This document shows, one piece after another, positions 1-64,000 of a stretch of 64,000 nt of DNA. The notes below the pieces were generated by a model. That model worked only from the letters and a program-made list of their open reading frames with translations. It was not told where the DNA came from and ran no database searches. The position numbers and the translations under genes are program-made. The stretch is from Lepidodermella squamata. Its lineage: Eukaryota; Animalia; Gastrotricha. Location: contig JBLDXI010000003.1 of assembly GCA_047495785.1 (NCBI GenBank), positions 2,232,001-2,296,000 on the forward strand, given 5' to 3'. Positions within the stretch are counted from its first letter, which is position 1. The number at the start of each line of letters is the position of its first letter.

Positions 1-1521
1 GTTACGGTAGAAAGATCGGTTGATGTAAATTTTGATTTTTTTTAATTTCACATCAAATTAAAGCAGCCGAATCTGCGGAAAATTACAGCGTTTTCAATGA
101 AATAAATCAAAAATTATATTCGCTTGCGCTATTCAATTTTGATCACGCCTTATGAATTCTATTTCAGTGGTGTACTTAGGGACGTACCTATAGCGCCGGC
201 GAAATTGCAAATCAAAACGGTGAACACGTTTTCAGCAGATGCTGGTCACGCAACTAATTGATGACCATTTAAGAACGTCCCGGATAGGCATGGGATCAGA
301 AACTCTAAAATGTGAGGGGTGTCATATCTCATGGCTAGAAAAATCTTGGAATAATCTAAAAATTGCATAAGAATAGTGATCGAGTATTTCTCTCATGAAT
401 GGGATTGGCATTGGAATAATCCCAAGAAAATTTGATCCAATTGGGAAAAATCGAAAATTACCGAACCAGTTCCCATCGGGGTTTTCAGAGTCTAATCCGG
501 TTAATTTAAATTTCTTCGGTAAAATCGTGGCTAATAGATAGTAGATTCCCCCAGTGTGCTTATTCTAAAAATAGTTTAAATTCCCGAAAAAATTCCCAAA
601 ATTACGAAGGGTTGCGCAACTTGTGTGACGCGCTGTACCTGGCCTTTACTCATATTCTCATTTTTTGCGTGAAATTTTAGATCAACTGAATCCCATTTCC
701 ATATTGGAAAATGTTGGTTATTCCTATACGTGATACGCGAGGGGCCATTCGGTGGATTTTTTCCTTTTAGTCAAAATTCACAGAAATTCGCCATTACCGC
801 GCGGAACCAGCCGCAAAAATAAGGGCGAACAAATATCTATACAGCAATGGTATATGCAATCCTCTGAAGGTCGTAATGAGAGTTGTAGAGATAAATTTTG
901 ACAGCTTCATGGTACCTATCTCAAAGCTTTGTTGTATTCAAAAAATGCTCCGATTTTTTCGGTTATTCTTATTTCTTTTTTTCAAACAGCTCGGGGGCGT
1001 GGAACAAAAAATAACGGAAATGGGATAAAAGTGGCGAGTGACAAATATTATCAATCATAATAAATACTACACAAGAACAAGACGGCCATCTTCAACTTAA
1101 TAAGAGCAGCTGTTTTGTATAATTTGATTTCTAGAATTAGCCATGGGCCGATCCTGCTAAGAGACTGAAATGTCATTGGAGCGAATTTCTAGGATGTGGA
1201 CAATTTTTCACCTCATTTTTGATCATGCCTCATAGCTTGTAACGGACCCAGCGTCCATGTTAGCCTTGGAAAATCTAGATTTCCTTGAATTAAACCTGCC
1301 CGGATTCTGACCTTACGAACACAGGATAACGAGCTAATTTTATAATTCACTGAAGTAAAGTCGACCTTCAGAAAAATCACGCATATAGCTCACTAATTCA
1401 ATGGTCAATAATTTGCGATTTACGCACTTGCGTCGTGACGATTAATTATCATTGTCACATAAAACTGAGAATGTCTAGTAACCTTCGGTTCAAAACCCCG
1501 TATTGGTTTATTTTTCAAAAA

Positions 1522-1890
1522 ATGAAATTCTCGATTGCATGCCTTTTTGTAGCATTATTTTCGATTGCTAACACTTCTCAGCCGGCAAATGATAAAAAAT
1601 ACGACTTCAAGGTGCATTTTACGGCTAAATCCCTGTACAAGTTCATAAAGGCGAGACAATTTCTGGCTAATTGGATGGAGAAGAGCTTCGGCAATTCGTC
1701 ATTACGGGCCTGTGCCCAGTGCTTTGGTCTCGACCACATACCTCCGGAGGCTTTCGCGGCTTGGTACACGAAACGGCAGTTCTTAATTAGAAGCGCCTAC
1801 AAGAATATGATAATGGCCTACAGCTGTTCGAAGCTGCACATTCTCGATCGATTGGTTTTCTTGAAACAGCGAAAATGCTTCAATTTTTGA
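1522..1890 (+). CDS. Secreted 4-Cys orphan protein, copy 1 (122 aa, intronless)
   Basis: ATG at 1522 gives a hydrophobic signal-like N-terminus (MKFSIACLFVALFSIANTS). Core ACAQCF..IPP..F.AWY.KR..SAYK.M.MAY.CSKL..FLKQRKC is shared with 3 paralogs. AATAAA lies near 1932. Confidence 0.85.
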   Translation: MKFSIACLFVALFSIANTSQPANDKKYDFKVHFTAKSLYKFIKARQFLANWMEKSFGNSSLRACAQCFGLDHIPPEAFAAWYTKRQFLIRSAYKNMIMAYSCSKLHILDRLVFLKQRKCFNF

Positions 1891-2855
1891 CATAAATAGC
1901 CTCGCATTTTTTGAGAAATATAAGGCATTCTAATAAATGTTAATATTATGCGTGAAGTTAGGCGTTAAGATAACTTTGAGACTTGTCACAGTTCGAAAAA
2001 CTTGAAAAATAAATAAGTAGCTAACTAATAATCTACCTAACTACGGATTCCAGAATTGTAAACAAAATGAATAAAGGGCCAGGCGATTACCGAGTTTTTG
2101 AAAATTTTGGCGAAGAAAACACGCCAACTTTGGACAATCAGGGGATTGAATGATTTACGTCATCATATAGGTAATTTTCCGTAATTCATCCAAATCCTGA
2201 TGATTCATAAAATTACGCGATTTTTCACCATGTGATGGATAGTGCCATAATTCATTGTCAATATTTCCGCAGATCTTGGAGAAGCAGTAATGAGAATATC
2301 CCCATAATTTTTACTTGTATGGAGATGGTCCCAAAACAAAAAATTCAAGGCATTTGGCTACTCATTTTCAATCACTCGTAAGATCCGATGAGAAAATCTG
2401 CAGCGTCCGATTTGGAAATTACCGTTTTTGTTCCCATAGCATCCCGGGCATAGAGAAGCATCTTCGAAATTTAAAAAAATTTAAAATTAATTTTTCGGTT
2501 AATTTTTTAAGATTTCGAAACGAATAGACCCCACAGTCCCTCAACTATTAGCGACTGGGCGCCTATTGGAAAAAATACCTGATCTAAAATTAGAAAATTT
2601 ACAAAAAAGCCATAGAATTATACGTTCTAATAGGTGAAAGCTTACCTCGCTGGAAAATATGCAAGTTCCAGTGGTCAAACGCGAGAAGCGGTTTATCTCG
2701 TATCGTAAAATTACATCTAAAACGTCAAAATTGGAAAAAATAAGAATGGGAAGGCATTTGACCTATTGTATAAGAAGGGTCAGCAATTTTATTGGTTGTC
2801 ATCGCAAGGTTAAATATATAGAAAATTCAAAAGAAAAAATGTTATATAAATATTG

Positions 2856-5800
2856 TCATTTCACAGTGGAAGAATATTTTTCGAGATGAAAAATAAACGA
2901 TCGGACCGCTTTCCAGTTTTTCACAATAATAGCCCTGCTCATAGGGTTGAGCTTTTTATTGTCCTTTTTCAAGATGGCGAGTGGGAATTTCGAAGCCAAA
3001 TAGTCAACTATTTCAATCCGCACGTCGTACTCCACAGCCAAAGCCAGCGGAGTTTTCCCATGCGCGTCTTGCAGATTACCGTCTAAGCCGTGATCTTCAA
3101 CCAGGCGTTTCACCATGTCAAAATTTTGCGAAAAAACGGCGTAATGCAAGGTGTTACGTTGACTTTTGTCAACAGCTTTCACGTCACAGCCGTGATCGAT
3201 GAAAAAATCAACGATTTGAGGCCTATCAACCATGACGGCTCGCAGTAACGGCGTTTGGCCATTCGCAGCGGCTTCATCTATCAACTCCGGGCTGATGGTA
3301 ATCAATTCATTCAAAATCGGTAAAAAATCGCCCTTTTCTACGTTGTAAAATTCGGATACCATGTGGAATAAACTGACATTTCGGATGAATTTCGCGGCTG
3401 GGTTGTGGCCTTTTTCAACCAAATATTTGAAGACCTCGAGACAATTGAACCTGACAGCGTCTGCAACAGGGCTGTAAACCGGATTCAAGTCGAAATTTAG
3501 CTCATTGACCAAGAACTTGACAGCTTCCAATGAAGATCGGCACGCTAGATTCAACAAATTGTAGCCGCTGCCGAATTCCACCTTGACAAGTTTCGGAAAT
3601 TTTTCGCATAGATATTTCAGGGTGTCGAGCTGGGACGTGGTAAAAGCCGAGCATAGCACGTTAGGAGCTGAAAAAGATTTAAAAGGAGAATACCGGCCTT
3701 CGCCCGTCACATCGACCTGCATCTCCTCGACTAGAAATTTGGTAGTTTTCAGGCTACCTTCAATGGCAGCTATGCCGACAACCTTGTCAACTTCCTCACC
3801 ATCTTTCAGTAAGTGGTTTGATATGTAATTACTGCATCCAGGCGGCAAACGAGGATCCAAGCAAATCGATTCAACCGTATCGACATCATCCACCAAAACC
3901 GCGTCTCGTAACCGATCAAATTCGTAAGGAAAATCCGAAAAATGAAACATTTTCCGCTATAAAAAGTAAACAAAAATTGAAAGGTTCCAAATATTTGAAC
4001 CACTAAATTTAGAAGTCCTGACACTAAATTGTTCATATTCTTTGAGATTTCGGCGTTTTCGTGAACCCTGTCCTGAACATAGGAACCTGAGAAACTAAAG
4101 CTGAACCTTGAACCTAGAATCCTGAACCTAGAACTGAATCCCTGGGAACCTAAGAAACCAAAGCTGAACCCTGAACCTAGAATCCTGAACCTAGAACTGA
4201 ATCCCTGAACCTAGGATTACTTGAGCTACCTGGCGCCCTAAGCTACGTAGACTACGTAGATAAAATCGATACTTGGAATCGATATTATCGGCTCTCCAGG
4301 CTGAAGTACAATTCGTAAACTGAGCACTCATAGCGCAAAATACGCGCAATATGAACATCTATTGGTTAGGCATGATAACAAAACAATTGAGATTCCAGAG
4401 AAGACATCAAACTCGAAAAAGCATACCTAAAGAAAAACTAGTGCTGGAGCTTCAAACTTAGTGCGCACTTGGCATACCCAAATTGAAATTGAAAATAAAA
4501 TAAAATTTGGAAATGCAAATAAAAATAAAAAACCCGCCTTAAAATTTGAAAATCACCGTAGCGCAGGAAATTTTGGACAGGGCAAAGAGGCCCCTGCCTT
4601 TTTCTCAAAGTTCCTTTGAAAATCAATATTTTCCAAAATTAGACCCAACGAAAAATCAAAACTCAAAATTCAATCCGTATGCAAATAAGCATCTAAAATT
4701 ACCCGATAATTTGCAAAATTTATTCAAAAAACTGTCAATGAGGTAAAAATCGTAAAATAAATCAACATACCTTTGAAATGGGCGAAATCACATTTCTGAA
4801 TTCCGGTTTCGCATCAATGGTTGCAGTTTTCGAAATCAAATCAGCCATGTAGTCCAACAAGAAATTATCAGTCTGGAAAACTAGCTCAGGTCCGAACCAT
4901 GCCTGACATGGATATTCCATCGGGCTAAGCTGAATCAATGAAAATTAAAAAATAAATTAAAAAATGTATAATCATATAAAATCAGAAGGACCTTTTTGTC
5001 TTTGTCGCGAATTTTTGCATAAATTTCTGCGACAGCACTTAAATCCAGGCCAGACAGCTTCGAAATCGGTGTGATATCGATTACTTCATCCGGAAAAGCG
5101 CCAATTATAAGATTCCGTCGTTCGCTTAATTTATCCGTTAAATCTCCCTGTAATTTTTCACGAGCTTTTTCGAATAAATTCTGAAGTGTTTTTGACATCG
5201 ACTCGAAATGAGAATCAATTTCCGCGGCCAATTTCGATCGGAAATACTCCATTTTCAAGTCGCTTTCAGCCAGCTTTTCGTTATAGGAGGACCTTGCAAC
5301 GTTCAGCCGCTCTGAAAACTGCAAAAATGTTCAAAATACGAAAGAAAATTGTGGGAAGATTTTACTGACGTTCAGTGAAATCCAACTCATTTCGAGTTTC
5401 AGGCGCTCAGCGTGGCCAACTGAACAAGCTTGGCAGAAATTCAGCCCGCAATGTGAGCATTTTACGAATTTTTCAGTCAAGAAATTGCCATGTGGGCATT
5501 TTTCGCCCACTAACACGAGTCTATTCCGGGGATCCATCAGGCTTCCAGCTGTTTCGATAATTTGTTGAAGCGATTGATTTTTACGAAATTCTTTTAATAA
5601 AATAAACATTGGATACATACTAATTAAGTCGGTTAAAATTTACGTTCTTTCCCGTCGGAAGTAACCGTGAAATGACTTCTCACTTTACAAACCGGGCAGA
5701 GAAAATGGCTCGTTGATTTAGCATGTTTTTGAGCGCATTTTTCGCAGAAAGAGTGGCCACACGTAGGTAAGATGATTGGCGATTCGAACTTCTTCAAACA

Positions 5801-5968
5801 AAAACTGCATTTGAGTACCTAATTTCTTCTAATAACATTTCAAATCCAAAAATGAAAATCAAAGCTCACGCCAGGCAAAGTACCGTCGATTTCGACTCGG
5901 TTGCCGCATTTCGGAATCTTCGCCGATCGACCATCAATTGAGTCTGAACTCGGGCGCTTTCCCAACAT
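2856..5968 (-). CDS. RING-B-box-like-coiled-coil-ankyrin (TRIM-like) protein, copy A, intact, about 693 aa
   Basis: Exons 5968-5870, 5818-5644, 5590-5370, 5318-4992, 4929-4771, 3956-2856, all GT..AG with phases 0,1,0,0,0 and an open frame. RING CSFC..CGHSFCEKC..CPVC; B-box-like CPH..CSHC..FCQAC..H; helical exon 4; ankyrin motifs (GQTPLLRAV, GKTPLALAV). Confidence 0.88.
3986..4480. mobile_element. Dispersed non-autonomous repeat (family also at 52551-53002, 55230-55490, 40470-40530, 59140-59250)
   Basis: Shared blocks such as CCAAATAT..CCACTAAA, AAAATCGATACTTGGAATCGATAT..GGCTCT..AGG.TGAAGTA and GGTTAGGCATGATA recur at these sites. This copy is in the last intron of copy A. Confidence 0.65.
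4063..4215. repeat. Local tandem repeat, roughly 65-bp units built from (C)CCTGAACCTAGAA subunits
   Basis: AAAGCTGAACC.TGAACCTAGAATCCTGAACCTAGAACTGAATCCCTG occurs twice, plus partial units. Confidence 0.8.
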
Positions 5969-8086
5969 GAATTGGAAATTTCCGAATAAAAGTAACAATT
6001 TTCAGCTAAAAAGGGAAAATTTTATACTCTGCAATTTTACCGCACTGTCATATTTTTCGTCAAGTTCGCAGAAATTAACAAAAGTTTGGCCAAACGAGTA
6101 GGATTAGGAAAATTTTAATTTTTCTGCCTGCGATAAAAAAAACGATTTTTAGTTTTATTTGAATTGATTGAGTTGATTCAATGGCCCAAGCTACGCAGCA
6201 TTAAAATTATTATGGCTCCGGAATTATTTTTGCAGTCGAACTTGACAATAATAAGAACAAGGATCCGATTCGCTCTAGTTTTATAAATGTGCATTACCCA
6301 TTCGAAATAAAAGTTCTTTATTGCGTACTTTTTGCATAATATATTCAACTGCGCTGTCTTTCGGCTCCAAGCTTTGAAAGCCGAACCAAAATATCCCTTA
6401 GGAAGTTCTTAGTGCTGGTCGATGGCTTGAGATCAGATTCAAACCAGCCGGATAAACTGTTCACCGCTGCTTTTCGATTTGACTTTAATTTCGGATTTCG
6501 GATTCTATTTCGACACTTCGCCTAATCAGCTTCATGTCTGCCAGCTCAATCTTCCACATCTACCCGATCTAAAAGCTGATCTGGCAAGGGTTCCCCATGA
6601 CTGCTCTATGTACAAGTGGTGAGGAAAACCGCAAGTTTCACCCGTGTTTTGTTGCTATCACTGTCACTGAGAATCATAACGACTTCGAATTCATGTTGGG
6701 TCACATATAAAATGCTATTTCCAGTAAAATCAAACGCCAGAGGTCTCCCGAACACTAGGCCCATGCAGCTGATGTGATAACAATTTTGCGATTAAAGCTA
6801 TACTCGGCGAACCAATTCGAGCTTCTAGCTTGTCTCATGTCATCTGGAGCTGTTGACAAACGGCCGATGGCGACATCAAAATTTTGGAAAAAAAAGAAAA
6901 AAAGCGCTATCTTACGATCAAGTCTCCTTAAAAGAAGACAATAGGACGTTTTTCGGAAACGATTTTCGATGCTGTTACGATTTTACTCCATAAAAAGTTC
7001 GAACATGAACCGGAATTCCCCGGCGGTTCTTTTGACACCAAATTTGGGGCAAAAGACTTCAAGGAACGCACAGAAATCATTTTGTAAACATTTCCACAGA
7101 GACAGGATTTGGATCCAAATATCGCATCCCGCGGTCTATTTTTAGCAGTTAATGTGTTAAAGGTGAATGTCAATGCGAACGAAAACGTTGACGTAGTAGC
7201 TTGCTACTTGCTAAGACGGGCTGAAGCACCATGTGTGCCTCGGCCTCAAATTGCGGACCAACCTGATATCCGCAATCCCAGATGACCCAGAGAAGTTGGA
7301 CGTTCCGATCGATGCAAGAAAAAGTGCGGTCGGAAACCTGCCAATGACTCTTCAATGTCACTTCGCCAAACCATGAATTTTGCCTTGCTTATTGACTTCT
7401 CTTGTGTTGTTGCGACGTAATAAAGTATTGAATAGCGACAAAGTCTGATTTAATAGAGACCCAGTTTATTGAACTTTTTGTACATTGCTTGAATTATAAT
7501 CTGTCCCGCTGTAGGTCAAAATACCACTGCTGGTCAAAATTCGCCGATGCGGACATAATCGAATTAGTATAATAAAGCAGAACATGTCCTAAAGGTACTA
7601 ATTAGATAGAAAGGAGATAATCTTTTCTGACAGCTTAACCGCTCTCTGTATTCATTCTTTAATCATTCAGATTTATTTATTACTACTTCTCAAACAGCCC
7701 GGGGACGTGGACTACTAAAATATGCAAGAAAACCAGAACAAAAAATATCGAAAATTATAACACTTTTTGTTTCGAAAAATGACAAATGACATCAATCATA
7801 ACAAGAGACTGGAATGCCGGTGATAGAAGCCATTTTTTAGGATGAGGACATTTTTTCACCTCATTTTCTTAACAATTCCTCATTGCTCGAAACTGACCAT
7901 AATGGCCACGAAAATAAATTCATTAAACTTGCCCAGATTCCAGCGTACAACGCAAGCTAAGAAGATAATTGATATTCACGTACTTGCGTTGAGACGATAA
8001 ATCAGCGGTGTCACCTAGACTGAGAATCTCTCCTTATATAATGCGGAGCTTTTTTCAACAATCCATATTGGTTTATCTCTCATAAA

Positions 8087-8467
8087 ATGAACTTTTCGGT
8101 TTTATGCCTTATTCTATCATTAATTACGATTGCTAACACCTCCCATCCGACCAATGGTACAAAATCAGTCAATCATGCTGAATTTATGGCGCAGTTGAAA
8201 GCTAAATCCTCGCACAAGTTCATAAAAGCGCGAGAATTTCTGGCTCATTGGATGGTGAACAGCTTCGGCAATTCGTCATTACAGGCCTGTGCTCAGTGCT
8301 TTGGTCTTGATCACATCCCTCCGGAGGCGTTCGTGGCTTGGTACACGAAACGGCATTTCTTACTCGGAAGTGCCTACAAGGATATGGTTATGGCCTACAG
8401 CTGTTCGAAGCTGCATATTCTCGAACGATTGGCTTTCTTGAAACAGCGAAAATGCTTCAAATTTTAA
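8087..8467 (+). CDS. Secreted 4-Cys orphan protein, copy 2 (126 aa)
   Basis: Signal-like N-terminus and close paralog of 1522-1890. TATATAA about 50 bp upstream. Upstream and downstream flanks are homologous to those of copy 1. Confidence 0.88.
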   Translation: MNFSVLCLILSLITIANTSHPTNGTKSVNHAEFMAQLKAKSSHKFIKAREFLAHWMVNSFGNSSLQACAQCFGLDHIPPEAFVAWYTKRHFLLGSAYKDMVMAYSCSKLHILERLAFLKQRKCFKF

Positions 8468-8984
8468 CAGAAAACAGAAAACGCATAATTTGCGAAACTT
8501 GACGCATGGTGAAGATTGTTTATAATAATTAGTGTTACATTATTACTTGGATACTCGTTAGCTTTTTGTGGACTTGTCACAGTTCGAAAACTTGAAAACT
8601 TGCAAAACTAGCCAAGTATTATGTATCTTGCAACGAAATAAAAACTTGGCTATTGCAGACAAAATCCTCAATTATGAACTCAAAACAAGTGAGGCAGACG
8701 ATTTCAGTTATATGAACATTTTGAAGACTTCAGCATATTATTACAGCCAAAATGGGCAAAAACACGCAAAATATGGACCTAACCAAAAGGTTCCTGAATT
8801 CTGGTTCGACGTCGATTACGGAAGTTTTTGCTGTCAAATCAGCAATGCAACCTGACAGAAGTTGTTTAGGTTGGAAACCAGCTTTGATTCAAGCGAAACC
8901 CGACATGGATCTTCATTTACTCTTCTAGCCTAAAGAAATTGAATATGACGTATTAAGACGAGCAAAATTATGTTTTTGAACTAG

Positions 8985-9444
8985 GTTGATCCGAATTCCT
9001 TAGCATGTTATGGAGGAGCTCTGAAATCAAGCTATTCCTACAATGGCCCCGCTGATTTGGTTAGCTGGGACTACTATAGCTACGAAAACCTAAACTCAAC
9101 GTCGCAACCATCGGGAACAATTAGGCTGGTTTCAAATGAGTTCCAGCAAAGCGGTGCGATTTGGACTAAAACTGTAATCATTCAGCATTTATCATTGTTA
9201 TTTTATTGATTGGATTCATGAACTTCAGCCGTTTAGTCTTCAGAACTTTTATACCGAATTAGTGATTGAATCAGGGGTTTACATTGATAGCATGTACCCG
9301 TATGGATTTATGATGATCATGTACCGTATGAACCGTATGAATCGCAACAGCCACAGCGGTTTGACCGTCTTCGTCCAGCCTAACAAGTTGGAGGGGGGTG
9401 ATGATCCCGTTTCTGCCGAGCCCGAACGAAGCATTTATGTCTAA
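8985..9444 (+). pseudogene. Divergent L-type (legume/ERGIC-53-like) lectin exons, apparently truncated
   Basis: Exons 8985-9173 and 9229-9444 join in phase 0 to give SWDYY..TIRLVSNEFQQSGAIWTKT|PFSLQNFYTELVI..YGFMMIMY..HSGLTVFV, which resembles the IRL..GAIW.K.P..GL.VF pattern. No clear start, and the domain is incomplete. Confidence 0.5.
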
Positions 9445-9486
9445 GCAAATGCGATGCTCAAGTCAGTATAGTCAAAAAAGATGTGA

Positions 9487-9558
9487 AGGGGACACCCGGG
9501 TTTGAACCAGGGACCTCTCGATCTGCAGTCGAATGCTCTACCACTTAGCTATATCCCC
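9487..9558 (-). tRNA. tRNA-Cys(GCA)
   Basis: GGGGATATAGCTAAGTGGTAGAGCATTCGACTGCAGATCGAGAGGTCCCTGGTTCAAACCCGGGTGTCCCCT folds as a cloverleaf with GCA anticodon and A/B boxes. A T6 Pol III terminator follows about 8 nt downstream. Confidence 0.95.
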
Positions 9559-9639
9559 TCTCGCCTCATGTTCACGAGTGAAACCTGCGTAGTTACGCCT
9601 GCGGCGGCCATTTGCACAAGTTGTGACGATTGGTTGACG

Positions 9640-10680
9640 AATGAAATTACATAAATTCTGTGGGGCTACTGTGCGGATGTTGAGTGGTGTTGGAACTCGG
9701 GGGTAAACCAGCTATGGATTGATACGTTCATGTCGACGAAATCGGTTTGGCAATGGCGGATTCGCAATCAAACGCTATCGATCAATGTCTGCAAGTAAGG
9801 CACTAATTTTTGCTCACAGACTCTTACGAATCGACGTCACAGGCGCTTACCTTTACTTCCACAGCATCGACGAGTTTAAAAACTCCGACAACTACCACTT
9901 CGGCTACAACTACGCAAGTAAGCTGAAAATTTGAAAACGAACGATTCATAAATTGAAATAAATAGCCCACTATTCACTACTACGTCCACCTCGGTGAAAT
10001 CGACTTCGCAAGTAGCGACTGATGTTTCGAATTCACTAATGCCGACTAGCTATGCGGTGCTAAGCTTTGTGTGGATAGAACTATACTTTTCAGCGATCAA
10101 TACTTACTCATTATAGACTTCGATCGCGTCCTCTTCGACTGGGTCAACAACCACATCCACTCCTCTTACTATTGCTACTTCATTATCAACGGTAAAGCAG
10201 GTACGTCCCAAATAAGACAATAAGCTCTTATTCGACGAACACATCGAGATGGCGAAGGGCAAGGCTCGAAAGGGCTTGTTCGCTCTCAAACAAGCTGTCG
10301 ATTCTGGAATTGATCGCAAAACTGCTGTCATGATGACCAACGGTCTCGTTGTCAGTCATCTGAATTATGGCGACACTACCCTTGGGCAAGCCTGAAAATC
10401 GACTCGCGACAAGCTGCAATCGTCACAAGATCGAGCCATCAAAATCATCTACGGCGCTCATCCTTTAGCGGATCCGGCCCCGCTTCGGCATCGACTTGGA
10501 TGGCTTACTGTCAACCACAGTACACCTATGCAGGTACACCTATGCACATTCATCTGGAGAAGCCTGCACGAGATGGCGCCGGACGACTTCATGTCGATGT
10601 TCAAGCTGAACGACCGCAGCCACGGCTATAACTGTCGCAATTTCGAGCCGATGTTCAAGCCGACCTTCACGAATAAGTGT
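9640..10680 (+). mobile_element. Degenerate non-LTR retrotransposon (LINE) remnant, post-RT region
   Basis: From 10231: FDEHIEMAKGKARKGLFALK..GLVVSHLNYG..*..KLQSSQDRAIKIIYG..LRHRLGWLTV..APDDFMSMFK..HGYNCRN, typical of CR1/L2-group ORF2 C-termini. Internal stop; 5' boundary uncertain. Confidence 0.75.
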
Positions 10681-10722
10681 CTACAAAATCATCAGTGGTT
10701 AATTTTCTTAATAATCTTATCG

Positions 10723-10977
10723 AAACCTCTGGATGTGTATTTCTTTATCATCATCGAGTCTCAGCAGCAATTCCACATTCAGCTGCATAGGTATATCTTC
10801 GGGTTGCATTCTCTATTCTTGCTAACGAAATACTGTCGTCTTTTCGAGATGAATACTTTCGATTATTGTATTGCCAAATGCAATAAAACCGCCGGCAAAG
10901 ATGATAACATAACAATATCATCGCATAGCATTTGAACACCTGCTTGGGCAATACGCTCCATTGAATGTAGGTGAAAA
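10723..10977 (+). repeat. Direct repeat, copy 1 (about 250 bp)
   Basis: Highly similar to 11978-12216; the stretch GAGATGAATACTTTCGATTATTG..CTTGGGCAATACGCT is identical. Confidence 0.85.
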
Positions 10978-11265
10978 AAAGTCAAAAAAAGTATTCATAA
11001 TTATTAGCTCTTGTTCACACAAAGCCTATGAGTGCACTTGAGTTAACCGGACGAATAGACGAAGCACGGAATCGCCACGACGCTGAAGACGAACCGCATT
11101 GAAAATTTCCTGATGGTTATGAAGTCATTCAAAAAAATGCTAGGCAAGGAAAGATTTGCGCATATACTTTATATTGCGATGCGTTCAGTTGCGTTACGTA
11201 ATCGGAAAACTGGTGCCTAGGCTACGCAAGTGAAAAAGTTCGAGTGAATCGCTTCACGACAGTCT

Positions 11266-11766
11266 CAGACTGATGAACATTCACCGGCAGTTGAGGTCGG
11301 GACCTCGAAAGGCATGCCTCGAACTGTCGAGTATGTCGGATTCAAAAAGTGACCAGAGAAAGCACTCAAGCTAAAATTTTGATCTGCATTATTAAATCGA
11401 GTGCTTCTCAAAACGGATGATATCTCCGTTGTTCATCAAATTTTGCATGCATATAGAACGCGAGCTGCTCTTTCACGTGGTATAAAATTTGAGGTGGGCA
11501 ATTGCTGCTCAGTCTTGATCTTATCAAAAAAAATGAAACCATAGTGAAAATGAGTTTTTGTATCGTAACAAGGGTTGGGTTGCCTATCTAAAATCGTATT
11601 CCACGCGAAAGAGGAGCTCGCGTTCTATATGCGTGCAAACTTTGTGAACAACGGAGATATCCGTTTTGAGAAATTCAACTTTGAATGAAAATGAAGATTC
11701 TGAAATTTTAGCTGAAGTGCTTACTCTGGTCATTTTTTTCTCTATGGTCGGATTGAACATCAGTCC
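11266..11766. mobile_element. MITE/foldback element with long imperfect inverted arms
   Basis: AAAAGTGACCAGAG..CTCAAAACGGAT..TATCTCCGTTGTTC..ATATAGAACGCGAGCT is mirrored by AGCTCGCGTTCTATAT..GAACAACGGAGATATCCGTTTTGAG..CTCTGGTCATTTT. Confidence 0.75.
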
Positions 11767-11977
11767 ATAGAGATTATTTTTGGGCGAGTGAATAATATTA
11801 CCCCAGATATTATTGCATATTTATGCGTTTTCAAGGGTCCTTATTACGAAAATTTCCACGAGGATAGGTCAAATATGACCGCCTTTTCCGCTATCCGCTA
11901 CAAAGCTCCCAGATATTGTATTCAGCCGCGATCCCGGAAACGTTAATTTTGCGTTGATCTTGTTACCAATTGTGTCA

Positions 11978-12216
11978 AAACCTCTGGATGTGTATTTCTT
12001 TATCATTATCAAGTCTCAGCGGCTATTTCACGTCTTCGGGTTCATTCTCCGTCATTTTCACAAAATACTGATGGCGTCTTACCGAGATGAATACTTTCGA
12101 TTATTGTATTGCCAAATGCAATAAAACCGCCGGCAAAGATGATAACATAACAATATCATCGCATAGCATTTGAACACCTGCTTGGGCAATACGCTTCATT
12201 GAATAGAGGTGAAAAA
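11978..12216 (+). repeat. Direct repeat, copy 2
   Basis: Matches 10723-10977. Confidence 0.85.
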
Positions 12217-13278
12217 GTCGGACGATCAGTTCCCCATGTTAACAACGACACAAGGCCTGATGCTACGAGTGCACTCAAGTTCTCAGTAAAACAACAGAGG
12301 TTTTGTAGTTGAATATGCAGCGGCAGGAAAGGCGAAGCAAGAAACCATCAGCGAATAACCGGGAACCGGAAAATCAGTGAACACTTTAATGAGGTTTGAT
12401 GAACTACTTGTATGAACTTGAATTGAGGCTTTTCGATTGAACAACGACACGCTGCGTGATGCTATGAGTGAACTTATGTAGACCGGACGAATAGACAAGC
12501 ACGAATAGACAAAATAGCACGAAATGTATTAACAAAACAAATCAACTGAATTGAAACTTGGTGAACTGCAGATTGAACTTATTGAGGTTTTGTCATTAGG
12601 GTTCCGAAATTGAACACATAATTGTTGCTCGCTTATTCTTATTGCAGATTATAGAGACTACCCAGCTTCAGATCTTTTATCATCGACGAAATTGATAGAA
12701 AAGCAAATATATGACGAAATACTGGTATCAATTGAATGGATTTCAACCTAAGCAACTAAGCATAAGAAGCTACTGTGTTTCGTGTGTGAGACGCAACTGA
12801 ACGCAAAATGTCGAAAACAAATCTTAACATTTTCCAATCAAATGGTCTGCATCTCAGAACTGGAATTCCTTTAATAAGGTGCTTATATATGGGCTCGCCA
12901 AGTACCAATATCCCATGCCCTACTAAAAGCGGCTACAAATTTATAAGCATCACAACGTTCTGCTCTGTTAAAAATCGTATAGAACTGATTTGAATCTTAA
13001 TTTTCTGATTTTTATAATGGTCATTTTGTGTTGATCTTGCATAAACTTGAACAAAACATTTTAAAACGTGTTATTAATCTTCCGACCAGTTGTTTTATCG
13101 TTTTTAAGCCAGCAACCAACAAGGAAAAAATAATTTTGGATAATTTCGTAAAAACTCTAATGTCTGGATGCACTGGACACTATCAAGTTCAATAATTGTC
13201 TAGGTTTGATAGAGAAAAAACCCATTGATCGGATGTTTATTTGCTTTGAAGCCGGGTGCGCGATAAAGATCTCGTGGC

Positions 13279-13300
13279 TGACGTCACTGACCCTTTATAA
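13279..13300 (+). promoter_or_regulatory. Palindromic CRE (TGACGTCA) plus TATA box
   Basis: TGACGTCA at 13279-13286 and TATAA at 13296-13300, about 95 bp upstream of the ATG at 13394. Confidence 0.6.
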
Positions 13301-13393
13301 GGCAGACAGCTAGCAGCTCCTAATTCACTTCTCAACTTATTTCTTTGGAAATTTGATCTGTTCGTTTTCGAAAACCCACTTTCTTTGTAGATA

Positions 13394-13755
13394 ATGCTGC
13401 GCTGCGTAGCTTTCGCACTATTCGTAAGTTTTGTGAATCAATGATTGCATGGTTTTTAAATGATGCGTTTTACCACAATAAGGTTGCAGTCGTTCTGAGC
13501 GATGTTCTATCGGAGCAAAGCCGCGCCCCTTTGGCTGGTAAGCCCAAGGTGCCCATACCACATCCGGTCTCTGCACCACGTCCAGAGCCGCCAAGAGCCA
13601 AAACTGCTGGTTCTTCAAAAGTGCCCCATGTCAAACCTCCATCTCGTCCGGAGCCGCCAAGAGTCAGAACTGCGGCGAACAAGGATGCGAAAATTCAGAA
13701 GTCGCGAGAGGAAGCCAGAGCCATATTCTTCCGCCCCCCACCTTCCAGTGGCTGA
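13394..13755 (+). CDS. Small secreted Pro/Lys/Arg-rich peptide precursor (100 aa, 2 coding exons)
   Basis: Exons 13394-13423 (donor GTAAGT) and 13483-13755 give a signal-like MLRCVAFALF|VAVVLSDVLS, an internal repeat KVP..H..RPEPPR..TA x2, and the end FFRPPPSSG*. AATAAA near 13854. Confidence 0.75.
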
Positions 13756-14319
13756 AGTCTGAAATTCTCTTGATGGTAAGCATGAACTGCAAAGCCAAAG
13801 TGAGAAGTAGATGGTTTGCAAGGTTGTTTGATGATATTATTGAAGAATTATGAAATAAACATTATTTGCGAGCACATTACTCCCCCTTTTTCCTTGTTAC
13901 GCTTGTATCCCGGAACTTCGATAGATCTGATCATTTTTTGAACGTGAAAACGGAGAAGCTGGCCAAAGAAACGATTTTCATTATTTCGACTTTAATGCCA
14001 TTGAAAATTTCTCTTTCACTACGAATCAATCGCAATTTACAATTCTGTGAGATTAGATTTAGCCTCAAAGTCAAATGGTAAAGGGTTCATTACTAACTTG
14101 ATTAAGTCGTTTGGTATTCAAGGCACTTAGAGGTTTAGTCTTGAGCAGGAATGTCCCGATTTCGAGTTCATTACATTTTCCATTCAAACAAATGATCGGC
14201 CCTTTATTTATATTGACGCCAGGTGTGTGGTGTGCGGTCATAACGTACAACGTACACGTAATGTTTTTAGGAAGATCGCTGGAAGATAACACATGGCGGG
14301 TTTTTTGGCAGTTTGGAAT

Positions 14320-14822
14320 GGTTGTGTGCGAAAAGAGCAAGATGACATAAGAGCAATGATATTATATTAGATTTACACTGTGAATGTATGACTTAAGAGC
14401 AAGCGAAGAAAGAGCAGCGATATGAGAGCAAACGAAATAAGAGCAATGTAATAAAAAGAGCAATTTTTTGGTACATTGATATGGCAAAAAAATGGCGTCA
14501 AGCACGCGATGTTGCTCATTATTTTTCATTAGCAGCCCCAAAGCCAACCAAGAAAGCGGGTCTCGTTGCCAATTCTTCGAAGAAAAAACTGATTGGGCGC
14601 GTGCGAACTTATGGTAGTGGGACGAAAGCTTGACAGAAAAAATGGCCGCATAGAAGAATAACATTTATATAGCAACTAGAAATAACAATATTGCTTTTAT
14701 ATTAAATTGTCGTTCTGCTCTTATTTCGATGCTCTTATCTCGTTGCTCTTATTTCGTTTTGCTCTTCTGTCATTGCTCTTATATCATTGCTCTTATCTCG
14801 CTTGCTCTTTTCGCACACAACC
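14320..14822. mobile_element. MITE with GGTTGTGTGCGAAAAGAGCAA terminal inverted repeats and GAGCAA subterminal repeats
   Basis: The TIR is mirrored at 14802-14822, with GAGCAA/TTGCTC arrays of about 15-bp period. GAAT flanks both ends. Confidence 0.8.
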
Positions 14823-15411
14823 GAATGTACTCTATTAGATGGTCGAAGGGCTTTCGAGTTTAACTCGAGATATTTGAGCTCAAAGTAGGCATACTTGCCC
14901 CATGAAACCATCACTTCTGAAGGTCCTATGGCAATTTGGATTGCACCATCGTGTTCAGCATGGCCGAATTCCTAGGTGAGTTGATTTTCAAATTACCAGT
15001 CGCGAACAGATGCGAGAAATACAAAACCAAAAAATGTTTAGTTTTTAGTGAGTTGATTCAATTTTAGCAAAAAGTTGTCTCTCCATGTTACCCACAACTG
15101 TTTGTAGATTTCTCCACCCATCGGTGTCGAACTTCGCACCCCAGGTAATTCGACGCATCTTAGTCTCGATTTGCAGAGTCAAAGTTCACATATTTTTTGC
15201 TTCGTCATGCGTGGTGGGGTGGTCGATTAGGTCGGGAATTTTTTCATCATTATAAATGATTTCTTCGACTTTCACTCGTCTTCCTTTACTCGAGATTATT
15301 AACAAATCCGCCTTAACATCGGATTTTTTGTCTAATTACGCGTTTTCTCGATTAGAATCAAAACTCGGTGCTCTAACATATATTAGAAAGCTGAGTTCGG
15401 CTCAAATTTAC

Positions 15412-15737
15412 GTTTCTTCTTGTCCGATGTTACCGTGACATAGCTCCACACTTTGCAAACCGGGCAGCAAAAGTCATTGGATGATTTGGCCAATTTTTGA
15501 GCTCATTTCTCGCAGAAAGAGTGGCCACATGTAGATAAGGCGATTGGCGATTCGAACTTATTCGAACAAACGCTGCATTTGAGTACCTAGTTCATTCTAA
15601 TAACATTTCAGATCCAGAAAATGAGAACAAAAGCTCACGCCCGGCAATGGACCGTCGATTTCGACTCGGTTGCCGCATTTCGGAGTCTTCGCCGATCGAC
15701 CATCAATTAAGTCTGGACTCTGGCGCTTTCCAAACAT
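15412..15737 (-). pseudogene. TRIM-ANK 5' fragment (exons 1-2, RING), pseudogene
   Basis: Exons 15737-15639 and 15586-15412 have the same lengths as copy A and are very similar. A RING Cys codon is TGA (15503-15505). No downstream exons found. Confidence 0.85.
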
Positions 15738-16035
15738 GGATTGAAAATTTCTAAGATTAAAGAAATTAATGAAAGTATGGCTTTTTACAAAAGTTCCTGT
15801 GAATTTCACCTAAAAAAGCTTTGAAAAATTGCCAATTTCGGAAGCGATGTCGAAATTCCAGAAATAATTATTATTCGCCCAATGAATCTCAATTTTTTTT
15901 TCACAGAGAGAGCAAATTGCACAAAATACGCAGCATTTTAATGCTAGTTGTCAATGCCAGACGTAATAAATTTGAGCTAAGATTGTTATTAGTTTCTAAA
16001 TTCAATATGGTTCACAAATTCAAGTAAAAAATGCG

Positions 16036-16525
16036 CTACTTGTAATGACTTTCCAGGTGAGAATTGAAGGATCTAAGCACGTTCCATTTTCAAGCACTAA
16101 TGGCCCTGCCAAGAGCGCAGAATTTGTAATAATCGGGCGTGAAGATCGTGGGAGGGAATTTTGACGCCAAGTAGTCTATTATTTCAAACCGCACGTTCTT
16201 TTCCACGGCTAAATTCAACGGAGTCTTCCCATTAATTTCTTGAAGATTGCCATCCAGACCGTATTTTTCAACCAATTTTACGACCATATCCAGATTTTGG
16301 GACATGACAGCGAGATGCAAGGCGTTACATTGCTGTTTGTCGACAGTTTTCACACTGCAACCTTGATTGATGAAAAACTGAAAAATCCGAGGCCGATCGA
16401 CCATAACAGCTCGAAGTAACGGTGTTTGACCATAAAATGCGTTTTTCTTCTTCCGAATCGGGAATAATCGCGTTCAATTTATTCAAAATCGGCGAGAAAT
16501 CACCGTCTTCCTTGTTGCGATACTG
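16036..16525 (-). pseudogene. TRIM-ANK 3' fragment (C-terminal ankyrin repeats), pseudogene
   Basis: Close to 26782-27260 (ALHLAVMSQNLDMVVKLVEKYGLDG.LQEINGKTPLNLAVEK). Frameshift near 16440 and premature TGA at 16090. Confidence 0.85.
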
Positions 16526-17389
16526 AAAGGCTGAAAAACAAGAGCACGGTTGGCGAGGTAGGTACAAATTACAAATTACGCCTAAAAATTGAATTTCCCT
16601 CGGTTACGGTTCTGGTTCCCTTTTTATCCGAATTTATCCCTGTGAGAAACACTATTTGACAGCATTTGCTATGTGTTTTCAATGGTTCTGATTAAGATTT
16701 TAAAAGCCGCTTGTCTCCATCTATCACCGTTGAGGCTGCACGGTAACTGGGCGAGTGCGTCCAATCGGCCCAGCTGATTTCGGACTATTTTTTGAGCAAC
16801 CTAATTTTTGTATCAGATGATGCTTTTCACAATGGCTTTTCGGATTCTAAATTGCTCCAATGAAAGTCCCCGACAGTCCCTCACTGATACCACTTATTTT
16901 CAAAAATCAGTATTCCGAATACTATTCAGCTTTTTCGCGCGGCAGTCTTAACGCCTGCGTAAGTCAGGACAGCGATTTCGATCGATTTGATAAACATTTC
17001 TATTGCGTCGTCATCACAAAATTGAAATTTCGAAAAACTTGAAATTGCTGTATTGCTGTGCATTCTGTCTGAATTCCGATAACGTCCTTGTGGCCGTGAA
17101 AGAGTTAACGACATGCCTCGAGGTATTCTGGGTATCGCAACAGAGCTCCATCTTCATCACGATTTCTACTACTTCTCTTGCATTTTCCATTCCTGACAGC
17201 TTCGACTCATCGTTACAATTTACAATTCTATTTGTATTTGTATGCATTTACTTCCAAGGGCAAGCGAATTCAGAATTCTGCAAATTGAACCTCTTATTAT
17301 GCCACGTGAACCTCAGATTTTCTAATTAGGTGATAGCCCGAATAAGATAAATCACCCTGGATATGACTTCCAAGTCAGAAAGGGGACCT

Positions 17390-19252
17390 CTACTTGGGCG
17401 GAATCATGTCACAGTCGAATGATTTAGCAACCAAGTAACCCACATCAGTAGCCTTCCAGTCCATGGCACCGATGAAAATGACTGTCGTGCAGTAGTCAAC
17501 ATCGCTGATGGTCAGAGTTTCAATGGCCTTCGCGTGAAGACCCGTCAGCGTTGCTGAATACGAACTCTTCCACGCTTGAGTTGAATTCGAAACAGGGAAA
17601 ATCTAAAAATGAGTAGTGAGTTGCAAGGAAATTCAAGTCTAATAGAAACCTTACTTGAAGGTAGTTAATGTTGTAGTCGAAGCTATTTCGGCAGCCTACA
17701 ATAGTGTTACCGAATTGATCAATTATCGGTGCATTTGCGAGGAAGCATTGTACTGACGACCGGATGAACTCGTAGCGGCCCGTTAATCCTTGCCTAAACA
17801 GGTGAAGAAAATACCTGTCTGCAAACAGCGCAATTTTTTCATCCCCAGACTGTCCGTAATGGTTGTTGGTGGTCATTGATTCGAACGTTTCGCTGACTTT
17901 TACTCCGGTTGGGTAATTGATCCAGTACTGAAGCGTATCCGGGAAAGACGATCCGTCAATCAGGGAAAACGCAATCGCGTCTCCTGTTGCCGCGTTCGAA
18001 CACCACAGATAGTTCAACTCAGGATCTGCATGGAGGTCGGTGCACCACGCACGACTTGACACCGATTTGACAAATACCTCAAGGGATACATTACCAGCGC
18101 CCTGTCCCGACAGCAAAGGTTCCAAGTCAGCATAATAAATGGTCTGTGTAGAATACGACACAAAAAGTCTGCCGGTTGCATCGTCGTAAGTACAGCTTAA
18201 GATCGCGGACTTGGGATCAAGGCCTGGAGGAACGGTTTTGACCGTCCACATTGGGGTCCGCTCCATCATGTCGATGAGCCAATCGCCGTAAATGCTTCTG
18301 GTAGACTTTTTCGGTGGTTCGGGCAGTTTGAATGCTTGCAATTCGTTATAAGAATTTACAGTGAGAATAATTTTGCTCTTAATCTCGTCACGAGAAATGG
18401 TCTGAGTTTTGTGAGTTGTACCACGAGGCTGCAGACGATTTTTCGGCTTGCGAAGGGTGGCTACGTAAACACCTTTATACCTAGCAGATCTGTGGGTGTA
18501 GATCGTTTGAAACTCCGTATTTCCGTTCGTTGGTCGATTCCAGTACTGAAGGGAATGGGTGACACGGATTCTTAAGATTTCCTTCAATAGCTTACCCCAT
18601 CTTTTTGCAGGCTTTCAACAGGCTTCGAGCCCGATCCCGAATCCGATTCGCCTTCCTTCAGCCTGCAGTAAGTGTTAGAAACTTGCCAAGTACCATCGGC
18701 TTGGCATAAAATGTTTGATCCGACAAGTTCATAGCCTTCCTTGCATTCAACCACTTGATGGCTACCGACAAATGGCGGGCAATCGCTATGGGGCAAATAG
18801 CCATTGTCGATGACAGGTAAAGGACCTGAGCAAATAGGAACGCAGCTCCCGGCAGATGTCCATTTCTGGTCTTTGCCACAATGGATTGTAGCAGAACCGT
18901 TGATGGCATAGCCCGGTTTGCAGGTGACAACCAGCTCACTGCCTATTGTTGTTGTTGTCACCGAAATCTGGCCATTTTCGACTTGGCCAGGGTGGCCGCA
19001 GCTCTTTTCACAGGTAACAAGCCCTGGCGGATACCAAGTACCGCCAGCTAAGCATTTCTGGACTGTAACGCCGCAGGCGTCAGAAACGGTGAAGCCATCG
19101 TCGCAAAGCAGGCCCAATCCAGTCCCAATTGGCGCAACGTCACCTACAGAAGATCCTGTAAGAAAAACGATGGCATTTTCCCGTTTCGGAATAACACAGG
19201 TCCCGTAGATAAAATCTATCGAGCACGCTACAACCACTATACTCAGAAACAT
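17390..19252 (-). CDS. Secreted protein with 3 Sushi/CCP domains and a beta-propeller-like C-terminal region (about 586 aa)
   Basis: Exons 19252-18596, 18545-17655, 17602-17390 (all phase 0; donors GTAAGC and GTAAGG). Signal peptide, CCP patterns (CGHPGQVENG..TCKPGYAING..C..W..C), and blade-like motifs (TYDDATGRLFVS, DLHADPELNYLWCS, PIIDQFGNTIVG). Confidence 0.82.
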
Positions 19253-20165
19253 TTTCGTCGTTTCGAACAAGGTATACGTAACTGTGGGAAATTACCTGAA
19301 TTTTTGTACTTAGCCGTGAGAAAAATCCTTCGCTTATCTAATCAATGAAGCAAATCACACGAAATGGAATTATGGAAAAGGAAAATATGCCGACTTTAAC
19401 AGCATGCTAATACTCTGAGCCTGAATGATAACACGGTGGATGAAAACAATAAGAAAACGTAGGTTATTTCCAGTTTAGTTACTCCTCATGGTTAGCTAAA
19501 TGGAATTTTGTAAAATTTCGCTTGTATGTATGTCCAGGATTTAAGGACTGATGCTCATCTGTGGGAAAACTCTGAGAAATGGGGAAAATCTAATCAAACT
19601 GAGTTAAAAGCTCAGTGGCAACCCGACTGTAACCTTCGAAATGCGATTGTCTCCCTATATGTTTGGCGAACCTTTGCCTCGCACAAATACAGTATACAAA
19701 AATACTTTTTATGCGCTATTTCCTCATTTGCCGAGTGAAGCGAACAAAGTTGAAATTTGTACGTGAAATGAGAGCAGCGACAATCAGCTTGACGCTCGAA
19801 TCATGTACCTAAAATCAGACATTATTGAGTCTGACATTGGGAAAATGCGTCAGAAAGGTCTGTGACCTCTTTCATTAGAGGACAAAATTACTGCTGAAGA
19901 TTAAACATTCCATAATGAAAAGCTATAGGCCATAATCGCAGCGAATAATGTCGTAGTCTCAGGACACGTGAAGTTCACCCTATCCCCTATCAAAAGCCGA
20001 TGACAAAATTAAAATGCTGACATGTGCACGGCGTGAAAAGGTGAGATTCGCCAGACAATTTAAACTGACATGCATTTTTGTGGCGGTGACATAATTAAGG
20101 AGCGTATATAATCGAGAGCTTTGCTCCAATAAAATCATTCTTTGGTTTTATATTTCCGCAAAATC

Positions 20166-20546
20166 ATGAATTTCACAATCTCACTTCTGATTTCATCAGT
20201 GATAACGCTAGCGAACTCGGCTCCTACTACTCGCGATGAGCAATCATCGAAGCATGCCAAGTCCCAGGTGAACTTCAAGACAATATTGGAGCACAAATTC
20301 ACAACAGCGCGAGACTTCATGACAGAAGAAATGGAGCAGTTTTTCGGTGGTTCTACAATAAACGCCTGCGCTCAATGCTTTAACGTCGCAGAAATACCGC
20401 CAGATAGTTTCGCCGCTTGGTACTTGAAACGGCCGCTTATAGTTAGAAGCGCTTACAAGAACATGATGATGGCCTACGGCTGTTCGAAGCTTCCAATCAT
20501 CGACCGAATGTTTTTCCTGAAGCAGCGAAAATGCCTAAAAGCATGA
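20166..20546 (+). CDS. Secreted 4-Cys orphan protein, copy 3 (126 aa)
   Basis: Signal-like N-terminus, family motif, and TATATAA at about 20106. Confidence 0.88.
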   Translation: MNFTISLLISSVITLANSAPTTRDEQSSKHAKSQVNFKTILEHKFTTARDFMTEEMEQFFGGSTINACAQCFNVAEIPPDSFAAWYLKRPLIVRSAYKNMMMAYGCSKLPIIDRMFFLKQRKCLKA

Positions 20547-21434
20547 TATTGGTGATTTCAGCTTCAAATAATTTGCAAACTATGCTAGACCTATACGTTA
20601 TATGGAAATTCAATTAGGAAAAATGAAAAATAAATGGTATTCTTCGGATTCCGCAAGACTTTTACATTCGGGTTCACTTTGATTGAAAAGGAAACGCTAG
20701 GAGCGATAATGACTGATGTTAACCCTTTCATTGCGGAATTATTTATCTGCGTGGGAAAAAATATTAGACGGCAGACCCTGATCACGATTCTGAAATCCGT
20801 TTATCTCTATCTATCACTTTTAAGGCTGTACGAAAACAGGCCGAAACAGGCGAATTTTCGAGCCCCTTAATTTCTGTGTCAGGTGCCTTCAAATTTGGAA
20901 TTTAGGATTCTAAATATGTCCCTAAGATTATTCCTCACTTCTATCGCCGAAAACACTCATTTTAAAAAAGTTTCAGAGGCTCAGCATTCAGATCTGAATT
21001 CGCAGCTTTTCCAGTTTTTCCTCGCTACAGTTTTTGCAGCACAAAAATCAAGTCTGGGCGGATAGGACGAATTCGGCCGGTTTTATTGTATTTCAGTAGC
21101 GGCATCATTTTCAATTTCCAAGTCGACAAAATTTAAACAGAGGTCAATAAGACTATGGCCTGCAAGAAGAATTTGAATCAGCACGCCTGGGCCCTCTATA
21201 TGGAGGATTAAGATACGGAAATCGTGACTTTTTTTGGAAATCAGGAATTTGTTTGACTAAACCGAAGAAACTAAGACGGAGGTAAATCCGACACTCTCGA
21301 ACCTGCGTCGTTCGCAGTGGCAAAGGATTACGACGAAACGAGTTGCCAGCGCAAGACTCGGAAGTAGCTATATTTCCTTCATACTTGAGTCCTTTTATAA
21401 TGCAAATGAGCGGAGCAAATGAGGGTTTTGGGGT

Positions 21435-21660
21435 TCATTCGGGATAATGAAGGTCAGGCATGTTATACCTAGAATGAGAACAACAGCGATTTACGTCCTC
21501 GTCTAAAATCAGGCTAAATTCAGCCTGGCATGTATGAAAGAGCTCCCCTGTGCTAGGCATACCACTGTGACAATATATCAGTTTTTTGTCCATAGTGGCA
21601 GCAAATTCGCCGTAATACGTGATCCCGTAACTTGAACACTTGAATTTCAACCTATGATTA
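21435..21660 (-). pseudogene. Possible PPP-family Ser/Thr phosphatase remnant
   Basis: ANH..SSYG..AATMDKKLIYCHSGMPS resembles GNHE..YGF..AAIVDEKIFCCHGGLSP, but it is short and degenerate. Confidence 0.3.
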
Positions 21661-21843
21661 GCCGATGACAAAATCAGATAATTGACATGTGCACAGCGTG
21701 GAGAAATGACCCTTCACAAATTAACGAGACAACATGGGTAAACGCCCATTTTTTCGAAGTGACAAAATTAGGAATTTTTTGCTTATAATCGAGAGCCGTC
21801 GACCTCAAACCTCATTCTTTCTTTCGTAAATCCGCGCAATAAC

Positions 21844-22227
21844 ATGCATTTTACCATCTCACTTTTGATTTCCTCAATGATAACGCTAGCGAACTCGACT
21901 CATCCTACTGCCAGGAATGAGAAATTGCTGAACCATGTCGAATCCGAGGCACGAGTCAAGACGATATTGGAGCACAAGCTAAAAACAGCGCGAGATTTAA
22001 TGGCAAAGAAAATCGAACAATTTGCTGGTATTTCAACGTTAAAAGCTTGTGCTCAGTGTTTTAACCTCATGGAAATACCGCCGGAAAGTTTTGGCGCTTG
22101 GTACTTGAAGCGGCCACTTTTGATCAGAAGCGCTTACAAGAACATGATGATGGCCTACGGCTGTTCGAAGCTGCCCGTTATCGAACGCATGGTATTCCTG
22201 AAGCAGCAAAAATGCTTAAAACCATGA
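21844..22227 (+). CDS. Secreted 4-Cys orphan protein, copy 4 (127 aa)
   Basis: Close paralog of copy 3, with a shared upstream block (GCCGATGACAAAAT..TGACATGTGCAC) and TATAA at about 21785. Confidence 0.88.
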   Translation: MHFTISLLISSMITLANSTHPTARNEKLLNHVESEARVKTILEHKLKTARDLMAKKIEQFAGISTLKACAQCFNLMEIPPESFGAWYLKRPLLIRSAYKNMMMAYGCSKLPVIERMVFLKQQKCLKP

Positions 22228-22646
22228 TATTACCGATGCCAACTGCCAACTTCCAACAATTTTCTAAAACTCTATTTGAGAGACTAACGGATAGTTTCAT
22301 GGTCATAATCTGATATTTAAAGGATTTTTAGTATTAAAATGGAAAATTCCTGTAAGGAAATCGTTTCAAATTTGATGTCGATGAAAAGTCATAGGGACGG
22401 GCATTTTCGGGCATTGGCAAATTTTCAGTCATTTTCATTTGTTTTGAAAACGTAAACGTCCAGATGGCACTGCGTTCAATTTTCAATTTCAGCTCGCTCA
22501 ACAACAAGAAAAATGTTATCTTCGCAGATGACTTTAATTCAAAAACTTACTGAACCCTATATACTAGGGGTTATATTGCAGGTGAAATCGAAGAACATTC
22601 GTAACATATTCTAAATATGGGAACCAGTGAAAAATGAATGTTTTAG

Positions 22647-25238
22647 TCATTGATGCTCGAGATGAAAAATGAAAGAACGTGCCACGTTCCATTTTTTCAA
22701 GCGAATCGCCACGTCTAGTGGCCCATCTTTTTTAACATCAGACCTCAAAATAGACAGAGGAAATTTCGACGCGAGATAATCGATAATTTCAAAGCAGACA
22801 TCTTTTTCCACGGCCAAATCGAGCGGAGTTCTGCCATTTTTATCTCGAAGCATTCCATTCAATCCATGATTTTCCACAATTTTGTTCACCATATCAAAAT
22901 TTTGGGACATTACAGCAAGGTGTAGAGCATTCTGTTGCTTGCAATCGACAGCATTCACGTCACAGCCGTGTTCGATAAAAAAATCCAAAATCTGCGGCCT
23001 TTCAAACATAACAGCGAGATGAAGCGGGGTCTGGCCGCGTTCGGCATTTTTCTCATCAATCCAATCTGGGATATATTTGTAGATTTCGTTTAAAATCGGT
23101 AAGAAATCGGAATTTCCATCGGCGCATAGGTCTGAGACCAAGTGGAACAAGTTTCCAACGAATTGATCGATGACGCGAGGGCTCGAGCCCTTTTCGATCA
23201 AGTACTTGAAAACATCGCAGCGATTGAACTCGACAGCGTCTTGGATGCAAGTATTTCCGGATTCGCTAACAAAATTTACATCGAAATTCTGCTCTTCAAC
23301 TAAATATTTGACAGCTTCGAAGGAGTGTTGGCAGGCTAAATTCAGCAGAGGAAGGCCGAATTCAAATGTTTGGCGCGCTTTATCAGGAAATTTTTCGCAA
23401 AAATACTTCACAATTTCCGGGTTATTAGAGCAGTAAACGGCGGATGTTAAAGCGCCTTTGCATACGAAATATTGATAGGGTGAAAATCGTCCGTCTGCAG
23501 TAATTTCAACTTGCATGATTTCGGCGAGAAATCGACAGATTTCCAACCTCCCGTTCAGTGCAGCAACTCCGATCAAATTTGAGTAACGATTTCCGAATTT
23601 GAAAACATGATTAGATATGTAGTTTTCACTGCCACGGGGAAGACGGTTATCGAAGCATATCGATTTCACGGTATCAATGTCGTCTTTAATAATAGCGTCC
23701 GTCAATCGATCGATTTCGTAGGGAACATCGGCAAAATGCGCATCCGTTTGCTGAAAATTGGAAGAAATTAAAACCTGATGCAATGAAATATAAATTGAAG
23801 CTCGCAAACTGTTATAACAGCAGTAGAAAATATTTGGATTTGGTTTCAGCTGATTTTAACTGGCTTCAATTTTTTTCATTCAACAGAAGGAAATGAAATT
23901 CCGAATTTTCCGAGGCTAAAAATAAAAATTGAAAGATGCAATGGCTGTCATTGCCATGAAAAGAATTTTAATCGAGTCAAGTTTTAGTCAGCTTGAAATT
24001 AGTATGGTTGAATACTACCTAACTCTATTATCACATTATTTCAGCTTTACCTTCGGCAATGAACAACGGTTCAAATTCTTGAGCTCAGGCTCAACGTCAA
24101 CCTTGGCTGTTTCGCCAACCAAATCGCAAATATACTCCGATAGGAAGTCCACTGGTCGCAGGACCAACTCGGGTTCAAACCAGGCTCTTCGAGGATTCTC
24201 CATGATCCTGATCTACGAAACAAACAGGGATTAAAAATGGCTTTTTAACAACATGCTTTGGAACCTTTTTATCACTCTCTCGAATAGTTTGATAAACTTT
24301 AGCAACCTCCATCATATCCACTGCGGCCAAATTAGGAGGTGAAATTTCAGCCTGGGAGATCTCAAGTTTCTCAAAACGTGCTTCGATAATCATTTTACGG
24401 CGTTCATCGATTTTTCCCGATAGACTCGCGAGCAAATCGGCCCGTGCCTTGTCAATGGCTTTTCGAACCTTTTCGAACAAAGATTCAAAATGGGAATCGA
24501 TATCATTCGACCGAAATTCCTCCATCTGCCGGTCACTTTCAGCTAATTTCTCGTCGAAAGACTCGCGTAGTGCTTCCAAGCGTTCTGAAAACTAAAAATA
24601 ATAATGGATTCAACTGACAGTGACAATAATTCTGCGATTATTAAATACATTCATGGAGATCCAGCTCATTTCGAGTTTCAACCGCTCAGCGTGTCCCACT
24701 GAACACGGTTCACAGAAAATCTCATCGCAATGGGGGCATTTTGATGTTTTTGGACCGAAGCTATTTCCATGGGGACATTTTTCGCCAACCAAAATGGTTT
24801 CAGTACCAGAGTAAACCAGCTTTTCGCCGCTGTGATTGCTTTTCGAAGTGCTTGATTCGCCGTGAAAACTGGTGGGAAAAAATGAACTTTTCAGACCCTT
24901 CAACGCTATGATTTTCTAACCTCTACGGCTCAATAATACTGCGGAATAAAGTGGATTTCTGCAAATCGGACAGATCGAAGAATCGCCGGTTAATTTTTTT
25001 ACTGCGCATTCTTCACAGAACGAGTGGCCACATTGCATTAATTGGATTGGCGCGATAAATTTGCCGGAGCAAATATTACAGTCGAAAACCTAACATGATG
25101 GATTTTAAATAATTTGAAAATAGATTACAAACGGCGTCTCACTTCTAACAGCGGTCCGTCCAGCTTGAGAAAGCGACCGCATTTCGGAATTTCATCATTA
25201 GGAATTTCCTCAACAGGAGAAGGGCGCTTTTTATTCAT
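22647..25238 (-). CDS. TRIM-like RBCC-ankyrin protein, copy B, with an apparent 1-nt frameshift in exon 3
   Basis: Exons 25238-25143, 25089-24921, 24868-24649, 24591-24265, 24212-24051, 23750-22647. Exon 3 is 220 nt, whereas paralogs are 3n+2 (221 in copy A). All other exons are open. Confidence 0.75.
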
Positions 25239-25330
25239 TTAAAATCAACGGCACGATTCCTAGAAATATTTTTCATTTGCATAATGTTCCCTTCTTGCAG
25301 CGGTTGTGTTTCATTTAAAATTGATTGATA

Positions 25331-26509
25331 CCGTAACGGGTCCTAACTTTGGACAAAACACCTTTTTTAATTTAAAAAAATTCGGTTTTCGTCTAAAAAA
25401 ATGGAAAAAAATATCCAAACCTCCGCCCAAGGAAGCTGCGTGGACAGGTGAAGTTTGGACAATTTAGAAGCTCACCTTGATTTTAAAAAAATTGGTAAAA
25501 AAACCTCTAAATTTGGACACTCGTTCCCAAATTTGGACACCTCATTTGCATATGCTAATTCGACCTTACACACATTTTATTTCTTGTTGCGCAATTTTTC
25601 TCGTGTTTTTAAAGGCGACTTTTGTAGCCGCGCGCTTGAGACTAAAATAATGCTACCGATAGGATTCACTCATCGTCAGATTTAATGCAGATGTACGCAA
25701 TACCAATTATACACCAGGATCTTAATACCGTTAATGAACCATGAATCTTCTCAAAACTATGATAAACCAGGTGAAAATGTCTCTGAAGCACCGAGTCTCA
25801 TTTAGAAAGTAGACGGAGGGATATCAGTTTGAGGTTTGGATGAGTCGTGGAGTTTCTTTATCGCTGAACTATTGACATTTTTTACCGAAAGTGAACTGTC
25901 ATTTGTCCCATGGTACGTGCTGTTCACCTGTTTAATTAAAGCTGGCGCCGTCGGATTTGTATTCGGTTACATTATTATTCCCTATGCTCTCTAGCCAAAA
26001 TCATGAAAGCATAGCCTAGGCCGGGAGTCATTAAGCTAATTCCAAGGTTCTATCAATGCGATGCCATTCTTTTCAAAAACTGACAAAAAGCATACATTTC
26101 GTTTGCATATGCATAGAGATAAAAATATCATTAAAAGTGTCCAAATTTAGAGGCTAAATTCAAAGTCACCTGTATCAAAATTGGCTTGTCCTTCTGCCGA
26201 GATTTTTTTACAGAATTTAGTTTAGGTAAATCCCCATTTGCAAAAAAAATTTCAGCCCCAACCGTTCACAGGTGAGCATTTGGCAAGGGGGGTCCCAAAA
26301 CACCTTTCTGAGTGATCGAGCTTCGGCGATTTTTCGCAAATCGGTAGTACATGAAAGTATTGGCAAATTTGGTACCGTTGGAAAGCCCACGAAGGGAGCT
26401 ATTTTTCAGTGAAATTTCTAAACTTTTATCAGTTATGCACAAATTGATATTTGGGTCTAAAGCTCAAAGTGTCCAAATTTGGGGTGTCCAAATTTAGGGC
26501 GCGTTACGG
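25331..26509. mobile_element. Tc1/mariner(pogo)-type non-autonomous element
   Basis: TA|CCGTAACGGGTCCTAACTTTGGACA ... TGTCCAAATTTAGGGCGCGTTACGG|TA, i.e. TIRs with a TA target-site duplication. Confidence 0.8.
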
Positions 26510-26781
26510 TACTTGAGTTGATAAACATCGAAAAATCCTCCTTAATACAAATTTCAAACAATAATCAGTGACACCTATAAATGGGATTTGAGAAAACAGT
26601 AGATATTGAGCATTTGATCGCCATTTTCATTTGAAACGCAGCAGCCTGAAGCTCACAAGCAGTAAAACAGGTAAGAAATCATTTCAAAAATCGGAATCAG
26701 CCAGGTTACGAAACCGACATGCAAATATATACAAATCATGAACAAACGCGATGAGCTATAAAATGAAGTTTTAAAAATGCG

Positions 26782-29700
26782 CTAATTGGACAAAGAATAG
26801 TGCCTTTCGAGATGAAAAATGAACGATCGAACAATGTTCCACTTTTTCGACTTGATAGCCCTGTCAAGCGGCTCGGCTTTGCTGTTATCAGGCTTCAAAA
26901 TCGTGATCGGGAATTTTGACGCCAAATAGTCGATTATTTCAAACCGCACGTTCTTTTCGACGGCTAAATTCAACGGAGTTTTCCCATTAATTTCTTGAAG
27001 ACTGCCGTCTAGGCCGTATTTTTCAACCAATTTAACCACCATATCAAGATTTTGTGACATAACAGCGAGATGCAAGGCGTTACGTTGCTGATTGTCTACA
27101 GCCTTCAAATTACAGCCTTGATCAACGAAAAATTCAAAAATTTGAGGTCGGTCGACCATAACAGCTCGAAGCAACGGCGTTTGACCATCGTGCTTGTTTT
27201 TCTGTTCCTTCAAATCGGGAATGATTGCATTCAATTCGATCAAAATTGGTAAAAAATCGCTTTCATCCTTTTCATCGGAAAAATCCGAAACCAAGTGAAA
27301 TAAATTTCCGACATAATGATTTTTCACGCAGGGATCGATGCCTTTTCCAATCAGGTATTTCATGATGTCGCACTGATTAAACGTAACAGCATCAGCTATA
27401 ACATCGTCGTCGGCGTGTTTCAGGTCAAAATGCTGTTTTTCGATCAAATATTTGACAGCTTCCAATGATGAGCGGCATGCGAAATTCAAAAGCGGGAACT
27501 CAGTCTCACGTTCCAGTGCGGCTAGATGCGGAAATTTCTCGCAGAAATATTTCAGAATTTCCATTTTACCAATGGCAAATGCTGCGATAAATGCGTCGGG
27601 GCGCATGTAGCCTTTGCCAGGGACATACCGGCCTTCACCGGTCAGATCAACTTCCGCTTCCTCGACCAGGAATTTAATGCACTCGATTTTGCCCTCGGAT
27701 GTAGCGCCACTGACGAATGATTCGTAATCTCCGTCTCCTAATTCGAATAAGTAGTTGGAGATGTAATTGCAGGATCCTGGCGGTAAACGAGGATCGTAGC
27801 AGATTGATCTCAAAGAATTAACGTCATCTGCCAAGATTGCATCTTTCACCCGATCAACTTCATGCGGTATATCCGAAAAATGAACTTGTTTAGGCTGAAA
27901 GAAGAAAATAAAATAAATGCGTAATTTAATCAATTACATTTTCGAAAATTGTTATTTTTGCTATTCTTCAACGGAAATTATCCGAACAAATAAAACTTGC
28001 ACAAATTTGAAAAACTTCCCCTGGAAAAATTTCAAAGGAAGTGGCTATTCATACAAATCATGTACAACAAATTACTATTCGTACATATCGGGAATAATAG
28101 GTAGTATTCTGCTAGTAATAAAACACTGGAATCAACCGGAAAAGCGTTTAGTCTTGAATCCTTGCATGAGTTGCTATTGGAAGAATCTTAGGAATCCTCC
28201 GAAGTTGATGGCGATGTCTCCAAAGGTCGCGATAGCTACGTCGCTCGAAGTGGGTGAGCTGTTGAACCTATTGTCAACAACTTTTGACTACGAAATTTCC
28301 AGGGGAGGCATGGATTGCTGAACTAGATCTGGCTATGGAAGACAGGGAAGCAATTGCTGACCCCGAGGGTCTGATGACATAATGAACGCTATTACTCAGC
28401 TCATTTTTCACAAAATTCAAAACTGGAAATTTTCAACAACAAAATAAATTCCTTTTGCTAAATTTGATTTGATCATATTTTAACAAAAATTACAGGAAAG
28501 TCTACCAAACACTTGATGTGGACGGTAAAAGCCACTTCAAAAATTCTCAACGGTTACGGATTATTGAAAATGCAAAAAAGATATTGGCCGTACGCTACAA
28601 TATTCTTTGTTTTCTTCATTATTAAATGTTTCCCGTTTTCAATTATTTTTCCCCTAAACTGAAATTACCTGGAAATTTTGGTTCCATGCCAATTGAGCAA
28701 GGGCTTTTGAGCAATGATATGAGAGCAAACGAAATTATAGCAAAACGACTGTGGAGCAAAATGACACGAGCAAATTGTGTTTACAAAAAATAAGAGCTAA
28801 AACTAATTAGAGTGAACGGTCCTAACTTCGGACGGTGCCGCAAATTCGGACAGGGTAGTGTGCCTAATCAAGGTAATTAGAGCTATCGCGCTGCTAAGTT
28901 TGCGGCGATTGAAAAAACCAAAATGTAACTATTTACGCGATCAATTTTGTGACGCAACAATGGTTGATGAATCAAAACTGCTGAACGCAAAGAACGAGGC
29001 TAACCGCGAAAAAACGACGGAAAAATCGTGGCTTGAGAATCACTGAATTAAGTAATCCCCTTTGTACCAATCATTTTGCATCATTTGTATCTTGATTTCC
29101 GGTGTGTCCGAATTTGGGGCACTGTCCGAAGTTAGAACCGTTCACTCTAATTAATTTTAGCTCTTATTTTTCGTAAACACAATTTGCTCGTGTCATTTTG
29201 CTCTACAGTCGTTTTGCTATAATTTCGTTTGCTCTCATATCGTTGCTCAAAAGCCCTTGCTCAATTGTAATAGAACCGAAATTTTAGGTTACTGCTTCAT
29301 ACTCAAGCTGTTTCAAATGACATTCTTAGATCAGGGTCGAATCTCATTGGAATTTAATGCATAATTTGCCGGTTTCCTTAAAGGAAAATATTTCGGGGCA
29401 ATTTTAGCAATCCATAGTTTTTTCAGTTAATGTTTAATTCAATTAGAGGTGAATAATATAAAATTACGATGCAATTTGCGAATATAACCAAACATTTATT
29501 CACCTCAGGATCTGTTGAGTTCAAGTTCCTGTATTTCGGTTCGACGTCGATTACGGCAGTTTTATCGATCAAATCAACAATGCAAGTCGGCAGAAATTTG
29601 TCAGGTTGGAAAACAAGCTCCGGTTCAAACAAAACTTCACAAGGATCTTCCATCAACCGGAGCTAAAATCTCAACACAATGAATAGCAAAATTTCCATAA

Positions 29701-30708
29701 CTTTGTAAACCTTTTTATCTTTTTCGCGAATTTTCGCATGCATTTCTGCTGCTTCAGACAACTCTAGCCCGGAGAACTGCGAAATGCGAGAAATATCGAT
29801 ATCTTCATGAGAAATAGCGCCGAGGACGATATTTCGCCGCGCTTCGAATTTCGCAGTCAGATCTTGAAGCATTTTGACTCGAGCTTTTTCGATGGAATTC
29901 TGAATCGATTTGGTCAGAGAATCGAAATGAGAATCAATTTCAACGGCCATCTTAGACCGGATTTCTTCTATTTTCATATTAATTTCGACCATTTTTCCAT
30001 CCAAAGAAGTTGACGCTGCTTTAGAACGATCAGAAAACTGCGCAAGAAAAATTGAGAAAATTCAGGAAAATCGGGAAAATAAATGACAGACGTTGACCGA
30101 AATCCAGCTCATTTCGAGCTTGAGGCGTTCCGTGTGGCCAATAGAGCAAGGTTCGCAGAAGTTTACGCCGCAATGGGGGCACTTGACAGATTTCTCGCTC
30201 AAAAATTGCTGATTGTGGGGACATCTTTCGCCGACTAGAGCACGTCTGAAGTTATCGAAACTGCCCATAAAGTTACCTATTTCGGCGATTTTTCGAAGAG
30301 AATGATTCTGGCAAAATCCTTGCAAAAATAAATGGAATGCGGAAGAACATCAACAGGGTACAAAATGTACGTCTTGTTCCGTCCGGTTTCAGTTCGAAGC
30401 AACTTGCGGTTTTACAAACCGGACAGTTGAAGTATCTGCTAGTTGACGATTTCGTCAAATTGAGAGCGCATCTCTCGCAAAACGAATGGCCACATGTCGG
30501 AAAGATGATCGGCGAATAGAAATTTCTCAGACAAATCGAACAACTCGGCACCTAATTTTCAGCAATTATGATTAATTTGTGAATAAAATAGGCGATAAGC
30601 GCTTACTTCTAGCAATTTTCCGTCGAGTTCGACGAAATTGCCGCATTTCGGTATTTTAACCGATTTCGCCTCGTCAGAATCTTCTGGGTTCGCACGCTTT
30701 CCCAGCAT
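26782..30708 (-). CDS. TRIM-like RBCC-ankyrin protein, copy C, intact, about 702 aa
   Basis: Exons 30708-30607, 30551-30371, 30318-30092, 30037-29711, 29662-29504, 27894-26782, with the same phases as copy A and an open frame. Confidence 0.9.
28680..29277. mobile_element. Composite foldback element (outer arms plus inner TIR element 28810-29147) with 8-bp TSD
   Basis: Inverted arms of about 170 bp; GAAATTTT duplicated at 28672-28679 and 29278-29285; inner TIR GAGTGAACGGTCCTAACTTCGGAC. Confidence 0.85.
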
Positions 30709-31174
30709 AATATATACTTTCAAGTCAATCAATATCAGCCAGAATGCGAGCTTGATCTGCTGTTTATATTTCTTTTCTTCAAAGTTTAGAATCCAAGTGA
30801 GAAAATCGGAGGAAAAAATAACCCTACAAAATTAAACAAAACAAAAATCTTTTGGCGGAATTTGCATTTTGCGGAACCTTCGTCTAAATATGGTCATTAT
30901 GGTCATTGTTGCTAGAAAAATGGAATTCTCAGCATAAAATAAAATTCAAAAAATTATTGAAAAATTAATTTATTATCTCCAGAAAAAAATCAGGTTAATC
31001 ATTGAATCCCAACGTCACAGGTTCTTCATTTAATTTTGTCCGCCGAGCAACTATTTGAGATTCATACTATTAGAAAGCAACGAGAATAAACCTCTAAATC
31101 CGAGAACAATTTCTGAGAAAAAATTCAAAAAGCACCAAGAAAAATGTCAGTAATCTGTTCAAATGTTACACAGA

Positions 31175-34100
31175 TTAGTAAGGATAGTATTCCAGTTTCC
31201 GTTTAACGCTTTGCAGGTACTCCAACAAAACCCTAGCACCATGCCAATTTTGATACTTGATCGCCTCAACGATAGGCGACTCCTTCGCCTTATTCGTCTT
31301 GTGAATCAAATCCGGAAATTTCGAACATAAATAATGAATAACATCCGCCGATGGACGAGCTCGCATGCAATAATGAAGGACAGTACAACCGTACTTATCA
31401 ACACCCATCGGGTCCAGATGAGATTCTTCAATCAACATTCGAACAAGGTCGATAGGACCACTCATTCCAGCCGCGTGCAAAACACTGCCGCCCATAGAAT
31501 TGACATCATTTTCGTCACACCCTGCTCGAAGCAAGAATCGAACCATATCAACAGGTTTATCCATGCGAACCGCGGCACTCAACGGCTTGTCGCCATCTCT
31601 AGCCCTCGAGTAAATGAGACAGCGTTTTTTTCGAATCAACATTTCAGCCATTTCCAGGGCGCTTTCTTCCTCGCAACCTTCGAATACCGAAAATAGAACG
31701 GGCTGGCCGAATTCGTCTCCAACTAAACATTTCGCCCCTTTTTCGATCAAATACCTCACAATTTCCGGCTTGTCATAACCAGCCGCGTCGACAATTGGGG
31801 TCGAGCCTTTCTTATCTCGCCGATTAACGTCAAAACCAAGTTCTTCGACCAGATATTTAACGATTTCCAATTTGCCTCGGCAAGCGTAGTGGAGTAAGCA
31901 TCGATTGTTGTAGTCCCTCGCGTTTAAGGAGGACGGAAATTTCTGGAGTAAATACTTCACAATTTCGAAGTGGCCAGCGGCTGCGGCTGATAGAATAGCA
32001 CTTGGCATGGCTTTCTCTTCGCAATTGTACAGGCCCTTGCTGAATACATCAGCGCCCATTTCTTCGGCGAGAAATTTGACGAGCTCCAGGTTTCCAGATT
32101 CGGCAGCTCTGCAAATCACTGGCTCGCTGTAGTCGATGTAATTAGCGATAAATTTGCCGCAACCAGGAGGGATTTTCGGGTTCAAACAACTGGTTTTCAC
32201 GGTTTCCAGATCGCCATTCTTCAACGCCGTTGAAAATTTCTGGATCTCAAGAGGACGCAAGTTGGGCTACAAAATAAATCACGATAATTATTTCAAAAAT
32301 AGCAGATTTTTGGAAAACATAATTTAATAATTAATCAATTTAATTTAATTTAATTAATTTAATTAAAAATAATTAAATCGAAAAATTGTCATCGAAACAA
32401 ATTTATTACTGAAATTTGAGCTGTTATGAAAATGCTTAAAAACGCTCTCTCCCCGTTGGAGCCGGCCTCTACATTAGCGTAGTACATACTGCCGAGTTCC
32501 CAAGCTGCTCGCGGAAGCTATTTGCGCTGCAGCTATTCACGAAGAGCCAAACCAGGCAAAATTGGCAGAAGGTCCACCGAACACCGCCAAAGATCGCCGA
32601 TGTTTTGCTGATGGTCCTGAAATTTACTCGGTTCGTAAAATAATTACTAGTTTGTGTGCTGAATCGGCCTCCATTGGCCGAACTGCACGCGAAGAAGCAA
32701 TGCCAATGACAACCTCAGCCAAGCTGCTCCCACGAAGTTGCGTTCACAACAGACCACGGAATGAATGTTTATGTTTAGTTTAAATATTGGGAGAACTGTA
32801 AGAAACTACTACGTCGGAGCTGTGTTTATGCTCACCCTGATAATCCGGATGCGAACAGTCAAATGTCTGGAAGGCCTTCGTCGATTTGTTATCAATTTTA
32901 GAAACCGCAACTCCTATGCGATACTTTGGGCTGGTTTTTGGTTCGATTCCAACGCTTCTTAAGCGCCTCTTTCCGCCTGCCGCAAACACCAATGAATACC
33001 GAGACAATCTATCCTAACGGTAACTATGAACCTCGGAATAATGAGAGCTGGCTAGAATCGGCTAGAAGTGCCGCTGAGACGTGTCGAAGGCGGCTTGGGC
33101 GTGCAAAATCGACTTGCCTGACATAGAGACGCGCAAGGACGCGCCTGTCGAGCCCATACACAACATTTACCTAGGTATTGTCCGCTATCTGCTAATTACT
33201 TTTCGGCTCAACGCGATGAGCGAGTTCTAGATTGCGGATTGGCGAAACATGGAATTGCACGTTGATTTCGACCAATCGAAAGGGTCGGCTTCATTTTTTC
33301 TCTCCATTCGGAACTGCAATTGTTACCTAGATTTGTTCGAATTAATATCTGTGTCGGGCGCCCCTCCTCCTGGCTCTCCGATGGCCCTGCAGCCGCCGCT
33401 CCCGTCTGGCTCACCTCGTCCCGCCCATCATCATGTCTAGGTTCCTCTCGCTCCGCGTGTTGCAGTGGAACGCGGAGGGCATCCTCCGCAAGGAGTTCGA
33501 GCTGGCCTACCTCATCGAGAAGTATAAGCCTGATGTCATCCTGTTGAACGAGTCTCACCTACGCGAAGGTAATACGTTTTCCGTCCCTGGTTTCTTTGTG
33601 TTCCGGGTCGACCGTGTTCAACTGTCGTCCAACGGCGGTCACGGCGGCGTTGTGATCCTTGTCTCGTCCAAAGTCCTTGTCCTCGACTGCGCCACCATTC
33701 TGCACGCACCCGGTGTCTTCGGTGAATGGCTCGCCCTGGAGCTGGTTCTTGGCGACGCCGCAGCCTCAGCCCGCGTGACGATAGCGACTGGCTACAACCC
33801 TAGCTCTCTCAGCGACTCCCTCGATCCAGTGTTCCTCACGCGTGTTCTGTGTGCTGCCGCGCCTGATGCGTACGTGCTGTTTGCAGGGGATCTGAACGCC
33901 TGGTGCCCCGAGCTTGGGACCGCGCAGTGGAACGACAATGGCCGCATACTCAGCCCGCTGCTGGCGCTCCCCGGTGTTGCCCTCCTCAGCTCACCCAACG
34001 CCCCCACCCGCTGGCGTGCGGGTCACGTTCCCCGTGTCTTAGACGTTTGGATGAGCTCGCCCGCGCTCGCCGCCTGTGTCGCCAGGCCCCCGCTGGTCGG

Positions 34101-37100
34101 AGAGCAATTCGGCTCCGGTCACGCCATCACGTTTTGCGACTTCTCTGTGCCGCTACGCAACCCCTGGAACGCACCTCCCTCTGGCAACCTTCCCCGCCCG
34201 CAGCCCTTACGTTTCGATTTTTCCCGGCCGATTGGCCGACGTATGAACGTGAATGCGACTCCCGTCTGCCCGCCGTTGTTGGCCCCAAGGGTGGCCGACC
34301 CGATCGCAAAGCTGCCCGTCTTGCCCGCCTTGCCGAAAAAGAGCGCAATCCGGAAATCGAATTGCCCGAAATCGACCTGTCGGAGCTGCCCGAAATCGAC
34401 GAGCCCACTCTATGATATCGAGTAAATTATTCCAAGTAGGTACAACTTTCGGGCGCCGTGTGTCGCTGATGGACAGAAACTATTATATATGCCGTCGATG
34501 ATCGCCGCGACCGCTTTATGGCCGAACTTCGCAACTTACGCCAGAACGCTGGCAAAAATCACTTCTTGTTTGACAAGGAACGCGACAAGAGGATCGAGGA
34601 CATCCGAGCCGCAAAGAAATTAAATTTACTTGAGCGGCGGCGTGAAAATCACTATCGCATCTACACCGTTGATAGCGTCGACCGTCTCGTCGATCGCAAG
34701 ATTTATGAAAAAGACGGTTCGATTGCCTTCTATTGCTTCTCTTATCCGCCGCGACAGCAAGAGCTAGTGAGCGGAATACGAAAAGTTGTTCGGTGTTGTT
34801 GCTATGACCTATAATATCCACATTTTTTCTCACATTTCTGAGTGCATCTCACAATTTTTCGGTTCTTTTGAAAGTTTCATCAGCGTTATGAATCGGTAAG
34901 TTTAACAAAAAATTGATCAATTTTGGAGTTTAATGAGAATTATAATTCGTTTTAATCTAAATTCAATGAATTCCTATTCTCAGACTCTTTATAATTCTCG
35001 CGCAGCTGGAATAGAGGTTGTCACCACGCGGCGTAGTTTTATGCGACATTTTTCTCGGTAGTTTACTCTCTCATTTATTGCCTCCTTTAAAAGTCTCGCG
35101 TTAGATTTGGATCTATCCGCCGTCGCATGGTGTTGACGTACGAGGAAATGTGCGACGTTTGCGGCGACTTATCTTCTCTTAACCGTAATTTCTTAGTAAG
35201 CGAATATCCGTTTTTTCTCCGTTGGTACCGCACGTGAGTTTTTAACTGATATGTAAATTCTATAGTTGAACAATTCACGAAATTAGGAGCGAGTCTAAAT
35301 CAATTGGGGCCATTCGCATCCGCTTTCGTTACCGCCAAATTTGAGATAGTCAACCTTGAATGCCTCTTGAGTGACACTCCCAATCGAAATCTCTCTTTTG
35401 AACTAATTAGTTATTCAAACATATGAATTCTCAAACAATCCGCCTTTTGATTTAGATTTTTTTATCTAAATTATGGCAAAGCTAAAAGTTTTTTGCGGCT
35501 CCGTCGCAAAAATTATTTTATTTCCGCGGCCGAACTTGATCCGCTTGTTTCTCTTCGCGAAAAAATCGGCGCCAGTTTTCGCCTCACCAGCGATTTTTCA
35601 CTATCGTACCGGGACGGCGATGACGACTTTCTCCTCACAGAGGAGTCTGAGCTGGTCGACGCCATCAACGGCCCGGCGGAACTGCGGATAACTGTTGGCC
35701 CGCCCGTCCCGGCAGCAATCGACATGACGATAATGGACTTCAACTCGACCAGGACCTGCAAATCCCCAGTCAAGTCGGTGTTGAAGTCGCCAAGTCAACT
35801 GACTATAATGCTATCAGGCGGCCTCTGACATGAGTCAACTTGCACAATGTCGTCTCCATCGACAGCTTGTCCCATCCCAAACCCAACGCAATAGAGGCTA
35901 TTGGGTCCGTTCGTACTTGATTCACTTGCTACTTCAAGTTCATCAACTTCATATGCGGCTGCAGCAGGAGGACAAGCGGATCATAACATGATAAACGTGA
36001 TGCGAGGTTACTCACCCAACAACAATGACCAGCGGTCAATCAAGGTCAATGGCTCGTCTGAATCTGGCACTGAACCAGAGACGGGCGAAGCCATAGTTTT
36101 GCCTGATGTAATCCCGATGAACTATCAATACCTCGTGGATGCCAAACAAAAGTTTGAGGAATTGGTAGGAATGGTCTATTTCAATCAATCGGCCGTATCT
36201 ATTTTGAAGATGAGCAATTCGGCTTTGTCTATCACATCGTATCTCTCAGCCGACCATGGCACAGTCATTACGGAGAAACTACGTATTCGCCGATTAAACG
36301 CTTGTACGAACACAACAACAGTATGATGTGCATGTAAGCCATATCTCTCTTCATTATCCGTCTTTTAATTAGATGCCGGGGCAAATATGACACAAGGCGA
36401 TCAGTGGTTTCTCTACGCAGTCGTCTCCCAGCTGTCAAGTCGCCGAGAGCGGATGTATCTTAAGGCAGAGATGCATCGAATACTTGACCGGTATCCCGGA
36501 ATTTTGTCATGGCGATTGCGAGCGCAACTATTCAACGTCGGGGCCAACTGGCAAATTTAATAATGTTGACTGCCTTGTGGCACTACATTTCTGACGTGAA
36601 CCGTTTGCATTCACGTTGTCGCGCTGGCTCATGAACTCGTATCGCATCTAATCCCTAACGAACTTCAGTCTCTTACTCCGGTATTGCGCGGCATTCCTCG
36701 CCCTGGCCCCGCACTAGCTTCGGCCGAACCGAGTACGGCAAACAGTGGTCAAGTAATTGAAATTGAAGCCGCACAAATTAATCCAGGATATGGCTATTCA
36801 ATGGAACTAAACGCTGAATATGTTAGAGCGTCTTCTCGAGCAGAAAGTAGCATTGATTCTCTATGGTGCTCGGCACGATAAATTTCCGAAATTTAGCAAC
36901 TACAAGAGGTCGACATCAATCGACCAATTCTCACGAGCTTACGATCGAAATTTCGGCGAAAGAAGCCTTCATCCCTATTTTCAACATTGCCCAAGGTATC
37001 TACGAACTCAAACCGCTGCTAAAGCTGACACTATTAGAAGGGCTTAATCCGTGCCAAACACAAATCTTCAAGATACTACAAATGAGATTAAAAAATGACA

Positions 37101-38546
37101 AAAATGTAGAAATTAGCTGCTCAGTTCCATCTTTTGCCAATTTGGCGAAATTTTATAGTTAGGGTAAGGTTACCTGAATCTGAATAAAAGTTTTCCACTT
37201 CTTTCAAACGCTTGCCACTCTAAGCTCATATTTTGACCATAAACAGTCAGAAAACATTCCAGTAAGCTCACAAAATCTCATGAGCCAATTCCTCACCGTA
37301 CCGTCAGGTAACCGTACCAACTCAAAATTTGAAATAAAATATCATTTACCGAGTGGTGAATGCGATGCTCCACATTCTGCTTGTCTCTCGACGTGATGTA
37401 GGCGGTTTTTTCAATCAGCCTCTCGATATGATCAATCAAGCGTTCGTCACCTTCGAATTTCAATTCCAGCATAGCATTCTTTTGAGGCTCTTCAAAACGC
37501 TGAAGCTAGAGAAATAAGGAAAATAAATACTGGAAATCCATGATTATGGCAGATTTACCTTTAGGTCAAATGATTTGACTTGATCGTAGATAACCTTAGC
37601 CTTGCTCAAATCTTCAAAACAAGTGGGATTCAAATTTATCGTCTTCATTTGATCAGCAATTTGGCGAATCGGCGCGACTTCATCGACTTTCACGTTTTCT
37701 TCAACCAATTTACGCCGATGTTCCATGCGATCGCGAAGATTTTCCTTCATTTTCGACCGCCCACTTTCGATTGCAACTCGAAGTTTTTCGAGCAGAGAGT
37801 CGAAATGTGAATCGATGTCAGCGCTCAGTTTCATTTCCTCTTGAGCCAAAGTTTCAAAAGCGACCGCAGATTTTTCGGCGATTTTTCGAGATGCATCTTC
37901 TGAAGTAAATTAGAAAAACTTAGGAAAAAAATAAGAAAAAAATAAAAAAAAATACATTCAATGAAATCCAGCTGCATTCCAGTCGAATTCGATCGGCATG
38001 AGCTTTCGAGCACGGTTCGCAAAATTCCTTACGGCAGTGGGTGCAGGCGATCATTTGAGGAAATGAATCATCCTCATGAGGGCACCTTTCACCCGGAACG
38101 AAATACGTCTTTTTCATCAGGGCTTGAAAAGCTTTGACCATGTTCTTCAAATGCTGGTTCTTTTCATAACCTAATTTGGATAATATTTTGATGATTTGAC
38201 AAATTTGCTCAAATAACTTAACCTACCGCAATCAGCCTTATTAGTCATCTGATTTTGTCGATGACAATGAGGGCAGTGAATGTAGGACATTTCGGCCTTT
38301 TCCAGCAACGGCAGAATGCAATTGTAGCAAATTGTGTGGCCGCATTCGTGTAACAACATCGGCTTGAACATCACATCCATGCATACCGGGCACTCAAAAT
38401 TCTGGAAAAATAAAGTTTTAATCTCGCAAATTAGGTCGGTACTTCAAATAATCCACCTTAAAGAATGAAAGATCGACAGGAGCACCATCAGCCGGCTCAG
38501 ACTTGCCAGGTTTCAATGTCAGCTTCCCTCCAGTCGAAGCCAACAT
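31175..38546 (-). CDS. TRIM-like RBCC-ankyrin protein, copy D (divergent; possible nonsense codon in exon 4)
   Basis: Exons 38546-38457, 38401-38227, 38170-37956, 37918-37559, 37505-37350, 32266-31175. RING CPVC..CGHTICYNC..CPHC. The only phase-compatible exon-4 acceptor I found gives TAA at 37910-37912. Confidence 0.7.
33350..34250 (+). mobile_element. Non-LTR retrotransposon fragment: apurinic-like (EEP) endonuclease of ORF2
   Basis: LRVLQWNAEG..PDVILLNESHL..GGVVILV..GYNP..GDLNA..NGRIL..PT..LDV..SGH (degenerate SDH). GC-rich; truncated before the RT. Confidence 0.85.
34497..34750 (+). mobile_element. N-terminal fragment resembling KRBA2/SCAND3-like integrase transposase
   Basis: DRFMAELRNLRQNAGKNHFLFDKERDKRIEDIRAAKK..HYRIYTVDSVDRLV resembles the N-terminal helical region of these proteins. 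No catalytic core is seen. Confidence 0.4.
35473..37100 (+). pseudogene. Degenerate ORF beginning with a PB1-like domain (probable TE-borne gene)
   Basis: MAKLKVFCGSVAK/(frameshift)YFIS..LREKIGASFRL..FSLSYRDGDDDFLLTEESELVDAI matches the PB1 basic Lys plus acidic OPCA pattern. Downstream frames are broken by stops. Confidence 0.5.
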
Positions 38547-39150
38547 TTCAACTGATTAATAAATTACCTAAATTATCAATTAGGATCTGGATGAAATTCG
38601 TTAGTCCTATTCGATTTCTACATTCCAATCGGGTTCCAATCGATTTTATCGAATATTTCATGAATTATTTGAAATTACCGTGAAATTATGAGTGAATTAT
38701 TGCATAAATCGGTAAGATTTTTTCCGAGGGTTTATTATTAAAGAGACCATGGAAGTCGCGTGGCAGGAATGATAAAAAATTATTTAAAAAACTTCTAAAA
38801 TCAGAGGTCCGAAAATACAATTAAACAAAAGAAACTCAACAATTTATTGAATAAATTCTTCCAATTAAATTTTTCAAATCGAAACGTCACCCTTAATGTT
38901 TTTGAAGTAAAGCATTATTTCAGCCTCAGCTTCGCGATACTCTTTGATAGCCAGCGTAACAGGTGATTCTCCATCGTCATTCATCCCATTTAAAAGGTCC
39001 GGAAAATTGACGCATAAATACTCGACAACGTCCACATTTGCCGCAAAATGCATGACGTTATTCCCATCTTTGCCCAAACAACACGGGTCAGCTTTACACT
39101 GCTCGATCAAAAATTTAACAATGTCCAAATTGCCGTGAGAAGCACCGACG

Positions 39151-39420
39151 GGGCTCCATCCAGATGCCCGAACGCATTTGACCGAAGTCATATGCCCGAA
39201 AGCAGGTGGACGAATGCCATTTGCCCGAAAGACGCTCAGCCGAATACGATGTAGCCGATTTCAATGCCAGTCAGCCGATCGGCAGGTGGCCGATTGCCAT
39301 TTGCCCGAATGCTAAATTGCCCGAATGTAATTTATCCGATGAATAAATGACAGAATGACACTTGGCCGAATCGTGATTTTCGAAATTTTTAATAATTGCC
39401 CGACTGTCATTTGCCCGAAA
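39151..39420. mobile_element. Transposon end with CATTTGCCCGAA-like subterminal tandem repeats
   Basis: Repeats (ATTTGCCCGAA, ATATGCCCGAA) of about 15-bp period start right at the break in the ankyrin frame. Confidence 0.7.
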
Positions 39421-39443
39421 AAGATTGGAAAATCACTTGCCAA

Positions 39444-39628
39444 TCGACATTTTACCTTTAAGGCAGTCCACACCTGAAACTAAGGTGAAATTGAACGACC
39501 TTTTGAAGCCAAAATCATAAATCAGGTGTGAAAATGATTGCCTCGGCCTGATGAGTAACTTGGCTTCAAAAGGTCGTTCAATTTCACCTTAGTTTCAGGT
39601 GTGGACTGCCTTAAAGGTAAAATGTCGA
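39444..39628. repeat. Perfect 69-bp inverted repeat with 47-bp spacer
   Basis: 39444-39512 is the exact reverse complement of 39560-39628 and contains TTAA|GGCAGTCCACACC. Confidence 0.9.
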
Positions 39629-42399
39629 AAGTGGACGTTGACTTCTCGGTCGCCTATCGACCACTTCTAATAATGCTAACCGGGCAAATTTAGTGTCAAA
39701 ATATCGGCCGTCTCTCAGTATAGCGATGACCCAAAGCCCGACGCTGTAACCAATAATCGAAGCGCTGGCGCCAGCGATTTACGTGATCGATCGATTTGTA
39801 ATTAGTTCAGTTTCTTACTCCAGGACAATGAGTTAATCCCCTGCCATATATGGCCCCCATGGCGTTCCATATTTTTGATGGCGAGTGAGCACTCTATCAG
39901 CTCTATGGCGGCGATTGAAAAAACCAAAATTTAACTGTTTACGCACTCAATTATGTGACGCAACAATGGCTGATGAACCAAAACTGAAAAGTTGAAATAT
40001 ATTTTTTTACTTTTTCATGATGTTCATTCAAGCTATTGCTTTTAAATTTGAAAATTCACCTGAAATCAAGTTACTAATTATGCAAAATGATACAAAGAGG
40101 TACAAAGAGGATTACTAAATTCTAAATTCAGTGATTCTCTAGCCGCGATTTTCCCGCCGCTTTTGCCTCTTTCTTTGCGGTCAGCAGAGGTCCGCATGTT
40201 TATCACTAGCATATCGCGCGCGTTTTGACTTCAAAAGTATTTGAATCTTAAAATCGCTATTAGACCTTACCTATTTCATAGTTCATAGTTCATATTTTAT
40301 CATTTCATAATTCTAAAGCTTTTTTGGTCATTTTCACGCGTCCGCTTGAACAAACATTCTACATTTTTGACGAGCGGCGATTCGGCCGGAAAGGTTCCCA
40401 CCCGGCTGCAATTTTTGAGAGTTTACGAAAATAGGTTGAGGACCTATGTTCGAATTAGGGGACTGTTATCGGTCCAAATATTTGCACCACTAAATATGAG
40501 GCTTCAGCACTAATTTTGAGCGTCCTGGAACTACATTTCATGTCAAATGTCAATGTCAAAATGTCAAATTGTTCATGAATTTTTTCAAATTTTAATTTTT
40601 TTTATCCATGCTATGTGATTTTTTTATTCCCTCGTTAATCGTAGTCAAATCGGCGCCTTTTCCGACGAATAGCTTCACCATTTCTAAATCACCATTCCCA
40701 CAAGCATCTTGAAGGGGCGTCTGTTCAACGCAGTTTTTCACCTCCAGATAATCAGGAATTGTTCGGTGAAGCAAATTCAAAATTTCAGACGAATTCTTTC
40801 TATCTGGGCATTTTACAATAAGGTGGAACAAATTATCTCTTCCGCGAGTTTTGACGCTGCAATCAGCTCCTTTTCCGATGAGATATTCCACAATTTCGAG
40901 TTTTCCCAATTTCACAGCCGCCATAATCGCAGTCCGGTCTTTTTTATTGACAGCATTCACGTTGAGATTCAAATTTTCAACCAGATATTTGACCATGTCG
41001 AAATTACTTCTGCAGGCCTCGTTGAGAATACCGCTGTCTTCAGCTGCCATAAATTCGCTCAATTCCTTCGAAATTTCGAGTAAATACTTCGTAATTTCGA
41101 TCTGCCCGCCTCGGACAGCAGCAATAAGTGGGTTCGTACAAATTTCGTAGCAGTCACCCAGCCAGCTGTAGTAAGGCCGCATTTCCGCGCCCATTTCAGT
41201 CGTGAGAAATTTCAAAATTTCCAGTTTTCCGTGAAAAGCTGCGGAACAAATCGCGGTCTGCTGCTCGGCGAGATTTCGGTGATTAGCCATGTAATTTCCG
41301 CAGTTTGGCGGTAATTTCGAGTCGAGGCAGATATTTTTCACAAAATCCAAATCACCTTGGGAAATAGCTTGGTAGAAGCTCTCAATTTCAGCAGGCCGTA
41401 AAGCGCTATCATGTAACTATTGAAAATCCATGATAAAATAAATAACGCAATATCAAGTGGAAAATACCATTTTCAATTCGATCGAAGGGCCAGAGTGGCA
41501 TTTCGGCGGATGGGTTTTAATGCAAGCAGCTTGGCCTATTAGCCGTGTAATTCGATTGAGAACGCCAGAATCCGTTTTGAATTCGATCTTTGGTTTGAAA
41601 GCGGAGGAATTCGGATTTTCCATATTTTTCAGCTAAAATAAAAAAAATTGAATAAAAATTCCAATCAAAACTCCCACTGGTTTTGTCAAATAATCAAATT
41701 GTTGGAAATTTTCAAATTAAACAAAAATTCGTTCGAATCCAAAACCGAAATCTTGGCGATCTATTTAATGCATTGTTCCTTCATAATTTAGGCCTAATTT
41801 CGCAATGGCTATAAATCCACCATCAATTCTACCATCAATTTTGGGACTTTACAGATTGGCTAAGCGTGTATTCCTCCCAAGTTGCGTGATTTCGCAAACA
41901 GTCGACCGTGTCCTCCAGCTGGAATTGCTAACATCGTGCAAAAGTCCTCCCGAATGGGCCCTTCAGCTGCTCTCAAAACAGTACAAGCACGTCGGCTCAG
42001 TCCGATTCAGTTTTGCGTCAATGGTCTCGAGGAATTGTCTTATATAGAATCTGATTTAGAAAATAACAAAAATTTCAGAATTGCCAATTTGTCAAATTGA
42101 TAACGACCAGAGCAATGTTTCAACGAAATGCGCGTTTTTTTCTGAAGTAAGAGCAAACTGTTGTGGAAGGAGCTCAAATCCGGCAGAGTTCCGGCAGAGA
42201 AAGTGCTCCCCGGACAGCCGTTCACATGATTACTGTGAATAGGCCCAAAGCAGGCAGAATGTGGCCGCCGCGATCTCACCATCGTCTTCCGCCCAGGGTA
42301 GCTCATTATGAAATTCGCCGATGTACGGCGACAATTTCAATTCCTCTATATATACGTCGGCCCCCAGCCCAACCACGCCGAAAATCAGCAATATAATTA

Positions 42400-42900
42400 C
42401 AACCAGCAACAGTGGTGTATTCGCGAGGACTACAGCAAACTCTATGGTACACTTTCACAACCTTCGGAAAATTTGATCTTGGGGGAAGTCAAGAGTTCGC
42501 GGCGCGCTGTGCCGGTCTTAAACTTAACTGACGGTGCGAAGGCAACTACGGATCGAGAGAAAGCTCAGGCACTTGCTGATAGCTGGGCTCCTACCTTTCA
42601 GTTCGCAACGCGTAACTCGCCGCATTCGAGCGATCTTATTTTTTGGGAATCGATCGATAAAGCTTGCGATGCCGATGCGGAGCTAAAACCGGTACAGTTT
42701 TTACCACACACCCTAGCGGTAAGCCTCGGCCTTCCCGCAGCCGTTTTTTGCTGGGTGTCTGATTTCTTGCGCAGTTCTCGGGTTAAGGTCAGTGATACCT
42801 TTAGTGATTCGTTTGAATACGCTTGTGGCGTTCCGCAAGGTAGCCCTTTGTCTCCTATTCTATTTATCATCTTTACCGCTGCTCGTGCTTTATTTTTCAA
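42400..42900 (+). mobile_element. Non-LTR retrotransposon reverse-transcriptase remnant with internal deletions
   Basis: ATTDREKAQALAD..F and WVSDFL..RVKVSDTFS..GVPQGSPLSPILFIIF. Confidence 0.85.
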
Positions 42901-44644
42901 ATTTCGCGAGTTGTTCCCAGTATTATGTAACAACAAAAGATCAAGAGCTAGAAACCTACAACCTGCATCTTCTTGGCGCCCCAGCTAATAGCTGTGCTTT
43001 TTCGGTGGCCTAGATTAATCTAGCGCGTTCCCGTGCGAAGTTCCCGTCCGTTCATCGGATGGCTGAAACGTCAACTTCCAGGTCCCCCATATACCGCATC
43101 TTTTGGAGCGATATACCGTACTGTATCTCCATGTATCCTCAATCTTCAGTTATTTTAATTGAACACTTTCCAGCCAGTGTTTTACATTTCCGTATTCCGT
43201 ATAGGTAGAAATACCACGATGTCGATCAACTTTCAGATCAACGGTTGCGACGAGAGCACTGCAGCGCGAAAATTTCAAGCGGCTAGTAGCTGGTCATGAT
43301 GTAGATAGCCACGTGACTGTCGATATTTATTCCGTAATTCACGAATGCGCACCACAAACCGAGGATACGCGCCGCCTACTAGGCCGGCTGTTTCATGGAA
43401 AAAAGGACAAGGGTAAAAAAACAAGGTCGTCTTGAAACGAGGCGATAAGGTGCAAATCAGCGATGCGATAAGAGACCCCCGCTCTTCGCCGAGTTTGTCG
43501 TATAAACTGTTTCCCTTTTCTGCGCTTTTCTGTTTGCCACTACGAAAATACCTTCTCTACCTTCTACCTTCTCACGATCAGAAACTGGGACAAAGGAACC
43601 CGAGTTGCCTCGTCGATTTCGGGACTTGGGTCAACTTTGTCCGACTGATTTTTGAAGCTCTGTAGGAAAGATAAGAAAGACGCTTAAAAATCCAACATCG
43701 ACGACGCAAGCGGAGGACTACAATTGCTTTAGCGTAGGAGGGCGAAAATAGTAGAAAGGTCTGGCGGAGATCAGTGGTCTTACTGGCCGCTATTGCAGCT
43801 GGTTCGGTATCCTCAAATGATAACAGCCTCGCTTAATAGCTCAAAAAATTCACATAAGTACCAGGCCCAAGGTTAATAATTATGTGCGTCGAATAAAACC
43901 CGCTCGGATAATTGCCCACTTTTCATAATTTTTTTGACCTCGGAAAAACAATAATAGCCATCGATATTATTCGATACTTTCTCCACTAACGGCAAGTTAC
44001 GGCAAGCTGCATTTAATATGAAAAATCGAGAAAATCATTTTCGAAGATTTTCAGATTCAAAATTCAAATCACAGCTTCGAAATAAATAAAATTGTAGAAG
44101 TCAACTTGAAACCGCAGTGAATTTGAAAAATATGGGTTCAAATCACGTACCTTTTGTTCGAAATTCCATACATCCGAATAGAGTTGATCTGCCGTGGAGA
44201 GCGCATTGGATCCGGAACAATAATTGGGTTGATCATAAGCCTTCAACTGTTCGATGATCGAATTTAGTCGAGTTTCTTCAGCTCTGAAGCTATCTTCAAC
44301 CAGTTGCTTTCGCGCATCGATGATATCGGTATGTTTTTTCAACATTTTGCTTCGATTTTTCTCGATTTCAAACTTAATTGAGGCCAGAAGGTCATCATAA
44401 AACGAGTTGACCTTGCCGGTTAGTTCTTCTTTGAGACAATCAAGTTGTTTCCGGGTGTTGGAAACTTCGATATCGGACCTTTTCTGACAAACTTCAACGC
44501 GTTGGGAAAACTGTTGAAAATAATTAAGAACAAATTAAAATAAACAGAAAGATTGGAAATTCTGGAAAATTATAAATTAAAAGAGACGTGTTTGGGCATT
44601 AATTTGTTCAAAATTTGCCAAATTGGAATTTTGAATTATTTTCA

Positions 44645-44760
44645 GGTGGTTCGACTTTTGGCGCCGTTTGAAAAGTGGACGAAAATTCTTCAGATGGAGT
44701 CTTCAACTTTATCGGACGTTATTCCAATGGTCGCCTCTATCAATTCATCCTTGAAATGAA
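44645..44760 (+). mobile_element. hAT transposase fragment
   Basis: VVRLLAPFEKWTKILQMESSTLSDVIPMV matches the hAT L.PF...T..L....T.S.VIP motif. Confidence 0.65.
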
Positions 44761-44939
44761 CACGGTGTTTTTTGAAATTTTCAAAATTTCGAGGTTGATA
44801 TTTTAGTAGCCCGGGCTGCTATAGGAACAAATACGGAATAGGTCTTCAAAACCGAAAAACCCCCAAATACCCAAATATCGAAATACCAAATATTTGTTAT
44901 TTGCCCACCTCTGTAATTCTGCTACCCACCTCTGCTAGG

Positions 44940-45230
44940 GGAGGAGACCATTGTTTCTGTCGAAGATGCATACGACGAAACTTTTATAAAGCGATACGAG
45001 ATCGCCGCATCAAAGATCATTGAGTCCGTGCATCCGTCGCTGCTCAATCTAATACGAGCGCCTGGTATCCGCGGTGACACGCTAAGGAATCTATTCGCTG
45101 CTACGGCTAAGGTTACTATTCGTACGCAACTCTTCACGTCAAGAATCAACCAGCTCGAAATCGGGAAACATGTGAAAGATTTTACCAGTCTGGTCGATCA
45201 ACGCGCAAATGCCGGCGAAGTCCTTTGCAC
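44940..45230 (+). mobile_element. Ty1/Copia gag-like fragment
   Basis: AASKIIESVHPSLLNLI..LRNLFA..RTQL..HVKDFTSLVDQ..AGE resembles the Copia gag (UBN2-like) region. Confidence 0.5.
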
Positions 45231-46499
45231 CCGCTTCTCTTCATCTTTTACTGTGCTGGCATGCAACCTGTGAGAGTCAACCCCGACGATCGCCGAAAAC
45301 TCGTGGTACTTACGCCTACGACGCAGCAAACTTTACGAACAATGTGTCTCGCGGCTTCAATCGTATTGAAGTCGATTCAACCTCGATAAACCTCGATGGG
45401 CTCCAAATCGGGGGGAATTTTATTCATTCATGGCTAGCCATAGAGTATTCCCTTATTCCGCTCATGCCGAGAGCAACGCCGTGGCATTCATTACGTCTGG
45501 TGAAATTTTATTCCCAGTAAATTTATTAAATAATTGATATTTTTGCGGGTGTGATCGAAAGAAAATTCGCCCAAATTTTTATTAAATTTATAAAATTTTT
45601 GAGAAAACCTGAAAAGTATTGCTTTTGCGTGGCAAGTGAAAATATTGCGAAATGCAGGAGATGTAGCAACTTTCAACATAGGGAAACTTTGTCAATTCCA
45701 ATTTCATTCTCATTTTTGAGAAATGAAAGCGAGACTTTCAGTTCCTTAACGAAACTTGAATTTTTCTTCAAAATTCAAGTTATACACTTATTATAACTCC
45801 TCAGAGTCGAATCGTCCGATCGGCATCTACTGCCGCAGAAGACGAAATCAGGACCTGTTTCTGAAGAAAAACTTCCCTTTTTTACGAATTAGAATTTCAA
45901 TAAAGTTGAATGATGCGATGACGTTGAATGAATTAAGAGAGAAAGACGAAAATAAAACACGAACATTTCGGGTCAATTTCAGACCCAAAACGAAACGAAA
46001 ACGATTTTTTTAGGACGCCTAGTGCGAAAATTCGTTTCATCCCTTATATTATTTCCCGTTGTTCTCTGGCGATCGGTTCGCGATGGGAAAACACGATGAC
46101 GATGACGATGGCCATGAGAATTACACAGACAACGACATCTTCGCTTTGGTGCGCGTTTTGAAGCAGTATCCAGCTCGTAGAAACACCGCGTTTTACCCGC
46201 TTCGCCGTGAAAAGAACAACGCCAATCCCAGCGTCATTTCAGTCTACCATCGTTTGAAATTTGTTGGAAATAATCGTTTGAAATTAACGCGTTCAGTCTA
46301 CCATCGCAGAGATCTACCATACGTTAAAAAAAAACTGGCGATGGACTTCTCCCAAGTACACTAGGACCATCCAACTCTCAGGTCTGAGTGGAACGAGGAC
46401 CGCATCTGCGCGTCCTTAGACTAGCTGATTCGTGATTCAGTCTCGCTTTACTGAAGCAGAATGCTGGAAGCAAATGGAAGCCGGTCAAATCGGTTGACA

Positions 46500-46700
46500 T
46501 TTCTGTCCGCATCAACCTACGACGCCGTTGCTTTTGTCACTGATGTATGGTCAGACGCGAATTTGCAGAGGTCCTATGACATTTTTCTTTCTCGAAATAA
46601 CCGGCGACACTTGGTCGCTGAATCACGCGCAGTACATGTGTGCTCATTTTCCCGAAAAGAAGACCGCTGAAAACCTCGAGTCGAAACGTTAACGACCTCC
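46500..46700 (+). mobile_element. hAT transposase fragment (first catalytic Asp region)
   Basis: VAFVTDVWSD..RSY followed, after a frameshift, by TAENLES. Confidence 0.55.
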
Positions 46701-47412
46701 AGAGACAGGTCATCGACAATGTGCGAATTGCGTCGCCTGGAGGATGGATCCGCAGTTTTTGATACCATCAATTAAAACTGGATTCAGTCGATCCGGTCAG
46801 TTGGCCAAGTTGATTCCAGACCGCACTCATTAGGATCCGAATTTCCAACGAATGCATTTTTGGTTCGTAAACTCAAAGGTCATTCGCGATGATGATAACA
46901 AAGTTCGACTCCGCTTGAGGTGGGCAACTCACGTATTCTGTGCCTGATGTGTGCTTCATAATATTGCAACATCCCGAAGTCAGCGTGTTAATGATGAGGC
47001 TCGCATCGTTTTCCCCCTCATCTAAAGCGCTTGAGGGTATAGCGTAGCAGGCTTTGCTCGTCGGCGTCAACTAGTCGCGTTTTTTTAATGAAATTTTGAC
47101 GAAACTCATTGAATTGATTGAACTCAAGCTCGGCTTCTTCATCTCAAATTTAGCGCGGTTAAAACGAGACAGATATAGTAGAAATTCTAACAGTCTAAAC
47201 AGAAATTCTCGATTTGTTCAGCCTTGTTGCGTGATCGACTTTGTTCAAAAATCTATTTAAAAAAAGTTCGCCAAAAATAGTTGAATTTTGCCATATTTTG
47301 TCGTTATCAGCCAAATTTTTTTTACATTCGAAAAAATTGTCTTAAATGAGGTCAAACATGAAATTTAAATAAATTTATAAATTGGACGTCGATTTGGTTC
47401 AAAAATTATATA

Positions 47413-48181
47413 CCGTAACGAGTGGTAACTTTGGAAAAAACGTTTTTTCGAACATTAAAAATCAGCCTTTGCTCCTAAATTTCAGGAATTTTTACCAAAG
47501 GTGGGGACGGTGATTCTTGAATTTACTGCAAATTCTAGAAATTTTTAGAATTTTACCTGACCTTTGGCTAATTAATATGTGTTCCGGTAACTTTGGACAA
47601 TTAGAGGGTAGTTTTGGACACTCATTTGCATATGCAATTTCATTGCAATTTCATTGTGAATTATCTATTATTCATGGTTTTTTATTTAATCTTGGGTCAG
47701 ATTTCGGAAAAAATTATGAACAGATGGCGCATCATCTGTTTCTCGGAAGTCCAATAAAAATACGTTTCTGCGCAGCAGCATACTTAACCCGTCCAAAAGT
47801 GTCCAAAATTACCCCAATTTTCACCTGTTTTTCAGGTAAATATCCTGCTAAAACGCGTCGACGGATTGTCATTTTTTCTTCGATTATAGGGAGAGTAAAT
47901 ATAGGAGAATGCTCATGCCAATTTTTATTGAAAACTGTTCGATTTTTAGAAAGATAGAAGGGGGGTCCCAAAACGGCACCCAAAGTCTAACTGCTTGCAA
48001 CTTTTTCTGAAATCCGATTTCAGCTCCAATCGTCTTGATTTTTATTTCAAACGAAAGCTGAGGAGACGGAGAATTTTATGCAAAAACCCCCATGATTTAA
48101 ACGTTCAAGCCTGAAAAGCTAAACACCCGCAAAGCCGAAAGTTTCCAAAGTTACCGTGTCCACATTCATCACACGTTACGG
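47413..48181. mobile_element. Tc1/mariner(pogo)-type MITE related to 25331-26509 and 62700-63230
   Basis: TA|CCGTAACG ... CGTTACGG|TA, with shared internal blocks (TTTGGACAC..CTCATTTGCATATGC, AAAGCCGAAAGTTTCCAAAGTT). Confidence 0.8.
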
Positions 48182-50360
48182 TAATCTTAAAAAAGATTTT
48201 CACCGAAAAACGGTAAAAATTTCAATTTTTTCAGCTAAATTATTCAATTTCGGCTTTTAATAAAACATTTACTTCGATCACATGGCTCTAAAAGTTATTT
48301 TCATTGAAATATTAGCGAAAAATGACAAACATTTCTAGCAATCCAGCAGCTTTCGAGGCGAAGTCGCTCAGCATGTGCCAAACAGCAAGACTGGCAGAAA
48401 AATTCGTTGCAATGCGAGCATTTGTGACTGTCTTTGCTAAAAGCCGGGCCATGAGGACATTTTTCGCCGATCATGACAGGCCGCTGCTCATTTTCGACCA
48501 CAGCCCTTGAAGCGGTAACAATTTTCTGGAGCGCCGCATTATTTCTAAGCCCTAGATTTTCAAACAGATTAATCGGAAATATTAAATTAATTGTTATTGT
48601 TACATTTTTTCTCGCGAATCAGGAGGTGAGGTTCCACCACTACGGGTTTGCTTTCCTTCTGGCAGACAGGGCATTCGAAGACGGTCGCTCCGGTATATGG
48701 CAATCTCGCATTTTCTGAACAAATCAGGCAGATTGAGTGGCCGCATTTTGATAGGAAAAACGGCTGGCGGTTGCTGCTTTTCGGGAATTCAATCGAAAAA
48801 GCCTCGCCGTAAAAAGGGTTCGAACAACCAGGACAAGTTAAACCCTATGATAAAGAAATAGCCATAAATTCGACGAAAATGTTTGATTTTGAAGAAAAAA
48901 GCACAAGCTCACCTCTATCAGATGTCCGTCATTAACATTCAAACTGCTTCTAGGCCGTTTTATTTTAACGCAAGGCAAGATGTTTTCGGGTGAAACTTTA
49001 TTTTTCATTCAATTTTTCATTTATCGTGAAACGCAGGGAGAAAATGAGCTTATAGAGAAGAAAACACACTGCCTCTATTTCACTGCGCTTTATTGCAAGA
49101 AATCGCTAAGCAATAAAACAGGCAATAAAACGACTGCGCATGTTGCTTGCACGTGCTACGTTTTATGAATGGCCAAGGCGAAAAATAGGTCAAACATCAT
49201 CAAACGTGCGTATTCCGGCGTGCTAAATAAAGAGCCGAAAGGCCGAAAATCAGGATAATAGCTTAAACCGATGGCTGCCTACAATTCTGGAAGTAAGAAC
49301 GATTCAACTCTGAAAGATTTCAACTGAAATGCAACTATAATTGAAAAATAAAATCACTATAATGAGCTCCAAAATCACGCGAATGCCTCATCATTACGCA
49401 ATCGTTCTGACCAAAATGGCATTCTGTAACACACAGTGTGACATAACACAAGATGACGAAAATGCAAATGCCACGCTTCCAATTATCAAGAAAAAGCTTC
49501 AAATTCGATTGAATTTCGAGAAATTTGAAGTTTGAAATTTTCGAAATTGAGGGATGTTTTCTATTATTCTACCCGTAATTTCGGGAAGCTCTGGCTTAAG
49601 CAGCGGATGAAAGATCCCATGTAAACGCTAGAGGCTTTCGGGTTATCAAGTCTACACCATAGCTCAACATTTTTCATTTCAAAGTGAGCTTCAGTAGTGG
49701 GCGAACCGAAAATTCGGGGAGAAAAGTTAAGGCCGAATAGTCAGCGATAGCTTCATTTTTACCCCAAAAAAACACTGAATTACCGTCAGCAAGGTATCTC
49801 TGATTTACCGTCAGCATTAGGGATTGAAGTGGTATTCTTGATGGATAAACACATTCAAAAGTTGCAATGAGCTGCATCGGCCAGCTAACTGAAACGCATT
49901 CAAGTTGTCCTTGAAGTTTAGCCTTGAAGTTACAGACCTTATTGATAAAATGTTAGATCTCCTCTCTGCATTACGCTTAAACCAATGAAATTCTCTTCAA
50001 CGTCTTTAAGAACAGGAAAACGTCACACAGAATTCCATGAAATTTCCATGACTTTTCAAATCCTTTGTCTTGAAAATGTGGAAAAAGTGTCATTGATGCA
50101 TTTTTTCAGGCGACAATCCCTTATCGAGTCAAAACTGAGTCGGGTTTCGCGAGTTGAACAGCTTTCATAATATAATTGGGGTCTTCTTGTTTTCACCGCA
50201 ACGCGAATTGAAGTCGAATTCGCCTCGGAACTAGTAAGATTCGTAAAATTCCTGATTTTCTTAATCTTTATTTTTCAATGAAACTACAAATATTGGAATG
50301 GTTCATAAGAGAATTGGTAGAAAATGTCAATAAAAACACATGGGCTCTGCCCAAGATACT

Positions 50361-51314
50361 TCAGACCGGTAACAATTCGGCTGGAACTTCGACATGCACA
50401 GTTTTGCCGAACAAAATCTCAGCGATTTCTTTGGCAAATCTCCGATTTCGAAAATTGTGATCCTCATGAAAGTGCGCCGCGAGGGCGTTGGAATTCTCAA
50501 ACGGACTCGGAATGGCTGAACTCGCGCCGTAGATGCAACAAAACGGGCAATAACTCGTCTGATTCGCAGTTGCCCGTTCGAACTTGTCGGCAAAACCCCG
50601 CAGGCCGAGCGGGTTGAAAAACGCCTGGAAATCAAGCACGTGGTGGCCGCCAATAAAATACGCCAAATGTAGGTCACGCATGCGGGGCCGCTTCAACAAG
50701 CCGAACAGCAATAAATGATAACCTGATTCAACGCGATGATGCTTCTCGAAATGTTTCAATAAAATAGAAATCGCGTTCGCTATATCGAATTCGGGCTGGT
50801 GGTCCTTCAGACATGCCTTGCAATGAAAAGCCAGCGTGCCAACAATTGAGGTCAAATTTTGGAAATATGATTGGCATAATTGGCGGTGGCTTGGCATTAG
50901 TTTTAAGGTGGCTGGTAACTCGGGCAAGTACCAATACGCCGGCGCATCGGCACATTCGTCGAAATTTGCGGAAAATAAATCGCTCGACGGTAACTTCAAG
51001 CTTGTGTCACTCCCGTTTTCGTCCATAATTGTCGCTAAGATTGATGTGCTAACTGGCGGATCCTCCTTCGAAAAGTGGGTCAAAGTCGGGATTGAAACCA
51101 GGCTAGGCGGTAGAGTTCTCCCATTATTTTTTCGCGTTTTGATAATTGCGTCGAGAAATTTGCCATTTTTAACCCAATGCTGGCCGAATAAATGCAATTC
51201 GAGTGGTGATGTTGCGAAGGTTTTTTTCTTGGGTAGGCAAAACGGGCAGTGATAGCGGTGAGGGGCTAACTGGTCGGCTTCTTCTACACTCGGCTTCTCC
51301 AGGAGAACTTCCAT
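50361..51314 (-). CDS. Atypical C2H2-like zinc-finger protein (3 dispersed fingers)
   Basis: CPFC..HLFGQH, CKAC..HFEKHH and CPFC..HFHEDH. AATAAA about 90 nt after the stop. Start uncertain (splice acceptor at about 51350). Confidence 0.72.
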   Translation of the reverse strand: MEVLLEKPSVEEADQLAPHRYHCPFCLPKKKTFATSPLELHLFGQHWVKNGKFLDAIIKTRKNNGRTLPPSLVSIPTLTHFSKEDPPVSTSILATIMDENGSDTSLKLPSSDLFSANFDECADAPAYWYLPELPATLKLMPSHRQLCQSYFQNLTSIVGTLAFHCKACLKDHQPEFDIANAISILLKHFEKHHRVESGYHLLLFGLLKRPRMRDLHLAYFIGGHHVLDFQAFFNPLGLRGFADKFERATANQTSYCPFCCIYGASSAIPSPFENSNALAAHFHEDHNFRNRRFAKEIAEILFGKTVHVEVPAELLPV

Positions 51315-51627
51315 CCGTTTCGGTAATGATTTCAAACTCGTCCAATAGCCTATCGAAAATAAAAAAATAAAAAACGGTTATTTAATAAGTTAAACGAGAT
51401 GAGAAACGAGTGAAACTCACATCCAGAGACAATATTTCATATACGGAAAATCGAAAAATATTTAAATAAAAGAATAAAAAATAATTTTTTGTAAAATTTT
51501 TAAAATCGCTAAAATTTGCAGAAAAATCTGAAATCAACTCCTATTTAAAATCAAAAAATTCTAAATTAGGAATAATTTTTAGTCCTCAAAAAATCAGGTT
51601 TGTTCTAAATTTTTGCGTGAGAATTTG

Positions 51628-52167
51628 TTATTTCTCAGCAAAAAACTTGATTCTTAAATCTTCAAACTGACCTCGACATGCGTTGAACACGTGCATGACG
51701 CTTTTGATGTCATCTATGGAGTGGTAAAAGGTCAAATGGTCAATCGCAGCGTGGCAGGTCGCGAAGACACTGTCGCGACTTTCGTTCTTATCACACAGCA
51801 CACAACTTGTGTAGAACGGGAAACTGTTCGCAAACTGATCCCGCGGCACAGCCCGTCGCAACTGCGTCGTCTCAATCGCCGATCGCCGCAGAAATTCGAC
51901 AATTCGCGTCCTCTCGTCGTGGTTCGATATTGCGTGCTCGACTAGCAAATGCCGTCTGAATTGGTCACATGACCGCTGGTCGACGGTGTAAATTCGTCGA
52001 AACTTGCCTTGTTGTAGGTACTGGCCGGATTGGCAAGCTGGACACGCAAATTGGCCCCACTCCAGGCCGATGGTGGCGGTTGTCGCGACAGCGTCACTCA
52101 GTTCGAATTTCATTTGATTACTATTTGAGGTGGTAATTGAAATCGCAGTGTGAGCTCGCTCCTCCAT
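51628..52167 (-). CDS. Atypical C2H2-like zinc-finger protein (2 fingers, 179 aa)
   Basis: CPAC..HLLVEH and CVLC..HLTFYH in a GC-richer open frame with AT-rich flanks. Confidence 0.68.
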   Translation of the reverse strand: MEERAHTAISITTSNSNQMKFELSDAVATTATIGLEWGQFACPACQSGQYLQQGKFRRIYTVDQRSCDQFRRHLLVEHAISNHDERTRIVEFLRRSAIETTQLRRAVPRDQFANSFPFYTSCVLCDKNESRDSVFATCHAAIDHLTFYHSIDDIKSVMHVFNACRGQFEDLRIKFFAEK

Positions 52168-52550
52168 TTTTTTGCGGTGCAAAAGGTAATTATTTTGTAT
52201 GTCAAACGACCTGTCAACAAACAAAGTTGAGAAATGACAACATCTTTCAACGAATAAAAGGGTTATTAGGGAAATGGCTAGACACTGTTCAAATATTCGG
52301 TCTCCAAGTATGGATTTTCTATCGAGGCGCTTTATTGTGATTGTGTGGATTTATTACCTGTCATGAATATATAATAACTTCTTGCGAGCGAGAAAAGTAT
52401 TTCCCAATGGAAATCGCTACATTTTAGTTTCGCACGGATGTGACAGGGCTATCAAATAGAGGCCTTCCTAATCGATTTTAAGTGCAATATAGGAATAAAT
52501 CCAAAATTTTGAAAAAAATTAAAAATTCTCTTTACATTAAATATATTAGT

Positions 52551-53002
52551 CCAAATATCTCCACCACTAAAAATGAGGTTCCAGCGCCAAATTTAAGCGC
52601 CTTGGCACTAAAATTTTCCAGATTCTTTGCGATTTCGGCGTTTTCAGTGTTTGATTGACACTGATCCTAGGATTTTTATTTTAGCTACATGGTGCCCCAG
52701 GCTACGTAGAAAATTATCGATGTTGGGTTCGGGAATGACTGACATCGAGAAAATCACTGATTTGTAAAATCGATACTTCGAATCGATATCGGCTCTATAG
52801 GGTGAAGTATAATTCGTAAACTGACAGCTTATAGCGCGAAATACGCGAAATATTAAGGTCTATCGGTTAGGCATGATAGCCAAAAACTTGAGATTTTAGT
52901 GAAGGCTAGAAATTCGAAAAACCATATTTAAGGGAAATCTAGTGGTGGAGTCTCAAATTTAGTGCTGGAACCATAAATTTGGGGTGCGCAATTGGCACAC
53001 CC
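52551..53002. mobile_element. Dispersed non-autonomous repeat, same family as 3986-4480
   Basis: Colinear similarity with 3986-4480, but without the tandem array. Confidence 0.7.
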
Positions 53003-54091
53003 GAATAAAATGCGTTTTTTTCAAGGTTTAAAAAGTATAAGCACCTGAAAATAAAATGCGCATTTCATCGAGGGTTGTTGAGGCATATCTACGGAAATTG
53101 AGCAGTTTCCTGGTCAAAAAAGGCAATTTTCTCACTTTTATTCACGTTTTATTCATTTCTGTTCCTTCAATGAGATTGTTCGTCGTCAAAACCAATTTTC
53201 TCGTCGGTTCAATATTAATATATTTAAATATGGTAATATATATAATATAATGAAACAATAATAAAGCATTGTATGGTATAGGATTTTTCCTTTACAAAAT
53301 GTACAATAAATTAAGGAAGATTTTTGAGAAAATGAAGGAAGTCATGAAGAGGGGAAGTAAAGTTTTGCCATTTTGGAATCATTTTATTGGAGAAGGGACA
53401 TGTTTGACTTCAAAGAAAAATTCGACAGACAAAGAGCGAAACGAAAAGCGAGACTCACCTAATAACTTAAATTAACCCTCAAAGACTAAATAATTGATAC
53501 GCCTCATTAATTAATACAGTGTTTTTTCCATAACTACAAATTATCATTATAACGAAAAGTGGCACAATTTTTCATCGACGCAGGTAATTTCAGCGTCACT
53601 AATTACAGCAGTAGATTTCATTTTTTTCGGTAACGAGATAGCTCAGGAAAATTCTATTTGCACAACAGTGAATAATTTATTATTCCGATAAATTAAAATG
53701 GTCATTTTTTAATAACATAGAAAAAAGCAAAAAATAATTTGCGAATAATTTCTCAGAAATAACAATAGAAGCGAGAGAGAAGAGAAAACAGCACGCAAGA
53801 AAGGCTATGTTTATCTTTAAAACCATTTTCTTAGATAACTTTACAAAATTTACAGTCACATTATAGCTTCATATACGGCCAACTGTTCATGTTTTGCGGG
53901 TAAAAAATCAATACAAAAATTTGTTGGAGATTTCCGCAGAACTAAAACAAATAATGTTAAATGCCTCGATTCGCCGATTACAGGGTGGCTAAAATTGATG
54001 AAAAAAATGGCCTTGGACCTCCTTGTGTCTATCTCTCTCTTGTCACCAGTTTGAAAATTGTCGATGATTTAATTGCGAATTTTAGGCGAGA

Positions 54092-57000
54092 TCACGATGG
54101 TGGAATTTCCTGGCATGACGGCGGTGAGCTGAAGTCACGGTTCAGCTGGCACATGACCGTTGAGTTGCCGACGAGGCTGCGCTTGCCGAGGCACGTGTAC
54201 GTGACGGTGGAGCCGACGCGCAAGTTGCGGCCGTTGTGGACGGCGAACTCGACGAAGGGGAAGCCGCGGCACTCGCGCGGCTCCGTGCAGTGCTTGATCT
54301 GGCCCCAGACGCCGGCGAGGTCGCACGCCATGCGGTAGCTGGTCTCGCCGAACGGCGTCATCCAGTCGTCGTCGCACGTCACCAGGATCGACGAGCCGCG
54401 CGTTGTCGGCTGGTGGTCGATGTTCGAGTTTTTCACAGTTATCGCCGGGCATTCAGACTCTACAGCAAAAAACGCAAAAAAAAATTAAATTAAATTAAAT
54501 TGTACTAATTATTTGAAAATTTCAAGTTATCGAATTGACCTCAGATACTATGAACTATGGATGAAAATTTTCCTATCGAGACCCTATCAGGACGGTTTAA
54601 CATGACCGACCATGGTGGTTGGAAATGAGGTCATCTTACGTCAATACGTGAAAAAATGTTTCCAAATAAAAATCGATCATTTTTCAATTTTTTCATTCAA
54701 AAATCAATTATTTTCATTAATAGGTTCGGTTGAAAGCTCGTTTTGAGTCTAAAAATTTGAGCCACTGGAAATGAGATGCTACAACTAAATTTCCCTGATT
54801 TCACGTTTCTTAAACTTTCTTCGGTAAACAATGATGCCCCATGTCACTGTAGGATCATTTTTCAGCTAATTGGTACCCTCAGATATTGAAGGCTGATTCA
54901 ATGTCGACTGTCAAGGCCATTTAAATCGGAAAAATCACTTATATGTAAAATTGATACCGGAAATCGATATCGGCATTTTGGGCTGAAGTTCAGCTCTTAA
55001 AGAAATTCCTAATAGCGCAGAAGGAAGAAATCAAACCTCGTTGAACTCAGAGAAACATATTTTCAGGAAATTTTGGGCAAGAACCCTTTATGGTATGTAC
55101 TTTTCAACATAATTGACTACAAAAGTCTCAAATAATAAAAGAAAAATAAACTTTTTCCTGCTCGATTATTACCGAAAAATACTGTACTATCGGATATTCA
55201 AGAGATGTTACTTGAAGCGGTCAGTTTAGGAGTAATACTTCAGCCTGCAGAGCCGATATCGATTCCAAGTATCGATTTTAAAAATTTGTGATTTTCCCGA
55301 TATCAGTCGTTTTTGAACCCAACATCGATAATTTTCTACATAACTTTGGGCACCAAGTAGACAAAATAAATAATACCAGGTTCAGGAAGGGCATCAGTAT
55401 CGATCAAAATCGCATTAAGCCGAAATCGCAAAGAATCAGAAAATTTAGTGCTGGAACATCATTTTTAGCGGTGCATATATTTAGACCCTTAATTTAGACC
55501 ATAGAGATCAGATTAACCTAATTTTAATCCTAATAGGTTAATTCTCTATATGATTTAGACCATTTAGTTTTGCGTTTTCAATAACTCGGGACCATATTGG
55601 TTATATATCGAACATGATAAATCCGATCTCTATAATCCCAATTTCTCAATAGAAATTAAACAATCTTTATGTGATCTAATGTGAACTTATTCGTTCCTTT
55701 TTTCACAGTAGATGAGCTACTCAACTGGTCAAAAACTGATGAATGGCTGGTAAATAAACAAATAAAATCAACTTACCACCAGGGCAGCGAAGAACATCGA
55801 CGTGCATAGCCGGCACGCCGTGGAATTCGACAACAATAAGCCGGATGAACCTGGCCCTGAACTGCAGGCTGCCCAGTGTCAGCATGACAACATCGCGCGA
55901 ATTCACATTGCCATCAAACACCTTCAAACTCGCGCCCTCCTGCACAAACTGCCACGTATTCTCATCCAGGCCATACATAATCGCAAATTTCGTCACCCAA
56001 TGCTCGTATTTCCGGCGGCCTTGGAAAATCAACCCAGCCACGTCGTAGAACCCGCCCATGTCCAGTTGGATATACGGCTTGTACACAGAATCGGCGCAGA
56101 AATACGGACACCACGCCTGGTCGTTGGCTGACGCAAACGCCGCGAATTCGGGCAGACAGGCGTAGGCGCGTAAGCTCCGCCCACCAATCGGGTGCCAGCC
56201 CTGGCGGCACCCGACCGGGTCGCACGACTCGCGCGTGCAATACCCGGCCGACGCCGCGATCTGCCCGGTGTAATTCATCGACGCCGACGGGTTTTTGAAC
56301 TCGGTCGGGTCGCGGATGTACCCGTCCTTATACGTCATATGCACCCTGCCCTGAAGGATCGAACACGTGTGGATTGTCATCGCCTGCGAGTCGTCCGGGT
56401 CAGGGCCGCCCGGGGTTCGGCACGTGTACGAGTTGTACGCGTTCATAATCGGCTGGCGCAACTCGGCCGGCTGCGTGCTGCCGACTAGGACGATGCCGGA
56501 TGGCCGGGTCGAGATCGGCGACAACCCGGCCGCGCTCACCTGGGCGCCGATTCCCACGGCGATAATGTCGAGCCCTAACTCACGATTTCCGGTTTGCACT
56601 TCAAATTTCGTCGCGTCGGCATCGGTCGGGTCTCGCGTTGTCATTAGGATCAAAATTTTCCGCACCCCAGGCCGCCCGCCGGCTGCCAGGGTGTAGGCGT
56701 GGGTCCTCGCGTATTGAATCGATAGCGGAATATCGGCGCCATTCACGCCGTACCTGAAGTACTCCAGCTGGTCGATTTGTTGGATTAAAACGTCGCGAGT
56801 CGCGCCGCTTCGCAGGTTGATGACGAATTCTGGGAACATGTCGTGTTGGTAGATGCCGATGCGGACTTTGTCTGGTTGGACGTTGAAGTAGTTGGCGGCT
56901 TCTTTCAGGAAGGCTTTCAGGCTTTCGAAGCTTTCGCGTGAGATGAGCGTTTGAGCGAAAACGAGGCCGAAGACCAGATCAACTTGTTCGTCGCAGATTT

Positions 57001-60000
57001 TCAACGCAGAACCGCCGGCTGTAAAAACAGAAAAATATTTTAGAAAATAATACAAAAAATTTGAAAAATGACAATAAATGAATGTGCAGTGCAATAAGAT
57101 TAGAAAAAAATTATAAAATTATATTTAAAAAAATTGAATACAAAATAAAACCAAAAAAATTCATCTCAAGAAAATAAAATAAAATAAAATATTTAACAAA
57201 AACAAATACAATTCAAAAAATTCAAAAAAAATACATCAGGATAAGGCGAACCACAGCAAAAAATTGAGAAGATTTTAGAAAAATCGATGATTTTCTAACC
57301 GGAGATACCGAATTATTAGGCATTCTCTTCCATGTTTATCTATTGAAAACCTCATTTTACTCTTTCCTTGTTTTATCGTGAACTTATTTCTAATTTTTTG
57401 ACATATCAATAACGGCCTCTCAGCTCATCGAAAATCGATTTCCAGAATTCTTCATTCGAATTTAATATTGCTATTACTATTCTCATCCGTCTTAAATTTT
57501 TCGATTTAGCTTCATCTTTAATTGTTCTTATACAGGTTCCTTACCTGAAATAAAATTCAATAAAATTAAATTGAATTTAATAAACAGAATATCTTTTGGC
57601 GGAACCAAATTTGCCTGTTGCGGAACCAAATTTGACTGTAGCGGAACCAAATCGGCATTTTGCGGAACCTAATTTTAGGCAAGCAAACGGCCGCTTTTTG
57701 AATATTTCTACGAATTTGAGGCAATGCATGAATTCTAAAGTGAAGAATGCATCTTTTACAGAATTTTACGCTGACTTTAATGATGATTTATCTCAAATTA
57801 TGCTGATAAATCATGACAAGATTGAAAGCTTCAAAAAGTGGCTTTAGGCCCATTGAAAATTCCAAAATTTGGTTCCGCTAACAGGCAATTTTGGTTCCGC
57901 TACAGTCAAATTTGGTTCCGCTAAAAGTAAGACCCTTTAATAAAAATTAAATGAAAACATTGAAACTAATCAGTGCGCTGAAGAAAAGTTCATGCAGGTT
58001 TCAAATAAATTTAAGGTGATCTGAGGACTGGACAAAATGATAAGATATAACACTTCAAGATACCTCCATCATCATCAATGATAAACTCCGTGTCAAGGCT
58101 GATCAAAGCATCATTTTCCACTGGAGCATCAAATAATTATTCCAAAATCAAGTTCAATATTCTCGAAAAATTCACACAAATATTCGAAAAATGACTCACT
58201 TTTTGAGCATAAAACTTTTGAAACTAGCGAATCGAGTAGATCAGGATTACTCAGCGTTGAAAAATTGCTCAAAAACATAGTCGCCGGTTGAGCAACGCCT
58301 AGATCTGTCGCAGTCTGCTGTTGCGGGTACGGGCCCAAGGCGATGAAAACCGGCGTAATTCCCGCGACTTTCAACCGATCGGCCGTATCTCGCAAGTTGC
58401 CGCTTTGCCGCGTCGACGTGAAAATGAAACCAATTCGATTAGCCCCGGCTCGGCCGCCTGAGACCGGGCTGAAGCCGTCTGTTATCAGGGTTTCAAGGGA
58501 CAACCTCAAAGCCTGGGCTGTAGTACCTGCCCCGAGGGAATTATAGCTGATACTCGACAGAAAATCGAGCAGTTCTTGCGGGGTCGGGTTCGATTTCAGC
58601 GATCTAAACACCTGATTCAGCGACTGATAAATCACGCCGGCTTGGTTCAGCATCGGCGAAATGCTCAATTTTCGGATGAACATTTGCAGGAATTGGCGGA
58701 AAATTTCAAGGTCGTTCGGCGTCATTGAATCGCGGCTGAAATCGAGGACAAAGTACAGGTCGTTGTTGATGCATTTCTGCCCGGTGCATAGGTAGGCGAT
58801 GTAGAGGTACTGCTGGCACACTGTGCAGTTCATGAGGCCTGGGCACTGTTCGATCATCGATGATAACGTCCAGCTGTTCATTTTAAGCTCGCAGGCCGAT
58901 TTCCCAGCGCAGACTTGCGAGACATAGGAATACACGTCGTAGGCAGAACATTCGACCTAAAAGCAAAATAATAATGATTAAACTTCAAGAATTTGAAATA
59001 GGTACAGATAATTTTAAAAAAATTCATTAAAAATTGAAATTTTTAAAAATTCAAAATATTCTGACTATATTGAGGTTTCAGTTCTATATTCCATAGAGCG
59101 ATGTCCCAACATACCATGGGAATTTTTTCGTAACCTGGTACCCTACTGGTACCCCAAGGAGCGTAGAATAATTTTAGATACTTGCTTTCTATATTGCTGA
59201 TATCGAAAAAATCGATTTGTCAAAATCGATATTTGAAATCGATATCGGCTCGATTTTTTACGGTTTCGCCCCCTTAATTTTAAAATCCTCTCAGACCAAA
59301 AACTAAATTATTCAAAATTTTCATGAGTATCAACAATATTCGATACACAAATATTTTCAGTTTTTATGAAAATTTATGCAAATTTAGAGGGGGTTTTTAC
59401 TCACCTCTTCTCCGCCACAGTCGATAGGATTCGGCGTTTGGCAAGTTGTCTCAGTTTCGTAGCCAGTTCGCCCGAAATGAGCCGAAACCGCCGTGATTTG
59501 CTGGTTGAACCCGCAAATCAACGAGCCTCGATCGCCGAAGCAAATCGAAGTCATCGGCACAGCTGGAAACATTATTGAAAAAACGCATTAATCATCGAAA
59601 AATAATTCAATTTTATCCAATAAAACACTCGAAGCAAAAATTGTTAGAAAACGTTAGTTGACAGAAAACACCCAGCGGAAAGCAAGCTATGTAGAAACCT
59701 TCATCTGTAGGCATTCCAGGATAGAAAGGGCGAGGTGTGGTGGTAGGGGGAATAATTGGCCCAGCCGTCCCGTTGGGAGCAGCCGTCGCCTGGGTGGCCT
59801 GTGTAGCCTGGGTGCCCTGGGTGTCAGTAGTGACCGCACCACCCGGCGCCGTTATTCCACCCTCCTGACCGCCACCTGGCAAGGTTTCGATACGATTCGA
59901 TGACCTTGGAACTATTGATTACGAGCCACAGAAAGAGAAGGAAAAAATAGGAAGAAAAATTATAATAGAAAACAGTACAGAAAATAGGATGAAAGATGAA

Positions 60001-63000
60001 AACTGAAAAGAATCACTATTTATTTCCTTCCCTACCTGATTGAGTATAAGGCCCTGATGGCTTTGCGGTTTCGCCAGTGCTGGGTGAATATTGAGCTTGG
60101 GGAGACGAAGCACCCGGCCTCATTGTTGGCAGAGTGTCTGGGGTCTTCCCAGATGTTGACGGCAGATTGCAATCGGGACCTTGGCACTGAAAAATTGAGA
60201 TAAAAATTAATAAAAATCCCAGAAAATTTGTTTGTATCCCAAAAGCATGAAAAAAATTGAAATCCCGATAGCAGCTGTTAGTTCCATAAATTAAACAATT
60301 TCATAACATTTTATTTAAGAGAAAATTAAGGTAGAAGATATATCAGCACCCAACAACTAAAATAACGAACCGATTTTTTCAACAAAACAAAATTAAAGTA
60401 GGAAAACTGAACATAAAATGGATCAAGTTTTTTCGGTTTTTTCACAAAGCCCGCTACGAAAATGGACGTTTCCACGATTGGTGTTCCCGTGACTAATTCC
60501 GCTGCAAACCTCTTCATAGACGACCGAGTAGTAATTAGGCTCTGGAAACGGGTCGTGCAACATATTGGCGTCATCGAACGCGCCGACCGGGTACGAAAAG
60601 GCCCGGCGCCGGTTCACAAGGCCGAGCGCCGGCTTCGCGCCCGGCAACTTCGGACCCATGCGAATGCCGGCGAGGCGCGGTTTCGGGTGCGCGCCCGGCG
60701 CCTCTTCGACATACTCATCTGACGCTTGCTATTTTCGCAACAAATTATATTTATAAAATTAAAATTATCACAGGCGAGATGATAAAATAAATCAAAATAG
60801 TTGACAAATATAGGTTGGCGTGACAAAGCGCGTTTTTAGCCTTAAAAATTAACACAGTTACGAGCTAAAATAAAATCACACATGCTAAACATCAATCATA
60901 TAAATAATTAATCAATTAGGTTATTAATTAGTATAGCTTTTCAAAATCCATGAAGCGCGTTTTTTATGGTTTAAACCGAATGGCGGGTTTGAAAAAAATT
61001 ATAATACAACACTCAAATTCGAAACCTACGTCTTGTTCAGAGTGCTTTTTTGCCGTCTGTAATAGCCACGAAAATTTTCATGAGATCACTCGATAGAGAT
61101 TGAAACGTTTCACCCTCACAGCATTACTTTAAGAAATTCCATTTTTAAGGAAAGAGGCAAAGTTCTTACTCATCCGGTCGAAAAAATATTTGCGCATTTT
61201 GCATAATTTTTTCAAAAAAATACAGCCAATGATCAATCAGAATTTTATGGCGATTTATAGTTCCGGAATGGCCTTAAATGACCTTGGCGCAACAAAATGT
61301 AGACTATTTATTTGGCGAATACAGCGTTTTTTAATTATCTGGAATTTCATGATAAATATAAAATATCCAAATAAATTACCAAAAATCAGGCGTGATCTTC
61401 TACATAAGGTCTGATCATAACTTTGAGGTCAGTCGAAGTCATTCGAAGAAAATTATTTCTAGTACTTTTAATATTTTAATATTTTTAATGAATTTTAATA
61501 ATTTAAAAAAAAATTAATTTTTCAATTATGAAATTCGGTGATAAAGATATTTTTTCGTATTTTGTAATGAACTTCACAAAATTTCGGAAATTCAAAAATT
61601 TCTATTCTTCAAATGAAAATTTGTTATATTTTTCTAAAATCAATCAATCGACCGAAATCGATTTTAGCGAAAACGTACCATGATGATGAGATCGTACAGC
61701 TGTTTCGCCACAACTCCATCGACCATGCCGCGATACGTCAGCGGGTTAATCACGCCATTCGGCACATTGCTAACGTCACGGACGCTTTCCCAGTCCGCAA
61801 TTTTGCCAACGCAAATCACCACAACGTTGATACCATCCTCCTTGGCCGCATTCGACTCGTAAATCGACGCCAGCGTGTCGTTCAACGGGCATTGCGATAT
61901 CACGACAATGTAATTCAGCGCATCGGCTCGATTTCCGACACTCTGCGAGAACGCGTGGGACCGCGAGTAGCCGATTTTTTCGGCTAGCGCGCGATTCGTG
62001 CTCAAATCCGCGTAGGGCAGGCTCATCATCGCCTGGGTCAGCGCTTTTTTATCGACATAGCTATTCAGGCTGATAACAGTTTGCGGGCCGTCGATGCAGG
62101 AATAGGTCATGCCGCCGACTAGAAACGCATTCGGGCCAACAGTTGATAACTGGATAAATTGAGCCAGGAATTGTTTAACATTGTCGAAATCAGCCGGCGA
62201 TGTAGTAGCGCTGGACAGGTCGAACGTGAAGAAGACGTCCGCTTTTTGGCCCTTATCGAAAATTTTTGTGTAGACGAAATTGACGACACTGCCCCGCGAG
62301 TCGGCGCATGCGAGTGTTTGCGGTGAGCATTCGTTTGTGAATGGGTTGTACGTGAACGCCTGGCATGTTGATAACGTGTTGCAGGCGAGCGAGCAGCGTT
62401 GTAGCGTCGTTATTTGCTGCTGGCCGAAGACTTCGTTGCCGAAACACTCGCCAGTTGTCCGCGAATAGTCATGCCGAGCTGAAAAAAATAAAAAATTGAG
62501 ATTAAATTTTCAATTATATTAGCATATAATCATGGTCTTTGATCGTTCTTCAATAATAAAGTAAGGTAAAAAAATCATTTATTTTTAAGAAAAAGGGCTA
62601 TTTTCGAGGATTGAAAATTAGCCCTGAAAATTTCGATGATTTTATAAATTTTATCTGATTTTTGGCAATTAAAACATTTTTGCATTAAGTTGGACTATTT
62701 TAGCAGGTAATTTTGGAGGCTGATTTGCATAAGGAATGGCATTGAAAGTTTTCAGTTCTTTCCACCATTGGGTCTTAATTTAAAAAATATGACAAGATGG
62801 CGCTTCATCTGTTTTTCAAAAATTCGAGAAAAATACATCTCGGCGCATCATTTTTATAAAGTCCAAAATTGCCCGATTTTCACCTCAAATTCAGGTGAAT
62901 GGCCTGTAAAAACCAACCATGAGATTCTCATTTTTCTTTCTGTTACTGAGAGAGCAATTCTAGGAGAATGCCCACGTCTAAATTCGTCCCAAAATGATGA

Positions 63001-64000
63001 TTTGTTAGGGAAATATGAGGGGGTCCAGATCAACATCTGAGATCTGAGATGCACTGCTCATAATATTTCTCAAAAATTAAGTTTTGCTTCTATCGCCTTG
63101 GACCTTGCGCCATTCGAAAGCTCAATAGACGAGGAATTTCATGCAAAAAATCCTGTGTTTATATCGTTCGACGTTGCAAAGCTATTCACCTGCAAAGCCG
63201 AAAGTTTCCAAAGTTTCCCCGCGCTACGCTAGTAATCCTAAAAATCCACCTTGAAAATTATATATTTTTGCAAGGTCTTTTATTACAGCTTAGAGTTGAA
63301 TTTAAGCACTTTTCTGACTGCTCATATCGACATCAAGTTAAACGTTGGGATCGATATATTCCTAGAAGTTTCTAAATCATAGCGGAAAGAAAAGCAAAGG
63401 ACTTACTCATTTTTTCGTATGTGAATCTGTTCGGGGTAGTAACGTCAATCGCCTGGGACAGACACGCCCCTGTTCGGAGGAAGCACGTGCTTGAATCGGC
63501 TGCGTAGTCAAACGCATGACACTGGATATCAGTGAGGCATTTCGCTGAGCAAGACTCGACTGAAACGTTGACTAGCCGTTGAGTCACGGCGTCCTGGCCG
63601 CAAGTACCGGTGCGTTGCGCGAATTCGGGCACGGCGCACACGGACGGGCAGACGGGGCCGTAAATGATCGGCGTGGTGAAATGTTTCGTGAAATTGCGAG
63701 TGCCGGGCTTGAAAGAACCGCCGCTGACGGGGAAGATGAAAAACGGGCAAGTCCCGTTAGACGGGTACGCCATATCACCCAGATCGCCCGGGTTTAACGG
63801 CCGGGTGAACTCGATGACCTGTTGCGTGTCTATCATCGACACGTACTGGTCTTCGATATTCTGAACCGGGTCGTCGATGGGCTGGTTGTACCCGGTTGAT
63901 GTCGAGTCGATGAGGACAGAACGGCCGTCCTGTTCGACCCAGCCGACGACCAGGTCGGCGCCCAGCATCGACGGTCGGGTGTTGAAGCCGATACCTGACC
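54092..64000 (-). CDS. Mosaic extracellular protein, 3' part: DOMON-PAN-PAN-VWA-(S/T/P linker)-SUEL lectin-VWA-VWA-F5/8C-CCP-CCP
   Basis: Phase-consistent exons >64000-63407, 62478-61679, 61056-61030, 60728-60468 (or 60510), 60186-60036, 59911-59699, 59562-59405, 58956-58200, 57018-55777, 54459-54092. Motifs: MLGADLVVGW (DOMON), CSAKC..CHAFDY..C (PAN), DLYFVLDFS and GGRPGVRKILILMT (VWA), AHFGR..CAGKSAC..CPG..YLYIAYLC (SUEL), IQLDM..QGR..WVTKF..FDGN..ARFIRL (discoidin). The 5' end is outside the window. Confidence 0.85.
57590..57935. mobile_element. MITE with inverted arrays of 21-bp GCGGAACCAAATTTG repeats
   Basis: Four GCGGAACC units at 57599-57670 are mirrored by three TTTGGTTCCGCTA units at 57868-57922. 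Confidence 0.8.
62700..63230. mobile_element. Degenerate copy of the 47413-48181 MITE family
   Basis: Shared blocks AGATGGCGC.TCATCTGTTT, GTCCAAAATT.CCC.ATTTTCACCT and GCAAAGCCGAAAGTTTCCAAAGTT. Confidence 0.65.

Follow-up and report, generated by a model that had tools for sequence, protein, structure and literature searches.

Tandem TRIM-like genes with a RING, a B-box-like zinc motif and an ankyrin-repeat C-terminus in the gastrotrich Lepidodermella squamata

Organisation of the gene family

There are five copies of a six-exon gene (A, C, D, E and F) on the minus strand of the window, the stretch of 64,000 nucleotides of Lepidodermella squamata DNA analysed here. In gene models rebuilt from the sequence, the six exons lie at homologous positions in all five copies, in the order short first exon, RING exon, zinc-motif exon, helical exon, linker exon and one long ankyrin exon. 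The introns are of the GT-AG type in 25 of 25 cases across the five copies, and 19 of the 25 measure 48-68 nt. Splicing of the copies is predicted from the DNA, and one search of public runs listed no RNA run containing the stretch; homologue searches were run exon by exon, and exons were joined only for frame checks and for one tree.

Copies A and D are the sole intact members. Copy A (2856..5968) would encode 693 aa from exons 5968-5870, 5818-5644 (RING), 5590-5370 (zinc motif), 5318-4992 (helix), 4929-4771 (linker) and 3956-2856 (ankyrins), a model that rests on its open frame and on Pfam matches. Copy D (26782..30708) would encode 702 aa from exons 30708-30607, 30551-30371, 30318-30092, 30037-29711, 29662-29504 and 27894-26782. 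When spliced from the sequence, both keep an uninterrupted frame between the start and stop codons, and their intron phases are 0,1,0,0,0. An earlier sequence-only reading had placed the exon 5-6 junctions of these two copies at 4771/3956 and 29504/27894, and the open frames of A and D bear this out. The same reading described five six-exon copies with identical phases; homologous exons are indeed found in five, but the phases hold in A, D and F, and C and E give no open frame at the homologous sites.

The remaining three copies are damaged, each in a different way. In copy C (22647..25238; exons 25238-25143, 25089-24921, 24868-24649, 24591-24265, 24212-24051 and 23750-22647), the homologous frame shifts by one base within exon 3, near 24820. 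Copy E (31175..38546; exons 38546-38457, 38401-38227, 38170-37956, about 37899-37559, 37505-37350 and 32266-31175) has a stop or change of frame where exon 4 begins, near 37885, which could be rescued only by weak, non-homologous splice sites; its intron 5 is 5.1 kb long and contains the remnant of a LINE endonuclease. Copy F (38874..49008; exons 49008-48913, 48844-48604, 48551-48331, 44510-44151, 41632-41468 and from 41416 onward) keeps phases 0,1,0,0,0 and is in frame, yet it ends at 635 aa because exon 6 is split by ~1.47 kb of inserted DNA (about 39159-40627). The final ankyrin repeats of F lie beyond the insertion, at 38874-39158, and a search of its ankyrin exon for a strong in-frame splice that would repair the insertion found none. 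Intron 4 of F contains a reverse transcriptase remnant.

Three relics are interspersed among the five copies, all on the minus strand, where two fragments had previously been counted. The first, at about 8787..8914, derives from exon 5 (linker) and was recognised by blastn and tblastn matches to exon 5 of D. The second, at 15413..15735, is a recent copy of exons 1-2 of A (84% DNA identity) with a stop in the RING. The third, at 16036..16513, represents the 3′ end of an ankyrin exon close to that of D by sequence comparison, and carries a frame break and a stop.

The damage in C was compared with a public run that contains 87% of the words of D and yields a contig spanning exons 1-5 of C. Over these exons the contig shows 15 base differences from the window along with five indels, of which two are in-frame insertions restoring residues found in the paralogues. 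No indel was seen in exon 3 of C between contig and window, so the change of frame is kept and is not a simple consensus error; a homopolymer error of the assembly was rejected as its cause on this ground. An intact second allele of C is possible, since the assembly may have been built from this very run, and alleles are collapsed in its contigs; the contigs of this run are evidence of presence, not of absence. Between C and D, the window carries a 1.2-kb element bounded by 27-nt inverted ends, and this element is missing from the public contig.

The RING domain and the B-box-like zinc motif

The RING of these proteins is of the RING-HC class and scores above the Pfam cut-off in A and D, and all eight of its ligands are kept in the five copies. 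That of D (30371..30551, minus strand; Pfam E 7e-11) is of TRIM type, with Lys at the linchpin. By sequence, its closest solved relatives are TRIM2 as the best match in the PDB, then TRIM39, TRIM25, TRIM31 and TRIM21, and the RING taken with its flanking helix is nearest to TRIM2, TRIM21 and TRIM25. A structural model of the RING and zinc motif of a homologue likewise finds TRIM2 as its best fold match in the PDB. It aligns with RING+B-box Atlas clusters at a TM of 0.68 over 134 residues, and its Atlas neighbours include a cluster named nhl-1, at a TM of 0.49 over the RING part. The front half of the window family may descend from Thin/NHL-1.

The linchpin residue is K, R, K, H and Q in A, C, D, E and F, respectively. 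A basic linchpin serves as a criterion of activity, and Gln occupies this position in the inactive TRIM6/22 (PMC11992055). Copy F, which has the same Gln, is thus predicted to be inactive, as seems likely from this analogy.

Exon 3 encodes a zinc motif that is almost invariant among 24 sequences from three animals. In D (30092..30318, minus strand) it reads C-x-H, C-x-H-C, F-C-x2-C, H, with the last B-box His replaced. When aligned with a Pfam-positive B-box, the motif corresponds ligand by ligand (hhalign 76%, E 2e-5), with seven of eight ligands in register and Leu in place of the eighth, the last His. It occupies the same position as a B-box and is followed by a helix. The Pfam cut-off for the B-box is not reached in any of the 24 members. 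Hence the RING-B-box-coiled-coil description given previously needs qualifying: the RING-HC passes Pfam, while the B-box is a variant that falls below the cut-off.

These results bear on whether the genes encode TRIM-like proteins at all, or a generic RING next to an unrelated zinc finger with a superficial likeness to a B-box. The uniform shortfall at the Pfam cut-off would fit the latter, as would a fold search with the exon-3 zinc-motif model, which returned nothing above Z 4 and weak matches to UBZ, FYVE and IBR fingers; the exon-3 structure prediction is confident for a C-terminal finger and a helix. A superficial likeness is nevertheless very unlikely to explain the ligand-by-ligand match to a true B-box, in the same place and with a helix after it, or a RING and flanking helix closest to those of TRIM2, TRIM21 and TRIM25. 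The nearest Atlas clusters of the motif are also B-box clusters (0.86-0.87), which we regard as a lead only. TRIM-like ligases with ankyrins as their C-terminal module, as first proposed from the sequence, are in agreement with the Pfam results, the TRIM2 matches and the B-box alignment. Strict membership of the TRIM family depends on the variant B-box, and the proteins would be expected to function like TRIMs.

The helix and the ankyrin tail

Exon 4 encodes ~75 residues nearly devoid of Pro, a feature kept across animals, and the start of a helix is present in both structural models. A simple heptad test on this exon did not score above shuffled sequences. From its position after the zinc motif, exon 4 is a putative coiled coil.

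Ankyrin families are the sole Pfam matches in exon 6, and they exceed the cut-off. There are about 10 repeats per copy, and ten in D when counted by eye. Identity between the copies is 37-39% in repeats 2-3 and 65-71% in repeats 7-9; at presumed binding-face positions it is 36%, compared with 62% at scaffold positions, where both sets of positions were assigned by eye. This pattern of divergence fits a different target for each copy, but it would be expected of any ankyrin paralogues.

None of the C-terminal domains of TRIM classes I-XI (SPRY, NHL, filamin, COS/FN3, PHD-bromo, MATH, ARF and TM) was found in exon 6. To our knowledge, there is no ankyrin class among the standard TRIM C-terminal classes. 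The view that the family stands outside these classes is upheld by an exon 6 that is ankyrin-only and by a survey of TRIM classes in which ankyrin is unmentioned (Marin 2012, PMC3503706).

Other ligases also combine a RING with ankyrin repeats in a single polypeptide. BARD1, Mind bomb, XB3/XBAT and KEG are of this kind, but do not have the front of RING, B-box and long helix, and in Mind bomb and XB3 the RING is at the C-terminus. The window family therefore differs from BARD1, XB3 and Mind bomb in domain order, and the family RING profiles PF24921 and PF14835, used as a test for these proteins, do not reach their cut-offs in the window copies.

The closest known group is TRIM subfamily C or class VII, comprising TRIM2, TRIM3, TRIM32, Abba/Thin and NHL-1 (PMC3503706). 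The likeness consists in the TRIM2-closest RING, the B-box-like motif, the long helix and the linker; unlike class VII, the window family has about 10 ankyrin repeats in place of NHL or filamin, and a single B-box with seven ligands.

Relatives in other animals

The architecture is not restricted to the window. A profile of exon 3 retrieved 14 weak matches from 1.84 billion proteins, 12 of which have the same zinc motif, in most cases following a RING. With an ENA metagenome set and one Logan run as sources, the design of RING, zinc motif, helix and ankyrins was found in at least two other animals, one of which has a tandem array of its own. In one array (L001), seven RING-zinc/helix-ankyrin units lie on the same strand within 15 kb, and three further units are present on L007. 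Helix and ankyrins occupy a single open reading frame in L001 and L008, and the fusion is therefore independent of the splice model adopted for the window. The gene structures also agree in part: L008 has a phase-0 intron following the zinc motif, and L006 a phase-1 intron following the RING, each in the same place as in the window copies. L006 has the same front half and a different C-terminus.

Homologue searches with the ankyrin exon returned generic ankyrin proteins only. In scans of JGI metagenomes, the window profile found no members, and all that a homologue retrieved was RING-B-box genes of ciliates together with unrelated RINGs.

A single origin of the fusion between the RBCC-like front and the ankyrins is favoured, because a profile built on the first ankyrin unit of the window copies gives 10-33 bits on 9 of 11 genes from the other arrays or L008, and no more than 1 bit on control ankyrin proteins. 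The profile does not match the first ankyrin unit of the gene on L011, which stands alone rather than in tandem, has canonical ankyrins and lies among housekeeping genes, beside a brat/mei-P26-like gene. This neighbour, which has an NHL domain, was considered as evidence of ancestry and rejected: it is a brat/mei-P26-like TRIM of the usual kind, and its B-boxes are canonical.

In a tree of RING and zinc motif, the five window copies form one group (91/94) and ten genes of the other animal with a tandem array form another (97/90); most of the remaining forks are weak. From these separate groups, the window array and that of the other animal appear to have grown separately. The family had been presented as lineage-specific, which this tree suggests of the expansions only, given the architecture in at least two other animals.

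Proposed mechanism and related systems

We consider it probable that the genes encode substrate-recognising RING E3 ligases of TRIM type, in which ankyrins replace NHL or SPRY, and that they form a birth-and-death family. In known TRIMs, the dimer is formed by an antiparallel coiled coil, and activity depends on the RINGs being clustered on a target (PMC11870016, PMC11992055). By analogy with TRIM biology, the long helix would form an antiparallel dimer whose two ankyrin arms would bind a protein target in place of NHL or PRY-SPRY; clustering on the target would then gather the RINGs, so that ubiquitin could be passed from an E2. The paralogues probably bind different targets, because divergence between the copies is greatest in repeats 2-3 and at the binding-face positions. 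Such targets would most likely be environment-dependent, namely microbial or damaged proteins, at about even chances with ordinary cell proteins, and environment dependence would account for separate expansions in two animals. The damage to three of the five copies, the missing eighth B-box ligand, the outcomes of the zinc-motif fold search and of the heptad test, and the Gln linchpin of F weigh against the E3 ligase reading.

A synthetic parallel exists in engineered degraders that join the TRIM21 RBCC to a swappable binder (TRIMbody-Away), among whose binders are DARPins (PMC10694607, PMC11870016). The window family would be a natural counterpart of such RBCC-plus-binder designs. Since it is the C-terminal domain that defines the classes of TRIM ligases, a family that expands in tandem in several species would add an ankyrin class. 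No description of an RBCC-ankyrin family was found in the literature searched, which takes in few subscription journals. The genes would also be candidates for a defence system acting inside the cell, in animals for which immunity has gone unstudied; were their task no more than the turnover of everyday cellular proteins, the domain combination would still be new, with a modest scope.

Selection and turnover of the copies

An immune or anti-transposon role is plausible on one ground, the birth-and-death pattern. Tandem birth-and-death RBCC arrays with a variable C-terminal binding module are likewise characteristic of class IV TRIM-SPRY restriction factors and finTRIMs; unlike these, the window family is without SPRY, and no positive selection was detected in it. 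The proteins might be intracellular receptors like TRIM5 or the fish finTRIMs, with an ankyrin surface caught up in an arms race against pathogens or transposons. The tandem arrays, the many broken copies and the separate expansions in two animals agree with such a role, and tandem TRIM expansions have been tied to defence (Marin 2012, PMC3503706). We regard it as a real possibility, if one clearly short of even. Against it stands the divergence of the copies: between A, C and D, dN is 0.34-0.37 in the ankyrin exon and 0.30-0.46 in the front half, so that the ankyrins are not more diverged. The family had been called diversifying; if positive selection acting on the ankyrins is meant, the data do not support it, since dN is equal in ankyrin and front exons and dS is far larger. 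The whole-exon dN of A, C and D thus reveals no ankyrin excess, and these paralogues are too distant for site models.

Drift offers another account, in which a conserved single-copy ligase has an ordinary job, such as protein turnover in muscle or development, and redundant tandem copies of it decay. Three damaged copies of five, three relics and many transposable element insertions fit this account; an unrelated family of secreted proteins is also duplicated in the window, and L011 provides an example of a single canonical-ankyrin gene among housekeeping genes. It is nonetheless unlikely to be the main explanation. Copies A, C and D are old, because their dS is saturated, and their open frames have long been kept under purifying selection; moreover, expansion has occurred separately in two lineages.

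Returning to TRIM-type ligases with ankyrin arms, the most far-reaching form of the proposal is an ankyrin TRIM class with one origin in a small-invertebrate ancestor and at least two separate expansions, giving rise to intracellular sensors that mark foreign proteins for destruction. This we put forward tentatively and hold to be rather doubtful. Alleles of the L001 array differ by 18 synonymous changes (~1160 sites) and 19 replacement changes (~4250 sites), and the resulting ratio of about 0.3 counts, like the dN of the window copies, against an arms race at the ankyrin surface.

Homologues of the ligase front half

The RING, zinc-motif and helix front half of the ligases is also found at L006, a locus outside the window, in a gene (1830-4114 of that locus, plus strand) whose C-terminus of ~320 amino acids is not built of ankyrin repeats and has no match in Pfam or PDB. 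The same front half is thus joined to a different C-terminus, and the tail of the ligase family is therefore swappable. At a second outside locus, L011, a single, non-tandem gene (5477-7434, plus strand) has the RING-Zn-helix-ankyrin order with canonical repeats, and lies directly downstream of a TRIM-NHL gene resembling brat and mei-P26. This single gene is a candidate for the conserved founder of the family.

As the B-box control in comparisons, we used a conserved RING-B-box-helix gene from plankton metagenomes (L012-L028), in which TAA and TAG are read through, as in ciliates.

Mobile elements and inverted repeats

At 25329-26511 lies a 1.2-kb element whose two ends form 27-nt inverted repeats; it is missing from the contig of a public sequencing run, and is therefore polymorphic. 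Introns of copies E and F contain what is left of a non-LTR retrotransposon: an endonuclease remnant in E (33433-34425) and a reverse-transcriptase remnant in F (42308-42988), both on the plus strand. Intron 5 of copy E also holds an ORF (35493-35828, plus strand) with a weak match to PB1, below the cut-off, which is possibly part of a mobile element. The insertion splitting the ankyrin exon of copy F contains a perfect 69-nt inverted repeat (39444-39628).

Neighbouring genes

Interspersed with the ligase genes are four intronless copies of a gene for a 126-aa protein, found as plus-strand ORFs (1510-1890, 8087-8467, 20166-20546 and 21844-22227). Across these four copies the start resembles a signal peptide, four cysteines are conserved and the conserved C-terminal half is 50-71% identical; the family has no Pfam match.

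Further genes lie on the minus strand. One (17520-19270) begins with a signal-like sequence and carries three Sushi repeats; the stretch after them has no Pfam match, and the gene's frame changes near 18585. Two zinc-finger-like ORFs rich in Cys/His pairs (50361-52224) have no Pfam match. One or more large extracellular genes (54000-64000) include DOMON, PAN, VWA, F5/8 and Sushi-like pieces, and a tRNA-Cys gene is located at 9485-9559.
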